DNA from: Anaerolineae bacterium
Lineage (GTDB): Bacteria > Chloroflexota > Anaerolineae > Aggregatilineales > UBA3940
Assembly (NCBI GenBank): GCA_016928235.1
Contig: JAFGLD010000096.1
Span: 3,006-67,005 of the forward strand
Reading direction: 5' to 3'
DNA length: 64,000 nucleotides
In this document: positions 1-64,000 of the stretch, one piece after another
Layout: every line of letters starts with the position of its first letter
How positions within the stretch are numbered: the first letter of the stretch is position 1
Program-made: the position numbers and the translations under genes
The notes under the pieces: generated by a model
Seen by the model: the letters and a program-made list of their open reading frames with translations, nothing else
Databases searched by the model: none
Told to the model about the DNA's origin: nothing

Positions 1-618
1 TGTACATTTGGCCAGGCATCGGATCACCCGGCCCGTTTCCTGATCGAGCAGGTAGGCGCCCAGGCATGACAATGGCGCGTAGATGCTTAAGCGGTTGCGA
101 GAATGGTGAGCCGGGGTCAGCAAGTTGACCGCTGTATGGCCGGTGAGCAGTCTGATATTGGTGTGATCGCTCAGCCGCTGGAGGAGAGCCATCTCGATTG
201 CCCGTCCGGTGGCATCGGTGGCGTGAAGGACACGTGGAACAGAGTGTCCACCTTCGAGCGCCAGCGAAAACGATTGATCGGCGGCGCGATCGAAGGCCAC
301 ACCCACCTTGTCGATCAGAATCTCGCGGACCAGGCTGGGCCCGCGCTCTGCCAGCAGCTTCACGGCGCGGGCGTCACACAGCCCTGCCCCCGCCCGCGTA
401 ATATCCTCCGCCAGCAATTCGGGCGAGTCATCTTCGCCCTGATAGACGATCCCGCCCTGGGCCTGATAGGTATTGGTGTCGTTAGACTCTTTAGCGCGGG
501 TGACGAGTGTGACCCCAACCCCGGCTTCGGCGAGCTGAAGCGCCGCCGTACCGCCCGCAATACCACACCCGATGATCAGGACATCGGTTTCGATGCATTC
601 TTGAGTTGGATATTCCAC
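1..618 (-). CDS. nadB: L-aspartate oxidase, N-terminal part; the gene runs off the left edge of the window
   Basis: It is absent from the ORF track because it has no stop codon in the window. Reverse-strand translation from GTG (618-616) gives MEYPTQECIETDVLIIGCGIAGGTAALQLAEAG...AQGGIVYQ...LEGGHSVPRVLHATDATGRAIE. This contains an FAD GxGxxG fold and matches the NadB / flavoprotein-subunit family. The start lies 2 nt after the nadA stop. Confidence 0.8.
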   Translation of the reverse strand, partial: MEYPTQECIETDVLIIGCGIAGGTAALQLAEAGVGVTLVTRAKESNDTNTYQAQGGIVYQGEDDSPELLAEDITRAGAGLCDARAVKLLAERGPSLVREILIDKVGVAFDRAADQSFSLALEGGHSVPRVLHATDATGRAIEMALLQRLSDHTNIRLLTGHTAVNLLTPAHHSRNRLSIYAPLSCLGAYLLDQETGRVIRCLAKCT

Positions 619-620
619 AG

Positions 621-1661
621 TTAAGCTCCAGATGCGCCGATCGCGATCATACGCTCGACGGCCTGCGCCGCTCGCATCCGAATCTCTTCGGGAACTTCGA
701 TCACGTATTGAGTGTGAAGAAGGGAGTCGCGGACACCCTCCAGGGTGATTTGATTCATGTGCGGACAACGCACGCTGCACAGTTGAAGGATCTCTTTGTC
801 CGGGTTAGCGGCAGCGACGTTCTCTCCCATCGCGCATTCGGTCAGCAGCAGGTAGCGAGGCGCCTGGGTCTGTTCGATGTATCGAATCATCGCTGTTGTG
901 CTGCCGGAGAAATCGGAAGCGTCCACGACTTCAGGGCTGCACTCCGGGTGGGTCAGTATCACAACATCGGGGAACTGTTGGCGAATGCGCGCGATGTCTT
1001 GCACAGTGAACTTCTCGTGTACTTCGCAGCGACCGTGCCACCCCACGAGCTGGAAATCGACTTCTGTATCGATCCGGGAAGACAGACCGGGGAATATGAT
1101 ATGCTTCCCGGTTTCTCCGGCTACGTTGCGCGCCATGTATTCATCGGGCAGGAAGATGATCGTGTCATCCGGCAGTGATTCGACCACAGCTTTGGCGTTC
1201 GAAGATGTGCAGCAGATGTCGCTCTCAGCTTTGACATCGGCATAGGTGTTGACATAAGTGACGACCGGCACACCAGGGAAGCGCGCTTTGAGCCGGCGGA
1301 CATCATCGGCGGTGATGCTGGTAGCTAACGAGCAGCCGGCTTCCTTTGCCGGCAGCAGCACGGTCTTAGACGGGCTCAGAATCTTGGCCGTCTCGGCCAT
1401 AAAACGCACGCCGCAGAAGATGATGATGTCTTTGTCGGTCTGGGCGGCCTTACGGCTCAGTTCCAACGAGTCTCCCCGGTAATCGGGGATGGAATGATAG
1501 AGGGTCGGCTCCATGTAGCTGTGTCCCAGGATGACGGCATTCTTCTCCTTCTTGAGCCGGTTGACTTCAACGGCCAGTTCAGCCTTATAACGCAGCTCGA
1601 CATCGGGTACGACATCGTGCAATTTGGCTTTCAGAGCCTGATACATGGCATCTACCGGCAT
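621..1661 (-). CDS. nadA: quinolinate synthase
   Basis: 346-aa ORF. Motifs ILGHSYM, FCGVRFMAETAKIL, VTYVNTYADVKA, ILTHPECSPEV and CPHMNQITL are typical of NadA. A GGGAGG RBS precedes the ATG. The gene overlaps the nadC stop by 10 nt. Confidence 0.9.
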   Translation of the reverse strand: MPVDAMYQALKAKLHDVVPDVELRYKAELAVEVNRLKKEKNAVILGHSYMEPTLYHSIPDYRGDSLELSRKAAQTDKDIIIFCGVRFMAETAKILSPSKTVLLPAKEAGCSLATSITADDVRRLKARFPGVPVVTYVNTYADVKAESDICCTSSNAKAVVESLPDDTIIFLPDEYMARNVAGETGKHIIFPGLSSRIDTEVDFQLVGWHGRCEVHEKFTVQDIARIRQQFPDVVILTHPECSPEVVDASDFSGSTTAMIRYIEQTQAPRYLLLTECAMGENVAAANPDKEILQLCSVRCPHMNQITLEGVRDSLLHTQYVIEVPEEIRMRAAQAVERMIAIGASGA

Positions 1662-2533
1662 GGTTGTCCTCCCACATACGGCGCATTGAGCAGCAACGTG
1701 AAATCCAGCGCCCGTATCGAGTGTGTCAGCGCCCCTACAGAGATGTAATCGACGCCGGTGGAAGCGACCTCGGCGACGTCCTCCAGGGTGATATTGCCGG
1801 AAGCTTCCAGGGGAATGCGACCGTCGGTGACCTGTACGGCTTCCCGCATCTCGTCGACGGTCATATTGTCCAAAAGAATACGGTCGACGTTCAACCCCAG
1901 CGCCTCTTGAAGCTCGGTCAGATTTTTAACTTCGACCTCGATGGCGAGTCGGCATTGGTTGTTGGCCTGAACGCGCTCTATGGCCCTGGTGATGCTGCCC
2001 CCTGCCGCGGTGATATGATTCTCTTTGATGAGCACCATGTCGTACAGGCCAAAACGATGATTCTGGCCGCCGCCTATCCGTACTGCCCACTTATCGAGCA
2101 CGCGCAAGCCCGGCACCGTCTTGCGGGTGTCAAGGATGACCGCCGATGTGCCCTTGATGGCCTCGACGAAGCGCCGCGTCAGCGTAGCAATGCCGGACAT
2201 CCGCTGAAGGAGGTTGAGCGCGACCCGCTCGCCGCTAAGCAAGGCCCGGCCCGGCCCGCATACCTCCGCGACAACCTGCCCGTCAGCCACTGAATCGCCG
2301 TCGATAGTCTTGGGGATGAACCGCACGCGCTCGTCGACCAGCTCCAGAGTGCGTCGAGCAACTTCGAGCCCGGCTACTACCCCCAACTGTTTAGCGATCA
2401 GTTGGCCGTCAAGCATCACTTCGGGAGCCACCGTCCACAACGTGGTGACATCGCCATCGCCCACGTCCTCTTCGAGCGCCCGCCGGATAACCATTTCAAC
2501 CTGTGAAGTTAATACATCGATCTGCGTCAACAA
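1652..2533 (-). CDS. nadC: nicotinate-nucleotide (quinolinate) pyrophosphorylase
   Basis: Core motifs DVTT, ILDTRKTVPGLR, HRFGLYDMVLIKENHI and LLDNM. The track ORF (to 2707) has a non-protein-like N-terminal extension. I place the start at TTG 2533-2531, which sits 6 nt downstream of GGAGG (2544-2540). An ATG at 2494 is the alternative. Confidence 0.85.
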   Translation of the reverse strand: MLTQIDVLTSQVEMVIRRALEEDVGDGDVTTLWTVAPEVMLDGQLIAKQLGVVAGLEVARRTLELVDERVRFIPKTIDGDSVADGQVVAEVCGPGRALLSGERVALNLLQRMSGIATLTRRFVEAIKGTSAVILDTRKTVPGLRVLDKWAVRIGGGQNHRFGLYDMVLIKENHITAAGGSITRAIERVQANNQCRLAIEVEVKNLTELQEALGLNVDRILLDNMTVDEMREAVQVTDGRIPLEASGNITLEDVAEVASTGVDYISVGALTHSIRALDFTLLLNAPYVGGQPCR

Positions 2534-2986
2534 CGATAGCCTCCAACTCAAAAGTAATGTCAGTATACCGCAATTAGGCAACAGGTGGGATGAATTGGTT
2601 GCCCAACAGCGATCTGTGACCGTGATGGTTACCGGCCAATCGCTGAGAGCTGTTCGCCGAAAACCGCGGCGCGGACAAACGAGTGTATTGGACACGCATC
2701 GACACAAAACAACCGCTGGAGACTTCTTTCTATAGCTTTTCAGAAAACGTTCCGGACAACTTTGTGCTTACGAGAAACGTGACTTTGTTCAGCGCATTAT
2801 CTGAAAAGCTATATCTCACACCCGCTCTATCCCCTGATAATCAAGCCTGTCAGCCGGGCTTGTATCCTCATATAAGCGTCGATGGGCGTTGTACCGGTCT
2901 GACTGGACCGATCATAGACAGAGGAGCAAGCTCATTGCAGACGGTAGGAACGACGTTGCAAAGGGTCGGCATTTTACGAGGCCGCT

Positions 2987-3660
2987 GTGAGCGCCGTCAA
3001 TGCCCAGCATGCCTCTGCCGGCACCCAGCGAGACGCCTCACGCCGGCACGACGAGACCAGGCAGACGGCCTGGGATGCCTACCAGGCGCTGGCAAAGCTG
3101 GCTCGGGCCAACTTTAAGCCCAACTGGCATCGCTGGGACTCAGCGGCTCGATGCCACGCACCACGGTCGGGTTCATCGCCGCCGCCACGACGCTGTTCGA
3201 AAATGCCGGAGGCATTCCACATCTGGCCCATTACGGCTACGACGCGGCCAGGCTGGCCTCCAAGCGCACCAGGATCACAGCCTACATCGAAGCAGATAAT
3301 CGACAGGAAGCTGCCAAAGGCGCGACCCAACAGTCGACGCGCGAACAGGAGGCGGCGCTGCGGGCATTGAATGAGTGGATCGCCCAGTACATCAAAGTCG
3401 CCAGGATCGCGCTGCGGAAGAAGGCGCAACTGCTGGAGAAGATCGGCATCAGGGCGCGAGCGAGCAGGTCGCAACGCGAAGCGGTCGGGCAGAAGACATG
3501 GGACAGCCGGAGGAGACGATCGCGTCAGGGTAAGAGGCGACTCTGGCAGTATGTCGATTTGCGGCAACGATGGGCGCGAGTACAATGGGAGTGCGACGTG
3601 AACGGCAGGGCGTCTGTCAAGGCAATCCATTTTTCTTCGATTTATCGGGAACAAACATGA
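2987..3660 (+). pseudogene. hypothetical helical-repeat protein, apparently split by a 1-nt frameshift near 3116-3124
   Basis: Frame 2 (2987..) reads ...TRQTAWDAYQALAKLARANFKPN. Frame 1 opens right after a TAA at 3115-3117 and reads AQLASLGLSG...REQEAALRALNEWIAQYIKVARIALRKKAQLLEKIGI. The two halves repeat the same pattern (W..Y...AR.A......L..(L/I)G(L/I)), and the pattern is completed only if the frames are joined. The frame-1 stop overlaps the ECF sigma start (ATGA at 3657-3660). Confidence 0.35.
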
Positions 3661-4316
3661 CCGACCGGACAAATGAAGAGTGGCTGGCCGATTTATCATC
3701 GACGGGACAGCAACGCGCCCAGGCAATTGAGGATTTGCGCAAGCGCCTTGAGCGTGGCCTGTTCTTTTACCTGTCCCATGAACGCAGCGATCTGGGCGGG
3801 CGTTCGACCGAGGATCTTCAGCACATGGCTCAGGACTTCGTTCAGGACGCGCTGATCAAGGTCCTGGATAACCTGGGCTCGTTCCGGGCTGAAAGCTTGT
3901 TCACAACCTGGGCGACAAAGATCGCCACCCGCGTGGCTATCAGCGAACTGCGCCGCGCGCGGTGGAAAGATTACTCGCTGGAGACTATCACCAGCGATGG
4001 TGAAGTCATGCCAACCGTTACGTCGCTCGATGCCTCACCCACTGATATGCCTCAACCGGAAGATCATACCGAGAGACAGGAGATCCTCGATCTGCTGGAT
4101 GATGCCATCAACACGGCACTCACCGATCGACAGCGTACGGCGCTGCTGGCCCACGCCGTCGAAGGCATGCCCGTTGAGGAGATCGCGCGGCGGATGGATA
4201 CCAATCGTAATGCCCTGTATAAGCTGATCCACGATGCCCGGATCAAGCTGAAGCACTATCTGGAGCAGCAGGAGATCACTCTCGATTACCTGGCCGATCT
4301 GTTCGAAACGACATGA
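3657..4316 (+). CDS. ECF-type RNA polymerase sigma factor (sigma-70 family, regions 2 and 4)
   Basis: Region 2-like AQDFVQDALIKVL...FTTWATKIATRVAISELRR and region 4 HTH LTDRQRTALLAHAVEGMPVEEIARRMDTNRNALYKLIHDARIKLK. The start is taken at the internal ATG 3657 (MTDRTNEEW). The upstream part of the track ORF is not protein-like. Confidence 0.85.
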   Translation: MTDRTNEEWLADLSSTGQQRAQAIEDLRKRLERGLFFYLSHERSDLGGRSTEDLQHMAQDFVQDALIKVLDNLGSFRAESLFTTWATKIATRVAISELRRARWKDYSLETITSDGEVMPTVTSLDASPTDMPQPEDHTERQEILDLLDDAINTALTDRQRTALLAHAVEGMPVEEIARRMDTNRNALYKLIHDARIKLKHYLEQQEITLDYLADLFETT

Positions 4317-4390
4317 GAAGGAGCCCTTCCCTGCCCATCGGACTGCCGTATGGGTTGTAAGATCACATGCGCAGGAGACGTCCTGATTAT

Positions 4391-4687
4391 ATGAATGACA
4401 CTTCAAAATCCGAGCCACCCAAGAGACACCACTGCGGACATCAAGACATTGCGGGCCTGATGAGGACGATCTTTTCCGCCGAGGATGACGACATTACATG
4501 CGGTGAATGCTACGATCACATCGATGAGTACGTCGACATGCTGCGGGCCGGGGAAGATGCTGCCACTGTGTTACCCAAAGTCAAGACCCATCTGGCGCAA
4601 TGCAAATGCTGCGAGATGGAGTTTAAGGCCTTCATAGCCATCCTCGAAGCCGAAGCCGATCGGGATCGAGACACGCCGGTTGGGTAG
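4391..4687 (+). CDS. soluble zinc-binding (ZAS-type) anti-sigma factor, RsrA-like
   Basis: About 98 aa with no TM segment. It has an Hx3Cx2C motif (THLAQCKCC) plus N-terminal CGEC/HHCGH cysteines, and it lies directly downstream of the ECF sigma gene. The start could instead be 4367. Confidence 0.65.
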   Translation: MNDTSKSEPPKRHHCGHQDIAGLMRTIFSAEDDDITCGECYDHIDEYVDMLRAGEDAATVLPKVKTHLAQCKCCEMEFKAFIAILEAEADRDRDTPVG

Positions 4688-4723
4688 GAATGGATTTACG
4701 TTCACCATAGACAGATTATGATG

Positions 4724-4782
4724 AACAACTATCGGCTACTGACTGCCAACTATCAGCCAACAACCCACAATCAACAACCAAG
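4724..4782 (+). repeat. C/A-rich heptamer-like tandem repeat in the trxB leader
   Basis: CAACTAT CGGCTAC TGACTGC CAACTAT CAGCCAA CAACCCA CAATCAA CAACCAA, read directly from the sequence. It ends about 15 nt before the trxB ATG. Confidence 0.6.
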
Positions 4783-4797
4783 AAGGAAATCAAGAAC

Positions 4798-5727
4798 ATG
4801 CAGGAAGAGAAGATTGTCGTGATCGGATCCGGACCGGCTGGTTTGACAGCCGCCTTGTACGCAGCCCGAGCCGGCTTGAACCCAATCGTCATCACCGGCA
4901 ACGCGATAGGCGGACAGGTGGCGATCACATACGAGGTTGAGAACTACCCCGGCTTCCCCGAAGGCGTGAGCGGGCCTGACCTGGTCGAGAGCTTCCGGAA
5001 GCAGGCGGAGCGATTTGGTGCTCGTGTTGTCCAGGATGTGGTCACCGAGGTCGATTTCACGCACGGGTCGCCTTTCACAGTCAAGACGCAGCAGCAGACT
5101 TACCTGTCCCAGTCTGTGATCATCGCCACAGGGGCATCGCCTCGACGTCTTGGCGTTCCCGGAGAGGACGCCTTCATCGGGCGCGGCGTCAGCTACTGCG
5201 CGACCTGCGACGGCTTCTTCTTCCGCGGCAAAGATGTCGTCGTGGTGGGCGGCGGCGACAGCGCGTTGGAGGAGGGCATCTTTCTAACCCGCTTTGCCGA
5301 CAGTGTGCGGATCATCCATCGCCGTGATGAACTCCGCGCCGGGCAACTCTTGCAGGATCGAGCAATGCGCAACGAGAAGATATCTTTTGTCTGGGATACC
5401 GTCGTCGATGAGATCGGCGGCGGTAACACCGTCGAGAATGTCACCTTGCGCAACATCAAGACCGGGGAGACACAGCCGCTGACAACCGACGGCGTGTTTG
5501 TCTTCATCGGGCACCTCCCCAACAACAGCCTGTTCCAGGGCCAGATCGACATGGACAATCAGGGCTATATCATCACCGATCAGCACAAACAAACCAATGT
5601 GACAGGGATCTTCGCCGCAGGCGAAATCCAGGATTCTATTTTTCGGCAGGTTGCCACATCAGTCGGGCAGGGATGCTCGGCGGGCATGGCAGCCATTCGT
5701 TGGCTGGAAGACCAGGAGGAAGACTGA
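4798..5727 (+). CDS. trxB: thioredoxin-disulfide reductase
   Basis: GSGPAG FAD motif, redox-active CATC (YCATCDG), and [14 protein letters not shown] motif. 309 aa. Confidence 0.92.
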
Positions 5728-5728
5728 G

Positions 5729-6409
5729 ATGAAATATCGGATCGCGGGTACCACTATGCAGTCGCTGGGCGTTCTCCTCTCCCAGGGAGAGGCCATGGTT
5801 ACCGAAGCCGGCGGTATGTCATGGATGAAAGGCAGTATCGATATGAAGACCGATATGCCGGGCGGTCTTCTGGGCGGGCTGTCACGGGCCGCGATGGGCG
5901 AGTCAGTTTTCTTGACGACCTATACCTGCCGGAGTCCACAAGGGGAAATTACCTTTACCCCTGAGGCACCCGGCTCGATTGTGCCGATCGAGCTGGCAGA
6001 AGGACAGTCGATTCTTGCCCAGCGCGATGCCTTTATGTGTGCTCAACAAAGCGTGACTCTGTCTATCCACTTCCGGAAGAAGTTGGGGGTCGCGTTGTTT
6101 GGTGGTGAAGGGTTCATTTTGCAGCGGGTCACCGGGCCGGGCATGGCTTTCTTCGAGATCGACGGTGAGGTTGTTGAGATCGATCTACCGGCCAATGAAA
6201 CCATGCGTGTTGACCCTGGCCATATCGCGCTCCTGGAGCCATCGGTCAACTGCAATATTGAGAGGATCAAGGGTGTTTCCAACATCCTGTTCGGTGGTGA
6301 AGGATTGTTCCTGGCAACCCTATCCGGTCCCGGTAAGATCTGGTTGCAAACAATGCCGATCAACAATTTGATCGCCAAAATTGTTGCCAAGATACCCAGT
6401 AAAGGGTAA
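5729..6409 (+). CDS. AIM24/TIGR00266 (DUF124) family protein
   Basis: MKYRIAGTTMQSLGVLLSQGEAMVTEAGGMSWM...GEGFILQRVTGPGMAFFEIDGEVVEIDL...GEGLFLATLSGPGKIWLQTMP matches the family pattern. The ATG at 5729 is 1 nt after the trxB stop. Confidence 0.7.
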   Translation: MKYRIAGTTMQSLGVLLSQGEAMVTEAGGMSWMKGSIDMKTDMPGGLLGGLSRAAMGESVFLTTYTCRSPQGEITFTPEAPGSIVPIELAEGQSILAQRDAFMCAQQSVTLSIHFRKKLGVALFGGEGFILQRVTGPGMAFFEIDGEVVEIDLPANETMRVDPGHIALLEPSVNCNIERIKGVSNILFGGEGLFLATLSGPGKIWLQTMPINNLIAKIVAKIPSKG

Positions 6410-6475
6410 GCAGTATCTTCTCGCGAATCAAAAACCGCGCATGGCCTGGCCATGCGCGGTCTCTTGTGTTCCCAA

Positions 6476-7687
6476 TCAGGAGAGGTAATCTCTCAGGTTA
6501 TGTGCCAGGCGCGGATGACGCAACCGGCGCAGAGCTTCTTTCTCGAGCTGGCGAATACGCTCACGCGAGAGCCCAAACTTATTGGCGATCTCCTCCAGGG
6601 TGTGCTGTTCGCCGCCCCCCAGGCCAAACCGCAGCCGGAGAATATGTGCCTGGCGCGGAGTCAGCTCAGAGAGCACTTCCTCAATTGTTTCTTGCAACAG
6701 GTGATGGGCAGCTGCTTCGCCTGGTTCCGGCGTGTCTTGATCTTCGATAAAATCACCGAATTCGCTATCGCCGTCATCACCAACCGGACGCTCCAAGGCA
6801 ATGGCATGTTGGCTGGCATCCATCATTCCCCGTACATTCTCGGCCGGGATATCCATCTCCTCGGCGATCTCCTCAGGGGTGGGCCGGCGACCAAGCTCCT
6901 GTTCCAGGATTTGCGCCGTACGATACATCTGGCGGATGCGCTCGGTCATGTGCAATGGAATACGAATGGTGCGTGTCTTCTGAGCCAGAGCCCGGGTGAT
7001 AGCCTGGCGAATCCACCATGTGGCATAGGTGCTGAAGCGATTACCACGGGTGTAGTCATACTTGTCTACCGCGCGCATCAGGCCAACGTTGCCTTCCTGG
7101 ATAAGATCGGGGAAGGGCAGCCCTTGACCCATATAACGTTTGGCAATGCTCACAACCAGACGTGTATTGGCGCGACCCAGGTGCTCGCGAGCTTCTTGGG
7201 AGTTCTCAATAATCGAGATCGCGTCAGCGCGTTGTGACTTGTCAAGATCAGCAGAACCGCGCTCCAGTGATCGGCGCACTTTCCGGCCACACTCAATCCG
7301 CTTGGCAAGATCGATCTCTTCGTTTGCCGTTAGGAGCGGTTCCTGCGCCATTTGACGGAAGTACAGGCCAACGGGATCGTCTGCTGATACCGCGCTGATA
7401 TCTGCCAACTCCTCCTCTTCCTTGGCCACGTCATCATCTTCGACCCCCATGGCCTTGAGTTCAGCATATAATTCCTCATCGGCCCGATGTCGAACTTCGA
7501 TGCCAAGTTCCTGAAGCTCCAGCAGAAGGGCCTCGACAGTCTCCTCGTCGAGATCTTCGGCGATTACTTCGACCAGGTCATCGTAGGTCACATAGCCCTG
7601 CAAGTCAGCGCGTGTAACAAGCTCTTGCATCACATCACCACGCGGATCGTTGAAGGTGTGAATCACTGGGTGAACCCTATCTATCAT
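6476..7687 (-). CDS. rpoD: primary RNA polymerase sigma factor (group 1 sigma-70)
   Basis: Regions 1.2 to 4.2 are all recognisable: YFRQMAQEPLLTANEEIDLAKRIE, DLIQEGNVGLMRAVDKYDYTRGNRFSTYATWWIRQAITRA, IRIPLHM, TLEEIANKFGLSRERIRQLEKEALRRLRHP. The start could be 7687 or the ATG at 7630. Confidence 0.92.
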   Translation of the reverse strand: MIDRVHPVIHTFNDPRGDVMQELVTRADLQGYVTYDDLVEVIAEDLDEETVEALLLELQELGIEVRHRADEELYAELKAMGVEDDDVAKEEEELADISAVSADDPVGLYFRQMAQEPLLTANEEIDLAKRIECGRKVRRSLERGSADLDKSQRADAISIIENSQEAREHLGRANTRLVVSIAKRYMGQGLPFPDLIQEGNVGLMRAVDKYDYTRGNRFSTYATWWIRQAITRALAQKTRTIRIPLHMTERIRQMYRTAQILEQELGRRPTPEEIAEEMDIPAENVRGMMDASQHAIALERPVGDDGDSEFGDFIEDQDTPEPGEAAAHHLLQETIEEVLSELTPRQAHILRLRFGLGGGEQHTLEEIANKFGLSRERIRQLEKEALRRLRHPRLAHNLRDYLS

Positions 7688-8154
7688 ATGTCTATTTAAC
7701 GTCCATTTTTTGTGAGTTTTGCTCCATAGGCAAGCCTTGCTATTTTATCACAGAAAAGATGCAATTTCAATACGTTTGTGTCAACCCAAAGTAGAAATGT
7801 CCCCTTTTGGAGTAGAAAGCGGGTAATATGAGAGCACTTGCGCAGAGGGTAAGGCAACACTAGAGATCGCCCCGATCTCCGGCGTGAGGGTGAGGGTTGG
7901 GCAGAAAGGCTCTGCCCATTGATTCTGCCTGGGATCGCCCGGAAAGCACTAAACTCAAAGGGCACATGGATCACTAAGAGTGCAGCTAGTGAAGCAGATG
8001 GCAAAGGGAAGGGGCCAGGAGGCCGATGTCGAAACGGCGAGGATAACCAGGCAATAATCAGATGGGTGGCAAGCAATTTGATCGGCTAAGGGCCCTGCTC
8101 CACTCACAGGATCGGGCATTGCTTTGTGGGGATGCCCCCCTTCTTGGTTGCCGT

Positions 8155-8844
8155 TTATCCTGTTTCAGGTAGTGATGGCTCATCACCGTCGCTATTTTTG
8201 CTTGCCGGAACAGACAACGGCTCTATCTGTTCCGCGATCTCCGGGCTGACTGCTTTGGTCGCCTCATCCTCTTTGCGTTGCTTTTCCTTCCGATCGTTTC
8301 GCCATTGGTCAATGAGCAGGAACGCCACTCCCAACGTAATGGCGTGATCGGCAAAGTTGGAGATATTGGAGAGCGTCGGTGTGAGCTGTACGTGAACATA
8401 GTCGATGACATGGCCCAGCCGGACACGGTCGATGGCATTGCTGAGCGCGCCGCCACTGATCAGAGCAATGCTCAAACGTGACAGCCAGGCATGGGAGGGC
8501 AGTCTGGGGTAACTGATGATAAAGGCAATGATGGTGACAATCGCCAACAGCAGGAAGATGTCGGCAGCCTGGGGCAGCATACCGAAAGCCGCGCCTTCGT
8601 TATAGCTGTGGGTGACACGAATGAGCCACCCAATTTGCGGAATGGGAACCCACGACTGCCCCAACAGCAGACGCTCAGTTACCATCATCTTCGCGATCTG
8701 ATCGAGGCCAAGGACAGCCCCAACCACGATGATGAAAAGTCCCCACTGCCGGACAAAAGAGCGCCACAAGCTCTCCTGCTGAATGACAGAATTGGCAACG
8801 GACGTATCCGTTATGATTGGTTCTTGTGAAATAGTATCGGACAT
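8155..8844 (-). CDS. lspA: lipoprotein signal peptidase (signal peptidase II)
   Basis: Four TM segments. Motifs THSYNEGAAFGML and GGALSNAIDRVRLGHVIDYV, NFADHAI. The start is taken at ATG 8844 (MSDTISQ). The hydrophilic C-terminal tail is lysine/glutamate-rich. Confidence 0.85.
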   Translation of the reverse strand: MSDTISQEPIITDTSVANSVIQQESLWRSFVRQWGLFIIVVGAVLGLDQIAKMMVTERLLLGQSWVPIPQIGWLIRVTHSYNEGAAFGMLPQAADIFLLLAIVTIIAFIISYPRLPSHAWLSRLSIALISGGALSNAIDRVRLGHVIDYVHVQLTPTLSNISNFADHAITLGVAFLLIDQWRNDRKEKQRKEDEATKAVSPEIAEQIEPLSVPASKNSDGDEPSLPETG

Positions 8845-9125
8845 GATGTATAGAATAGCCCGCCCTGGCCCGATTTGCCACAAGAGAGTCCGGCATCTGC
8901 CGGATACATAGATTCACCTCATAGATCGCGGAGATTTTTATCTGATGTTTCTCGATGAGACATAACCATTCAGTTGTTAGCTGTAAACTACAACTTGTCA
9001 CGCATCACTCAAAACTGTCAAGCAGCCGGCACCAATAACTGAACAGGTGTGGTTCTCACCATTCCCTCATTTGGCCCTACTCTTTGAAGGCAGCAAAACA
9101 ATCAACTGTTGCAATGGTTGCTTTT

Positions 9126-9153
9126 CAATTGTCAATCAGGCAATTGTCAATCA
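9126..9153. repeat. direct 14-nt repeat CAATTGTCAATCA(G/C), two copies
   Basis: caattgtcaatcag g caattgtcaatcac, read directly. It is embedded in a wider CAA/TTG-rich stretch at 9095-9172. Confidence 0.6.
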
Positions 9154-9175
9154 CACAGCAACTTGAGCAATCACC

Positions 9176-10342
9176 TTAGCTATCAGGCTGATCGGGCTGG
9201 TAAGCCTGCCATGTTCCTTCTTTGTAGCCCGAAGCACCGGTCTCCATATAGATTTTATCATAGGTCAGTTGGTAGATCGTGTTATCCGGGCCAAGGATAT
9301 AGCAGGGTTGGAGGGTTGGCCCTGGTGGATTGACCTCACATTGGCCAACGACCATATAGGACGTCGCCGGACCTGTTGCCCAACCCAACTGATCCTTGAG
9401 ATCCTCGGTTCCCTGATATTCACCCAGCCACGCAGCTGCCAGCGCCGGATCAGGCAGATAAAGCCCATCAGGTGGCACAATGCTCGATGTGTCGCCAATA
9501 CCACCCGATTTGCCCCAGATGCTACGGTAGAGAGACTGGTTGGAGGCAAGGATAGTGATGTCGCCGAACTGGTTGATGATCATCACTCCCTCCTGAAAAG
9601 TTTGGGCAACAGCATTCAAGTAGCTGGCCGTCTGGCTTGGACAGGCAAAAGGCGTCGCCGGGTCCGTAAAGAACCAATCCTGAGGACAGGTCACATGGAC
9701 AAGCAATACCGGCCACTGTTCCGATGAGAGGCCGCCGACCTGAAGCTGGTATTCCACCCAGAATGTCTGTGGCATGACAAATGTGGCTGTCCCGCTTTGA
9801 GGAAGTTCGGCCCGGCACTCTATCTCCCAGAGGTTGTGATCGCGAGCACAGATCGTTACCATCTCTCCACCCTCAGTCTCCCACGCCAATGTCACCTGAT
9901 CGCCTGGTGCCCTCCTGCTAAAAGGCTCAACGTTAGCTTCGAAGCTGAGAATGGTGACAGAGACGGTTGGAGATTCCTCTGGCGTCTGTGAAGATGGAGG
10001 CTGGGTCAACGTGATGTCCGGCGTGAAAGAAGCAGGTATGGTTGTTTGGGACGCAGCCGGTAAAGGGGTAATGGTGGATAGTATTGTTGGTGTTTTTTTG
10101 AGAGTCGATTCTGTTGGACCTGGTTGAAGTGTGCATTCTGTTGGGCTGGCTTCTTCGACCGGTCGAGATGTCGATTCCTCTTCAGTTGCCGGTTGGCTTG
10201 TCACCGTTTGGCCGGTCACCATGATCGTCGGCAGAAGAGATGCGTCGAAATCTGCCGTTGTATCACAGCCCGCCAGGAGTACCAACTGTCCAACTGCCAA
10301 CAAAAACAATAAGTTGATGTTTGGGCAGGGTTTACGGTTCAT
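9176..10342 (-). CDS. hypothetical secreted lipoprotein
   Basis: From ATG 10342 the protein begins MNRKPCPNINLLFLLAVGQLVLLAGCDTT, a signal peptide with an LAGC lipobox. A T/S/P-rich linker follows, then a Cys-containing globular region. I recognise no family. Confidence 0.6.
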   Translation of the reverse strand: MNRKPCPNINLLFLLAVGQLVLLAGCDTTADFDASLLPTIMVTGQTVTSQPATEEESTSRPVEEASPTECTLQPGPTESTLKKTPTILSTITPLPAASQTTIPASFTPDITLTQPPSSQTPEESPTVSVTILSFEANVEPFSRRAPGDQVTLAWETEGGEMVTICARDHNLWEIECRAELPQSGTATFVMPQTFWVEYQLQVGGLSSEQWPVLLVHVTCPQDWFFTDPATPFACPSQTASYLNAVAQTFQEGVMIINQFGDITILASNQSLYRSIWGKSGGIGDTSSIVPPDGLYLPDPALAAAWLGEYQGTEDLKDQLGWATGPATSYMVVGQCEVNPPGPTLQPCYILGPDNTIYQLTYDKIYMETGASGYKEGTWQAYQPDQPDS

Positions 10343-10498
10343 CAGACACCCCCCAAATAACTTGCCTGTCAAAACACGCAAACACAACAATACCCCAAAG
10401 AGACGATCAAAACAATCCCCCAATGGTCATGACAGAGAGTTTTCGCCAACGGCGACCGGCCGCCCGTCCCCATAAGCGGTAACTGAAGCGGGATAGTA

Positions 10499-10560
10499 AG
10501 CTGTTAGCTGTTAGCTCTTAGCCGTGAACTGTGAACTGCAAACTGTGAGTTCTCAGTCTC
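10499..10560. repeat. heptamer tandem repeats (STRR-like)
   Basis: AGCTGTT AGCTGTT AGCTCTT AGCC GTGAACT GTGAACT GCAAACT GTGAGTT CTCAGTC, read directly. The site is intergenic. Confidence 0.7.
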
Positions 10561-10656
10561 TATCCAAAATGGGGTTAGCCAATCACGGCGAACAAAAAAC
10601 TGATCACCAGCCACAACCGGTAATGCCCAATCAATCCCTTCAGCTACCATCTATGC

Positions 10657-10710
10657 CACCATCCCCTATCCCCTAATCCCCATCCCCCATCCCCCGCCGC
10701 AGCCGCAGCC
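10657..10710. repeat. C-rich heptamer repeat (CCCCTAT CCCCTAA TCCCCAT CCCCCAT CCCCC) followed by GCCGCA GCCGCA
   Basis: Read directly. It spans the stop codon and the last ~12 codons of the phosphorylase ORF. Confidence 0.7.
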
Positions 10711-12412
10711 AACTGACCTGGTAAGCCCCCAACTCGATATCCTGCCCACCGGCCCATCTCTGTCCGTTGAACAGATCGATCCACCCGTTTCCCGCTTTCG
10801 GCAGCCGGGCGATCTGCTCCCGGTCGCTGACGTTGTGCAGACACAGCACCTGCTCATCCTCAGTGGGTGAGCGCCGCAGCAGCGCAAAGACGGCCTCGCC
10901 GCAATCGAAGATGCTCTGTAATCCATACGGGTTGAAAGCGGGCGATGACGCGCGCGCCCTGAGTAATCCGGCGTACCGATCAAACACCAGCCGGCGCAGC
11001 GAGCCTGTTCGACCCAGCTCATGCTCTAACTCAGCCCGCTCCAGCTTCTGCCGGTTGACGGTTCGAGCTCGCCCGGTGATCTCGACGCCTTCCGGCCACC
11101 CGCGCGACCCAAACAGGCTGTGGAAGTAAATCCCCGGCACACCGATTACCGCCAGCATGATGGCCTGCGATACCATGAAGCGATCGACCTGCACGGAGAG
11201 CGGCTCCTCGCTGTGAGGATCGGACAGCGCATCGAAGGCGCTGATGTTGATCTCGTAAGGGCTTTGGGAGCCGTCAGGGTTTGTCTTGCGAGAGACCAGC
11301 CCACCATGAGAGATACATCGCGCTACCAGCGCCTCGATCTCGCTCTCGGGCAGGATGCCCCGCGCCGGGTTGAGGCCGATGCCATCGTGCGAGGCCAGGA
11401 AGTTGAAGAAAGTGACCTGTTCCGACGGCAAAGACAGCTCGCCGGCCCACTCGGTGAGGACGCGCGCCGTCCCCTGGTGGATAGCGTGCAGCACCAGCGG
11501 GGGCAGCGCGAAGTTGTAAACCAACTGCGCCTCGTTCCGGCCATCGCCGAAGTACGAGATGTTGTCCTGGTGCGGTACATTAGTTTCGGTGATCAGCTTG
11601 ACGCACGGCGCCACCTTATCGAGGATGCTGCGCAGTAATTGGACAACCCGGTGGGTTTGCGGCAGGTGGATGCAGGGCGTGCCGATCTCCTTCCACAGGT
11701 AGGCGATGGCATCCAGGCGGATGAAATCGGCGCCCTGGGCGACGTAGAACAGCAGCAGGTCGATGATCGCCAGCAGCACATCGGGGTTGCTGTAGTTGAG
11801 GTCGATCTGGTCGTCGCTGAAGGTGGTCCAGACAGCTTTCTCGCCCGATGGCGTGTCGAAGTGGGACAGCAGCGGCAGCGACCGAGGCCGCGCCACCTGC
11901 GAGAGATCGGGCGAACCGTCGACGGTGATAAACCAACCGGCAAAAGCCGGGTCATCGCGCAGGAAGCCCTGGAACCACCCACTCTGCGCCGAGATGTGAT
12001 TGATCACCCCATCGACCATCAGGTGAAAGCGGTGCTTGAAGCGCCTGATGTCTTCCCACGAACCCAGATGTGGATCGACCTGGCGGGTGTCGACGACAGA
12101 AAAGCCGTCGTCGGAAGAATAGGGATAGAAGGGCAGAAGGTGCACGCTGCTGATGATGCCCTCGACGCGCGCGGACAGGAAATCGGCCAGCGCGTGAAGG
12201 GGTGGTTGACCGACCTGGCTGACCATGTCGCCATAGGTGATCAGCATGGCATCGCGTTCGGTGAGGGCGATTTGCTTCTCCGCGAGACCGGGGTGGCGGG
12301 CTGAGAAGTCCTCCAGCATATCCGCCAACCGTCGCTCGATGCCTTCGGCACGCCCGGCGCCGTACAGAAATGTGAGTGCCTCGCCAATGTCGTTCTCGTA
12401 CTGTTTGATCAT
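10673..12412 (-). CDS. GH13 subfamily-18 (sucrose-phosphorylase family) glycoside phosphorylase; substrate unknown
   Basis: GH13 catalytic signature: VDGVINH, ADFIRLDAIAYLWKE (nucleophile Asp), ITETNVPH (acid/base Glu), FLASHDGIGL. The LPFYPYSSDDGFSV motif is typical of the sucrose-phosphorylase clade. The start is ATG 12412, preceded by GGGAGGAGG. Confidence 0.8.
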   Translation of the reverse strand: MIKQYENDIGEALTFLYGAGRAEGIERRLADMLEDFSARHPGLAEKQIALTERDAMLITYGDMVSQVGQPPLHALADFLSARVEGIISSVHLLPFYPYSSDDGFSVVDTRQVDPHLGSWEDIRRFKHRFHLMVDGVINHISAQSGWFQGFLRDDPAFAGWFITVDGSPDLSQVARPRSLPLLSHFDTPSGEKAVWTTFSDDQIDLNYSNPDVLLAIIDLLLFYVAQGADFIRLDAIAYLWKEIGTPCIHLPQTHRVVQLLRSILDKVAPCVKLITETNVPHQDNISYFGDGRNEAQLVYNFALPPLVLHAIHQGTARVLTEWAGELSLPSEQVTFFNFLASHDGIGLNPARGILPESEIEALVARCISHGGLVSRKTNPDGSQSPYEINISAFDALSDPHSEEPLSVQVDRFMVSQAIMLAVIGVPGIYFHSLFGSRGWPEGVEITGRARTVNRQKLERAELEHELGRTGSLRRLVFDRYAGLLRARASSPAFNPYGLQSIFDCGEAVFALLRRSPTEDEQVLCLHNVSDREQIARLPKAGNGWIDLFNGQRWAGGQDIELGAYQVSWLRLRRGMGDGD

Positions 12413-12434
12413 CGCTTTTGCCTCCTCCCTGGAT

Positions 12435-12488
12435 GGTCGCTTCAACAACTGAAGCGGTCGCTTCAGCAACTGAAGCGGTTGCTTCAGG
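12435..12488. repeat. 2.5 copies of a 21-nt palindrome-containing tandem repeat (GGTCGCTTCA(A/G)CAACTGAAGC)
   Basis: Read directly. It lies in the 99-nt gap between the GT4 stop (12512) and the phosphorylase start (12412), and it can form alternative hairpins. Confidence 0.75.
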
Positions 12489-12511
12489 CCATCGAATGCT
12501 TCTTCACGCTT

Positions 12512-13882
12512 TCAGACCGAGAAATTATTCCGCTCACCGAAGCACTCGCCGATCAGCGTTGCCAGTTGGCGTTCAAGAACGCGATAAGAGAAATATCGCT
12601 TGCCTAATCGATAGTTGTGCTCAACCATCTCCTCGACCTGATGAGGCTCTTCCAGCAGCGTCCTGGTCTGCGCGACCGTCTCGTCGGAAATAAAGCCGTC
12701 AAACTCGATGGCGCGGAAGCCCTTGGGCTTGATGTCGATGGCATAGATGGAATAATTGTTGACCACCAGAGGTCGACGGTAGTAAGCGGCTTCGAGGAAG
12801 GCGTTGCCAAATCCTTCGATGGTCGACGGGTACGTCACCAGATCAGACTGGGAGTAGGCATCGGCCAGGTTGTAGATCTTGCGCCCGTCGGCGGTCTGGT
12901 CGCGCTGCGGCCCGAAGATGTCGGCGGACAGGCAGATCTTCACCCCCAGCAGGTCGGCAAATTCGACCACCCGCTTTTCGTAAGCATCGCCCTCATCGAG
13001 CCCGCCGTGCGAGATCACCAAACGGGCATCGATGCCCAGCCGCTTGACCAACTCGATGGCGTGCTCGATCCCCTTGCGCTGCACAATGCGGGTGGGCTGC
13101 AAGAAAAATTGCTCGCCCGGGGCCAGGCCGAGATCGCCGCGCAGCTCAAGCGCGTAGGCATCGGGCGGCAGCGGTGGGTGGTCGAAATCCATCACATTGG
13201 GAATGACGGTGGCCGAAGCGCCCGTCCGCAGGCTCAGTTCGTTGGCCGCCCATGAGTTGATCACGACGTGGTGGATGGAAGGGAGCACCGGCGGGAAGCT
13301 CATCCGCAGGTAATCGTTAACTGAGTTGACCAGGAAACGCTGGCGCTCCCAGTAGAAATCGTGGTGGTGGGCAATGGTCGGGATGCCGGTCTCGGCGATG
13401 AACTCGGTCAGCGCCAGGCCGAGCGGAATGTTCATCGGGATGGTCAGCGCGTTCTCCGGGATGAGCAGATGGATCTCGTATTTCTCTACGAAGGCATGGA
13501 TGTTCTTCTTGAGAAGCTCCTTAACATCCAGGATAGCGCGGGTGGTCTGCGGCGGCCGAGCTGGTGTGGGAATATCCAGCATTTTCCGGGAACCCCGACC
13601 AAACTGGAGCGATTCGATCAGGTCGGTCAGCAGCCAGGGCTGGTTAAAAACGATTGTGCTGACGGCAGCGACGGTCGGGTGGCTGAACAATGCCTCCGGG
13701 ACAACATAGCTGCGTTCGGGTGGCCGGTCAGACGAGCCCGCGAAGTAGAAGCATTGGTGGCCCAGCCCTTCGAGGACTTCGGCCCACTTCTCTGCTTCGA
13801 GCGAAACGCCGTCTGTCCCACTGAAGCGGGTTGATACGAAACCGATATGGAGGGGGGATTTTGTAGATTGCATAGGGTTCAT
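12512..13882 (-). CDS. GT4-family (GT-B) glycosyltransferase
   Basis: N-terminal IGFVSTRFSGTDGVSLEAEKW and C-terminal YPSTIEGFGNAFLEAAYYRRPLVV (the E-x7-E region of retaining GT4 enzymes). The start is taken at ATG 13882, which avoids overlap with the upstream gene. Confidence 0.75.
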   Translation of the reverse strand: MNPMQSTKSPLHIGFVSTRFSGTDGVSLEAEKWAEVLEGLGHQCFYFAGSSDRPPERSYVVPEALFSHPTVAAVSTIVFNQPWLLTDLIESLQFGRGSRKMLDIPTPARPPQTTRAILDVKELLKKNIHAFVEKYEIHLLIPENALTIPMNIPLGLALTEFIAETGIPTIAHHHDFYWERQRFLVNSVNDYLRMSFPPVLPSIHHVVINSWAANELSLRTGASATVIPNVMDFDHPPLPPDAYALELRGDLGLAPGEQFFLQPTRIVQRKGIEHAIELVKRLGIDARLVISHGGLDEGDAYEKRVVEFADLLGVKICLSADIFGPQRDQTADGRKIYNLADAYSQSDLVTYPSTIEGFGNAFLEAAYYRRPLVVNNYSIYAIDIKPKGFRAIEFDGFISDETVAQTRTLLEEPHQVEEMVEHNYRLGKRYFSYRVLERQLATLIGECFGERNNFSV

Positions 13883-13945
13883 TGTGTGATTGAGTGATTG
13901 TGTGGGTGACGATTGATAGCTGACAGCTAAAAACTGATCACCGTA
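13881..13945. repeat. heptamer-like G/T-rich repeat tract (C/A-rich on the coding strand)
   Basis: attgtgtgattgagtgattgtgtgggtgacgattgatagctgacagctaaaaactgatcacc, read directly. It fills the DUF402-GT4 intergenic gap. Confidence 0.55.
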
Positions 13946-14375
13946 GTTTCCCAAGCGCATCGAGCACCGCAGACCGCTCAACCGGATCAATCGGCAGCGC
14001 GTCGAACTCGTCTTGGTCCAGGATCAGCTTGTGCCCGTCGGGAGCGATCCACAAATCGAGCGCCAGGTCGTCGGAGCGGACTTCGCCATCGATGATATGG
14101 GCAGGGCGAGCAAAATTGACGTACCACCCTTTAATGTGATCATCGGCTTTGTCGCGAACCTCAAACAGATTGTACCAGCGATCATCATAAAAAGTCTCGA
14201 CGAAGCGGTCACCGCGGCGGAGGGTGACATAGTCCAGGGTAAGATCATCGCGGTTGAAGCGGGCCTCCAGTTTGACATGGTGAGGGCCGCGCTCCAGGAT
14301 AACACCCTGGTATCTCCACACTTCGCGCCCGGCGTGATCGGTCTTGATGACAATGATGGGGTCGGTTGGGTTCAT
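13938..14375 (-). CDS. DUF402 domain protein (FomD / nucleoside di-/triphosphatase-like fold)
   Basis: WYNLFEVRDKADDHIKGWYVNFARP...DLALDLWIAPDG matches the DUF402 pattern. The start is ATG 14375 (MNPTDPI). Confidence 0.65.
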   Translation of the reverse strand: MNPTDPIIVIKTDHAGREVWRYQGVILERGPHHVKLEARFNRDDLTLDYVTLRRGDRFVETFYDDRWYNLFEVRDKADDHIKGWYVNFARPAHIIDGEVRSDDLALDLWIAPDGHKLILDQDEFDALPIDPVERSAVLDALGKLR

Positions 14376-14526
14376 TGGGTATCCTGTTGTATCGATATGC
14401 TCCTTGCTTTTGCTATCTGCGAAGTGTACTGATGAACCCATTCTTGTCAAACCACATCATTTCCGGGAGCTACCGAGGGTTGGGAAATGCAACTTTCAGG
14501 GTGTGGAGCGGCCCGCTCGGAGCCGT

Positions 14527-15372
14527 TTAGTGTCTTCCTGTCCACTCCGGATTGGCATATTTGACTGCTCGAAGCTCAATAGCGCGTTCCTGCTCCTGTG
14601 GACTGAGCTGAGACGCCTCGAATGTGAGGTTGAGCGATTGTGAAAATCCTCTAGCCAGTGCCTCGGCCACCAGAGCAAAATCCGGACGATCACCGAGCAC
14701 GTCTTCCAGGGTAATGGCTCGCCTGCGCACCCGTTTTTGAGCCTCCTCGCGTTCGATCTGGTCGGCAAAAGTGAGTACTTCGCAAATACGTGTGACATCG
14801 CCATGCAGGGGCAGCGCCCCATGCTGCAACACTGTCCCAAACCGGCGGGTCTGCGCGCTGCCCAGCAGCTTTCTCCCCTGGGCTGTGATCTCATAATCTG
14901 ATGGGACCTCGAAACAGACTGGCCCATGAGCCCTTGGAGCATTTTCCGCAGCACGCTCCGCGCGGACAAGCGCCCCGAGATTTTGCAGTCCGGCCAACAA
15001 CCCTTCACTCAATCGTCGATAACTCTCGATGACTCCTCCCTTCACGCGCGGCTCATCGAGCAGTGCTGAAACCGAATAAGTGATCTCATCCACATGCAGG
15101 ATAGCCCGACCACCGGTCAGCCGGCGGACGATATCCCATCCTCGCTGATGCAGCCGATCATGATCGACGTCAGCAATAGACTGAGCATATCCTAGCGAGA
15201 GGCAAGCAGGCTCCCAGGCATAAAGGCGCAGTGTTGGCAGCACATAGCCGGCCCCAACATGCCCGGCAATAGCTTCATCGATGGCCATGTTGGTCGCGCC
15301 GTCTTGGGCCTCCTGAACGATCAATCGCCAGTGTGTATGGGAGTAGGAAGTGGACAGCTCCGGTGTGCTCAT
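14527..15372 (-). CDS. lipoate-protein ligase / octanoyltransferase family protein (BPL_LplA_LipB domain)
   Basis: LRLYAWEPACLSLGYAQ, RRLTGGRAILHVDEITYS, CFEVPSDYEITAQGRKLLGSAQTRR, LQHGALPL. Confidence 0.75.
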   Translation of the reverse strand: MSTPELSTSYSHTHWRLIVQEAQDGATNMAIDEAIAGHVGAGYVLPTLRLYAWEPACLSLGYAQSIADVDHDRLHQRGWDIVRRLTGGRAILHVDEITYSVSALLDEPRVKGGVIESYRRLSEGLLAGLQNLGALVRAERAAENAPRAHGPVCFEVPSDYEITAQGRKLLGSAQTRRFGTVLQHGALPLHGDVTRICEVLTFADQIEREEAQKRVRRRAITLEDVLGDRPDFALVAEALARGFSQSLNLTFEASQLSPQEQERAIELRAVKYANPEWTGRH

Positions 15373-15845
15373 CAGGTTCTCCTGAAAGGATCGATTGCCA
15401 GGTTATGAGGTCACTGCTGTATATCCAGGGTGCGGCTTTTGGGCACAAGTGTCAACAGAATCTGGATACCTCTGAGTGGACTATTCTAGCATCGATGTAG
15501 CTGGGAGTGTAGGCGGCGGGTGTCGGCTTCACGGGGACACGCCAAAATATGCATGAATCAAGGAGGATGAAAGGAGTACCCCGGGAGGATGCCCGGAGGA
15601 TGCTAAGACACACTGCCGGCAGATGACACACCACCTTGTGTCGATCCCGGTTGGGTGAGATCGACGCGAGATGGGCTTACTCGACGCGGAGCATCACCAG
15701 TTGTCTTCCCACGCTCTGTGTGAGGTAATCCGGTTGTGCGCAAAGTATGTTCGTGGCGGCCACGCCATTGCGGTCTACCGATAACACCGTGTCGGCAGAT
15801 TGTATGGGGCGTTATTTGACGAATGCTCGCCAGGACAGCATGTGC

Positions 15846-16868
15846 CTACTCTGCGCGCGGCTTACGCCGGTAGAGCCTGGTGACAACGGAGAAACGGTTG
15901 GGGATAATGGGGTCGTTAATACCTATTGGCAGCCCACCAAGTGGACTGGGCATAGGGATGGGATGGTAGACATAGTCGCGGATGCCACTATCCCAGCGCG
16001 ACAGCAAGACACTGAGCACCAGAACAAACACACCCACCCACTGGACGATCTCCATCCGTTCGCCCAGCCAGGTAAAAGCGACCAATAGCGTTACTCCCAT
16101 CTCTGCGACATTCAACAAAATCGTCTGAAGGCTGCCCAGATTTCTGACTCCCATAAACAGTGTCACTCGCGATAGCGCCGTAACAGCTGTGATACCCAGA
16201 ATATAGTACCAGCCTATCGAAGCAGTAGGCCCCCACTGCAAAACAAAGAAATTGCCATAAACCAGACGGGCAACAAGCACCGTTGCTCCCATCCAGGTCA
16301 ACGCATAAAGTGACATGGTGGGGGCGGGCATTTCATACATAACACGCTGGCTAATAACGATATGCAAAGCATAAGAAAAAGCAGATCCGACCATCAAGCC
16401 AACGCCTATCCAATGTATCGCTGACTGGTGGTAACCACCGGTCAGCAGATAGACAGCGACGAGTGCCAACAAAGCGCGGACGATGCTGAGCCCGGATATG
16501 CGTTGTCCATACATACGCACCAACAACATGGCGAAGATCACATACAACATGTTGAGGAGCTGTACCAGCGAGGCGTTATCCAGCAAGAGCAAGCCGTTGT
16601 AGTAAAGAAGCGAGCCTAATCCGTTAATCCCCCCAACAGCTAACGTTCCTAAGAGCCCTGCCGGGAAAATATAGATGTACTTCCGGAAGAACAACCCGTA
16701 CACTACCCACAATATCAGCGCGGCCAGACAAGTTCGTAACGTAACCAGCGTAAACGGATCGATGCCTGTGTGGAGGGCCAGTTTGCCAAAGATCGGCGCA
16801 AAACCCATGACAAGAGGCGTCATGAAGGCTGCAATTGCACCATCAATCCGATGCCTGGATTGGCTCAC
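15846..16868 (-). CDS. DMT-superfamily (EamA-like) transporter
   Basis: About 10 predicted TM helices in two EamA-like halves, followed by a ~50-aa hydrophilic tail. Confidence 0.7.
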   Translation of the reverse strand: MSQSRHRIDGAIAAFMTPLVMGFAPIFGKLALHTGIDPFTLVTLRTCLAALILWVVYGLFFRKYIYIFPAGLLGTLAVGGINGLGSLLYYNGLLLLDNASLVQLLNMLYVIFAMLLVRMYGQRISGLSIVRALLALVAVYLLTGGYHQSAIHWIGVGLMVGSAFSYALHIVISQRVMYEMPAPTMSLYALTWMGATVLVARLVYGNFFVLQWGPTASIGWYYILGITAVTALSRVTLFMGVRNLGSLQTILLNVAEMGVTLLVAFTWLGERMEIVQWVGVFVLVLSVLLSRWDSGIRDYVYHPIPMPSPLGGLPIGINDPIIPNRFSVVTRLYRRKPRAE

Positions 16869-16919
16869 AGAGATATACCCTTATCTGAGATGTAAAAAAC
16901 GATTACCAGTCCACATGGT

Positions 16920-18581
16920 CTATCCCAATGTCTTGTCGATCAATTCCTGTAATACACCATCTTCGATCAATGAGCCTTTTTGTAATAAGCCCTGCACCTG
17001 ACCGGCCAGCCGGGCACGTTCATCGGCTGTCAGGTCCTTGGCCGTCACAATCACAACCGGCACGTCACGCAGCGACTCATCTGCTTTGAGACGATCCAGG
17101 ACGCCAAAGCCATCCATACCGGGCATCATCAGATCAAGCACAATAATATCGGGCCGGACACTCTGCACCATCTCGATACCTGCTTCGCCATCCGGAGCCA
17201 GATAGACATCCTGGACGCCATGCGCGCGCAAAATGCGCGCCATGAGCTTCGATGCGCCTGGGTCATCCTCAATAACCACCACCCGTCCCACGCGCCGATC
17301 GACCGTTTCTAACGCAGTCAGAAGTCCCTCGTGGGGAATAGCAGGCTGTGTCACAGACGCCACGTCCAGATCGCGAATCAGCTCATCACCCAGGATGTGC
17401 TTCTCGACAGGGAATGTATGGCCAGAACAATTCAACACGACCACTTCATCGGGGTCGATCATCTTCTGACGCACCATCTTAAATAAGCCGGCAAAAGCCA
17501 ATGCGGTAGCTGGTTCTACCGAGAGACCTTCAAGTTGAGCAACAGTTTTGAGCGCCTGGAAGGCTTCATCATCGTGAACCGACTCAAAGATACCCCCATG
17601 CTCCAACACTTCGTGACGCAAAACGCTATAGGCGATACCGGGAACATCGGTGGCTACAGTGGCAATACGTGTACTGGGCTTCAGAAAAGGAGGCGCTTCT
17701 TCCTGCCCGGCTTTGAAAGCCCGTACCATGGGGTCACAACCGGACGATTGGATATTAGCCAGCTTAGGAAACCCTTGAGCCAGGCCATATTGCTCCATCT
17801 CACGGAAGCCCTTCATCAGACCTATTGGGCCAAGACCACCGCTGACCGATTGAATATACCAGTCAGGCGTACGCCAAGGAATATCATTGGATGTAGGCCC
17901 ATATATCTCAGCCAGTTGCGCTGCCATCTCAAAGGCCATCGTCTTCATCGACTCTTTAGCGGCCAGGCTCTTGATGCCACGGTCAAGAAACAGCCCTTTG
18001 CTATCAGCAAAACGGGAGGCAACCTGCTTGGCCTGATCGTATGTGCCGGTGACCTTCACAAGCTCAGCGCCATAGATCGTCACCTCACGCATCTTCTCTA
18101 CCGGAACGCTGCTGATAGTAAAAACCCACATCTTGATCTTGGCTCGAGCTGCATAGGCTGCATAAGCAATCGCAACGTTACCGGTACTGGCAACAACAGC
18201 CTCTTTGACACCGATCTCGCGCATTGTAGAGATGGCTAAGGCAGCTTGCCGATCTTTGAAAGAGCCGGTTGGCCCCTGGCGCTCATCCTTGATGTAGAGA
18301 TGGCGCAGCCCTAACATAGCCGCCAAATTTTCAGAACGAAGGAGTGGTGTACCGCCCTCACCCATCGATAAGATGTTGGCATCATCGCGGATTGGCAAAA
18401 GCTCGCGGTAACGCCACATTGTGTCGGGGCGATTTCTCAACACAGCAGGCCACGGTAGAGGCGTATCAAGCTCGTACTCTGCTTCCAGATAGGTACCTCC
18501 ACATACAGGGCATGCTACCAATGGGTAGGTATATTCTTCGCTATGATGGCAGTTGGCACATCGTGTAATGATTCGTTTCAT
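16920..18581 (-). CDS. threonine-synthase-like PLP enzyme with an N-terminal zinc ribbon and a C-terminal receiver (REC) domain
   Basis: Zinc ribbon CANCHH...CPVCGG. PLP-lysine motif PTGSFKDRQA and a tryptophan-synthase-beta-like fold (ASTGNVAIAYAAYAA, SGGLGPIG). The C-terminal 120 aa (16920-17282) are a complete REC domain: VVVIEDD...IIVLDLMMPGMDG...VVIVTAK. Confidence 0.8.
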   Translation of the reverse strand: MKRIITRCANCHHSEEYTYPLVACPVCGGTYLEAEYELDTPLPWPAVLRNRPDTMWRYRELLPIRDDANILSMGEGGTPLLRSENLAAMLGLRHLYIKDERQGPTGSFKDRQAALAISTMREIGVKEAVVASTGNVAIAYAAYAARAKIKMWVFTISSVPVEKMREVTIYGAELVKVTGTYDQAKQVASRFADSKGLFLDRGIKSLAAKESMKTMAFEMAAQLAEIYGPTSNDIPWRTPDWYIQSVSGGLGPIGLMKGFREMEQYGLAQGFPKLANIQSSGCDPMVRAFKAGQEEAPPFLKPSTRIATVATDVPGIAYSVLRHEVLEHGGIFESVHDDEAFQALKTVAQLEGLSVEPATALAFAGLFKMVRQKMIDPDEVVVLNCSGHTFPVEKHILGDELIRDLDVASVTQPAIPHEGLLTALETVDRRVGRVVVIEDDPGASKLMARILRAHGVQDVYLAPDGEAGIEMVQSVRPDIIVLDLMMPGMDGFGVLDRLKADESLRDVPVVIVTAKDLTADERARLAGQVQGLLQKGSLIEDGVLQELIDKTLG

Positions 18582-18879
18582 TGGCTTGGACCTATCTAAG
18601 TTACATTCGATATGCAAGTTTTTGATACTGAGGGCAAATCGATGTGAATCCCGCAATATGTAAGCAAGTCATCCATTATCATTTCTTGCCGCATGCCCGA
18701 GATCGGGTCGGCGATCCCTCGTAGGGATGGGGCCGAGCCTATTCGTCGACAGCATCATGACCAGTCGTACAAGACATCGCACATCATTTTGTTACATCAA
18801 TACCAACCGGCTCATCAGGAAAGGGTGCAGGGCTTTATCCGCTCCGCACCCCTGATAACACCGTCATACAATCCCTATT

Positions 18880-21800
18880 TTATTTAGGAACTTTTTCCCA
18901 GGTAGTCGCCAATGCTGCCAGAAGCTGTTCCGGAGTAGCTTCGTTCTTGTTTAAATAAGCCGTTAACGATTCTCCCAATCGTTCCATAGCATCCCCGGGA
19001 AGCTCGCGGGATGAAACGATCAAGATAGGTAAATTTCGCGTCTGCTCCTGCGTCCGCAGTGAAGCCAGAAGACCATAGCCATCCATATCAGGCAGGTCCA
19101 GATCGACAATGAGTATGTCGGGCTTTTGTTCATGGAGCGTTTGTAGCCCTTCGTGTCCAAGCCCAACAACATTGGCATTATATCGCTGAGTGAGCAAGAG
19201 AGTCTCTTGCATGGTTCGAGCATATTGTTCATTACCATCGAGTATCAAGACAGATAATGCCTTCTCAACCATACCTCCCAATGCCCGGTTCAATGCCTCC
19301 AGCAGATCTTCCTCGATGATCGGTTTGACGAGATATTCCGTTACACCGACATTATTGGCTCGTTGGCGCGCATCTTCGATGCTACAGATGACGATGGGAA
19401 TATCGCGCGTGTCCTCTGCCTGTTTGAGTTGGTCGATGGCCACCCAGCCATCCACGTTCGGCATGTTGAGATCGAGCAGAATAGCGACCGGCTGAAACTC
19501 ACGCACCCTGTTGAGCAGATCGCCGGCGTTGCTTAAACCGACAATGGCATAACCCTGCTTTTCCAGATAGCGGCTGTATAAATCGAGAACGCCAGGCTCA
19601 TCGTCCACCGCCAACACCACTGGACGACCATCATCATTCTTTGGCAGGAACACAATATCAGAGCTCTCCTGCTGTTGTGCATGAAGCGGAACAGTAAAAC
19701 TGAATATTGAGCCGACACCTTTCTCGCTCTCGACCCACATCCGTCCGCCATGCATCTCGATGAACTGCCGGGAGATTGCCAAACCCAGACCCGTACCACC
19801 GACCTGTCGCGTTGTCGAGCCATCGACCTGACTGAAAGCCTGAAAGAGCTTGCCGATATCCTCTTGAGAAATACCGATGCCTGTATCGACAACATCGACC
19901 TGAACACGGGACGGCTCACCTGTCTCCGGGTCGTAATCCTTATGTGAAGCTCGAATAGTAATGCTACCTTCATGGGTAAATTTTGCGGCGTTAGCCACCA
20001 GGTTAAGCAAGACGCCCCGTACACGGACCGGGTCACCATACACATTGGGTAGATCGGCCTCTATCTCCTTGAAGATCTGGATCGGCTTATCACTGATCAA
20101 GCCCTGTCCGGTAGCCATCACGCCATCAACGATCTCAGGCAAGGAGATGTAATCCGGCTGAATCTCCATCTTGCCGGCTTCAATCTTGGAGATGTCGAGA
20201 ATATCGTTGATAAGCCCTAAAAGATGCTGGCCACTTTGATAGATGGTGTTCAGGTCCTGGGATTGCAGATCGCTGAGCGGGCCGTCGATCCCTTTCAACA
20301 TCACGCGGGAGAAACCAATGATCGAATTCAGCGGTGTACGGAGCTCATGGCTCATGTTGGCCAGGAACTGGCCCTTGAGCTTATCAAGCTCACGTAGCTG
20401 ATCGTTGGCTCGTGTGATCTGGTCGAGCAATCGGGCATTCTGGATAATGGCTGTCAGCGTGCTGGATGCCGCCTCCAAAAGACGCAGCTCCCGATCCCCA
20501 AAGACATTCACTTCCGAGCTGGCGAGCATCAGCACACCGATCGATTCGGCGCCTGCGCGGAGTGGAACGATCAGAGCTGCCTGAATGCGATCATCGAACT
20601 CACCATAGCGAGGATCTGTTTGTGTGTTAGGCGTGACCAGGGGAATACCATCCTCGGCTACCATACCAATGACAGTCTCTCCCAATTTGATCCGTGGATA
20701 GCGCACAGCAATGTCACGACCAAAGCCAACCGCAGCATGTGGCTCGAGTGTGTTGTCATCAGGACTAACCAGGTGGATGATGGCTGCCTCTGCCCCAGGT
20801 ATCTCGGTGAGGAGGATATTGGTTACGTTGGAGAGAGCTTCATCCAGTTCAGTCGTTGCGACAGCGGCTCTGGTGATATTGAACAGGAAACCAAGCTCAG
20901 ATGCGCGCCGCTGCGCTTCATCGAGCAGTTCAGCGTTACGGATCTTAACAGAGATATAGGCGGCCAGTGTGGTCAGTTGCCGGACATGTGTCTCGTTATA
21001 AGCGAATTCTCTATCCGGATCCTGGATGCTGATAACACCGATGATCTCATCACCTAGCAGGAGTGGAACAGCCAACAAGCTCTTAGGTATTGTTCCACTG
21101 ATTTGCGCGTCCAGTTTTTGAGCATTTTCTTGGACATTCTCATTAATCAGGAGAACCTCTCTGGTCTTCAGAACATAATTGGTCAGACCTTGTCCAATCG
21201 GGATAGCACCAATGGGAGGTATACGCTGACCGTTCTCCATGAAGATGGGAAGCTGGATCATGTCTTTTTCGGCAGACACAGCCAGGAAACCGTGCTGCGC
21301 GCCAAAAGTATGCTGCAATTGCGTAGCAACAACATCGTAGAGATCGCTTAAAGTCTCAGCGCGGGAAACGGCCTGAGAGATCAAGTTGACAGTGGTTAGC
21401 TCTGCCACACGATCCTGAATTTCCCGGAAGAGTTGGGCGTTTTCAAGCGTCACAGAAATCTGGTCAGCCAGCGACTGCAGGATAACCTGAGCCTCGGTAT
21501 CGAAAGCCTTGACTTGTGTACTCTGCACATCCAAAGCGCCAATAATCCGGTCACCCGTTCTGAGCGGTACGGCCATCTCGGCCCGCGTATTAGGTAATAG
21601 CTCATTGCGCTGGTGAATGGGATCTGTGTCGGTATCATGGATGATCACAGGTTCTCCTTGAGCCGTAACCTGCCCAATTACCGATTGCGACCCGACAGCC
21701 AATCTATGTTCACGCTGCAACAACTCCTGACCGATATCACCGGTGCTGGCATGCAGCATCGCCCATTCATTTGTATCATCGATCAAGAAAATCTGAGCAT

Positions 21801-24486
21801 GGTAATACCCAAACACTTCACTGATCTTATCCACCGTGAGAGGCAACAAGATATCCGGGTTGAGGATCGATGATGCAGCATGAGAGACTTCGTTGACCGC
21901 TTGCAAGCGACGGACACGCACCTGCGATTCGGAGAAGAGACGTAATCCTTCCAAAGCCGTAGCTGCCTGGTCGGCGATAGCTTCAAAAAAGCGCTGATCA
22001 GACTCCGCAAAGACATTAGTGTTATGCTGGCTATGTAGTAGCAACCAACCAAGAATACGCCCACCGGTAATCACAGGAAACTGGGCCATCGACTTAACAT
22101 TAAACCGCCTCAGAGTATCTCTGACATGATCTTCAAGAATGGCTGTTTCTGTGTTGTTGACAACCAGGCCGCTGCCTATCTCGTCCAGATCATATTCCAG
22201 CAATAATGGAAACTGCTCTACAAGCATACGCTCAGGCAGCGCCATCACCTGATCATTGGGATCTCCGGACCAGCGACCCAACAATTGCAACCATCGTCCT
22301 CCCTCTGTCATGCCGGATTCGTCGACCAGAACCACCATGGCACGGTCGATCGTACTACCGCGCATGGCGCCCAGCAGGACATTCGTGAGATTAGGTATGG
22401 AGTCAGCTGCCGCAATCTGCTGGCTTGCTTCGTAGAGTCGGTTGGACTCCATCAGAGAGGCCTGTGTCTGTTCAAAAAGACGCGCATTTTCGATGGCAAG
22501 CGCGACACGATCCAGCACCTGTCCAACCAATAGTCTGTCATCCTCAGAGATAACCTGGCCTGGTTGCAATCGTGTAGCCAATTCGCCGATAACCTCGCCA
22601 CGTAGCGCAATCGGCATATTCACGCGCTGTCCCCTGCCGCCATCTTCGTCATCAACCGGTGACAGTGGACGAACATCGCTCAAGTCATATTTGAAACCGA
22701 CTATTTCAGGCGATTGTTTGCGCCGTGAGACATAGGAGTCCCAGCTCTCGCGGGTAAGCGCCTGAGTCAGTTGGAGTGATGCGGCAAGCAAACTTTCTTT
22801 CTCTTGGAACAGATGAACATTACGAAACGCTGACGCAAGCTGATCTGCAATTGTCTTAAACGCCACAATCGTCTCGTCGTCAAAAGAATCAGGATGGACC
22901 GATTGTATATCCAATGCCCCGATAATCTCATCTCCTACACGCAGAGGAACAGCCAGCTCAGCACGTGTATCCGGTAACAGATCGTTGCGTCGATGGATAG
23001 GGCTATCCTCTGTATCAAGAACAAGAATGGGATCTCCATGCATCGTTGCCTGGCCAATAACTGACTGAGAGCCCACCTGAAGCTTATGGCCACGAGAAAG
23101 CAGCTCCCGGCCAACCGCGCCTGTACTCGCTCGCAGAACAGCATATTGATGCAGGTCATCTGTCATAAAAATCTGGACATGATAGTAATCCAGACGGTCA
23201 CGAATGGTATTAATGGTTGCAGTGAGCAGGCGGTCTAGATCAGTCTCGGTCGCCAGAACACGACTGATCTGGGATGTGATCTCAAGCTGTTGGTTGCGCT
23301 CAGTAATGGTTTTCTGGTGTTTTTCAAGCATTGAACGGGTGCGGCCAAGCATACGATTGAACGCATCTGCCAGCCGACTAAACTCAAGCGCATCGGTCAG
23401 GGGAGCCTCGATATCCATCTCGCCCCCGGCTGCCTGCATGGCAACTGCATATAGACGTTCGACAGGAGAAATAATGCGCCGCGCAAAGAAAACGGCCAAA
23501 ATGATCGCCAACAGGGCGATTATGGCGCCCAAAATTAACTGAGATCCCAGAATACTCTCTACTTCGCCGAGAACCGTTCCAGTATTTGTCGCAACGATGA
23601 GCGACATGTGCAGTGGCGCAATCCAACGATAAACGCCATAGACATGCTGCCCCCGATAGTCGACCCATTCACCTGAACCATCTTGTCCTGACAGCGCCGT
23701 GGCAACGATCTCTTCTTTGGCGAGATCGCCTGCAGCTTGCGGTGGCGGCATCACATAACGTCTTCCCTCCTCTACCAGATAATAATAGCTGGTCTCCGTC
23801 TGAGGAAGATCAAGCAAAATGACCAGAAGGTTTGAGAGCGTGACACGCCCACATAAGACACCAGTGGGAGAAGATGAGCCCTCCGGCTGCACAGCCACAG
23901 CAAAGTATAGACTTGGAACATCCTTCTCATAAGGATCTGCGATTGGCCCAACTGTTACCACTGTATCCGGATTCTGCAAGGCCGCTTGCAACCAAGGCTC
24001 TCCACTAAGATCCGGGTTGGCGAGGTTAAAAACAGGATCGTTGCCACCCAACAGCACTCCGTCAAGATCGACAAGAAACACACGGTCGTAAAGCCCTTGC
24101 ACGCTGGCAAGATAAGGGGTAGCAAGCGCGCTAATTCGTTCTGTAAAGGCTCGTTGCACCTCGGCCTTAGTGGTCGGATCTGCGTCTGGAGGCAAAGTAG
24201 TCAGCTGCTCGATCATAGGAGAAAGAGAAGGGTTGTCTCGGATTTTCAACAACTCAGTTTGACGTTCGGATGCCCATTTTTCTAGTACCGCCGTCTGGAT
24301 ATCCGCCATAGTGTCTAACTGGGTTATAGCCTTTGCTCGCTCGCGAGTCAGGTGGGTTATATTGCTAATTGCAATAAGCCCGGCTATCGGCAGCAAGATC
24401 AGAACAAGAAACACGATCAACAATTGTGTTCTTAAACGTCCCTGTCGTGGTATGAATCGGTTCTGCAATCGTCTTGTGCTACTCAT
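18880..24486 (-). CDS. multi-GAF hybrid sensor histidine kinase (TM - extracytoplasmic domain - TM - HAMP - about 7 GAF - HisKA - HATPase_c - REC - REC)
   Basis: 1868 aa. H-box FLANMSHELRTPLNSI (about 20341-20385). G-boxes DTGIGI / GGTGLGLAISR. REC1 about 19276-19623 (LAVDDE...LLDLNMPNVDG). REC2 about 18976-19257 (ILIVDLDLPDMDG). Repeated GAF cores include YYH(V/A)QIF...VGSQSVIGQ...LLP(D/N)TRAE(L/M)AVPL...IIGALD(I/V)QS. The start overlaps the upstream stop (ATGAGTAG). Confidence 0.9.
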   Translation of the reverse strand: MSSTRRLQNRFIPRQGRLRTQLLIVFLVLILLPIAGLIAISNITHLTRERAKAITQLDTMADIQTAVLEKWASERQTELLKIRDNPSLSPMIEQLTTLPPDADPTTKAEVQRAFTERISALATPYLASVQGLYDRVFLVDLDGVLLGGNDPVFNLANPDLSGEPWLQAALQNPDTVVTVGPIADPYEKDVPSLYFAVAVQPEGSSSPTGVLCGRVTLSNLLVILLDLPQTETSYYYLVEEGRRYVMPPPQAAGDLAKEEIVATALSGQDGSGEWVDYRGQHVYGVYRWIAPLHMSLIVATNTGTVLGEVESILGSQLILGAIIALLAIILAVFFARRIISPVERLYAVAMQAAGGEMDIEAPLTDALEFSRLADAFNRMLGRTRSMLEKHQKTITERNQQLEITSQISRVLATETDLDRLLTATINTIRDRLDYYHVQIFMTDDLHQYAVLRASTGAVGRELLSRGHKLQVGSQSVIGQATMHGDPILVLDTEDSPIHRRNDLLPDTRAELAVPLRVGDEIIGALDIQSVHPDSFDDETIVAFKTIADQLASAFRNVHLFQEKESLLAASLQLTQALTRESWDSYVSRRKQSPEIVGFKYDLSDVRPLSPVDDEDGGRGQRVNMPIALRGEVIGELATRLQPGQVISEDDRLLVGQVLDRVALAIENARLFEQTQASLMESNRLYEASQQIAAADSIPNLTNVLLGAMRGSTIDRAMVVLVDESGMTEGGRWLQLLGRWSGDPNDQVMALPERMLVEQFPLLLEYDLDEIGSGLVVNNTETAILEDHVRDTLRRFNVKSMAQFPVITGGRILGWLLLHSQHNTNVFAESDQRFFEAIADQAATALEGLRLFSESQVRVRRLQAVNEVSHAASSILNPDILLPLTVDKISEVFGYYHAQIFLIDDTNEWAMLHASTGDIGQELLQREHRLAVGSQSVIGQVTAQGEPVIIHDTDTDPIHQRNELLPNTRAEMAVPLRTGDRIIGALDVQSTQVKAFDTEAQVILQSLADQISVTLENAQLFREIQDRVAELTTVNLISQAVSRAETLSDLYDVVATQLQHTFGAQHGFLAVSAEKDMIQLPIFMENGQRIPPIGAIPIGQGLTNYVLKTREVLLINENVQENAQKLDAQISGTIPKSLLAVPLLLGDEIIGVISIQDPDREFAYNETHVRQLTTLAAYISVKIRNAELLDEAQRRASELGFLFNITRAAVATTELDEALSNVTNILLTEIPGAEAAIIHLVSPDDNTLEPHAAVGFGRDIAVRYPRIKLGETVIGMVAEDGIPLVTPNTQTDPRYGEFDDRIQAALIVPLRAGAESIGVLMLASSEVNVFGDRELRLLEAASSTLTAIIQNARLLDQITRANDQLRELDKLKGQFLANMSHELRTPLNSIIGFSRVMLKGIDGPLSDLQSQDLNTIYQSGQHLLGLINDILDISKIEAGKMEIQPDYISLPEIVDGVMATGQGLISDKPIQIFKEIEADLPNVYGDPVRVRGVLLNLVANAAKFTHEGSITIRASHKDYDPETGEPSRVQVDVVDTGIGISQEDIGKLFQAFSQVDGSTTRQVGGTGLGLAISRQFIEMHGGRMWVESEKGVGSIFSFTVPLHAQQQESSDIVFLPKNDDGRPVVLAVDDEPGVLDLYSRYLEKQGYAIVGLSNAGDLLNRVREFQPVAILLDLNMPNVDGWVAIDQLKQAEDTRDIPIVICSIEDARQRANNVGVTEYLVKPIIEEDLLEALNRALGGMVEKALSVLILDGNEQYARTMQETLLLTQRYNANVVGLGHEGLQTLHEQKPDILIVDLDLPDMDGYGLLASLRTQEQTRNLPILIVSSRELPGDAMERLGESLTAYLNKNEATPEQLLAALATTWEKVPK

Positions 24487-26680
24487 AGCTGTCGTCCAGT
24501 TTCTCTCGCCGCAACTGTACGCTGGTTTGAGGAGCGCGTAACACGCGGCCTAATTCCTTCACGGTTGTTTGTAAAATTTGATTCACATCAGTAGTGCCGA
24601 CGATCTTTGCTGTGATGGCATTGATAATCTGCTCATGCTCGGCCCGGCGAGCAGTCTGCTCCATCAAACGCAGGTTCTCGAGTGCCAGCCCCACACGGTC
24701 GATCACTGCCTCAACCAGGGCAACATCGTCACCCGTTAACTTTCTAACCGTCTCGCCACCAAAACCAAAAGCTCCAATAACTTCACCGCGCACCTTGATT
24801 GGCACAGCCAGACTAATACCGTCTTCACCATCATCAAGTGACACCAACTGCCCACTCCGAACAGCTTGTCCCATCGGAGACGGGGATCGATTGGTGAATG
24901 GCTCGATCCTCTCATCCTCAAACTCATAGGCAAGCGGTACATCCGCATCGTGCGACTGACGATAGGCGTTCCAGGCTTCAGCTGTGATGCGGCGTTCCAG
25001 CATCTCTATGTTATCCAGAGCGTCCTTTAGCTCTCCGTGTAAACGAGCATTCTCCAGTGCAATAGCAAGCTGGTCAGCCATAATTTGAAAAACAGCCACA
25101 TCGTCCTGGTCGAAAGCATTAGGCGCGACACTCTGCAAATCCAGTGCTCCAATGACCTCATCACCAATGCGCATGGGTAGAGCCATTTCAGAGCGCGTAT
25201 CCGGCAACAGCTCATTGCGCCTATGGACCGCACTACTATCTGTATCGGAGGCAATGACTGGCTCACCGCGCGATGTCACCTGTCCAATGACTGACTGTGA
25301 GCCAACTGATAGTGCATGTCTGCGAGCCAGCAGTTCACGCCCGGCAGTACCCGTGCTGGCTGTCAATACAGCATTTTCTTTTTTGTTGTCAACCAGGAAT
25401 ATCTGAGCATGATAAAAGCCAAAGCGATGCCGAATCAACTCTACAATTTCATTCATCAAATCGCGAGGGTCACGCAATGTCACCACAGCTCGCCCAATAT
25501 CACCTGTGATGCTCAGCTCTCTCGTGCGCTCTGCTACCCGCTGTTCCAATCCGGTGATCAACCCATCAAGTTGGGTTACCAGCACATTGAAACTGTCGCC
25601 CAATTGACTAAACTCATCCTTGCCTTCAACACTTATCCGTGTCTGTAGATTGCCTGCCGAGATACGCCTGGACGCGTCGAGTATCCCCCATAGATTTCGA
25701 GAGATATCACGGCCAAACACCATGGGGATAAACCCACTCGCTACAATCCCCACAGCCATCACAATCATCAAGAAGATACGCTGACTATTGAGTGTAGCCA
25801 TCATGATATCAAGCGGAGAACCAACTCTATCTTCTACAACATTGTTGAGACGTGAAGTTTCGTTACGTAAGTCCGACAATGCGTTTTGAGCAGTATTGCC
25901 GATAACATCAATTTGCTCAACCTGGACAACGATGGATGACGCATTCTCTCGATACACCTGCAATAACTCGGCTTCATTACGTCTTCGATCCTCTGGGATT
26001 TGAGATTCGTAAATCTCCTGATATTTGACAATGGCTTGCTGGAAGACTATATAATCTTCCGACGCTTCTGATTGAATCACCACAGTCTCTAATGTACGCA
26101 AGGTATCTGCCTGACTGTTTAGAGATGCATCGTTTAATCTGGCCGTTGCAGTTCGTAATTGTTCCCCGGACTGCCGGAAACGGGTAATTGTACCGGAATC
26201 TGATGATGACAACTGTTGAACCAAGGCAATAATATTCAGGAAACTGACCCTTGAGGTGTTAGCCTTAGATTTAATGACATCTACTTGTGCCTGGAGCGCC
26301 CCGTGAGTTGCGTTGTCCGGAAGCCTTGCGCTGAGTTCCAGGAGTTGCTCTGTGTGTCCATTGAGGCTTTCGCTGATGTCAATATAGTTCGGAGGCAACG
26401 ATAGGATCAGCGGATCGAGGCCCGGCTGTCGATATTCATTGAGCAGCCTGTTCTGTAGACTCTGAAGACTCTCGACCTCTAACTGAATGTCTTGCGCCAG
26501 CGAACGCATCTCAATAGTCAACGCCATCGTGTTGTCCATTTGACGCCGGACAGCATTCAAAGCCAATAGACTTGACGACATCATCAAGGCAGTGAGTATC
26601 ATGAGCGAGACAGAAAGCAAAGCTGACTTTACTTGAATGGACAAGTTACGCCAGACAAAGAATTTATAGAAATGCTGCAC
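24479..26680 (-). CDS. output-less sensor: TM - ~270-aa helical extracytoplasmic domain - TM - HAMP - GAF - GAF - truncated GAF stub
   Basis: 733 aa with a GTG start after GGGAGG. GAF core FGFYHAQIFLVDN...VGSQSVIGQVT...HRRNELLPDTRSEMALPM...VIGALDLQS. I saw no kinase, cyclase or HTH motif. Confidence 0.85.
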   Translation of the reverse strand: MQHFYKFFVWRNLSIQVKSALLSVSLMILTALMMSSSLLALNAVRRQMDNTMALTIEMRSLAQDIQLEVESLQSLQNRLLNEYRQPGLDPLILSLPPNYIDISESLNGHTEQLLELSARLPDNATHGALQAQVDVIKSKANTSRVSFLNIIALVQQLSSSDSGTITRFRQSGEQLRTATARLNDASLNSQADTLRTLETVVIQSEASEDYIVFQQAIVKYQEIYESQIPEDRRRNEAELLQVYRENASSIVVQVEQIDVIGNTAQNALSDLRNETSRLNNVVEDRVGSPLDIMMATLNSQRIFLMIVMAVGIVASGFIPMVFGRDISRNLWGILDASRRISAGNLQTRISVEGKDEFSQLGDSFNVLVTQLDGLITGLEQRVAERTRELSITGDIGRAVVTLRDPRDLMNEIVELIRHRFGFYHAQIFLVDNKKENAVLTASTGTAGRELLARRHALSVGSQSVIGQVTSRGEPVIASDTDSSAVHRRNELLPDTRSEMALPMRIGDEVIGALDLQSVAPNAFDQDDVAVFQIMADQLAIALENARLHGELKDALDNIEMLERRITAEAWNAYRQSHDADVPLAYEFEDERIEPFTNRSPSPMGQAVRSGQLVSLDDGEDGISLAVPIKVRGEVIGAFGFGGETVRKLTGDDVALVEAVIDRVGLALENLRLMEQTARRAEHEQIINAITAKIVGTTDVNQILQTTVKELGRVLRAPQTSVQLRREKLDDSYE

Positions 26681-26825
26681 TACGCAACCTCCCAGTATAC
26701 CTAACGAGACATCTCACTCATATTTCACGAGGACAAAGGCCTGATGACAATTCCTTAGGTTCTGTTGACATTCGTGCTCAAAATCCGCGCCCTGGATATA
26801 CAGAAATGTCAACAAAACCTAGAAA

Positions 26826-28607
26826 CTAAACTTCCGGAAGTCCTCCTGCTGTAGCAGCAGGCATTGGGCCAGTAGTATCTGGAATATCTACATTGAGTGC
26901 TTCTACTTCCTTGGGGCTAATCTGTACAATACCTCGTGAGGCGCCAAGAACAGAACTCAACTCTGTCAATGCAGATTGTAGGATCTCATCGATACTCTCT
27001 GCCTCTTGCACATCCTGAGCGATCCGGTTGACAACGTGCTCGCGCTCAGCAGCCAGGGTTGCCTGTTCGTAAAGACGCGCGTTTTCTACAGCCAGCCCCA
27101 GACGGTCAACCATCGTCTCAACCATCTCGATCTCCATGTCTGTCCAGGGGCGGCTACCTTCACGCTCTATCTCTAAAACGCCGACGACTTCGCCGCGAAT
27201 GCGTAACGGTATAGCAGCAATATGCGCCTGTTGATCCTGACGGATAACGACACTTCGCTCTCCACTAAAAGCCTGACGCATCGGAGCTGTCCAACTCGTA
27301 TCTGCTTGAACACGCTTACCCTGCAAAGTGTAGCCCATTGTACCTGGTGCGCGGTGCGAACGTAGATATTCCGTCCAGCCCTCGCGGGTCAACTGGCGAT
27401 TCAACACCTCGATCTGACGCAGGTTGGTCTGGGCATCTTCGAGAAGCGTCTGATGTTCTGCCGCACGTCTCTGCAATTCTGTTACCAGCCGGTTTCTTTC
27501 GATAAAGCCCGCCAACTGGTTAGCAATGACCTGGAGTGCATTAATATCTTCCGGGAAGAAGGAATTTTGCGCGACACTTTGGACATCCAGTGCTCCGATG
27601 ACATTTTCGCCGATCATGAGCGGTAAGGCTACCTCTGCGCGTGTATCCGGCAGTAGCTCGTTGGCATGGTATATGGAGCTGGTCTGGACATCATTGACAA
27701 TAACAGGTTGTCCATAATATGTTGCCTGCCCAACGATGGAGCGGGAGCCAACCATTAATGCATGTCCATTTGTCAAAAGCATCGCTCCAGCATGACCGGT
27801 ACTGGACTCAAGACGCGCCATACTGAGACGGGGGTTCTCACGACTACGCTGCTGATCAAGGAGAAAAACCTGAACATGGTAGAAACCGAAAACTTCACGA
27901 ACACGTTCGACAGCCATGCTCAACAAGCCTGAAACGCCGGTTGCTGTGGTAACAGCCTGATTGATCAGCGCGGCTGCTTCCAGCTGGCTGGCCTTACGCT
28001 GAGTGGTCTGCCCCCAGTCTAGCAACGCTCTGATCAAGAAAATGGTCACGCCATATAAAATTAGCAGAACCACTCCCGATATAACAGCTGAGCCAATTGA
28101 GGTCTCCGCATCAGCCCCGATCTGGATGTAAAGATAAGCGATTGCTGCTGTGCTTACCCCTGCAACCAGGGTAAAGAAGAAACCCCAGACTGCATCCAGC
28201 AGCATACAGGCGATCAAAATCGGAAGAGCAAAAGCCCCTATAGCCACATTGGAAAAGCCATAAGGAGAGCTGGCCCAGAATACCACCGCAATAAGAGCCA
28301 ATACAAATCCTATGCTGGCCCATCGTAGCGCGCCCGTATTCACCAACCAATACAAGCCTGCACACACCAAACCTAAAATGAAACCGATTGTAGCCGTCCG
28401 TTCGGGCGCGCCGGGCACAAACCACGTTGTAACAGCGCCCAACAAACTCAAAATACCAATAACGATGCATAGCCCTGCCAGCATCCTGGCCCGCTGGTAC
28501 ACCAGGGTATCTGCATAGGTATGATGAAAGTCAAACAACCTCTCAACAGGCCCTATGTGTGAACGAGGCGGTACAACAGGCTGTGGCAGTGGTGCTCTAC
28601 TAGACAT
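26826..28607 (-). CDS. output-less sensor: about 6 TM helices - GAF - GAF - truncated GAF stub
   Basis: 593 aa. GAF core FGFYHVQVFLLDQ...VGSRSIVGQAT...NELLPDTRAEVALPL...VIGALDVQS. The start overlaps the upstream stop (ATGTCTAG). Confidence 0.85.
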   Translation of the reverse strand: MSSRAPLPQPVVPPRSHIGPVERLFDFHHTYADTLVYQRARMLAGLCIVIGILSLLGAVTTWFVPGAPERTATIGFILGLVCAGLYWLVNTGALRWASIGFVLALIAVVFWASSPYGFSNVAIGAFALPILIACMLLDAVWGFFFTLVAGVSTAAIAYLYIQIGADAETSIGSAVISGVVLLILYGVTIFLIRALLDWGQTTQRKASQLEAAALINQAVTTATGVSGLLSMAVERVREVFGFYHVQVFLLDQQRSRENPRLSMARLESSTGHAGAMLLTNGHALMVGSRSIVGQATYYGQPVIVNDVQTSSIYHANELLPDTRAEVALPLMIGENVIGALDVQSVAQNSFFPEDINALQVIANQLAGFIERNRLVTELQRRAAEHQTLLEDAQTNLRQIEVLNRQLTREGWTEYLRSHRAPGTMGYTLQGKRVQADTSWTAPMRQAFSGERSVVIRQDQQAHIAAIPLRIRGEVVGVLEIEREGSRPWTDMEIEMVETMVDRLGLAVENARLYEQATLAAEREHVVNRIAQDVQEAESIDEILQSALTELSSVLGASRGIVQISPKEVEALNVDIPDTTGPMPAATAGGLPEV

Positions 28608-30867
28608 TGGTTATTCCTCCATCGCCGCCTCTGCCCAGGGAACCCGGCACATCGGAAACATCCTCTGCGTCGGCCCCCCCATCTGCAAAACCGGACGATA
28701 TCTGGCGACCATCCCGGGCCGGGAGCCCACCGATCCGCAATGATACACGATCAGAGCCAAGGGCTGCGCTAAGCTCGTTTAGCGCACTACGCAGCACAGT
28801 GTCGACGCTACTAGCACGTTGTAACAGGTTAGCGGAAACTTCATTAACGCGTTGTTCACGCTCCACACGTTGGGTTGATTCTTCAACCAGGCGAATACCC
28901 TCAGCAATGATACCCATACGAGCCGCAATAGATTCCAAGAGCAGCACTTCATCCCGTGTCCAGATTTCACCTGACGGGCGTGTGACAGCTAATGTTCCTA
29001 CGGTTTCACCGCGTGAGACCAGTGGCGCGGCCAATACAGAGCGTCCATCAGCATCAGTGTACACATCAGCCTTGATATCACGACTCTGGCGAGCCTCCTC
29101 CAGCACTTGAGGCCAGTGTTCTTCAGGATCAAGAGTACGTCGCAGCGCCCCTCCCTCCCCCATAAACTCTTCCCAGGCCTGTCGTGTAAGGCGCCGGTTC
29201 AACGCCTCAATCTCCGCCAGATTGGCAGCACTTTGCTCAAATAGACGGGCATTCTGTATAGCTGCGCTTAGCTGATCTGTAATCAGCCGTAAAACATTCA
29301 TGTCTTCGCGGCTGAAATCCCGCATACGATTAGAAATCAAGTGGACAGAACCCGCTGCCTCGCCGCCTATCTGAATGGGGAGGGTCATTTCCGAGTATTT
29401 GGCATTTGGGCCAGGCTCACGAATTTCCTCTTTACCGGCGCTAATCAGCGCTTCATTCAGCAATATTGAACGTCCTACCAGGGTCGCATCATCTATCTCA
29501 ACACGAAAGCCCGTTTGTAACAAACGCTCACTCTCCTCGCCTGCTGCCGCCTGCAACCGAGCACGCTTTCCTGACGAATCAACAAGGAAGATACGAACAT
29601 CCTGGTAATGGAAGTACCTGCTGAGCGAGAGAACTACCTCCTCCAGCATCTTATCGATTTCAAGTGTTATCATGGTAGTGTGCGACACTTGAAGCGCCGC
29701 GCGCAGTTGCTCTATCCGGTTCAGTAATCCGGCTATTGCATCACTTAGTATCTGAGATAATCGGCCAATCTCATCAGGAGGGAACTGTGGGAAAGGTGTG
29801 CTCAATTCCCCTTGTCTTATTTCCTCAACAACATCCACCAAACGACCCAAGGGCAACATCAGGGAACGCGCAAAGAAAAACATGAGCACCGCAACCAGGA
29901 TCGCGCCAATGACAGTCATCCAACGCAGCACCTCTGCCACTCGTGTAACGCCAGACAAAGATGTGTCAGCAGATTGACGTATTGCGAAAATCCAGGGCAA
30001 GTTACTAAGAGTGGGATCGCCACTTTCAATGTCTGCCATACTGATATGACTATAAAGCCAGTTATCTTTGGAAAGAAAAGCTCCTGATGGTAAGTTCCCA
30101 GTCAACTCTACCGGAATATCGACGCCGTCCATTCCACTCTGGGCAGACACAACTGTGCCATTCTGCTCGATGATCAGCATCTGCGTCCGATCCGTTGTTA
30201 CTGGCGGTTGCACATTCCACACAGCATAGATGACACCTATGGCAACCCTCGATGCTTCTGAGCTGTAAATAGGGACAGCAATATGTACACCTGTTTTTTC
30301 CGTGAATGGGTCATCCACATGCCCGGCAACATATGTTGCTCCCCTTCCATTATTCCAGGCATAGGTGTACCAATCCCAAAGCATCGCCGGCATTTCACGG
30401 CTATCGAAACCTTCCGGAAGCCCGCCAATCCCCATCGATAAGACATGCCCACTACTGTCGAGCACAACAATAGCCTCAAATTCCTTGTGGTCTTCCATAA
30501 AGCCAGTGATCACCGGATCAAGCGTCGGAGAAGATACCAATACTGGTCCCGTCGCAGCCTCTGAGTCGACATCCTGCCGTCGCCCTACTACGCGCTCAAT
30601 GCGTGCATCGGCACCCAATTGCTCTAGAACAAGGATATCGTGCTGCAAGGCCTTTATGACATAAAGAGCCTGGCTGTGGTTGACATCTTGCAAATCACCC
30701 AGAGCCAGGTCGATCTGGGCATTGCGCAATGCCTGTTGGACCACGAAATTGATGATCAACCCACCGATTAGCAAACCAAGCGCCAAACCAAGCACGAGCT
30801 TGAATGCAATAGGATACCCTCGTGGGTGCAAACGACTTGCCAGTGTACTCTCTTTCATAGCCATCAT
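28600..30867 (-). CDS. output-less sensor: TM - ~280-aa extracytoplasmic (Cache-like) domain - TM - HAMP - divergent GAF - GAF - truncated GAF stub
   Basis: 755 aa. The HAMP-like segment follows the second TM (MTVIGAILVAVLMFFFA). GAF cores YQDVRIFLVDS and RGETVGTLAV. The start overlaps the upstream stop by 1 nt (TGATG). Confidence 0.8.
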   Translation of the reverse strand: MMAMKESTLASRLHPRGYPIAFKLVLGLALGLLIGGLIINFVVQQALRNAQIDLALGDLQDVNHSQALYVIKALQHDILVLEQLGADARIERVVGRRQDVDSEAATGPVLVSSPTLDPVITGFMEDHKEFEAIVVLDSSGHVLSMGIGGLPEGFDSREMPAMLWDWYTYAWNNGRGATYVAGHVDDPFTEKTGVHIAVPIYSSEASRVAIGVIYAVWNVQPPVTTDRTQMLIIEQNGTVVSAQSGMDGVDIPVELTGNLPSGAFLSKDNWLYSHISMADIESGDPTLSNLPWIFAIRQSADTSLSGVTRVAEVLRWMTVIGAILVAVLMFFFARSLMLPLGRLVDVVEEIRQGELSTPFPQFPPDEIGRLSQILSDAIAGLLNRIEQLRAALQVSHTTMITLEIDKMLEEVVLSLSRYFHYQDVRIFLVDSSGKRARLQAAAGEESERLLQTGFRVEIDDATLVGRSILLNEALISAGKEEIREPGPNAKYSEMTLPIQIGGEAAGSVHLISNRMRDFSREDMNVLRLITDQLSAAIQNARLFEQSAANLAEIEALNRRLTRQAWEEFMGEGGALRRTLDPEEHWPQVLEEARQSRDIKADVYTDADGRSVLAAPLVSRGETVGTLAVTRPSGEIWTRDEVLLLESIAARMGIIAEGIRLVEESTQRVEREQRVNEVSANLLQRASSVDTVLRSALNELSAALGSDRVSLRIGGLPARDGRQISSGFADGGADAEDVSDVPGSLGRGGDGGITNV

Positions 30868-32726
30868 CAGGCTCTCACTTCCTCAGACTTGCCAGATATC
30901 GGCCTCTCATCCGTAGGACCCTTTTCTTCTCTGGCTGTCTCAGCATCTTTGTTGCTATCGGATACATTTTTACCGCTTTGTGAAATGGGGTGATCCATGC
31001 TGATCTCTGCATACACATTATCGGTGCCCAGTGCTTGCGACAGTTCCCTGGTAGCACTTTCCAGCAATAACGCCAGGCTGGGGGCACGCTGTAATCGCGA
31101 GGCAATGGTATTGATCAGATATTCTCGGTTAGCAGCACGTTGAGCCTGCAGATAGAGACGAGCATTTTCGACTGCCAGCGCCGCTCTTTCTGCTATCCCC
31201 TGGATCAGAAGCAAGTCATCCTGAGACCATTCCCGTGTATCGTCCGGCTCGACGCCGATCACACCAACTACTTCATTGCGTACGACAATCGGAGCTGCCA
31301 GGAATGCCTTCCTTCCATCGGCTCCAGAAGAGACAATAACCGAGCCGGAGCCAAGCACACGCTCGACGACACGGCTGCGGTGTATTTCCATTGCCTTCGA
31401 TTCCACCCCATGGACCTGCCGACGCTCTTCCTGCCGAGTCTCCGACAGGAAATCAATCCAGGACCGATGTGTTGTCGTACGGCTGAGCTCGCTTAGCTCG
31501 CGCAGGTTCTCTTCGGCCATCTCAAATAACTGTGCATTCTTGATCGCAACAGCAAGCTGATCGGCCAGGGCCCGAAATGTGGGGAACATCTCCTCTTCGA
31601 AGGCATCCGGCTCGACACTTTGCAGATCAAGAGCGCCAATGACCTGGTTGCCAACGATCAGGGGAATTGCCATCTCGGAGCGAGTCAGCGGCAACAATTC
31701 GTTGCGACGATGTATAAAGTCCGTGTCTGTATCCCTGGCAATTACAGGTCTGCTACTGGCTGTTACCTGCCCGATGACACTCAAACTACCCACCGGGAGA
31801 CGATGTCCACGAGCCAACAGAGCTTTCCCGACGTCGCCGGTACTCTGTCGCAAGACCGCATATGACTCTTCCGCGTCGACCAGAAAAACTTGAACATGAT
31901 AATATCCAAACGTCTCACGAATGAGACGCACAATATCTTCCATAAGCTGGTCAAGGTTGCGTGCCCCGGCCACGGTACGAGCTACCGATGTCGTTGCCTG
32001 AAGCTGGCGTGTCTGTGTTTGAAGGCGAGCCTCCATCTCGTGGCGCTGTTCGACAATCGCCAAATTCAATTTAGAACTTTCCTGAAATGCCTGTCGCATA
32101 GTACGCGAGAACAGCCAGGAAATGACTGCCACAAAGAATAGATTGACATAAACCAGGAGTGTCTGTGATGATGCGCCGCCAGCAAAAATGGTGTGTGTGT
32201 ACTCAGGCTCAATCCGAAGATTGAGGACAAAGTAGGCAGTTCCGGCCAGAATAGCCACCACTACAGCCGAGAAAGGCGGACCAAAGAAACCCGCAACAAT
32301 AACAGGGACTGTAATCGAGAGAGCTGTTGCCGTCATCGGCCCGGTTTGTTCAACCAATGCAATGGAAAGGCTCAGGAGCGCCACCGACAATAGCATACCG
32401 GCGGCAGTGGTCAGTCCTCGTCGGTTAAGGATATAGAGGAATACCCACACAACAGTCAATACAATGCCATAAGAGATCGTTATACCAGAAATACGTACTG
32501 CCAGATCGATCGAGTTGACATTATGCGCCACAATTGCCGCAATCAACGTCAACAACTCGGTAAGAATCAGAACGACAGCCAACAAACGTCCCTGGCGTGC
32601 CTGACCCGATGCAGGGGACTGAGATCGCAGCAACCAATCGATTGCATTTTTCCAGAAAGATGGGTTAGGAGAGGTTTTGTTATCAGTCATAGGTTCCCTG
32701 TGAAGGTCATCCCTTGAATGTGTCAT
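30867..32726 (-). CDS. output-less sensor: about 6-7 TM helices - GAF - GAF - truncated GAF stub
   Basis: 619 aa. GAF core FGYYHVQVFLVDA...VGSLSVIGQVT...HRRNELLPLTRSEMAIPL...VIGALDLQS. The start may instead be the ATG at 32690. Confidence 0.85.
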   Translation of the reverse strand: MTHSRDDLHREPMTDNKTSPNPSFWKNAIDWLLRSQSPASGQARQGRLLAVVLILTELLTLIAAIVAHNVNSIDLAVRISGITISYGIVLTVVWVFLYILNRRGLTTAAGMLLSVALLSLSIALVEQTGPMTATALSITVPVIVAGFFGPPFSAVVVAILAGTAYFVLNLRIEPEYTHTIFAGGASSQTLLVYVNLFFVAVISWLFSRTMRQAFQESSKLNLAIVEQRHEMEARLQTQTRQLQATTSVARTVAGARNLDQLMEDIVRLIRETFGYYHVQVFLVDAEESYAVLRQSTGDVGKALLARGHRLPVGSLSVIGQVTASSRPVIARDTDTDFIHRRNELLPLTRSEMAIPLIVGNQVIGALDLQSVEPDAFEEEMFPTFRALADQLAVAIKNAQLFEMAEENLRELSELSRTTTHRSWIDFLSETRQEERRQVHGVESKAMEIHRSRVVERVLGSGSVIVSSGADGRKAFLAAPIVVRNEVVGVIGVEPDDTREWSQDDLLLIQGIAERAALAVENARLYLQAQRAANREYLINTIASRLQRAPSLALLLESATRELSQALGTDNVYAEISMDHPISQSGKNVSDSNKDAETAREEKGPTDERPISGKSEEVRA

Positions 32727-32989
32727 TCAAGAGCCCGCAAAAAAATTCTTATTATGCCACCGAGACGAGCCTGCATTCAACGATAATCTTTACCCTGGTT
32801 CATGATGTTAATCCCCCTGTTAGGGCATGAACGGGCAGTGATGAGATTGTGTTGTTTGTATTTTGCTCAAAAAGCGCACTTTCTCTAACAAGCATACACC
32901 AGTTTTAATACCTGTTGAATCGCGGGCCTTTTGCCACCATTTCCACATAAGCAAACGTGCTGTGAACAGAGCCACGCCTTCTAAATGGG

Positions 32990-34648
32990 TTACTTTTCGT
33001 CTTTCTTCTTTTCCGTGTCGTACTCCATAACCAGATGAACAAAACTCGTCGGCGTTTCCAGCGCATGGCTAGCCGTTCTGGCAACAATACGAAGAAGCGT
33101 GTTCAAGTCAGTGGTAGACTGAAGCTCCGCAGAGAGGCGGCTCATCACCTCCTCACGCTCGGCATGATGCTGAGCTTGCTCACCCAGGCGTGTGCTGTCC
33201 AGCGCCATCGCGACACGCTCCGCTACCGCTTCAAGCATGTTCTTAGTTTCTTCATCGGGCTCACGGTCACCCCGCGGTGTCAGATCCAACATCCCGATCG
33301 TCTCACCTCGAACCGTTAAGGGGAGCGTCACTGTCCCGCCACCAGGCTGTCCGCCCTCGGAACCCTCAGAGGCTTCGATTTGCGGTTTGGCCTCACCCAC
33401 ATCATCGACTTTGAGCGGCCTGACCCCTTGCTGACTGGCTTCATAACCCAGAGGCGATTCGCCGGGACGGTCTGATAGAAATTTACGCCATGATTGCCCG
33501 GTAAGCTGCCGATTCAGGGACTCGATATCTTGCAGGTCGCGCTGGGCACGCTCAAACAAATGCACATTCTCAATTGCAATAGCGATCTGATCTGCCATGG
33601 CCTGGAAACCGGAGATATCCGATGCCGCAAAAGCTTCGACGCTGGTGCTGTGAATATCGACCACACCAATTACCTGATTTTCCACTCGCAGCGGCAAGGC
33701 TATCTCAGAGCGGGTACCGGACAGCAAATCGTTGTGTTGATACGCCGGATAAACACTGGTATTGGGGATGATAACTGTCTCGCCGCTTTGGATAACCTGA
33801 CCAATCACTGATTGGGATTTGATGGGTATCTGGTATAAGCGCGAGACCAGTTCCTGCCCTATTGAGCCTGTGCCGGCCTTAATGACCGCGCTCCTCTTTC
33901 CTTCATCGATCAGAAGGATTTGTGCATAGTAAACATCGAATCGCTCAGAGATCAGATCGACAGCTTGTTTGAGCAAATGATCCAGGTTGCGAGTGCCTGT
34001 AATCGTACGCCCAATCTCGGCCACAGCCATGATTTTTCGAGCATCACCATCTGGAGCTTGATCCGTCTGATGCAAATCAGATATTTGCTGCTGGATCAAT
34101 CGCAAATCACGTTCCCTCAAAAGCGATGTTCCTACCGCCATGGCAGACACAATAACCGTGATCAGGAGTGAGAAATAGTACTGTCCTATGTTGGATTGTG
34201 GAATGAGCACAAGACCAAGCCCGACTCCCAAATTGGCGATCACAACGGACACGATTGTTGTTCGCGCGGGTAAAAGGAGCATGGCAAACAAGATCGGGAC
34301 CAAGACAAAAAGCGAAGCCTGAGATAGATTAACATGGTCGCGAAGGATATACAGATTGGCCAGCACCAGAGCCAGTTCCCCAAACACCAGTAAACCGGCT
34401 CCCAGTTTTGCCTGGCGTATACGACTTAACAGGTAGACAAGTAGGAAGAGAATGGGATGTGGTAAGGCTAAAACAGCCAGCGAGGTGAAGGCCAAACCAA
34501 TGGCAACCAACACACTTACAAGAAACAACACCAGTGACAATCGGGATAACAGGCGTGCCCGCTGTCTTTGTATGGGTTCCGTTACACTGGAATGTGGCTC
34601 TGTTAGCCGTTGCCACAGGGTTTGAGTGGTAAATTCTTGCATGCTCAT
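32990..34648 (-). CDS. output-less sensor: about 6 TM helices - GAF - GAF - truncated GAF stub
   Basis: 552 aa. GAF core FDVYYAQILLIDE...KSQSVIGQVI...HNDLLSGTRSEIALPL...VIGVVDIHS. Confidence 0.85.
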   Translation of the reverse strand: MSMQEFTTQTLWQRLTEPHSSVTEPIQRQRARLLSRLSLVLFLVSVLVAIGLAFTSLAVLALPHPILFLLVYLLSRIRQAKLGAGLLVFGELALVLANLYILRDHVNLSQASLFVLVPILFAMLLLPARTTIVSVVIANLGVGLGLVLIPQSNIGQYYFSLLITVIVSAMAVGTSLLRERDLRLIQQQISDLHQTDQAPDGDARKIMAVAEIGRTITGTRNLDHLLKQAVDLISERFDVYYAQILLIDEGKRSAVIKAGTGSIGQELVSRLYQIPIKSQSVIGQVIQSGETVIIPNTSVYPAYQHNDLLSGTRSEIALPLRVENQVIGVVDIHSTSVEAFAASDISGFQAMADQIAIAIENVHLFERAQRDLQDIESLNRQLTGQSWRKFLSDRPGESPLGYEASQQGVRPLKVDDVGEAKPQIEASEGSEGGQPGGGTVTLPLTVRGETIGMLDLTPRGDREPDEETKNMLEAVAERVAMALDSTRLGEQAQHHAEREEVMSRLSAELQSTTDLNTLLRIVARTASHALETPTSFVHLVMEYDTEKKKDEK

Positions 34649-34682
34649 ATTGTCAATCCCTGGTGAATCTTGTTATGACATC

Positions 34683-36698
34683 TCATAGCTCGCTCGTATC
34701 CTTGCCGGCCGATGATAAGCTACCAGCATCTCCTGATGCCGACTTATCGGAGGGAAATAAGCGAACTTTGATATCATACTCGTCCAATGCCGAGATCAGA
34801 GTACGTACCGTTGTCTCCAACACGTCATTGATATCTGTTGCTCGCTGGAGCTGTGCCGTCATATTGCTGACTATCTGTTCACGTGCCGCCGACTTTTTGA
34901 TTTGCTCCAGCAATTTTAGATTCTCAGAAGCACTTGAGACCTGTACGGCAACATTCTCGAACAGTTCTCGCTGTTCACGCGTCAGATCAGGATACAGATC
35001 GGCCTTGAGACCTTTTTCCGCCAGTTGATCACGGGAGAGCCCCAACACAGCGGCCAACTCGGCAATTGCCACATTGTTAATCTCATCGGTTGTCTCCGCA
35101 CTGTGAAGGCGATTAGAAATATTGAGCAAAATCTGCTCATAACCAACCACCTGCTGAGTACGGGCCAACAACAGTTGGGCATTGAGCCCTAGAGCCGTCT
35201 GATCGGCCAGACTGCGACATAGACGTGCCTGATCGCCCGAGAAAGTTTGTCCCTGCCTGCCCTCGAAGAGAATAGTCCCTAACCAGGTAGCACTAGAGCT
35301 AAGTGGAATCAGCATTAAGGCATGTACATTTTCACGGACATAAATAGTTCGCAGATCGACACTCAAGCGCGGATCGGTTTGAAGATCGTTGAATACGAGG
35401 TTGGATCGAGATTGGGGAAATTGCATCAGTATGGGTATCTGAGATGGCAAATAACGTATCGGCGGCGATTGGATTATCAATTGGCCATGTTGCCATACTG
35501 CAGTAGTCTCGATGTATTCCATGTCCCTAAGCGGATCAGGGCCTATAAGATAAATGGTGATGTGCTCGGATCCGCTTACATCTGCCATCTTCTCAAGAAC
35601 AGTTGCATAAATCTCGTCCACGTGTTGGGCAGCGCTGATTGCCAATGAGACGCTATAGAGCATCGTGGTTTCATCAAGAGACGATTCTAAATGCTTGATG
35701 GTACGCATGGCTTGCAGTGCCGCTGCCATTTGCACCGCTGCCTGTTCACAGATAGGGATATCATCTGGTAAAAGGGTGATATCGGTATGCCCTCCCACAT
35801 TCAACGTCCCTAAAATCTGGTCTCCAACGACCAGCGGTGCCACAATTAGCTTATATACGTCAATCGACTGCCAAAGTGAGCTATCAGCCCAACCGCCTAG
35901 TTCTTCGAAAAGGATTGCTGCGTCACGTGATATCGCCTGTTTGATCCGCGAGCCCGCTAATGGTATACGAGCAGGCATTTGTTCACCCTTGATGAGTATC
36001 AACTCGGCATCCGGGTGATCAGAGGTAATCAATGCTATGCTGATGTGGCTAGCTGGAAGAAACTCGTTTAGCCTGGTAGCTACTATTTCTCCCAGATTCT
36101 CGAAGTCAGATACATCCGACAGATCATGTGCCAGGTCGGCGGCTAAGGTAGCCTGTGCAGTTCGCCGATTGAGAATGTTGTCCAGTTCTCGATTTTCTAA
36201 AACAGTCCCAATATGGCAAGCCAGTATTTCCAGATGGCGTATCTGATCAATGTTATATTGATGCGGCTTATGCATGCCAAGTACCAGATAGCCCGTAATA
36301 TGCTGACGCCTGTTTAATGGAAGAATGATCAGGCTGGCGGCCTGAAGCACACTTTCCGCATAAGGCTTGACTGATAAGAGGGAATTATCAATCTGATCGA
36401 TGTCAGATATCACAACCGGGTGATCATCAACCAGCCGCCTGATGGTATCAGGCAGAGGTTCAGCATGTGTCAACCCATCACGATCCCAGTCTACGATAAC
36501 TCTAGCAGTAATCAAACCATCTTGACTGATGTTTTCCCCGATCAAGATGATGCAGTCAGCATCCGGCATGACATGCTGGCGGATAATTGCTACGATCTCT
36601 TCTGGGCTGTTGATGCTGGTAATAGCACGCATCGCCTGAAAGATCGATGCACAACGATCTAATAGAGCATCTTCGGAGGTAGAGATAGTACCACTCAT
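34683..36698 (-). CDS. soluble multi-GAF protein (3-4 divergent GAF domains) ending in the same truncated GAF stub
   Basis: 671 aa with no TM segment. GAF-like cores ITGYLVLGMHKP, ILGTLNVGGH and WLGTILFEGRQG. The C-terminal stub is shared with the five downstream paralogues. Confidence 0.75.
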   Translation of the reverse strand: MSGTISTSEDALLDRCASIFQAMRAITSINSPEEIVAIIRQHVMPDADCIILIGENISQDGLITARVIVDWDRDGLTHAEPLPDTIRRLVDDHPVVISDIDQIDNSLLSVKPYAESVLQAASLIILPLNRRQHITGYLVLGMHKPHQYNIDQIRHLEILACHIGTVLENRELDNILNRRTAQATLAADLAHDLSDVSDFENLGEIVATRLNEFLPASHISIALITSDHPDAELILIKGEQMPARIPLAGSRIKQAISRDAAILFEELGGWADSSLWQSIDVYKLIVAPLVVGDQILGTLNVGGHTDITLLPDDIPICEQAAVQMAAALQAMRTIKHLESSLDETTMLYSVSLAISAAQHVDEIYATVLEKMADVSGSEHITIYLIGPDPLRDMEYIETTAVWQHGQLIIQSPPIRYLPSQIPILMQFPQSRSNLVFNDLQTDPRLSVDLRTIYVRENVHALMLIPLSSSATWLGTILFEGRQGQTFSGDQARLCRSLADQTALGLNAQLLLARTQQVVGYEQILLNISNRLHSAETTDEINNVAIAELAAVLGLSRDQLAEKGLKADLYPDLTREQRELFENVAVQVSSASENLKLLEQIKKSAAREQIVSNMTAQLQRATDINDVLETTVRTLISALDEYDIKVRLFPSDKSASGDAGSLSSAGKDTSEL

Positions 36699-36859
36699 AA
36701 TTCCTCCAAAACAGGCGTCTTACAGCCCATATAATGGCGGTAATCTCCTGTCATAACAGGCACACATGATTATAGTCAAAACGGGCATTCGTGCTTGAAT
36801 GTTGCACAATGCTCGGCAAGCTGGTCGGGGGCAAGACTGTTGGTAGACCCGATTCAAAG

Positions 36860-38038
36860 CTACCGTATTTCCCAGACAGGCTCACCATTCAAGACTCGCC
36901 TGATCTGATCGGGAAAACGATCGGGATCGAGAGGCTTACCCAAGAAGCCGTCAAATCCGGATTCTTTGGCTCGTTGCATCTGTTCAACACTGGCTTCAGC
37001 AGTAACCGCAACCACCAATGTGTCTTTGAGACGGCTGTTGCCTCGGACTTTTTCAAGCGCCTGGAATCCATCTTCGTACGGCAAGCGGATGTCCATCAAG
37101 ATGAGGTCGATTCGCGGAAGGGTATCGGCAAATTCGACAACTTGCCAGCCGGAGGTCTTCCACTCGCAACGCTGGACACCCATATACGCCAGCATACGCG
37201 CGATCAACACGAAATTGGGCACATTATCCTCAACCACTAGCACATGAGCCTGCGTTGGATCGATCGGAGTGTGTGGTGGTTTCTCTGTTGGTACATCCTG
37301 TTTGGGTTGCTCTACCGGCCTGGCTTCCTCCGCCGGTTTAGCCTCGACAACCGGTTTTGATCCCGCCTCTGCCGGCCTGGCATCCCCTGTCGGTTTAGCC
37401 TCAACGTCTGGTTTTGATCCCGCCTCTGCCGGCCTGGATTCCTCCGTCGACTTAGCCTCAACCGCTGGTTTTGATCCCGCCTCTGCCGGCCTGGATTCCT
37501 CCGTCGACTTAGCCTCAACCGCTGGTTTTGATCCCGTCTCTGCCGGCCTGGATTCCCCTGTCGGTTTAGCCTCAACTGCTGGTTTTGATCCTGCTTCTGC
37601 CGGCCTGGCCTCCTCCGTCGGTTTGGATTCTTCTACTGCCGGTTTTACTTCATCTGCCGGCTTAGCATCAGCAGATGACTGGGATTCCTCCACGGGCTTG
37701 GCATCAGCCGATTTAGAAGACTCAGCTGGCTTAGACGCTTCGGCCTCAGGCTGCTGGGGCGGTGAGGGCGTATCCGTTGCCCCCTTTTGGCCAGTTGACG
37801 GGGTAGTCGATTTTGAAGCTTCCTTTGCCTCCGAGTCTGGCTGTGTGGCAGGATCGGACACCTTCTCTGTTTTCCCCTGCTCGATTGACTCGGCTTTCTC
37901 AACCGACTGGGCCTGTTCAGTCTTCGGCTCCGTTTGTCCAGTCTCTACGGCTGGATTGGCCTGTTTTTCTGGTGGAGACTGGCCAATATCAGTTGATGAT
38001 TCGTTTGAGTTTGTCGGCTTATCTGAGATCATAATCAT
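36860..38038 (-). CDS. single-domain response regulator: ~260-aa low-complexity tandem-repeat N-terminus plus a C-terminal REC domain
   Basis: REC: VLVVEDNVPNF...DLILMDIRLPYEDG...VVAVTAEA...GFLGKP. The N-terminus is P/A/E/K/S-rich and contains about five 19-aa repeats (AEAGSKPAVEAKSTEESRP). Confidence 0.8.
   Translation of the reverse strand: MIMISDKPTNSNESSTDIGQSPPEKQANPAVETGQTEPKTEQAQSVEKAESIEQGKTEKVSDPATQPDSEAKEASKSTTPSTGQKGATDTPSPPQQPEAEASKPAESSKSADAKPVEESQSSADAKPADEVKPAVEESKPTEEARPAEAGSKPAVEAKPTGESRPAETGSKPAVEAKSTEESRPAEAGSKPAVEAKSTEESRPAEAGSKPDVEAKPTGDARPAEAGSKPVVEAKPAEEARPVEQPKQDVPTEKPPHTPIDPTQAHVLVVEDNVPNFVLIARMLAYMGVQRCEWKTSGWQVVEFADTLPRIDLILMDIRLPYEDGFQALEKVRGNSRLKDTLVVAVTAEASVEQMQRAKESGFDGFLGKPLDPDRFPDQIRRVLNGEPVWEIR
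37315..37640. repeat. 57-nt tandem repeat, about 5.5 copies, inside the coding sequence
   Basis: The GGTTTTGATCC anchor recurs at 37353, 37410, 37467, 37524 and 37581, an exact 57-nt period. The two central copies are nearly identical. Confidence 0.9.
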
Positions 38039-38131
38039 CTGACCCTTGGTGCAGTTACTTCTTTGATCGGCGTTTTGTGGTTAAACAGGAAGTTACTCTG
38101 GCCTTCTATTTCGGACATCAAGCATCCCTTC

Positions 38132-38911
38132 TCAATTCTTAGTGCTCTCAGGATTTTGTGTCTGAGAGCCTTGATTATGGGTAGGCGACACTTGAGAGCC
38201 CTGCGATTGAGCATCTTGAGGTTGAGAGCTTTTTTCTTGCGTTTCGGTTGGCTGCAAGCCTGGAGTTGGTGGGTCAGCAGGTCGACCAGGCACGTTCGGT
38301 GCCTGGATAGGCTGAACGATCGGGCTTGGCGATCCGGCTGATTGGATACCAGATTCGGGCGGACTGGCAGGTTGGGCACCCGGGGTTGGCGAGCCGGCAG
38401 GTTGGACACCAGAACCTGGCGGACTGGCAGGTTGAGCACCCGGGGTTGGCGGACTGGCAGGTTGAGCAATTGGGCTCTGCGGACCGGCAGGTTGGGTATC
38501 CAGACTTGTTGATGAGCTTGCCGGCTGAGGAGTCTGACCATCTTTCCTCAAATGCTTCTCGATCTGTTTTGGAAGGTTATCCACATCTATCGGCTTAGGT
38601 ATGTAACCATTACACCCGGCATCCATAGCCTTTTTAATATCACCTTCCATAGCATTGGCCGTCAGTGCCACTATAGGGACATGTGCCCCACCGGTCGCCT
38701 TGCGCAATCGATCGGTACATTCGTACCCATCAATGTCGGGCAGATTGATATCCATCAAGACAAGATCGGGATGGGTACTCAATGCTAACTCCAGCCCCTT
38801 GGTTCCATTTTCCGCCTCGATGACAGTGAAGCCTTCTGCCTCTAACACACGCTTGATCAAGATGCGGTTATCAAAGTTGTCCTCAATGTAGAGAATGCGT
38901 TTCCCACTCAT
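38132..38911 (-). CDS. single-domain response regulator: N-terminal REC plus a P/Q/A/S-rich decapeptide-repeat tail
   Basis: REC: KRILYIEDNFDN...DLVLMDINLPDIDG...IVALTANA...GYIPKP. The tail is AQPASPPTPG / AQPASPPGSG / VQPAGSPTPG / AQPASPPESG and so on. There is no DNA-binding or enzymatic domain. Confidence 0.85.
   Translation of the reverse strand: MSGKRILYIEDNFDNRILIKRVLEAEGFTVIEAENGTKGLELALSTHPDLVLMDINLPDIDGYECTDRLRKATGGAHVPIVALTANAMEGDIKKAMDAGCNGYIPKPIDVDNLPKQIEKHLRKDGQTPQPASSSTSLDTQPAGPQSPIAQPASPPTPGAQPASPPGSGVQPAGSPTPGAQPASPPESGIQSAGSPSPIVQPIQAPNVPGRPADPPTPGLQPTETQEKSSQPQDAQSQGSQVSPTHNQGSQTQNPESTKN
38328..38500. repeat. 30-nt tandem repeat, about 5-6 copies, inside the coding sequence
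   Basis: GGCGGACTGGCAGGTTG(G/A)GCACCCGGGGTT-type units, read directly at a 30-nt period. Confidence 0.85.
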
Positions 38912-39559
38912 ATGTGTCTCCGCTACCTCCTTGTGAACTCAGGAGTAGCCTGTTTAGGAATGAGGATTTTATACCTTTCCCAGGTATAAGCCTGAAGAGT
39001 GGCTCACAGGAGATAGTATTTCATCCTTGTTCCTTAATAAAGTACGCTTCACTTCTAAGTTTAACTCAAGTGTCAAGACGCGAATGTTACGATAGTGTTC
39101 CAAATTATCTTGGCGTCTCACGATACGAGAGCACCAATATCCACAGAGAACTACGAACTATCGAGTTCAGTATAGCACAGAGAGCACATCTTGCGACAGA
39201 ATCACCACGCTTGTCTCTGCCGACATATGGAACATGGCACAGGCAACAGGACATCTGTAGTAAAACAACTCTATTGGTCACTAACATCAAGCTTTGTTTG
39301 AAAAAGGGACTACATTAGGAGTTACCCTCAAGACATAGCCGCGATTACCTGCCCTTAAGTCCACCTTTCACGCCTTCTCGAACCACTAAACTGTTCTCGT
39401 TTTTACGATTTGTACTACCTGTAATGAAGTACCAAGCGCAACTCCACAGGCACAAAGCGTGAAATGTAGACCGCAGTATATGTCTGACAGAGGCACCCAT
39501 CTGATTGTGATTTAGGAAGTGACCTTTGCCAAGCTACCCACACGCTATTATATCCTAAG

Positions 39560-39785
39560 CTCGACTTTGCACATACCCGGCTGAAGGTTGACGAAGGATG
39601 ATATAGAAAACACATCATGGTCAAGCAGCGACATTCAAAAAGTCTCGTTCATCTCAATGCTGTCATTCCCGCGAAAGCGAGAATGACAGCATTGGCGAAG
39701 GGATTAGACTTTATCAGCAATAGGCGTGCTATGCGTAAAATCCAGCTGATTTTATGCGTAACTCAGTTATTTCCGATAAAGTCTA
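39560..39785 (+). repeat. composite intergenic repeat element, copy A (left module 39560-39694 plus right module 39705-39785)
   Basis: The left module is about 85% identical by eye to 52066-52202. The right module is about 80% identical to the reverse complement of 58438-58517. It contains an 18-bp-stem hairpin (39655-39694), and the right module is bounded by the inverted repeat TAGACTTTATC ... GATAAAGTCTA. Confidence 0.7.
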
Positions 39786-39866
39786 TTGTTAGTTGGCAAT
39801 TCCCCGATTATTGAGAAGATACGGAAAAAAGACATGAAAGCACCTTCGAGTTTTGAGCATAGGGCT

Positions 39867-42437
39867 TTATGCCCAGGTGACCAAACCCAGCCGCAGCGTG
39901 CGCTGGAGATCCGGATGGGCTGGAATAACACGAACTGTATAACCGTGCCGGCCAGTAGCCTCCGCGACGAACTCGACAGTATATTGATGCCAGCCTTTTC
40001 CTCGACCCTCACCATTGGGCTTCATGCCGTGGACATGCCCTCGGCTGATAGTCCCATCTCGATCCAGGATACCCTCATAAAGTTGGACTGATACATATTC
40101 AAGATCGATGCCACCCAGATAGATATCAGCCGTCACAACCAGGGCATCGCCAACACGCACCTCAGTATTGAGAGTGGTAATGTTATCGACATCGACCACA
40201 TGCCAGTTATTCTGTAGATTGGCTAGCCAGGCTGCAACAGCCCGCCCACGCTCATAATCGCTTTCGGCAAACTGCCGGGCGTGCTGAAGCGCCGGTATAT
40301 AGAAGCGGCGTGTATATTCCTGGACCATGCGCGCCGTATTGTAGACTGGACACAAATCCATCATGCTGGTCTTCATCCGCATAATCCAGTTTCGGGGCAA
40401 TCCATCCGAACCTCGCTCGTAGAATGTCGGCACCAAGTCCTTTTCGAGCAAATCGTAGATCGCGTTGGACTCAACATAGTCCTGCAATCCCTCGTCCTGG
40501 TATTCTTCGCCATGGCCGATGGCCCAGCCAATATCCCGGCGATAAGCTTCGTCCCACCAACCATCCAGCACGCTCATATTCAAAACGCCATTCATGGCAG
40601 CTTTCATGCCACTGGTTCCGCTTGCCTCCAGGGGACGGCGAGGTGTATTCAGCCAAACATCGACACCCTGAACCAGATACCGGGCAACAACCATATCATA
40701 GTCTTCGAGAAAAACGATGCGATTGCGGCTATGCGATGTCCGAGCAAAGTGAACAAGCTCCCGAATAAATTCCTTTCCTTCATTGTCACGTGGATGTGCC
40801 TTGCCTGCAAAGATGAACTGAACCGGACGAGCTCCACACAACAGATTGGTAAAACGATCCAGGTCACGCAGCAGGAGTGTGGCGCGCTTATATGTTGCAA
40901 AACGGCGCGCAAAACCGATTGTCAGCACTTCCGGATCGAGTACTTCGTGAGCTTCATCGATCTCGATCGGCGGAGCTCCGCGACGTTCGAGCTGGGCAAC
41001 CATTCTCTTGCGAGCAAAGGCAACCATGCGCTCCCGTCGACGCTCGTGAGTACGCCACAACTCCTCGCCAGGAATGCTGGTGATGCCCTGGTTCCATACT
41101 TGCAGATCGGTTGGATCTTCGCGCCAACGCGGACCAAGGTAACGATCCAACAGCTCGGTCATTTCATGCGATACCCAGGAATAGATGTGAACACCATTGG
41201 TAATTGACCCGATCGGCACCTCTGACAGTGGTATCTGCGGATAAATGTCTCGCCACATGCGGCGAGCAACTTCTCCATGTAGACGACTAACACCATTGAC
41301 ATAGGCCGACATACGCAATGCCAGGATAGTCATGCAGAAATCCTCGTGCGGATTGACAGGATCCTGCCGTCCAAGTCCCAGAAACTCCTCACGGGACAAG
41401 TTCAGCGCAACGCGATAATCCTGAAAATACTGTTCTACCAGATCCGGTTCAAAGTAATCATTACCCGCAGGCACAGGTGTGTGCGTTGTGAAGACATTAC
41501 TGGCTGCCGTGATCGCAGCTGCCTCTCCAAAGCTCATGCTGTAACGTTCCATTAATATACGGGCACGTTCGAGCGCCATAAAAGCTGAGTGTCCTTCGTT
41601 CATGTGGCACACTGCCGGTTCAATACCCATAGCATATAACGCCCGCAGTCCACCAACCCCTAACAGGATTTCTTGCCTGATCCGCGTCTCCCGATCACCC
41701 CCATAGAGTTGATCGGTCAAATCCTGATCCTCGCGCTCGATATTTTGTGTGATATTGGTATCCAGCAGATAGAGCATGAGCCGTCCCACCCGAACATACC
41801 AGATCTGGGCAAATACCGGGCGATTAAGGAGCTCAATGCTGATACGGATTGGCTGTCCGCTCTCGTCCCTCACCGGCCTGACCGGCATGGTATAAAAATC
41901 GTTTTCAGGATAAAGCTCCTGCTGCCAGCCATCGACATTCAAGTATTGATGAAAATAGCCCTGTTGGTAGAGCAGCCCAACACCAACTAACGGCACATTC
42001 AGGTCGCTGGACGCCTTGAGATGATCTCCCGCCAGGATCCCCAGGCCGCCCGAATAGTTGGGGATCGATTCGGTCAAGCCAAACTCAAATGAGAAATAGG
42101 CAATTTGCGGCTGGGCCTCCAGATTATATTCCTGGGCATACCAGGTCTTGCTCTTGCTCTCAGCCCGCATGTAGTCATCATAGTTCCGCGTGACACGATC
42201 CAGGTGAGCCAGGAAACTATCTTCTCGTGCCAGGGCGTTGAGCTTATTCTGGCTCAGCATTCCCAGCATCTTGACCGGGTTATGGTTGGTGCTTTCCCAC
42301 AGATCACGATCCATACGGCGGAACAGATCGATGGTTTCGTGGTCCCAGCTCCAGCGAACATTGTAAGCCAACTCGTACAAACGGCGAAGCGATTCAGGAA
42401 TAGACGAGACGACGGTATACGTGGCAACGGGCTGCAT
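39867..42437 (-). CDS. glgP: alpha-glucan (glycogen/maltodextrin) phosphorylase, GT35
   Basis: 856 aa. GGLGILAGDHLKASSDL, NEGHSAF, EASGTSGMKAAMNGVLN (PLP-lysine region), and the N-terminal DUF3417-type segment. Confidence 0.9.
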   Translation of the reverse strand: MQPVATYTVVSSIPESLRRLYELAYNVRWSWDHETIDLFRRMDRDLWESTNHNPVKMLGMLSQNKLNALAREDSFLAHLDRVTRNYDDYMRAESKSKTWYAQEYNLEAQPQIAYFSFEFGLTESIPNYSGGLGILAGDHLKASSDLNVPLVGVGLLYQQGYFHQYLNVDGWQQELYPENDFYTMPVRPVRDESGQPIRISIELLNRPVFAQIWYVRVGRLMLYLLDTNITQNIEREDQDLTDQLYGGDRETRIRQEILLGVGGLRALYAMGIEPAVCHMNEGHSAFMALERARILMERYSMSFGEAAAITAASNVFTTHTPVPAGNDYFEPDLVEQYFQDYRVALNLSREEFLGLGRQDPVNPHEDFCMTILALRMSAYVNGVSRLHGEVARRMWRDIYPQIPLSEVPIGSITNGVHIYSWVSHEMTELLDRYLGPRWREDPTDLQVWNQGITSIPGEELWRTHERRRERMVAFARKRMVAQLERRGAPPIEIDEAHEVLDPEVLTIGFARRFATYKRATLLLRDLDRFTNLLCGARPVQFIFAGKAHPRDNEGKEFIRELVHFARTSHSRNRIVFLEDYDMVVARYLVQGVDVWLNTPRRPLEASGTSGMKAAMNGVLNMSVLDGWWDEAYRRDIGWAIGHGEEYQDEGLQDYVESNAIYDLLEKDLVPTFYERGSDGLPRNWIMRMKTSMMDLCPVYNTARMVQEYTRRFYIPALQHARQFAESDYERGRAVAAWLANLQNNWHVVDVDNITTLNTEVRVGDALVVTADIYLGGIDLEYVSVQLYEGILDRDGTISRGHVHGMKPNGEGRGKGWHQYTVEFVAEATGRHGYTVRVIPAHPDLQRTLRLGLVTWA

Positions 42438-42929
42438 AAAAGCCTCCTCGGCGTATACGAACAGTTGACAATCAGGATCAATATAGTATTTGGATGGGCA
42501 GTCCTCACCCTATGAAATGAAGTATAGGCAATTTGGGTCGAGACGCAAAAGCAAGGAGATTGGGTGATTGATGATTGGGAATTGTTCGCTAACGGTTGAA
42601 TAGTGCCAGGCAAGCCAGGGAAACATTCAGTGCCTCACCCGGAAAGCAAAATCCCCCGCCGAGAGAATTATTTTTCTCACCTAGAAAAATAAGTTTCCAG
42701 GCGAGAAACTCCCATCCCCAGGGCTCGATGCAAGAAAGAGGCGGCAGGAATAACAGAACCGTGGCCTGCCAATCGAGAGGGGATGCAGCAGATGTTTGTA
42801 TCCCCCAATGTGCCCTTCGGTAGATTTCAGCACGTTCCGGATGTCGTACAGTGGTATTCAGGTGAACAGTGGCTCCACGAGCTGCTCGTCAGCGTTTATT
42901 GATCATCGATGCACTTTGGGAGATTCGCA

Positions 42930-44435
42930 ATGAATAACACAGAAAGACATCCGGACACTCTCAGCTTCTTGTGGCTCATCCTCGGCTGCGTAGCCCTGCT
43001 GTTCATGGGCGGCAAATGGAACATCCTGATCGCCACCTGGGTTGGGTCGATCTTCTTTGTGAGATACTTCCGGGCTCAGCGCAGCATATGGGGCATCCTA
43101 CTGGCTCTGCCACTCATCCTGGCGGCGTCCCACATCTTCTTCATCGGTCTTGCCGAACAGGTGGATGTAGCGTTCAAGATACTCATCGCAGTGAGCTATA
43201 CGCTGTACGTGGTCATCCCCTGTCTGGTCGATCGGCTCCTGTACAAGAAGGTGGGTAACCCGTTATTGTCTACTCTGGTTTACCCTGCCTCGCTGATCGT
43301 TATCCAGTTCCTGCTCTCGTACATCGAAGAGCTGGGCACTGTGCTCCACTGGACAGCTTCAATGTTCTCGATGAAGCCCCTCATCCAGCTGGTATCGATC
43401 ACAGGCATATGGGGGCCTTCCTTCCTGGTCGGCTGGCTCGCCGCGATCGTTGCCACGCTGTGGGAGGAACAGCTCGACCTGAAGAAGATCAGGCTGCCGG
43501 CAGCAGCCTTCAGCGGCGTGTTTGTGGCTGCGATGCTGTGGGGAGGCATCCGGATGACATTCCTGCCCCCTGCTCCAGGAACCGTCAAAGTCGGATCGGT
43601 GGTGGTTGGCCTGCCGGAGGATAACCTGTTCTATGCTTATCTCGATCTGCCGGAGGCTGCACAGATCGAGCAGAAGGAGAAATACCGGCAGTGGTCGCTG
43701 GAGGTACAGGACGAGCTGTTCAGCACATCGGAGACGCTCATCACATCGGGTATCAAGATCTTATCCTGGGCCAGCGGCAACGCGGTTGTATTTGCGGAGG
43801 ATGAGGCCCAGCTCACCCAGCGCCTGCAGGATTTCGCCAAAGAGCACCAGATATACTTCTTCCCCAGCCTGCTGGTGCTCGGCGATTACGATGGGCCTGA
43901 CCGCAACCGGATACTGGCCATCCGGCCGGATGGCCAGATTGAGTATGTCCATTATAAAGGAAGAAACCCCAATGCCGGTTTCTACCAGGGCAACACCATA
44001 GAAGTGATCGATACGCCCTACGGCAGGATCGCTTCCCCCATCTGCTTCGAGATGGAGTTCCACCGCTTCATCCGCCAGGTGGGCCAAAAAGACATCGATA
44101 TCCTCATCGTCCCGGGTGACGAGCCGTCAAAGGATAATGCCATCGTCCATACCGAGATCTCCATGTTCCGCTGCATCGAAAACGGCTGCTCGATGCTGAG
44201 GACCACGCTGGAAGGGCTGACCATGGGCATGGACTACCAGGGACGCGAGCTTTCCCGGATGAACTACTATCTCACACAGGAAAACCGGACCATCATCACC
44301 GAGATGCCGACGAAGGGTACGAGAACTCTCTACACACAGTGGGGTGACTGGTTTGCCTACGGCTGTGTGCTGCTCTTGATGGCCGAAATGGTGCTGGGGG
44401 CGTGGAACACTCTCAAGAAGCCGGGGAGTGGATAG
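42930..44435 (+). CDS. apolipoprotein N-acyltransferase-like protein (polytopic N-domain plus carbon-nitrogen hydrolase domain)
   Basis: About 7 TM helices followed by a CN-hydrolase fold with a candidate catalytic Cys in SPICFEMEF. The architecture matches Lnt, but several Lnt signature residues are not obvious. The start is 42930 or 42909. Confidence 0.55.
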   Translation: MNNTERHPDTLSFLWLILGCVALLFMGGKWNILIATWVGSIFFVRYFRAQRSIWGILLALPLILAASHIFFIGLAEQVDVAFKILIAVSYTLYVVIPCLVDRLLYKKVGNPLLSTLVYPASLIVIQFLLSYIEELGTVLHWTASMFSMKPLIQLVSITGIWGPSFLVGWLAAIVATLWEEQLDLKKIRLPAAAFSGVFVAAMLWGGIRMTFLPPAPGTVKVGSVVVGLPEDNLFYAYLDLPEAAQIEQKEKYRQWSLEVQDELFSTSETLITSGIKILSWASGNAVVFAEDEAQLTQRLQDFAKEHQIYFFPSLLVLGDYDGPDRNRILAIRPDGQIEYVHYKGRNPNAGFYQGNTIEVIDTPYGRIASPICFEMEFHRFIRQVGQKDIDILIVPGDEPSKDNAIVHTEISMFRCIENGCSMLRTTLEGLTMGMDYQGRELSRMNYYLTQENRTIITEMPTKGTRTLYTQWGDWFAYGCVLLLMAEMVLGAWNTLKKPGSG

Positions 44436-44481
44436 TAGAGGCCGCTTTGATTTTCACTGATCCTGTCCGTCCCCCGGCGCC

Positions 44482-44544
44482 GGTCGGATTGAAATCCGAC
44501 CTACATCGGGCGGCAGGTAACGTAGGTCGGGTTTTAACCCGACC
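44482..44544. repeat. REPIN-like doublet: two related 20-nt hairpin units in inverted orientation
   Basis: GGTCGGATTGAAATCCGACC-TAC ... GTA-GGTCGGGTTTTAACCCGACC, read directly. It lies between convergent genes. Confidence 0.7.
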
Positions 44545-44601
44545 GTGCGACACCCAAACCAGCGGTGAATGCTCTGCGATAAACCTAAAAAGAGCCTCGA
44601 T

Positions 44602-44634
44602 GCTTCTCCCAGAATATGACGTCCCGGGAGAAGC
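44602..44634 (-). terminator. hairpin downstream of the VWA gene (9-bp stem GCTTCTCCC/GGGAGAAGC)
   Basis: On the minus strand the stem starts 5 nt after the stop codon. It is followed 8 nt later by TCTTTTT. The loop is 15 nt, so the hairpin is atypical for an intrinsic terminator. Confidence 0.4.
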
Positions 44635-44639
44635 AATCA

Positions 44640-46466
44640 TCAATTCATCTTGAACACCGGCCCGCGCGGCGGGAAGGGCAGGCGGCTGCCATCGGGGATC
44701 AGGAAAGCGTGCTGGCGGTGGATACGTATCCGGTCGCACTCCCCGTCAGTGATGACCAGGATCGGCCCATCGTTGGGGAAGTCGCTCGATTTCTCCAACA
44801 GGTCGATGCCCGGTTGGAGGATCGTGCCACCCCTACCCCGAACGCATACTCTCCCGGCAATATCCTCCGGCGGCATATAGCCCTGATCGTAGGCGGCTGC
44901 GTCGCAGAATACCACCCGCACCGCTGGGACATCGTGAGTGATGCTGTAGCTGGCAATCGCACCTAGCGCCTTGGCCAGCAATTGCCGATCCATCGAACCG
45001 GAGGTATCGAGCACCACGCCGAATGTCCGGCCATCTTCGTCTTCGGGGCGCGTCACCCAGCGCGGGCGCGGGATATCGGGCGTCGCCGACTGTCTACGGC
45101 TGAGCTGGGCGTAGCTGCGGACCTTCTCGAGCGGCGCGAACATGGCATCGAACCAGCGGGCCAGTTCGACATCCCAAGGGACAGGCGGCTGGCTGAGTGC
45201 CCGGATCTCCTCGATCAGCCCGGCAGGGAGATAACCGCGGCCATACTGCTCCTGATAGACCAGCCCCTGCCCCAGGCACCGACGGTAGAAATCATCCAAC
45301 GCCACGCCGTCACGGGTTCTCCACCACTCATCCGAGGACCCCAGTATATCGCCCAGCCCCTTGCCGCGTAGCGTTGCCAACCGGCTCATCCGGCGCATGT
45401 CGCCCACGATCCGGTCGTAGATAGCCTCGGCAGAGAGATCCTTCAGGGCGGGGTCCAGCAGCGCGCCCAGCGGCGGCATCTGCCCGATCCCCATCTCGAT
45501 CAGCCAGCCGTTGATGACATAGTCGCAGGCCACATTCCACAGGTAAGGATCACGTCCCTCCTGGCGAGCCTGGTGACACAAGCCAACGTGCAGCAGCTCA
45601 TGAGCCATCACGAAGCGATACTGCTCCTCGTCCAGGCCGGCAGCCGGGTTGAAGTAGATGGTCTGCAAATGCGCATCGACCGCCGCTACTGAGATATGCA
45701 TCCGCTGGCAAACCTCGGTATCCTCAACCACCTCGAAGGCCGAAGCCAGCGCGCCCAGCAATGGCAGATGATTGATAACCCAGGTCTTGGCCTCTCTGGC
45801 CGCGCTGTTGTTGGAGTATCTTCCACTGGAGATCGTCTCAATTTGACCACCCGCTACATCAAGAGCAGCAGCTACTGCATGCTTCAAACCGATCCCAAAC
45901 AGCCGTGACCAGTCTGGCTCGTCACCATACCATGGACGTCTCTTCTCTTCCCAGATCATGTCCATCCGGCCAATCGCGCCGGTGCCATACTGGTAATAGT
46001 GCTCCGGGATACCATCGCGGCAGAAACGCTCGTACAGCATCTCCTCGCTCTGTCCTGCCCCAATATCCGGAGCAGGTAATCCAAGCGGCTGCTTACCGAA
46101 CTTAAACTCGGCCAGGAAACGCGCCACGATGAGATCGCAGGCCACATTCCAGGCCAGCGGGTTTTCCTTCTTTTGGAAATGTCCCATCCCCAGATGCAGA
46201 ACCCCATGAGCCAGGGCATAAGCCCATTCGGCAGGCGCAGCTTCCGCGTTTGGATTAGCATATAAAGCACCCTGATCGCTAACCACCACCAGCCCATTAT
46301 GTGGGCAAGGGCTGGGGTGCTCATTGATGATGTAGGCATAGTTGTAAACCTGGTAGAACATCGGGTGTGGCCATACCATCCGATAGCCCAGGTTGAAGTT
46401 CTTCTCGCGAGCCTCTGTCTTGGTCATGTGTTTGTTGGTTGGCTTGCTTTTATGTCTTCTTGCCAT
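44640..46466 (-). CDS. VWA-domain protein with two tandem DUF2201_N-type metallopeptidase-like domains (first degenerate, second HExxH-intact)
   Basis: Copy 1: ALYANPNAEAAPAEWAYALAHGVLHLGMGH...WNVACDLIV. Copy 2: IYFNPAAGLDEEQYRFVMAHELLHVGLCH...WNVACDYVING (HELLH at about 45588-45602). The C-terminal VWA domain has the MIDAS motif VVLDTSGSM. Confidence 0.8.
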   Translation of the reverse strand: MARRHKSKPTNKHMTKTEAREKNFNLGYRMVWPHPMFYQVYNYAYIINEHPSPCPHNGLVVVSDQGALYANPNAEAAPAEWAYALAHGVLHLGMGHFQKKENPLAWNVACDLIVARFLAEFKFGKQPLGLPAPDIGAGQSEEMLYERFCRDGIPEHYYQYGTGAIGRMDMIWEEKRRPWYGDEPDWSRLFGIGLKHAVAAALDVAGGQIETISSGRYSNNSAAREAKTWVINHLPLLGALASAFEVVEDTEVCQRMHISVAAVDAHLQTIYFNPAAGLDEEQYRFVMAHELLHVGLCHQARQEGRDPYLWNVACDYVINGWLIEMGIGQMPPLGALLDPALKDLSAEAIYDRIVGDMRRMSRLATLRGKGLGDILGSSDEWWRTRDGVALDDFYRRCLGQGLVYQEQYGRGYLPAGLIEEIRALSQPPVPWDVELARWFDAMFAPLEKVRSYAQLSRRQSATPDIPRPRWVTRPEDEDGRTFGVVLDTSGSMDRQLLAKALGAIASYSITHDVPAVRVVFCDAAAYDQGYMPPEDIAGRVCVRGRGGTILQPGIDLLEKSSDFPNDGPILVITDGECDRIRIHRQHAFLIPDGSRLPFPPRGPVFKMN

Positions 46467-47526
46467 TGCCGTTCTCTCCTCTTGCCAGACGTGGCAGGTC
46501 GCGAATCACCTCGACCACGAACCAGTTGGGCAGCGTCACCCCATCATCCTGATCTGCCACCACCATCTGGGCCAGCTCCAGGTTAATGCGGGTCAGCTGC
46601 TTGAGCAGCGCCTTGGCGCGGAAGATCAGCTCGTTCTGGGAGCGGCTGACCTTCTTGTGCTCCTGGGGTAGTTCCTTGATCAAATGGGCCCGAAAAGACT
46701 GAGCCAGGAAGTACAGGACATCCCGATCCTCCGGCTTCTCCGGCCAGCCCTGATCGCCGCTCAGGATGGCAATCAAGCTGTGATCGCCGTGCACCTGGCG
46801 GTAGAACGCCTTGAACTGTGTGGCATGAGCCGGCGTCAGGCAGCCATAAGCCAGCACCTCGATTGTGTTCTCGCTCAACATACCACCATACTCATACATG
46901 GCATCACTCAGCATGTGCCACGAGCGCGGTGAGGAAAATGGTTCCTCATGCTTAGGTGGCTGCGACCACAGGTGATCGGGACGGTTCTGGATGTAATCGA
47001 TGATCAACTGGTGGATCTGGTTTTCGTAAGCCCACTCCAGCCAATCCCGATGAGCTACCTTAAGATGAACGTGAATCATGCGGTTAAGCAGCGCCGATGA
47101 CATCGGACGGACAATCGCACTGTCCTGGGCGCGGTTACCCGCGCCGACCACGATCGAGCCTTCAGGTAGATAGTATTCGCCGATGCGTCGCTCGTGGATC
47201 AGACTGTAGAATGCCTTCTGCACCTCGTGCGAGCAGGCATTCAGCTCATCGAGAAAAAGGCAGTAAGCCTCTTGCCGGGCAATAGCCCTCGGCGGGCAAA
47301 AGCGGCTGGTGCCGTCCAGGATCTGCGGCACACCGATCAAGTCTTCCGGCGCCAGCTGGCTGCCAAGCAGCGATACACAGGCCAATCCAACTTGCTCGGC
47401 AAAGGTCTGAACGATGGCCGACTTGCCGATTCCCGGCGCGCCCCAGATGAACACCGGGCGCACCACGGCAACATTCAGCAGAAAATCCATTAATTGTTTT
47501 TGTGTGACTGTAGCAACTGTATTCAT
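46450..47526 (-). CDS. MoxR/AAA_5-type AAA+ ATPase
   Basis: Walker A GAPGIGKS, Walker B CLFLDELN, sensor/arginine region VVGAGNR. A ~150-aa C-terminal helical extension follows. The stop overlaps the VWA gene start by 17 nt. Confidence 0.85.
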   Translation of the reverse strand: MNTVATVTQKQLMDFLLNVAVVRPVFIWGAPGIGKSAIVQTFAEQVGLACVSLLGSQLAPEDLIGVPQILDGTSRFCPPRAIARQEAYCLFLDELNACSHEVQKAFYSLIHERRIGEYYLPEGSIVVGAGNRAQDSAIVRPMSSALLNRMIHVHLKVAHRDWLEWAYENQIHQLIIDYIQNRPDHLWSQPPKHEEPFSSPRSWHMLSDAMYEYGGMLSENTIEVLAYGCLTPAHATQFKAFYRQVHGDHSLIAILSGDQGWPEKPEDRDVLYFLAQSFRAHLIKELPQEHKKVSRSQNELIFRAKALLKQLTRINLELAQMVVADQDDGVTLPNWFVVEVIRDLPRLARGENGNGKKT

Positions 47527-47660
47527 GACTGCTTTCTTTCAATTTCAAAAAGCCTAAACCGGCCCGGCTGAGCAGCACGGGATATCGGTATTCCTTCTCT
47601 TACTTACCCGGTAGTCTTTCACACATTTCCCTTTTGAGATGCGTCCCGGTGATCAGCCCA

Positions 47661-47696
47661 TACAACAAAAAGCCGTGAGCATGTGTGCCCACGGCT
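47661..47696 (-). terminator. canonical intrinsic terminator on the minus strand
   Basis: Minus-strand reading is AGCCGTG-GGCACACATGCT-CACGGCT followed by TTTTTGTTGT. It lies 135 nt upstream of the MoxR start codon. Confidence 0.6.
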
Positions 47697-47749
47697 TCGA
47701 TGGCTGTCAACAGAACGCGGGCGATCATGCCCGCAGTTAATTCAGGAAA

Positions 47750-47854
47750 CTACACAATTGCTCCTGTCGATCTGAAGGCATGATAGAAGACCAACCCTCC
47801 ACTACGCCGGAAGGTGGCATCGATGATCATGTTAGGTTCGTACTTTCTGAGCAT
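47750..47854 (-). CDS. candidate 34-aa small protein (MLRKYEPNMIIDATFRRSGGLVFYHAFRSTGAIV)
   Basis: It is below the ORF-track size cutoff. GGAGG (47869-47865) lies 10 nt upstream of the ATG. The ORF is followed by a GCGGGC/GCCCGC hairpin and the terminator at 47661-47696. No homology evidence is available. Confidence 0.25.
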   Translation of the reverse strand: MLRKYEPNMIIDATFRRSGGLVFYHAFRSTGAIV

Positions 47855-47994
47855 CACTTTTATGCCTCCAGATTTAAGATGGAGCGAGTATAACAATAGC
47901 TCTTCAAATGCGCAACGCAGATTTGTAATACTTTCACATTGGGAATGTATCTATAGATATAGCTTTTCGATGTCAGGTTTAGGAGAACAATGGA

Positions 47995-48144
47995 ATGAGG
48001 CTCAAGAGCAAATTTACATCCGTATGTCTGGCTTCGCTGCTGATATCTTGCCAAAACACAATAGGACCGTCTCCTGGCAGTTCAGAGGATGGGGAGACAA
48101 TTGCCAATCTTATCGAGCACAAAGCCGGCAGTCATATAGAATAA
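47995..48144 (+). CDS. 49-aa lipoprotein precursor (MRLKSKFTSVCLASLLISCQNT...)
   Basis: Not in the ORF track (<60 aa). AGGAG (47981-47985) lies 9 nt upstream of the ATG. The sequence has a basic n-region, a hydrophobic core and an LISC lipobox. Its stop overlaps the next start (TAATG at 48142-48146). Confidence 0.55.
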   Translation: MRLKSKFTSVCLASLLISCQNTIGPSPGSSEDGETIANLIEHKAGSHIE

Positions 48145-49280
48145 TGGAGAAACCGATGAGATCAAATGGATTGTTCGTCACTGGATTGATGATGACAATA
48201 ATACTGTCATCGTGTCAACACTCAATAGTATCGTCTCCAGGAGAGCCAATTGCCGACTTCATGGATACGCAGGCAAAGAGCAGCCTTAGTGGGCTCAGCG
48301 GCACGCTTTCTGTCAGCGTTGAAACTGCAACTCCGCCGGATGGTAGCACCACTCCTGACGATGGGACGCAAGAAGGCCCGACATCAACTGCTACGCCGAT
48401 GCCCTCAGCGACCTTTATGCCTACCGATATCGCAACACCAACACCATCAGCCGTTCCCGCCCCCCTGGTAACCGTTTCCTATGCCGAGATATTTCCGGGT
48501 GGCTCGGAAATGAGCCGCAATCGTCCGCTCGATTTTGCCGTCAAGGCTGATTTTAGCAGTACGGTTGGCACAATGTCGCTGTTGAGCGGATTTCTTACTT
48601 ATCAGGGACAGAATCCCCCCATCGAGGCGACCTGCGGGCAGATTCCAGCAGAGAGCCAGGCGAGATTGACCTGGGGGCCAGAACCCTCGCTGCGTGAGCA
48701 AGGAGGCTACAGCATCGCCGACTGGGGACATCTTCATGCGGAGTATATTCCAACTGATGCCACACACTTCACGGCCATGTTCACCATCAGCAGACAGGCA
48801 GACGCCATCGTGGAATACTGCATCCAGAAAACCTATGTGCTCATCGATGAGCCCGGTATACCCACGCCTGCTGACGATCCCTCAGCTATCAAAGTGATAG
48901 GCATCACTTTCTGGCCCGATGCCTCAACAGTGGATCGATCGAGCGACTTCAACTTCGGCGCCCGGCTGGACTTCGAGAGCATCATCATGACCCAGGTACG
49001 AATGTTGGTCTTCTACATCAAGCAAGGCCAAGAGATTCCCGGCGAATCGACTTGCATGAGTGGCCTGGTACCAGAACAAAGCGAAGGAACTCACTTCAAC
49101 ACAGGATCGGCTACCAGAATGTGGACGGGAATCAGCCGTTTCGAACGAGCGTACACCTACAGCGCATCAGCCCCCGACGACGCTACACATCTGGTGATGT
49201 GGCTGCTGCTCGAAGGCATGTCTGGTCAACCTATCCTTTGCCGGCAAAAGGTCATCGAGTTGTTTCCAACCGGCCAATAA
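48144..49280 (+). CDS. hypothetical lipoprotein with two tandem ~120-aa Cys-containing repeat domains
   Basis: From ATG 48144 the protein begins MEKPMRSNGLFVTGLMMTIILSSCQHS, a signal peptide with an LSSC lipobox. A T/P-rich linker follows, then two similar domains (...DFAVKADFSSTVGTMSLLSGFLTYQGQ...C... and ...DFNFGARLDFESIIMTQVRMLVFYIKQGQ...C...). The part of the track ORF upstream of 48144 is rejected. Confidence 0.65.
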   Translation: MEKPMRSNGLFVTGLMMTIILSSCQHSIVSSPGEPIADFMDTQAKSSLSGLSGTLSVSVETATPPDGSTTPDDGTQEGPTSTATPMPSATFMPTDIATPTPSAVPAPLVTVSYAEIFPGGSEMSRNRPLDFAVKADFSSTVGTMSLLSGFLTYQGQNPPIEATCGQIPAESQARLTWGPEPSLREQGGYSIADWGHLHAEYIPTDATHFTAMFTISRQADAIVEYCIQKTYVLIDEPGIPTPADDPSAIKVIGITFWPDASTVDRSSDFNFGARLDFESIIMTQVRMLVFYIKQGQEIPGESTCMSGLVPEQSEGTHFNTGSATRMWTGISRFERAYTYSASAPDDATHLVMWLLLEGMSGQPILCRQKVIELFPTGQ

Positions 49281-49288
49281 TTACAAGG

Positions 49289-51958
49289 TCACAAAATGTC
49301 TAGTATTCTCGCCCTGGCAAGGGCCTGGGTACGGCTGTTGACACCCAGCTTGCCATAGAGATTGCGTATATGGACTTTCACCGTCCCCGGGGAAAGGACA
49401 AGCCGGCCGGCGATCTCCTGGTTAGACAGCCCCTCAGCGATCAGGCTCAGCACTTCCATCTCGCGCCGGCTGAGTGCTTCGAACATCCCCTTGGATGATT
49501 GGCACGGTGCCGGGTCGGTCCCCGAGAGCGTAAAGGCAGCCAACAGTCTGTTGGTATAGTTTGGCATGATGCCGCGCGTAGACATGTAGGAGAGGAGTGA
49601 TGCCATCGGTAGCCCCTCATCGACAAAAGTACGCACATACCCCTCCGGCTCAGCAAGCCGGAGGGCCTGCTGTAAGATGTCAACGGCTCGAGGCATATCA
49701 TCCAGGAGGTGCAAGGCCAGCGCTTCAAGTACCTGTATTTGGAGAAGCATATCGATGCGCTGTAGACGTTCCATCTCCGGGCGCCAGGCCTCCAGCAAAG
49801 CAAGCGCATCAGTGGGCCGCTCCTGAGCCATCCACAAACGCGCCAGCACCAGGTGCTCATATTTGCGCATGTGTAAATTGGTAAAATCACCGCTTCGCCG
49901 GACATCAGTTGGGCCATGGTCTGTATCAACACCACGCTCTTTGACCCATCGAACAACCGCGCCCAGATTGCCCTGTGCGATCCAGAGTTGAGCCTGTGCT
50001 AGAGTAACAGCAATATCATCGATTTCAGTGTAGCGTGATAGTTTGGCTACCTGTTGGGCTTCCTTGAGCGCGGCATGGGCGCCTTCGATGTCGCCCTGGG
50101 CTTGTCTGATGTACGACAAGGAGATATATCCCTCAACACTCTTGACCTCGGTCCACTGTTGGGTCAACTCGATGCCCTTTCGCAGATGTTCTTCTGCGGC
50201 AGCCAGGTCATCCCATTCGCGCCGGATCGCCCCCATGCCGATCAGTGCCACCCCCCCAATCGGCATCAACTGCCCATTCTGATCGGTTGCCAGCCTCACC
50301 CCTTCCTCACAGAATGCCAGGGCCCGATGGAGTCGGCCCTGCCGGATCGACAATCTCGCCAGGTTAACAAGCGCGAGAACAGTAATGATCGTATTGCCGG
50401 TCTCTTCGCCCTTTCTAACAACCTCGGTGAGAGCTGCTATGCCTGTGTCCATATCGCCTTCGGCAAGATAGGCGGCACCCAGAATCAGCGCAGCGATGCT
50501 TCTAAAAAACACACTGTCATCATGCAAGTTTGTGAGGGCCTCGCGCGATAACCTCGCGGCAAGCTCCCTGTCTTCCCGATAATAGGCTACAAGCGCATGC
50601 ACAGCTGCCACTTTGGCGGCGATTGTTTTGCCTGGGTTGAGCTGCTCGATGACTTGCAGACGCGTCTCAATCTCCCCCAACGAAGAGCCGCCCAGAAAGA
50701 GTGCCCAAACATAGTAAACAGCCAATCCGGGATGAACATCGACGATCTCGCTGGGAAGTTGCTCAGCCCAATGCTTGAATGTCATGATCTCGCTGCGCAT
50801 GATAGTCGCCTCAGCCACCTGCTCGATGAGATGAGCGGCTCGCCTGTGATCTCCCGCGTCCAGGGCATGCTCGATGGCCTCCTCGGCCAGTTGGTGCTGC
50901 TCGTACCAGATGCTGGCCCGGCAATGCAGCTCCGGTATGCTGTCAGGATATTGTTGCCGCAGACGCTGGCGCAGCAAATTGGCAAACAGGTGGTGATACC
51001 TGTACCACTGATGGGAACTATCAAGCGATGAGATAAAGAGGTTAAGACGCTCCAATCGATCAAGTGTGTCCTGCCCGCCCTGGCCACCGGTGATGGCGTC
51101 GCACAAAGAACCGGTCAAACGGTCAAGAATCGACGTTTGCAACAGAAACGTCTGCACATCCTCCGTTTGACGCTGTAAGACCTCCTCCACCAGGTAATCG
51201 AGAATGAAGCGATTGCTACTGGCTAGATCCTGTACAAATCCAGCCTGATCTTCCTGCCCCTGCATCGATACTGCTGCCATCTGAAGCCCCGCTACCCAGC
51301 CCTCGGCCCGCTCGGTCAGTTTAGCAACTGCAGAGGGCGGTAGATCGAGCTGCATGGTCTGACAGAGAAAAAGCGCCGCTTCTTCCAGCGTAAAGCACAG
51401 ATCGGCTTGATGAAGCTCTGTCAATTCACCGCGTCCTCGCAAACGCGCGAGGGGCAGCGGCGGATCGGCGCGAGTTGCGATCACCAGGTGAGCCTGGGAT
51501 GGCAGGTGGCTCAACAAGCCAATCAGGACATCGTGCACAGACTGCGCCTCGATCAGGTGGTAATCGTCCAAAACAAGAACCACCTGTCCAGAGAGATTTG
51601 CCAGATCGTTGAGCAAGACGGTCACCGTAGCATCGACGGATTGTTGGGGAGATTGGAGCATCCCCAGAGACATTTCACTTGTATCTGGTGCAACCATCTG
51701 CAAAGCAGCGATCAGATATCCCAGAAAACGTGTTATATCGTTGTCATTCTCATCCAGTGACAGCCACGCTACAGGCCTATCGAGCTGCTCGATCCATGCT
51801 CCAAGCAGGGTGGTCTTGCCAAATCCGGGAGGCGCGGAGATGAGCGTCAGCTTGCGCACCAGGCCGCCATTCAACCGATTGATCAAGCGCGGTCGCGGCA
51901 CCAGCCTGAGTTGTGACGGAGGAATGTAGAGCTTGGTTGTTAACAGTAGATCTGACAT
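49289..51958 (-). CDS. MalT-like STAND NTPase - TPR/superhelical sensor - LuxR-type HTH transcriptional regulator
   Basis: TKLYIPP...VPRPRL leader, Walker [11 protein letters not shown], Walker B VLVLDDYH, long helical repeats, and a C-terminal Lux[49 protein letters not shown]. The start is taken at ATG 51958. Confidence 0.85.
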
Positions 51959-52065
51959 GGCCAACTTTCTGTGTAACAAGCTAAAAACTGTCCCTATTAT
52001 AGCCGTCTGGAGAAGTTCTTTCAGAATGGAGCACAATATGACCAGTGTTGGCGTCACAACACATC

Positions 52066-52202
52066 ATTACCATATCTCGACTTTGCACATATTCGGCTGA
52101 ATGGTTACGAAGGATGACGTGAAAAGACAGTATTTTTCTAAATGGTCAAGCAGCGACATTCAGAAAGTCTCGTTCATCTCAACGCTGTCATTCCCGCGAA
52201 AG
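52066..52202 (+). repeat. intergenic repeat element, copy B (left module only)
   Basis: It aligns with 39560-39680 (CTCGACTTTGCACATA...ATGGTCAAGCAGCGACATTCA.AAAGTCTCGTTCATCTCAA.GCTGTCATTCCCGCGAAAG), then diverges. Confidence 0.7.
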
Positions 52203-52472
52203 TGTGGGGCTGGAATCCACTCCGCGTGCCACTCTGTCTTTTCCACACCCCGCCTGCCACACATAGGGTTGTCAATGAGCAAAGTCGAGCTTGGCACCCA
52301 TCATTATTATGTATCAAGATGGTTACAATCCCGTTGCGTTATTACGCTTCTCTGCTATGATAAACTTGAGTTACCATGGTCATCTCAATTGTTTGTGTTC
52401 TGCTTGTGCTTGGTCATAACAAGTCATCGCAGTCGGCTTCAGACTCAACAACCTAACTCGTGACATCCAACG

Positions 52473-55400
52473 GTGTTCACCATGAGCATTTCTGTGCGCG
52501 CTATAGACAGCATCAAGCTTGCCGCGGCTTTTGAACGAGTCGCCGCGCATGAGCACCTGTGTCTGCCTTACGAGACAGATGAGGAACGGATCGATGTAGT
52601 ATCGCCTCTTGTTCGTCTTGGCCTGGAGCGTAACGAGAAATGCCTTTATATTACCAATGAACCCCACGGCATCCTGACGGCATTACAGGCACGAGAGATC
52701 GATACTGAGGCAGCGATTCAATCTGGAGCCTTGTGCATCACAGCCTGGGAAGATGTCTTTCCCGGCCAAACGTGTTTCAGCCCGGATACAGCAGGTAGCT
52801 TTGTGATCGATATGGCTCAGCGGGCAAAGGATGAGGGATTTCCCGTGCTTCGAGTCATGCTGGAGATTACCCAACTCTGGGAAGATGGGCCGGACACCGC
52901 GCACCTGATGACTTACGAAGCACAGCTGGCCAAGGCAGCCGCGGCATCAGACACCCTCATCGTGTGTCTATATGACCGTCGACGCTGCAAACCAGCCATC
53001 ATGCTGAATGCCATTCGTGCCCATCCTGTGATCATGATTCGAGGTGCTGTCTGTCAGAACTTTCAGTACCTTCCTCCTGATGAGTTCCTGCTCCCTGACT
53101 GGGAAGCATCAGAGGTCGACCGGCTGGTTGCAGCTATCTGGGAGCAATCACAAAGCAAAAACGCATTCCAACAAATCGAGAATCGTTTCCGCCGGCTGAC
53201 TGAAGATATTGGCGGACACGATGAGATGCAGCGGTTTCACGAGGTGTTCGAGAAGAGTCGCTTGCTTGCTGTCGGATTGGACATGCAAGGCAACATTATG
53301 TTGTGCAACGACCATTTGCTCGATCTTACCGGCTGGCAGCGAGGAGAAATTCTGGGAAAAGATTGGGTTGAGCTTTTCCTTCCTGCTGACGCCCGTGATA
53401 CGACCCGGCAATTATTTACCTATGCCATCCAATCAGATGAGATAGAGACCCCCCGGGAAACCACGATTCTGACAAAAGATGGGGAAAGCCGCCTGATCCG
53501 CTGGAACAACGCGATCCTGCATGATTATCAGGGAGAGATTATGGGGACGGCCAGCATCGGGGAGGATGTGACCGAATACAGGCAGACAGAAGAAGCCCTT
53601 CACGAGTCCGAAAGACGCTACCGAACCCTGTTTGAAAGTGCCAGTGATGCTATTTTCGTCCACAATATGGAGGGGCACTTCCTGGATGCCAACCATATTG
53701 CATGTGAGCGTTTGGGCTACAGCCGGGAAGAACTGCTGGCATTGTCGGCTATGGACATCAACGCTCCTCACTATGCAACCTTGGTACCGGCGCGCATCCG
53801 CGGACTGCAAAAGTGCGGGAGCGGCCTCTTTGAGACAGTACACACACGACGAGACGGCACCCAGATACCGACTGAGCTTAATTGTCAGGTTGTCCAGTAT
53901 AACGATCAATCGGTTATTCTATGCCATGCGCGCGATATTACTGCACGCAAGCAAGCCGAGATCGAGAGCGAAGCCGTCAGTGTCATTTCACAAATGTTTC
54001 TGTCATTCGAAACACTGGAGGATGTTTACCGCGATCTCCCCGTCATGCTCTCGGCCTATTTCCAGTTCCCAGTTGCCACGATTTCCCTTCTCGATCAGTC
54101 AGCCGAGGAAATGGTACTGGTAGGCGTTTCCGGAGTTCCCCAGACTGATGCAAAACCAACCCGTGTACCGATTTCTCAGACGGTTTGCGGAGTTGTTATC
54201 TCGACGGGGAAAGCCGTCGTAGAGCTGGATGTCGGCCAACGCACAGAGCAGCACTTTCAGTGGCTGAAAGAGATCGGCTTGTCTTTTTTCCTGTGCGTGC
54301 CGATGCAGGTTGGTGGGCGAATCATTGGGACATTGGGGCTGGGAGATCGGCGGCCCCCGCAAGGCATCATCCCCCGTATCGAGACCTTCAAGGTGATCGG
54401 CAATCATCTGGCTCAAGAGATCGAGCGAAAGAACGCTGAGGAGGCACTTCGGGAAAGCGAGGAACGTTACCGTCTCATCGCCGAGAACATGAATGATCTG
54501 GTATGGCTAATGGATGCCAATCTGGTAACGACCTTTATCAGCCCATCCGCCACACGCATGCGTGGTTATACCGAGGAAGAGCTGAAATCCATGCCGCTGG
54601 AAAAACATCTCAAATCTTCCTCGCTCGATAGTGTGATCAAAATGTTGGCAGAGGAGTGGCAATCAGAAAACCCGATCTATAATACCCTGCCGACATCCCG
54701 GACGATGGAGCTTGAATTTTATTGCCAAGACGGCTCGACCCTCTGGAGTGAAGTAACCCTTAGCCTGATCCGTGATAACGAAGGTAAGCCGTCCAGGGTG
54801 CTGGGCGTCGGGCGCGATATTACCGACCGGAAACAGGCCGAAGATGCATTGCGGGCCGGCGAGCGCAAATATCGTCAGCTGGTCGAGAATCTCAATGAAG
54901 GGATCTGGGCAGTCGATCAAGAGGCTATCACCACCTTCGTCAATCCGCGCATGGCAGAGATGTTAGGGTACCAGCCGGACGAGATGATCGGTAGAAACCT
55001 ATTCGACTTCACAACAGAGCAGGGTTCAGAGAACAACAGGAAAGACCTGGAACGCCGTAAGCAAGGCATCAGAGATGAAGCTGATTCAGAGTTCGTTCAC
55101 AAAGACGGCAGCACCATCTATGCGCGCGTTCTTGGAGCGCCAATTATCGACGAGACAGGAAGCTACTGCGGCGTTATTGCCGGCGTTATGGATATCACCG
55201 CGCGCAGACGGGCCGAGGAAGCCGAGCGTGAGCAGCGCACCCTGGCCGAGGCCCTCCGAGACACGGCCATCGCGCTTAACAGCACATTGTCACTGGACGA
55301 GGTGTTCGATCGCATTCTGGCCAACGTTGGGCAGGTGGTGCCCCACGATACGGCCAGCATCATGTTGATCGAAGAGGGGACGGGCCGGGTTGTCAAGACA

Positions 55401-56966
55401 AGAGGCTTTGTTGAACGTGGACTACAAGATTGGCTGCTCATGCAACAGTTCCCGGTAGCTGAGATACCCTCCATGAAGCGGATGGTCGAGACAAAGCAGC
55501 CGGTCTTGATACCCAGCACACAGATCGAACCTACATGGATCATCTATCCGGAAAACGACTGGATACGTTCCTACATCGGCGCGCCTATAGTTATTGAAGA
55601 GCAAGCAATTGGATTCATCCACCTGGATAATGCCATCCCGGATGCATTTTCGGCCAATCACGCCGAGCGACTGGGCGCTTTTGCCGAACATGCCGCTGTC
55701 GCCATTCATAATGCTCAGCACTACGAAGCCGAACACTATGAGCGTGTCCTGGCCGAGACGCTTCATGAGATCGCAGAATCGCTGGCCAGCTCTGCCCCCC
55801 TGGAACGAACACTGGATTTAATCATCACCAGGTTGGAGCAGATTCTTCGATGTGACTGGGCAACCATCATGCTTGTGCAGGCTGATTTCTTACATGTGAT
55901 GGTCGCGCGTGGCTTCCCTGAGCAGGCCAATATTCTCGAACAGACCTATCTATACCCAACCATCCCCCTATTCTACGAATCGATGACACTGGGCCAACCT
56001 ATCGCCATTTCCAATGCACAAGAAGACCCCCGTTGGATGGCCGTACCCGGTTTCGAAATGCCGGCAGGCGGCTGGATTGGCGTGCCGATCGTGATCAGGG
56101 ATGTCGTCATTGGGATCCTGACTGCCGGCGCTACCCGGCCACGTCAATATACTGAACGAGACATGAAGACGGTTGCGGCTTTTGCGCAACATGCCGCGCT
56201 GGCTTTCGAAAGTACCCAGGTTTATTCAGAGCTCGAGTCCAGTCTCTCCGATGTTCGCAACCTGAAGGCTCATATGCTGCGGACAGCCCAGTTGCACGTC
56301 GCAGGTGAAATTGCAACAGGAGTAGCTCACCAGGTCAATAATCCACTGACCACCATCATCGCGGAAAGCCACCTGCTACTCAAGCAGCTTCCACCTAACA
56401 GTACCTACTATGAATCGGCTGATTCGATCAGAGAAGCAGCCTACCGGGCCGGCACAGTCGTGCAGCGACTGCTCGATTTCGCCCGCTCAAAACCTTATTC
56501 GCTGCAGCCTTTGGATATCAACTTTTCAATCGAGCACGCCATATCGCTGGTCAGAGCACAAATCGAGCCTCATATTGCCCGTGTCGTCGTTAACCTGGCT
56601 CCGGATCTTCCACTGGTCGAAGCCAGCGAGGAGCATCTTGAGGATGTCTGGATCAATCTCTTGCTGAATGCCCGTGATGCAGTACATAAGCCGGGTTCCG
56701 GTCTCATCACGATCACAACCAAATGCAACGCGCGCGATGAGACCGTTGAAGTTACTGTACAAGATAATGGCATGGGTATCCCCGAGGATCAGGTCGAGCG
56801 CATTTTCACCCCTTTTCATACAACCAAAGAGCACGGCACCGGGCTAGGACTACCCATTTGTCGCGAAGTTGTGGCCAGACATGGTGGCACCATACATGTC
56901 AACAGCCAAACAGGTAAAGGCGCAAAGTTTATAGTAAGCTTACCGTCAAGCAAGAATCGAATCTGA
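52473..56966 (+). CDS. MEDS - 4x PAS - 3x GAF - HisKA - HATPase_c sensor histidine kinase
   Basis: 1497 aa. The N-terminal MEDS-like segment is HLCLPYETDEERIDVVSPLVRLGLERNEKCLYI. PAS repeats end in GRDITxRKQAE-type boxes. H-box GVAHQVNNPLT. G-boxes DNGMGI / GTGLGLPICRE. The start is GTG 52473 or ATG 52482. Confidence 0.85.
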   Translation: MFTMSISVRAIDSIKLAAAFERVAAHEHLCLPYETDEERIDVVSPLVRLGLERNEKCLYITNEPHGILTALQAREIDTEAAIQSGALCITAWEDVFPGQTCFSPDTAGSFVIDMAQRAKDEGFPVLRVMLEITQLWEDGPDTAHLMTYEAQLAKAAAASDTLIVCLYDRRRCKPAIMLNAIRAHPVIMIRGAVCQNFQYLPPDEFLLPDWEASEVDRLVAAIWEQSQSKNAFQQIENRFRRLTEDIGGHDEMQRFHEVFEKSRLLAVGLDMQGNIMLCNDHLLDLTGWQRGEILGKDWVELFLPADARDTTRQLFTYAIQSDEIETPRETTILTKDGESRLIRWNNAILHDYQGEIMGTASIGEDVTEYRQTEEALHESERRYRTLFESASDAIFVHNMEGHFLDANHIACERLGYSREELLALSAMDINAPHYATLVPARIRGLQKCGSGLFETVHTRRDGTQIPTELNCQVVQYNDQSVILCHARDITARKQAEIESEAVSVISQMFLSFETLEDVYRDLPVMLSAYFQFPVATISLLDQSAEEMVLVGVSGVPQTDAKPTRVPISQTVCGVVISTGKAVVELDVGQRTEQHFQWLKEIGLSFFLCVPMQVGGRIIGTLGLGDRRPPQGIIPRIETFKVIGNHLAQEIERKNAEEALRESEERYRLIAENMNDLVWLMDANLVTTFISPSATRMRGYTEEELKSMPLEKHLKSSSLDSVIKMLAEEWQSENPIYNTLPTSRTMELEFYCQDGSTLWSEVTLSLIRDNEGKPSRVLGVGRDITDRKQAEDALRAGERKYRQLVENLNEGIWAVDQEAITTFVNPRMAEMLGYQPDEMIGRNLFDFTTEQGSENNRKDLERRKQGIRDEADSEFVHKDGSTIYARVLGAPIIDETGSYCGVIAGVMDITARRRAEEAEREQRTLAEALRDTAIALNSTLSLDEVFDRILANVGQVVPHDTASIMLIEEGTGRVVKTRGFVERGLQDWLLMQQFPVAEIPSMKRMVETKQPVLIPSTQIEPTWIIYPENDWIRSYIGAPIVIEEQAIGFIHLDNAIPDAFSANHAERLGAFAEHAAVAIHNAQHYEAEHYERVLAETLHEIAESLASSAPLERTLDLIITRLEQILRCDWATIMLVQADFLHVMVARGFPEQANILEQTYLYPTIPLFYESMTLGQPIAISNAQEDPRWMAVPGFEMPAGGWIGVPIVIRDVVIGILTAGATRPRQYTERDMKTVAAFAQHAALAFESTQVYSELESSLSDVRNLKAHMLRTAQLHVAGEIATGVAHQVNNPLTTIIAESHLLLKQLPPNSTYYESADSIREAAYRAGTVVQRLLDFARSKPYSLQPLDINFSIEHAISLVRAQIEPHIARVVVNLAPDLPLVEASEEHLEDVWINLLLNARDAVHKPGSGLITITTKCNARDETVEVTVQDNGMGIPEDQVERIFTPFHTTKEHGTGLGLPICREVVARHGGTIHVNSQTGKGAKFIVSLPSSKNRI

Positions 56967-56996
56967 TGTTGCTTCAAGAGTGGCATAGGGATACTT

Positions 56997-57692
56997 ATGG
57001 CGAATATTCTCGCGGTGGACGATGAGGCCCAGGTATTACGTTCCATAGGCCGGATACTCGAAGATGCCGGGCACACTGTCGAACTGGCTTCCAACGGCGA
57101 ACAAGCCTTGGAGCTTATCAAGCAACAGCGGCCTGATCTGGTTGTCCTCGATATCGTCATGCCGGAAATAGACGGTGTTGAAGTCTGCAGACGCATCAGG
57201 GCCGATCCCTTTCTGGCCAAGCTACCCGTCATATTCCTGACCGCCAAGGGTCGTCCCAATGATATTGCTCATGGTCTCGATGCAGGGGGCGATGATTACC
57301 TGACCAAGCCCTTCGAGATACTTGAGCTGCCGGCGCGGATCCGAGCATTACTGCGCCGTGCCCCTGGTGGCGTGCTAGACCCCGATGCGGAATATCTCGA
57401 AATCAGGAAGCTAAAACTGCACGCTTCCCGCTTCGAAGTATGGGTGGATGGGCAGTTGTTCCAGTTGACCCCTATCGAGCATCGCCTGCTCCATTGCTTG
57501 ATGATTCATGCCGGGCAACCGGTAGCCACCGATCAGCTCCTGATGAGCGTCTGGGAGTATCCTGCCGGTGTTGGAGATCCCAAGCTCGTACAAGTACACA
57601 TCGCCAACCTCCGCGCAAAAATCGAGCCCAACACGAGCGCCCCTCAATACATTCGGAATGTCCGGGGCCATGGTTATATTGTTGATGTCTAG
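56997..57692 (+). CDS. OmpR-family response regulator (REC plus winged-helix DNA-binding domain)
   Basis: ILAVDDE...LVVLDIVMPEIDG...IFLTAKG...DYLTKPF. The C-terminal wHTH is LTPIEHRLLHCL...VHIANLRAKIE...IRNVRGHGY. Confidence 0.9.
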   Translation: MANILAVDDEAQVLRSIGRILEDAGHTVELASNGEQALELIKQQRPDLVVLDIVMPEIDGVEVCRRIRADPFLAKLPVIFLTAKGRPNDIAHGLDAGGDDYLTKPFEILELPARIRALLRRAPGGVLDPDAEYLEIRKLKLHASRFEVWVDGQLFQLTPIEHRLLHCLMIHAGQPVATDQLLMSVWEYPAGVGDPKLVQVHIANLRAKIEPNTSAPQYIRNVRGHGYIVDV

Positions 57693-57860
57693 GGACTGTT
57701 GACATTTTCGGGTATTGACGGCGCGGGTTTTGAGTAAATCGAACACGTTTGGGAATGGCAAACCGGAGCATTGGGTCAATACACAGAAAATAAACGCTTC
57801 CTACCCGTCGACCACCGCTTCCTACCTTAGAAAATGGATGTCACCGGCTGTGAGTAAACC

Positions 57861-58253
57861 TCAACCAGGTTGTATCACATGACCACATGCTGATAACACC
57901 GATATTGCCGTTTCAAGTTGTGTTTCTTTGACAAGCACATAGTCAGTGTCATAAGTTGATAGCGCGAATATGCTTACCTGAGCCTTCGCCAACGGGGCTG
58001 TCACCGAGTGAAGAATACCTACCAGACTAAACTCAAAAGGCCCTTCGAACTTCAACACTCTCCATCCGGTCTCGCATCTTGTGCCTGTGGGCACGCAATC
58101 TTGCGGACAAATAATCGAGAGCTCATCACAGGTGCGCGTCACGGAGTAAAATTGGGCCGCCAACACCTCCCCCGGCAGTGGCTCATCCCGATGAAACCTG
58201 CATATTGCGAATAGTTCAGGGATAAGTGTGAGCTTCAATTTTGGTTTCATCAT
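57861..58253 (-). CDS. ACT-domain protein (ACT_7/CASTOR-like)
   Basis: LTLIPELFAICRF...SVTRTCDELSIICP...GWRVLKFEGPFEFSLVGILHSVTAPLA...VSIFALSTYDTDYVLV. The start is taken at ATG 58253. Confidence 0.6.
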   Translation of the reverse strand: MMKPKLKLTLIPELFAICRFHRDEPLPGEVLAAQFYSVTRTCDELSIICPQDCVPTGTRCETGWRVLKFEGPFEFSLVGILHSVTAPLAKAQVSIFALSTYDTDYVLVKETQLETAISVLSACGHVIQPG

Positions 58254-58437
58254 CAACACCTCAGCAGACCCATTGTCTGCTCGATAATTGGCTTGATCGA
58301 GCGTCGTGGACTTCACGCCAATCGCTACAGAACATCGATGCACATCTCCAACCATGGGCCCATGCTCGAAGCCTTTGTGTGGCAAGCCGTTTCCGGCTAA
58401 AATCGTCGCCTTACCGTTTCAGAAGCATTTTTTCCAG

Positions 58438-58517
58438 TAGACTTTATCGGAAACAACCGGGTTACGCATAAAATAGCGCAGATTCTACGCATGGCACGCC
58501 TGTTGTCGATCAAGTCC
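58438..58517 (-). repeat. intergenic repeat element, copy C (right module only, inverted relative to copy A)
   Basis: Its reverse complement aligns with 39705-39785 (..ACAGGCGTGCCATGCGTAGAATC...TTTTATGCGTAAC...TTTCCGATAAAGTCTA). It ends 24 nt before the HIT gene start. Confidence 0.7.
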
Positions 58518-58540
58518 AATATCCTTGTGAAGGTATCTCT

Positions 58541-59026
58541 ATGAATCATCTTTGGACACCCTGGCGTATGTCTTATCTTAAACGTGGCCCCCAACCCGAC
58601 GCTACATGCGTTTTTTGTCGGAAGGCCCAGGAAAATAACGATGTCAAAAATCACATTCTACACCGGGGTGAGCACTGTTTCGTCATCCTCAACTTATATC
58701 CTTATAACAACGGCCACCTGATGGTTATACCCTACCAACATACCGGAAGGCTGGATGAACTGAACGATGCGACTCTTTTGGAATTGCTGACGCTCACCCA
58801 AAAAGCTGTACAGATTATTGAGACTGTTTATAACCCTCACGGCTTCAACATCGGCATCAACCTGGGCGCGGCAGCCGGAGCAGGAATAGTCGATCATATC
58901 CATCAGCATGTTGTGCCGCGATGGGGAGGTGATACCAACTACCTGTCTACCGTCGGCCAAACACGCACCATCCCCGAATGGATAGACGAAACGTACGTGC
59001 GACTGCATGAGCAATGGAAAGATTAG
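58541..59026 (+). CDS. HIT-family nucleotide hydrolase/transferase (Ap4A-phosphorylase/GalT-like branch)
   Basis: Histidine triad HIHQHVVPRW, with the preceding CVFC and NLYPYNNGHLMV motifs. Confidence 0.8.
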   Translation: MNHLWTPWRMSYLKRGPQPDATCVFCRKAQENNDVKNHILHRGEHCFVILNLYPYNNGHLMVIPYQHTGRLDELNDATLLELLTLTQKAVQIIETVYNPHGFNIGINLGAAAGAGIVDHIHQHVVPRWGGDTNYLSTVGQTRTIPEWIDETYVRLHEQWKD

Positions 59027-59074
59027 CCATCGGGTAACTATTCAGTGATTAGCGCGGTCTGCTTGGCAGTTTTG

Positions 59075-59125
59075 GGTGACGAGTGATGCGTGACAGGTGA
59101 TGGGCAGGTGATGAGACCAGTTAGG
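59075..59125. repeat. heptamer-like GTGATGN repeat tract
   Basis: gggtgacgagtgatgcgtgacaggtgatgggcaggtgatgag, read directly. The site is intergenic. Confidence 0.55.
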
Positions 59126-59205
59126 TAGTTACTGTAGCTGAATAGTCATGTCCATTCTTCGCTGCCTGATCTCCACTCTCCATCCGCTGGTGTTATAATC
59201 GGCCT

Positions 59206-60195
59206 ATGACCATCTCACTCATCACAACCGTACTCAACGAGGGACAATCACTGATTCCCCTGCTCGATTCCATCGCCGCGCAGACACAGAAGCCTGACGA
59301 GATCGTCGTCTGTGATGGCGGCTCGACCGATGACACACTGGATATCCTCAAGCGTTATACACAATCGCTGCCCCTTACCGTGTTTCAGCGGCCCGGCGCG
59401 AACATCTCGCAGGGCCGCAATGCTGCCATCGAGGCCGCCGCGCATGAAATCATCGCTGTTACGGATGCCGGGGTTTGTCTTGAGCCGGCCTGGCTGGAGA
59501 CTATCGTGGCGCCGCTGGAGGATAACCCCACCATCCAGACTGTGGCAGGCTTCTTTCACTCCGATCCGCAGACCCCCTTCGAAGTTGCTCTAGGCGCAAC
59601 CACACTGCCGGAGCTTCGCGACATCGACCCGGCAACATTCATGCCCTCCAGCCGCTCAGTGGCCTTTCGTCGAGCCGCCTGGAAGACTGTCGGCGGATAC
59701 CCGGAGTGGCTCGATTTCTGCGAAGACCTGATCTTCGATTTCCGTCTGGCGGAGCGCGTCGGGTCGTTCGCTTTCGCGCCACAGGCTATTGCCCGTTTTC
59801 GACCACGACGCTCGCTGAGGGCGTTTTATCGACAATACAGGTATTACGCGCGGGGCGATGGGAAAGCGAACCTCTTCTTCCGGCGCCACCTCATCCGTTA
59901 CCTGACCTATTTTGGAGCACTTCCCTTCGCGCTGCTGGCTGGGATATGCATCAGCCGTTGGTGGTGGTCGGCATTGCTGGCCGGTGGCATGTACATGATC
60001 GCTGTGCCGTATCGCAGGCTCTTTAACCAATGGGGCGATCTCACACCGGGCGGCAAACTGATCGCCGCGCTGTGGGTGCCGATCATCCGCGTGGTGGGCG
60101 ATATCGCCAAGATGGTCGGGTATCCGGCCGGGCTGGCCTGGCGCGCCCACCATCACCCACCCGATTGGAGAAAGATGGACAGTGCCCATGGTTAG
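59206..60195 (+). CDS. GT2-family glycosyltransferase with a C-terminal membrane region
   Basis: ISLITTVLNE...DEIVVCDGGSTDDT...AVTDAG (DxD-type region). C-terminal hydrophobic helices are present. Confidence 0.8.
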   Translation: MTISLITTVLNEGQSLIPLLDSIAAQTQKPDEIVVCDGGSTDDTLDILKRYTQSLPLTVFQRPGANISQGRNAAIEAAAHEIIAVTDAGVCLEPAWLETIVAPLEDNPTIQTVAGFFHSDPQTPFEVALGATTLPELRDIDPATFMPSSRSVAFRRAAWKTVGGYPEWLDFCEDLIFDFRLAERVGSFAFAPQAIARFRPRRSLRAFYRQYRYYARGDGKANLFFRRHLIRYLTYFGALPFALLAGICISRWWWSALLAGGMYMIAVPYRRLFNQWGDLTPGGKLIAALWVPIIRVVGDIAKMVGYPAGLAWRAHHHPPDWRKMDSAHG

Positions 60196-61195
60196 AACAT
60201 CGAAGGGTCTTGTATGGCGGATGTGGTACGCTGTTGTTATGTCGATCTGGCTGGTGGCCGGCTGCACTGGTGAGACATTGGCGCCATCACTATCCCCCCG
60301 CGCTCCAGGCAGCTCACTGGCCGAGATAGACAGCTGGGTCTACCAGCTACAGAACATCAGCATCGATGATCTATCCGCGCTGGATGTCGATCTGATCGTC
60401 ATGGACTATGCCAAAAACGATGGGACACCGTTCACTCAGGCGGAAATCGACCGGATTAAGTCCGGCGGCAAGATTGTGCTCAGCTATTGGAGCATCGGCG
60501 AGGCGGAAAGCTATCGACCCTACTGGCGTGAGGAATGGGGTGCCTCGGCAGACGATTGCCTGGCGCCGCTCTCGGCTCAAGCCCCAGATTGGATCGAGCC
60601 AATGAACCCGGAGTGGTGCGGGAACTATCCGGTGCAGTTTTGGCAGGTCGCATGGCAGACCATTGTGATGGAGTACCTGGATGCCATCTTGCTGGCCGGT
60701 TTCGATGGTGTATACCTGGACAAGGTCGATGTCTTCTATTACTGGCTCGATGAGGAGGATATGGGGCAGACTTTCTCGAACCCTGATGCCCCCCGACAGA
60801 TGGTCGAGCTTGTTGGCCTGATCGCTGAGCATGGACGGGAGCGGCACCCCGGTTTCATCCTGGTGCCGCAGAACGCCGCGGAGATCGTCGCGTATTTGAG
60901 CGTCGAGCAGCAGGATGAGTACCTGAAATTGATCGATGGGATTGGCGTCGAGGACACCTTCTTCTATCCACGCAACGGCGCGGAAGCCGGCGAAGATGCT
61001 CCTTACAATCCACAAGAGTACATCCTTGATCTGCTCTCCCAATATCAAGCAGCCGGACTCCCAGTCCTGGCTATCGATTACGTCACCGAGATCAAGAAGA
61101 TCGAGCGTTTCTTCGACGCAGCCAACACGCGCGGCTTCATACCCTACACCTCCAACCGGGAGCTTGACCGGATCGGAACGACGGAGAAGCCATGA
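60182..61195 (+). CDS. GH114 / TM1410-family putative endo-alpha-1,4-polygalactosaminidase-like lipoprotein
   Basis: N-terminal VVMSIWLVAGCTGE (lipobox). DVDLIVMDY, VLSYWSIGEAESYRPYW and GFDGVYLDKVD are typical of the family. It overlaps the GT2 gene by 14 nt. The start is GTG 60182 or ATG 60188. Confidence 0.7.
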   Translation: MPMVRTSKGLVWRMWYAVVMSIWLVAGCTGETLAPSLSPRAPGSSLAEIDSWVYQLQNISIDDLSALDVDLIVMDYAKNDGTPFTQAEIDRIKSGGKIVLSYWSIGEAESYRPYWREEWGASADDCLAPLSAQAPDWIEPMNPEWCGNYPVQFWQVAWQTIVMEYLDAILLAGFDGVYLDKVDVFYYWLDEEDMGQTFSNPDAPRQMVELVGLIAEHGRERHPGFILVPQNAAEIVAYLSVEQQDEYLKLIDGIGVEDTFFYPRNGAEAGEDAPYNPQEYILDLLSQYQAAGLPVLAIDYVTEIKKIERFFDAANTRGFIPYTSNRELDRIGTTEKP

Positions 61196-61354
61196 GCGCA
61201 ACCCGGCACGATTGAGTTATTGGTTGCTCAGATGTACTCGCAGCCCACTTTCAGTCGCATTCAAAGCCACCTTTCTCACCAGAAGACCTTCCCGCAACTG
61301 TCGTTCCTCGGCCCGACTTAGAAACCAAGACCAACCTTTTCCCGTAAATAATAA

Positions 61355-61378
61355 CAGGGTGACCGTTGGGTCACCCTG
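61355..61378. terminator. 10-bp perfect stem-loop CAGGGTGACC-GTTG-GGTCACCCTG
   Basis: Read directly. It is flanked by TAAATAATAA upstream (a T-rich tail if read on the minus strand) and TCTATGG downstream. It sits between the GH114-like and crtB-like genes. Confidence 0.4.
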
Positions 61379-61450
61379 TCTATGGTATCGCTATGATTTC
61401 TATCAGGTTTATTTGTTTCATTCACCAGACCAAAACGTATTGAGGCAACG

Positions 61451-62374
61451 ATGCAAACAAACAGCAAGACCGGTCAGGTTTTGGCCGCCGCGATCACCAA
61501 AGCCGCCAGCCAACAAACCTACTATACCATCCGTTTTCTTGTCGATCGCGACCTGATCGCCGAGGCTTTCCGGGCCTACGCTTACTTTCGCTGGGTAGAC
61601 GATTGGCTCGATCTGGAGAGCCGGACAAGGAGAGAGCGCATTGCCTTTGTCGAGCGCCAACAATCGCTGATCAATAGTTGCTACCGCGGCAATCTGCCGG
61701 TCACCGTGACGGATGAAGAGACCTTGCTGCTCGATCTCATCAAGGGAGATCGAGGAGAAAACAGCGGCTTGCAGGTTTACATCCGCAACATGATGGCTGT
61801 GATGACCTTCGATGCCGATCGCCGGGGACGCATGATCTCCCGGAAGGCACTGGACGAGTACACCTATCTCCTGGCATCGGCCGTGACAGAGGCGCTGCAT
61901 TACTTCATTGGCCATTACTGCGCGTCGCCTCGCGGCGATTGGCGTTACCGGGCCGTCACAGGCGCGCACATCGCGCATATGCTGCGCGATACGCTGGAAG
62001 ACATCGAGGCCGGTTACTACAATATCCCCCGCGAGATCATCGACGCAAGCGGCATCGCGCCCTGGGATGTGGCAAGCAAGCCCTACCGGAGCTGGATCGA
62101 GAGCCAGGTCCGGCTGGCCCGCTCTCACTTCAAAATCGGCAAGGACTACCTGGCTCAGGTCGAAAATACTCGCTGTCGTATTGCCGGTTATGCTTACATG
62201 AATCGCTTCGAAACCGTGCTGGACTCAATCGAGCAGGATAGCTACTGCCTGCGAACCCACTACCCGGAATGCAAGAGCCTGCCGGCCGGCATCGAGATGA
62301 TCGGTTCGGCGTTCTCACTGGCTCTCCATCATGACTTCAACGGTGCTATGCATCGAGTCTCGCTGGTCAGATAG
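61451..62374 (+). CDS. squalene/phytoene synthase family protein
   Basis: First aspartate-rich motif YFRWVDDWLD and second MLRDTLEDIEAGYYNIP. It lies adjacent to crtI. Confidence 0.75.
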   Translation: MQTNSKTGQVLAAAITKAASQQTYYTIRFLVDRDLIAEAFRAYAYFRWVDDWLDLESRTRRERIAFVERQQSLINSCYRGNLPVTVTDEETLLLDLIKGDRGENSGLQVYIRNMMAVMTFDADRRGRMISRKALDEYTYLLASAVTEALHYFIGHYCASPRGDWRYRAVTGAHIAHMLRDTLEDIEAGYYNIPREIIDASGIAPWDVASKPYRSWIESQVRLARSHFKIGKDYLAQVENTRCRIAGYAYMNRFETVLDSIEQDSYCLRTHYPECKSLPAGIEMIGSAFSLALHHDFNGAMHRVSLVR

Positions 62375-62392
62375 AATGGATATCGAAAACAC

Positions 62393-63886
62393 ATGAAAAC
62401 ATCCTCTACCACACCGCGTTCAGTCATCGTCGTCGGCGCCGGGCTGGGCGGCATTGCAGCCGCGGCACATCTGGCCCGGCATGGCATGACCGTAACCGTG
62501 ATCGAAAAGAATCCCCGCCCCGGCGGCCGCTGCGACCGCATCAGCCGTGACGGTCACCACTTCGATACCGGTCCGACACTGTTCGTCATGCCCTTGCTGT
62601 ACGAGCAGGAATTCACGGCATTGGGCGCCAATATGTACGAGGCGCTGGATCTGCAGCGCGTCGATCCCACCTATCACCTGGTTTTCGATGACGGCAGCCG
62701 GCTTAACCTGACCTCCGATATGAAGAGAATGCATGAACAGCTCGAAGCCATCGAGCCGGGCAGTTTTCAGGGCTTCCTGCGCTACATGGATGAGGGCCAC
62801 CGGCACTATCATGTCTCGATGGAGAAACTGGTTAATCGGGAGTTCAGGACCGCGACCGAGTTCTTCTCTTTGCGCAACCTGCCGCTGCTGTTTCAACTGA
62901 AACCGCTCGTCAAACATTATCACAATGCGGGATCTTATTTCCGAACCCCGCGTCTGAAGGCTTCTTTCACTTTCCAGGATATGTACATGGGGCTGAGCCC
63001 CTTCGAGGCACTGGCGACCTTCTCTCTGATGCCCTACACCGAGCTCGCTCACGGTGTGTGGTACCCACGCGGGGGAATGTATCGCGTGACAGAGGCGCTC
63101 GTGGAGATTGCTCGTCAGGCGGGGGTTGAATTCGTCTTCGACACGGCAGTCCGGCAGATCGATGTCAATGGCGCGTCTGCTCGCGGTGTTATCCTCTCGG
63201 ATGGGCAGAAGCTGGCGGCGGATATCGTCCTGGCAAACGCCGATTTGCCATACGTGTACCAGTCGCTGCTGCCGGACCAGAATCTGGCTTCACGCCTGTC
63301 TCGTAAACGCTTCTCATGCTCGGTCATCAGCTTCTTCTGGGGTGTCGATAAATCCTACCCGGATCTCGGCCCGCACACCCTGTTCCTGGGAGATAATTAT
63401 CGAGAGAACTTCGAGAGCATCGTCCAAAATATGCCCTTGTCTGAGCATCCCAGCCTCTATCTTCATGCGCCCACACGCATCGATCCTTCGATGGCACCGC
63501 CGGGCCAGGACACACTGATCGCCATTGTTCCTGTTGGCCACATGGGTGAGGACAATCAACAGGATTGGGGAGATATTCGGGATCGCGCTCGGCAGGAAGT
63601 CTTCCAACGACTGGCGCTTCTGGGGATCACCGATCTCGAAGCGCATCTGAAGTTCGAGACGGTCTACACCCCTCACTCGTGGCACAAGCTCTATAACCTG
63701 TTGAAAGGCTCGACCCATGGGCTGTGCCATAATCTGACCCAGCTGGGCTATTTCCGTCCGGCCAACCGGCATCCTCACTATCACAATCTGTATTTTGTGG
63801 GAGCCAGCACCCATCCCGGCACCGGGATGCCGACAGCCATGGTCTCCGCTCGGATGGTTGCCCAACGCATTATGGAGAGCGCCTGA
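62393..63886 (+). CDS. crtI: phytoene desaturase family protein (CrtI-type)
   Basis: N-terminal FAD fold VIVVGAGLGGIAAAAHLARHG..V.V.EKN..PGGR and C-terminal FVGASTHPGTGMP signature. 497 aa. Confidence 0.85.
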   Translation: MKTSSTTPRSVIVVGAGLGGIAAAAHLARHGMTVTVIEKNPRPGGRCDRISRDGHHFDTGPTLFVMPLLYEQEFTALGANMYEALDLQRVDPTYHLVFDDGSRLNLTSDMKRMHEQLEAIEPGSFQGFLRYMDEGHRHYHVSMEKLVNREFRTATEFFSLRNLPLLFQLKPLVKHYHNAGSYFRTPRLKASFTFQDMYMGLSPFEALATFSLMPYTELAHGVWYPRGGMYRVTEALVEIARQAGVEFVFDTAVRQIDVNGASARGVILSDGQKLAADIVLANADLPYVYQSLLPDQNLASRLSRKRFSCSVISFFWGVDKSYPDLGPHTLFLGDNYRENFESIVQNMPLSEHPSLYLHAPTRIDPSMAPPGQDTLIAIVPVGHMGEDNQQDWGDIRDRARQEVFQRLALLGITDLEAHLKFETVYTPHSWHKLYNLLKGSTHGLCHNLTQLGYFRPANRHPHYHNLYFVGASTHPGTGMPTAMVSARMVAQRIMESA

Positions 63887-64000
63887 CAGTAGCATCGAGT
63901 GTTATAGATGATTAACCCCTTGGCAGTCTGACTGTCGTAAGATACAAAACCATCATTCAAGATTGTCTGCGCCCGGCACAAGATGGTTGATGATCGTAAA

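What the first reader, a model, noticed from the sequence alone, without database searches (positions are those of the whole stretch)
24479..36698. All six output-less paralogues end inside the N-terminal helix and first strand of an extra GAF domain
Seen in the sequence: after the last complete GAF and an (E/D)N(A/L)(R/K)L..(E/Q) linker, each of the six proteins ends with the same ~45-aa module.
- AEHEQIINAITAKIVGTTDVNQILQTTVKELGRVLRAPQTSVQL
- AEREHVVNRIAQDVQEAESIDEILQSALTELSSVLGASRGIVQI
- VEREQRVNEVSANLLQRASSVDTVLRSALNELSAALGSDRVSLRI
- ANREYLINTIASRLQRAPSLALLLESATRELSQALGTDNVYAEI
- AEREEVMSRLSAELQSTTDLNTLLRIVARTASHALETPTSFVHL
- AAREQIVSNMTAQLQRATDINDVLETTVRTLISALDEYDIKVRL
Each is then followed by a short, non-conserved acidic or low-complexity tail.
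This pattern (helix, loop, L..LG....V.L) is how a canonical GAF domain begins. In the 1868-aa kinase the equivalent position (ENARLFEQTQASLMESNRLYEASQQIAAADSIPNLTNVLLGAMRGSTIDRAMVVLV) continues into a full GAF.
Inference: a fragment kept across six paralogues is probably functional. It could be a docking or strand-complementation element, a cap folding back on the preceding GAF, or a hetero-oligomerisation tag.
Basis: partly seen in the sequence, partly recalled or inferred. Interest (0 to 1): 0.75.

Follow-up and report, generated by a model that had tools for sequence, protein, structure and literature searches.

The report
Split GAF domain links sensor proteins
Six sensor proteins without an output domain each end in the first third of a GAF domain, and co-evolution across 77 related gene clusters indicates that this fragment plugs into an incomplete GAF domain in the protein of the next gene, chaining the sensors head-to-tail onto one histidine kinase.

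Summary
All six minus-strand proteins (24479-36698) end with a ~45-aa module plus a variable tail. The module aligns to the N-terminal a1-a2-b1 segment of solved cyanobacteriochrome/phytochrome-type GAF domains.

It is not a truncation artefact:
- 444 copies occur in 77 Anaerolineae loci, 2-12 per locus, with a median tail of 11.5 aa.
- It is better conserved among orthologues than the rest of each protein.

New findings:
- The "last GAF" before the stub in p1-p5 and in the kinase is incomplete. This "W-core" lacks exactly a2-b1.
- AlphaFold and direct-coupling analysis give no support for the stub folding back onto its own core.
- Pairing each stub with the W-core of the next gene downstream gives the strongest couplings in the whole matrix. 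They fall on canonical GAF a1/a2-a5 and b1-b6 contacts. Every other gene offset is negative.
- The clusters mostly follow one grammar: donor-only first gene, acceptor+donor middle genes, acceptor-only kinase.
- An R/Q swap rule held in 11 of 11 loci left out of training.

Best reading: a GAF domain split between neighbouring genes assembles p6>p5>p4>p3>p2>p1>kinase. This rests on computation only. I found no description of it in the literature searched.

The parts
24512..24643 (-). p1 C-terminal stub (a1'-a2'-b1'), the donor predicted to dock on the kinase W-core
   Evidence: Exact peptide. The coupling model trained on distant loci ranks the kinase core first for this stub (19.85 against 9.07 or less).
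24662..25021 (-). p1 W-core: incomplete GAF (W-helix, hairpin, a4, b5-b6, a5) lacking a2-b1; acceptor for the p2 stub
   Evidence: Pfam half-profile match. AF2 secondary structure. Column mapping.
26919..27050 (-). p2 stub (donor to p1)
   Evidence: Offset +1 coupling.
27069..27425 (-). p2 W-core (acceptor for the p3 stub)
28732..28866 (-). p3 stub (donor to p2)
28885..29223 (-). p3 W-core (acceptor for the p4 stub)
31002..31133 (-). p4 stub (donor to p3)
   Evidence: The model trained on distant loci ranks p3's core first for this stub.
31152..31508 (-). p4 W-core (acceptor for the p5 stub). It has Ala at column 106, paired with Val at column 149 of the p5 stub, a size-compensated pair.
33032..33163 (-). 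p5 stub (donor to p4)
33182..33538 (-). p5 W-core (acceptor for the p6 stub)
34758..34889 (-). p6 terminal stub. p6 is the donor-only chain initiator: it has three GAF matches and no W-core.
35010..35150 (-). p6 inner stub-like copy, followed only by an a5-like helix and then the terminal stub
   Evidence: Stub HMM E=0.009. p6-type first genes in L001-L005, L010 and L011 also show an inner stub match ahead of the terminal one.
22474..22785 (-). W-core of the 1868-aa hybrid histidine kinase (aa 568-671), the acceptor-only terminator of the chain
18880..24486 (-). Hybrid kinase: dCache-HAMP-GAF-W-core-GAFs-HisKA-HATPase-2xREC. Its start codon overlaps the p1 stop by 8 nt.
24479..36698 (-). Array of six co-directional genes for stub-ended sensor proteins (p1-p6). 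Junctions p2/p3 and p3/p4 overlap by 8 nt and 1 nt.

Best explanation
**Proposal**
The ~45-aa stub is the donor half of a GAF domain that is split between neighbouring genes.

**Components**
- Each middle protein (p1-p5) has a sensor/membrane module, a complete GAF, and an incomplete GAF that I call the W-core. The W-core has a Trp-containing entry helix, a hairpin, a4, b5-b6 and a5, but no a2 or b1.
- The a5 of the W-core continues as one long helix into the stub (a1', then a2', then b1').
- The stub does not complete its own W-core.
- It completes the W-core of the protein encoded by the next gene downstream. There a1' and a2' pack on the acceptor's a5, and b1' pairs antiparallel with the acceptor's b6, as inside an ordinary GAF.

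**Resulting assembly**
- This gives a directional, non-covalent chain: p6 (donor only) > p5 > p4 > p3 > p2 > p1 > kinase (acceptor only).
- The chain would rebuild a long tandem-GAF rod. At each junction a further sensor module enters through the W-helix.

**Inference only**
- Each reconstituted GAF acts as a node that merges the state of the upstream chain with its own sensor input.
- The kinase would thereby integrate six or more inputs.

**Shown versus inferred**
- Shown: the sequence anatomy, conservation, gene grammar and residue-level co-evolution.
- Inferred: physical docking, stoichiometry and signal relay.
For: **1. The stub is a GAF start**
- It aligns to a1-a2-b1 of solved GAFs.
- The stub profile also hits GAF starts inside multi-GAF kinases.

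**2. The acceptor lacks exactly what the stub has**
- Pfam matches only the C-terminal half of the GAF profiles.
- AF2 shows hairpin, a4 and b5-b6-a5, with no a2 or b1.

**3. Fused ('Rosetta stone') forms exist elsewhere**
- Proteins with repeats of [core+stub] occur in other organisms.
- In AF2 model 2 the inner stub's b1 is a strand (E166-172) directly followed by the strands of the next core. The terminal stub's b1 is coil.

**4. Inter-protein co-evolution**
- Stub(k) paired with W-core(k+1) gives top couplings of 3.87 and 2.74.
- At gene offsets -3 to -1, 0, +2 and +3 the top value is 1.56 or less.
- The result is reproducible in both halves of the loci and without the close clade.

**5. 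The coupled pairs are canonical GAF contacts**
- With 370 pairs, the nine strongest couplings of the whole matrix are inter-protein.
- 106-149 equals canonical pair 36-162 (rank 6), 84-161 equals 48-140 (rank 21), and 97-125 equals 12-153.
- The ladder 85-159, 84-161, 83-162, 82-163 has the near-constant column sum expected of antiparallel strands.
- Equivalents of the top canonical couplings are enriched at offset +1 (p=1e-4 overall; 3e-6 to 3e-3 in the subsets).
- There is no enrichment for a protein's own core (p=0.62) or the upstream core (p=0.34).

**6. A near-perfect compensatory swap**
- Core column 105 = Q goes with stub column 137 = R/W in 103 of 106 pairs.
- Core column 105 = R goes with a non-R/W residue in 258 of 262 pairs.
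- Self-pairing violates this rule: 34 RR and 20 QS pairs.

**7. Held-out test**
- Eleven kinases with a minimal acceptor fragment were not used for the coupling model.
- All have Q at column 105, and the last donor upstream has R in 11 of 11. In four of these loci no other donor has R.

**8. Partner prediction**
- Five-fold cross-validation: 250 of 362 correct, against 66 by chance.
- Model trained on distant loci: 29 of 76 correct, against 13.6 by chance.

**9. Gene grammar**
- The first gene is donor-only in 21 of 27 loci with upstream sequence.
- Middle genes are acceptor+donor in 293 of 314 cases.
- All 34 kinases directly after an array carry one partial GAF lacking a1-a2-b1.

**10. Selection and co-expression**
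- The stub is the best-conserved long segment of each protein; only the 12 residues of a5 next to it score as high or higher in four of the five sets.
- Adjacent genes overlap or abut, which fits co-translational ordered assembly.
Against: **No direct evidence**
- There is no experimental or structural evidence of a complex.

**The acceptor may not need a partner**
- AF2 folds the W-core confidently without a donor (pLDDT about 80-95).
- Within-protein couplings link the W-helix to b6 (9-82) and a5 (14-111, 17-115), the same elements the donor is predicted to pack against, so it may cover part of that site.
- The acceptor may therefore be stable alone, and docking may require displacing or sharing that surface.

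**Specificity is incomplete**
- In the window, the model trained on distant loci ranks the downstream partner first for only 2 of 6 donors.
- Specificity may be partial, or the model may be underpowered.
- The five-fold cross-validation figure is inflated by related loci falling in different folds.

**Exceptions to the grammar**
- 19 donor-only genes sit inside arrays.
- 6 of 27 first genes have a core.

**Methodological limits**
- The stub-to-canonical column mapping was not validated by intra-stub couplings (p=0.31).
- Mean-field DCA does not remove phylogenetic signal.
Confidence: 0.72

Rival explanations
1. **Cis cap.** The stub is a helical hairpin that terminates and stabilises the a5 signalling helix of its own W-core, or completes that core as a circular permutation. 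No other protein is involved.
For: - The number of cores equals the number of stubs in every protein.
- AF2 gives high pLDDT for the stub in the monomer: 90 for the helices and 86 for the b1' segment.
- A few own-core/stub couplings exceed a permutation null: 71-154, 105-164 and 74-126.
Against: - AF2 never pairs the terminal b1' with the preceding sheet, in either model.
- Equivalents of canonical a2-a5 and b1-b6 couplings are not enriched for a protein's own core (p=0.56-0.62). The core-by-core positive control is enriched (p=8e-4).
- The R/Q rule is violated in self-pairing.
- This reading cannot explain the offset +1 specificity.
- It also fails to explain the acceptor-only kinase or the donor-only first gene.
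Confidence: 0.08
2. **Co-inheritance artefact.** Arrays grow by tandem duplication of a unit running from the stub of one gene to the W-core of the next. The two segments would then share history and covary without touching.
For: - Gene order is conserved and the arrays are clearly products of duplication.
- Mean-field DCA does not correct for phylogeny.
- The strongest pair (105-137) behaves like a two-state subfamily marker.
Against: - Co-inheritance predicts coupling among all subfamily-specific columns, not selectively at columns equivalent to intradomain GAF contacts.
- Seven of the top pairs map onto top-100 canonical couplings.
- The b6/b1' pairs form a register-consistent antiparallel ladder.
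- The sequences are only 25-40% identical, so unselected linkage should have decayed.
- The rule also holds for kinases with a different, minimal acceptor architecture.
Confidence: 0.1
3. **Homodimerisation or docking on a different partner.** Two stubs would form a four-helix bundle at the end of a parallel dimer, or bind a common partner such as one of the receiver proteins of the operon.
For: - GAF linker helices commonly form dimeric coiled coils (general knowledge of tandem-GAF structures).
- The strongest intra-stub coupling, 138-159, joins the two ends of a2' and is hard to satisfy within one hairpin.
- REC genes flank the arrays.
Against: - Each paralogue keeps its own distinct stub sequence, which argues against a single common partner.
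- This reading does not account for couplings to the downstream core.
- It is compatible with, rather than exclusive of, the split-GAF chain, since dimers could chain.
Confidence: 0.07
4. **Truncated pseudogenes or assembly artefacts.** The six proteins would be remnants of longer multi-GAF kinases.
For: The stub is what a kinase cut after b1 of its third GAF would look like.
Against: - 444 stubs occur in 77 independent assemblies. 95% have tails of 50 aa or less, and the stop position is conserved.
- The stub is more conserved than the rest of the protein.
- 71 of 72 database relatives end the same way.
Confidence: 0.01

Closest known systems
Donor-strand complementation / exchange in chaperone-usher pili (e.g. 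Pap and Fim pilins)
   Same: - Each subunit has an incomplete fold that is completed by a short segment of the neighbouring subunit.
- This gives a directional head-to-tail chain.
- Donor-acceptor specificity sets the order, and there are dedicated end subunits.
- This comparison rests on established knowledge and is an analogy only.
   Different: - Pilins are periplasmic Ig-like structural proteins that donate one N-terminal strand with the help of a chaperone and usher.
- Here the fold is a cytoplasmic GAF signalling domain.
- The donor is C-terminal and supplies two helices plus a strand.
- The chain ends in a histidine kinase, and the order follows gene order.
- There is no sequence or fold relationship.
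Tandem-GAF sensory modules in one polypeptide (PDE2/5/6, cyanobacterial CyaB1/2, phytochrome GAF-PHY, multi-GAF histidine kinases)
   Same: - The domain is the same.
- The a5-to-a1 helix between consecutive GAFs is continuous in the same way: 45-residue helices.
- Foldseek top hits are GAF and tandem-GAF structures.
- The stub aligns to the first ~45 residues of such GAFs.
   Different: In those proteins all elements of every GAF lie on one chain. Here one GAF per junction is divided between two gene products, and a second sensor module enters at each junction.
Stand-alone GAF accessory sensors acting on kinases (e.g. NreA with NreB in Staphylococcus)
   Same: An output-less GAF-containing sensor encoded next to a sensor kinase and acting through protein-protein contact (general knowledge). 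p6 gave a below-threshold match to the NreA model, E=0.009.
   Different: NreA is a single complete GAF. No fold complementation, chain or orphan fragment is involved.
Naturally split proteins reassembled from two genes (e.g. split DnaE inteins)
   Same: One fold is encoded in two pieces that find each other with high specificity (general knowledge).
   Different: Split inteins splice and are lost. Here the reconstituted domain would be a permanent structural and signalling junction, repeated serially.

Membership tests
GAF domain (Pfam clan; PF01590 / PF13185 / PF13492) | Sequence homology of the stub to the N-terminal a1-a2-b1 segment of GAF domains | tested here: met
   - The module profile aligns its stub segment to residues 8-53 of 8w26_A and 2lb5_A, and the a5-plus-stub segment to 126-181 of 6oap_A; 6ozb, 6bhn, 8k9o and 6uv8 also match. 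Per-domain E-values run from about 1e-3 down to 2e-9.
- The stub HMM weakly hits the starts of complete GAFs in the kinase.
- It hits 3-10 internal GAF starts per protein in multi-GAF kinases.
GAF domain (Pfam clan; PF01590 / PF13185 / PF13492) | A complete fold on one chain: six-stranded sheet flanked by a2/a5 and a3/a4 | tested here: not met
   - The protein ends 10-44 aa after b1'.
- No Pfam GAF match covers the stub.
- AF2 leaves b1' as coil.
- The stub alone is therefore a fragment, not a GAF domain.
Circularly permuted GAF (stub completes its own preceding core) | The terminal b1' pairs with the preceding sheet, and a2' packs on the same chain's a5 | tested here: not met
   - No strand at b1' in two AF2 models.
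- Canonical-equivalent couplings are not enriched for a protein's own core (p=0.56-0.62). The core-by-core control gives p=8e-4.
Inter-subunit fold complementation (donor-strand-exchange-like chain) | An acceptor subunit with an incomplete fold that lacks the element carried by the donor | tested here: met
   - The W-core matches only the C-terminal half of the GAF profiles.
- AF2 shows no a2 or b1 in it.
- All 34 kinases after arrays carry one partial GAF.
Inter-subunit fold complementation (donor-strand-exchange-like chain) | Donor and acceptor residues on different polypeptides covary at positions that are contacts in the intact fold | tested here: met
   - Couplings appear at gene offset +1 only.
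- They map to canonical pairs and form an antiparallel b6/b1' ladder.
- The R/Q swap rule holds, and held in 11 of 11 left-out loci.
Inter-subunit fold complementation (donor-strand-exchange-like chain) | A physical complex in which the donor segment is inserted into the acceptor fold | not testable with these tools
   No multimer prediction, no model coordinates and no experiments were available.
Histidine-kinase DHp (HisKA) helical hairpin | A two-helix hairpin with a conserved phospho-acceptor His (H-box), followed by a catalytic domain | tested here: not met
   - No HisKA or HATPase match in p1-p6.
- No conserved His in the stub alignment.
- The second helix is only ~15 residues.

The most novel reading that the evidence does not exclude
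Anaerolineae assemble a multi-subunit sensory machine by serial trans-complementation of split GAF domains, in the order of the genes in the operon.
- A donor-only initiator starts the chain.
- Four to ten sensor proteins follow, each both accepting and donating.
- An acceptor-only hybrid histidine kinase ends it.

Each reconstituted GAF would be a three-way junction. It would merge the upstream chain's state with a new membrane or ligand sensor, so that one kinase computes on many inputs through a non-covalent tandem-GAF rod.
Probability: 0.55. Interest if true: 0.92.

Novelty: categorically new. Interest (0 to 1): 0.88.

Why it matters
**What it would establish**
- If confirmed, it would be a mode of signal-transduction assembly I found no description of. 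A sensor domain would be divided between adjacent genes, with donor-acceptor specificity encoding an ordered hetero-oligomer.
- It would explain thousands of 'GAF domain-containing proteins' that have no output domain. The stub profile hits 10,123 representative proteins, although many of those hits are ordinary GAF starts.
- It would explain why these proteins always sit in arrays upstream of giant multi-GAF kinases.

**What it would make possible**
- It is a natural, programmable docking pair. A short a1-a2-b1 tag binds an incomplete GAF, with identifiable specificity residues such as columns 105/137 and 106/149.
- It would allow a direct test of how signals pass through GAF-GAF junctions.
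- It is also a clear case of operon gene order mirroring assembly order.

Tried and rejected
**Hypotheses tested and rejected**
- Circular permutation or cis complementation was my first hypothesis. It was rejected by two AF2 models and by the own-core coupling test.
- Truncation or assembly artefact was rejected by distribution and conservation.
- A DHp-like or kinase remnant was rejected: no His, and no HisKA match.

**Searches that gave little**
- NCBIfam: no family for the stub.
- Pfam: only a weak DUF3369 (GAF-like) match over the p2 stub.
- The search for homologous proteins returns mostly fragments of query-like length, so it could not show full architectures.
- The metagenome scan with an L028 query gave only 3 loci.
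- Foldseek on model 1 returned generic GAF and tandem-GAF hits and nothing about the stub.
- The listing of cluster members gave no taxonomy for the multi-unit proteins.
- Literature searches for permuted, split or swapped GAF, and for Anaerolineae GAF kinases, found nothing relevant.

**Limit of the mapping**
- Mapping intra-stub couplings onto the canonical GAF N-segment was not significant (p=0.31).
- The residue mapping may therefore be off by a position in a1/a2.

Full report
**1. Observation**

The region holds six co-directional minus-strand genes, here called p1 to p6:

| Gene | Coordinates | Length |
|---|---|---|
| p1 | 24479-26680 | 733 aa |
| p2 | 26826-28607 | 593 aa |
| p3 | 28600-30867 | 755 aa |
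| p4 | 30867-32726 | 619 aa |
| p5 | 32990-34648 | 552 aa |
| p6 | 34683-36698 | 671 aa |

- Directly downstream lies an 1868-aa hybrid histidine kinase (18880-24486).
Each is followed by only 10-44 residues.
- An HMM of the six stubs finds nothing comparable elsewhere in the six-frame window. It gives only weak matches to the starts of complete GAFs in the kinase and to one inner copy in p6.
- Pfam finds dCache, HAMP and GAF in p1-p6, plus a sub-threshold MASE6-like match over a membrane region of p2, but no output domain. The kinase is dCache-HAMP-GAFx5-HisKA-HATPase-2xREC.
- One correction matters for everything that follows. In p1-p5 the domain preceding the stub matches only the C-terminal half of the GAF profiles (for example GAF_3 59-129). 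It is not a complete GAF.

**2. The stub is a real, widespread, selected C-terminal module**

- 71 of 72 database relatives of the C-terminal module end with the stub plus a tail of 0-67 aa.
- A scan of one genome per species returned 76 loci. Nearly all are named Anaerolineae or Chloroflexota MAGs, and they include Anaerolinea thermophila.
- In these loci plus the window the stub HMM finds 444 copies, 2-12 per locus.
- The tail after the stub has a median of 11.5 aa, and 95% of tails are 50 aa or less.
- Only 10 copies are internal, about seven of them the inner copy in p6-type first genes.
- Among 10-13 orthologues of each paralogue, mean pairwise identity is:

| Segment | Identity |
|---|---|
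| Stub | 0.59-0.82 |
| Preceding 100 aa | 0.42-0.61 |
| N-terminal part | 0.35-0.52 |
| Tail | 0.14-0.28 |

- Truncation or assembly artefact is therefore excluded.

**3. The stub is the start of a GAF domain**

- A profile search of all PDB sequences aligns the stub to residues 8-53 of 8w26_A and 2lb5 (SyB-Cph1 GAF). It also aligns within 126-181 of 6oap_A and to other cyanobacteriochrome-type GAFs.
- These regions are the N-terminal a1-a2-b1 of those sequences.
- An exhaustive search of 1.84 billion representative proteins with the stub profile gave 10,123 hits at E<=1e-3. They fall into two classes:
  - Multi-GAF kinases with 3-10 weaker internal matches spaced 170-200 aa apart. These are ordinary GAF starts.
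  - Proteins that end in a high-scoring stub.
- Some of the second class contain two or three repeats of [core+stub].
- In those inner repeats the stub is followed directly by the hairpin, b5-b6 and a5 of the next core, so stub plus core is a minimal canonical GAF.
- The first core after GAF1 has a Trp-containing helix in place of a2-b1. I call this the W-core.
- In every such protein the number of cores equals the number of stubs, but the register is shifted by one.

**4. Structure prediction**

Model 1 covers p1 aa 385-733, with 75 sequences, pLDDT 90.4 and pTM 0.72.
- It shows a canonical GAF1 followed by a 52-residue helix.
- The W-core has a hairpin, one helix and b5-b6.
- A single 45-residue helix follows (a5 plus a1' of the stub), then a 15-residue a2'.
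- The b1' segment is coil, with pLDDT 86.

Model 2 is a two-unit protein, P0097 aa 391-713, pLDDT 80.
- The inner stub's b1 is a strand (E166-172), directly followed by the strands of the next core.
- The terminal stub's b1' is again coil.

Foldseek gave only generic GAF and tandem-GAF matches.

**5. The stub does not complete its own core**

- Direct-coupling analysis used 468 [W-core+stub] sequences (Meff 417).
- The strongest pairs lie within the stub (the a1'/a2' hairpin) and within the core. Only a few own-core/stub pairs lie slightly above a permutation null.
- For comparison, 1183 complete GAFs from the same loci show strong a2-a5 and b1-b6 couplings.
- The equivalents of these couplings between the stub and its own core are not enriched (median rank 1485 of 2573, p=0.56).
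- The core-by-core positive control is enriched (p=8e-4).

**6. The stub co-evolves with the W-core of the next gene's product**

- I concatenated the stub of gene k with the W-core of gene k+offset across all loci.
- Only offset +1 (the downstream neighbour) gives a signal, with top couplings of 3.87 and 2.74.
- Offsets -3, -2, -1, 0, +2 and +3 give 1.56 or less.
- Enrichment of canonical-contact equivalents is p=1e-4 at +1 and 0.12-0.88 elsewhere.
- The two top pairs recur in both halves of the loci and after removing the window's close clade.
- Adding donor-only proteins and kinases gives 370 pairs (Meff 358). The nine strongest couplings of the entire matrix are then inter-protein:

| Pair (core-stub) | Score | Canonical equivalent |
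|---|---|---|
| 105-137 | 4.80 | not a top canonical pair |
| 106-149 | 3.11 | 36-162, rank 6 of all canonical pairs |
| 31-154 | 2.91 | core column outside the mapped range |
| 113-145 | 2.46 | not a top canonical pair |
| 97-125 | 1.97 | 12-153 |
| 81-150 | 1.62 | not a top canonical pair |
| 102-132 | 1.61 | not a top canonical pair |
| 83-162 | 1.56 | not a top canonical pair |
| 84-161 | 1.54 | 48-140, rank 21 |

- The pairs 85-159, 84-161, 83-162 and 82-163 have a near-constant column sum, which is the signature of an antiparallel b6/b1' ladder.
- The a1'-a5 pairs run parallel and the a2'-a5 pairs antiparallel, as in complete GAFs.
- Column 105 of the acceptor and column 137 of the donor swap cleanly:
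  - Q pairs with R/W in 103 of 106 cases.
  - R pairs with Q/S/G/V/T in 258 of 262 cases.
  - Self-pairing shows 34 RR and 20 QS violations.
- In the window every acceptor has R and every donor has Q or V at these columns.
- The one acceptor with Ala at column 106 (p4) is paired with the one donor with Val at column 149 (p5).

**7. Independent checks**

Gene grammar
- The first gene is donor-only in 21 of 27 loci with upstream sequence.
- Middle genes are acceptor+donor in 293 of 314 cases.
- The kinase is acceptor-only.
- The window reads -S, CS x5, C-K.

Kinase acceptor sites
- All 34 kinases lying directly after an array carry exactly one partial GAF lacking a1-a2-b1.
- 21 have a W-core. 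The other 13 have a partial GAF missing its N-terminal part. In most it is a minimal b5-b6-a5 fragment at the kinase N-terminus, for example in A. thermophila (L069).
- The minimal fragment is the exact complement of the stub. It matches the fused mini-GAFs seen in P0141 and P0145.

Held-out loci
- Eleven of those minimal kinases were not used to derive any coupling.
- All 11 have Q at column 105, and the last donor upstream has R at column 137 in 11 of 11.
- In L038, L042, L067 and L069 no other donor has R.
- Background R/W frequency is 36%, although the loci are related.

Partner prediction
- Five-fold cross-validation gives 250 of 362 correct against 66 by chance. This is inflated by related loci in different folds.
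- A model trained only on distant loci gives 29 of 76 against 13.6 in the window's clade.
- That model ranks the kinase core first for p1's stub by a wide margin. It is right for only 2 of 6 donors in the window.

**8. Context**

- The operon is conserved across the loci: a small REC, then 3-11 stub-ended sensors, then a multi-GAF hybrid kinase, then in most of these loci a PALP enzyme, often fused to a REC domain.
- In the window, p1 and the kinase overlap by 8 nt, as do p2 and p3. p3 and p4 overlap by 1 nt.
- This is consistent with coupled translation and ordered assembly.

**9. Interpretation**

- Best explanation (confidence about 0.7): the stub is the donor half of a GAF domain split between neighbouring genes.
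- It docks on the W-core of the next protein, building the chain p6>p5>p4>p3>p2>p1>kinase.
- Because each donor's a1' is continuous with its own a5, the assembly would reconstitute a tandem-GAF rod. A further sensor module would enter through the W-helix at each junction.
- That the chain relays and integrates signals into one kinase is inference only.
- Main rivals:
  - A phase-shifted duplication unit producing covariation without contact. The contact-specific pattern argues against this.
  - A cis cap. This was tested and is not supported.
  - Homodimerisation, which is compatible with the chain rather than exclusive of it.
- Weak points:
  - No complex has been seen or modelled.
  - The W-core folds alone in AF2.
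  - The gene grammar has exceptions.
  - Partner discrimination within the window is imperfect.

**10. Comparison and novelty**

- The closest mechanistic analogue is donor-strand complementation in chaperone-usher pili.
- The closest structural relatives are single-chain tandem-GAF modules.
- The closest functional relatives are stand-alone GAF co-sensors such as NreA.
- None of these combines a split signalling domain with a gene-order-encoded chain ending in a kinase.
- Pfam and NCBIfam have no model for the stub.
- Full-text searches found no description. The library does not cover subscription journals.
- I rate it categorically new, conditional on experimental confirmation.

Noticed in passing
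window 16920-18656 (-): A pyridoxal-phosphate enzyme (PALP, threonine-synthase-like) is fused to a C-terminal receiver domain and sits directly downstream of the kinase. A PALP gene follows the kinase in most of the related loci where the kinase is in view, in about half of them detectably fused to REC. It may be the metabolic output of the system.
   Followed up: partly
window 36860-38038 (-) and 38132-38911 (-): Two receiver-domain proteins lie upstream of the array. The 392-aa one has a ~250-aa N-terminal low-complexity region with repeats such as AEAGSKPAVEAK(S/P)TEE(S/A)RP. A small REC gene precedes the array in about 20 of the related loci.
   Followed up: partly
window 24479-24486, 28600-28607, 30867: Start and stop codons of neighbouring genes overlap: p1/kinase and p2/p3 by 8 nt, p3/p4 by 1 nt. 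This suggests translational coupling of proteins predicted to dock on each other.
   Followed up: yes
window 34683-36698 (-), aa ~517-600 of p6: The donor-only first protein has an inner stub-like copy followed by only an a5-like helix (LTREQRELFENVAVQVSSASENLKLLEQ) and then the terminal stub. It looks like a GAF that has lost its whole sheet. An inner stub match is also seen in the first genes of L001-L005, L010 and L011.
   Followed up: partly
L069 11789-15811; also L027, L038, L042, L048, L053, L054, L067: In these clusters the kinase is soluble. After ~90 low-complexity residues it begins with only b5-b6-a5 of a GAF (for example ...WATLQVVDE...EEQLLVKQVADQLSLALENARLFQ). This is a minimal acceptor that exactly complements the stub.
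   Followed up: yes
L073, L044, L075, L043, L078 (chain strings): Some arrays contain donor-only genes in the middle, for example L073: -S CS CS CS -S CS CS CS CS CS CS. These may be two chains in one operon, or cores too divergent for the HMM. The stub upstream of such a gene would then have no obvious acceptor.
   Followed up: no
stub columns 138 and 159 (p1 aa ~695 and ~716): The strongest within-protein coupling joins the a1'-a2' loop to the a2'-b1' junction, at opposite ends of a 15-residue helix. It is not explained by a single hairpin. It may be a subfamily marker or a contact made only in the assembled state.
   Followed up: no
window 52473-56966 (+) and 56997-57692 (+): A second large histidine kinase (1497 aa) with an adjacent receiver protein lies on the opposite strand. 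It has no stub-ended neighbours.
   Followed up: no
window 16000-42000: The operon region has lower G+C (0.48-0.52) than the flanks (0.54-0.60), and a persistently negative GC skew on the + strand.
   Followed up: no
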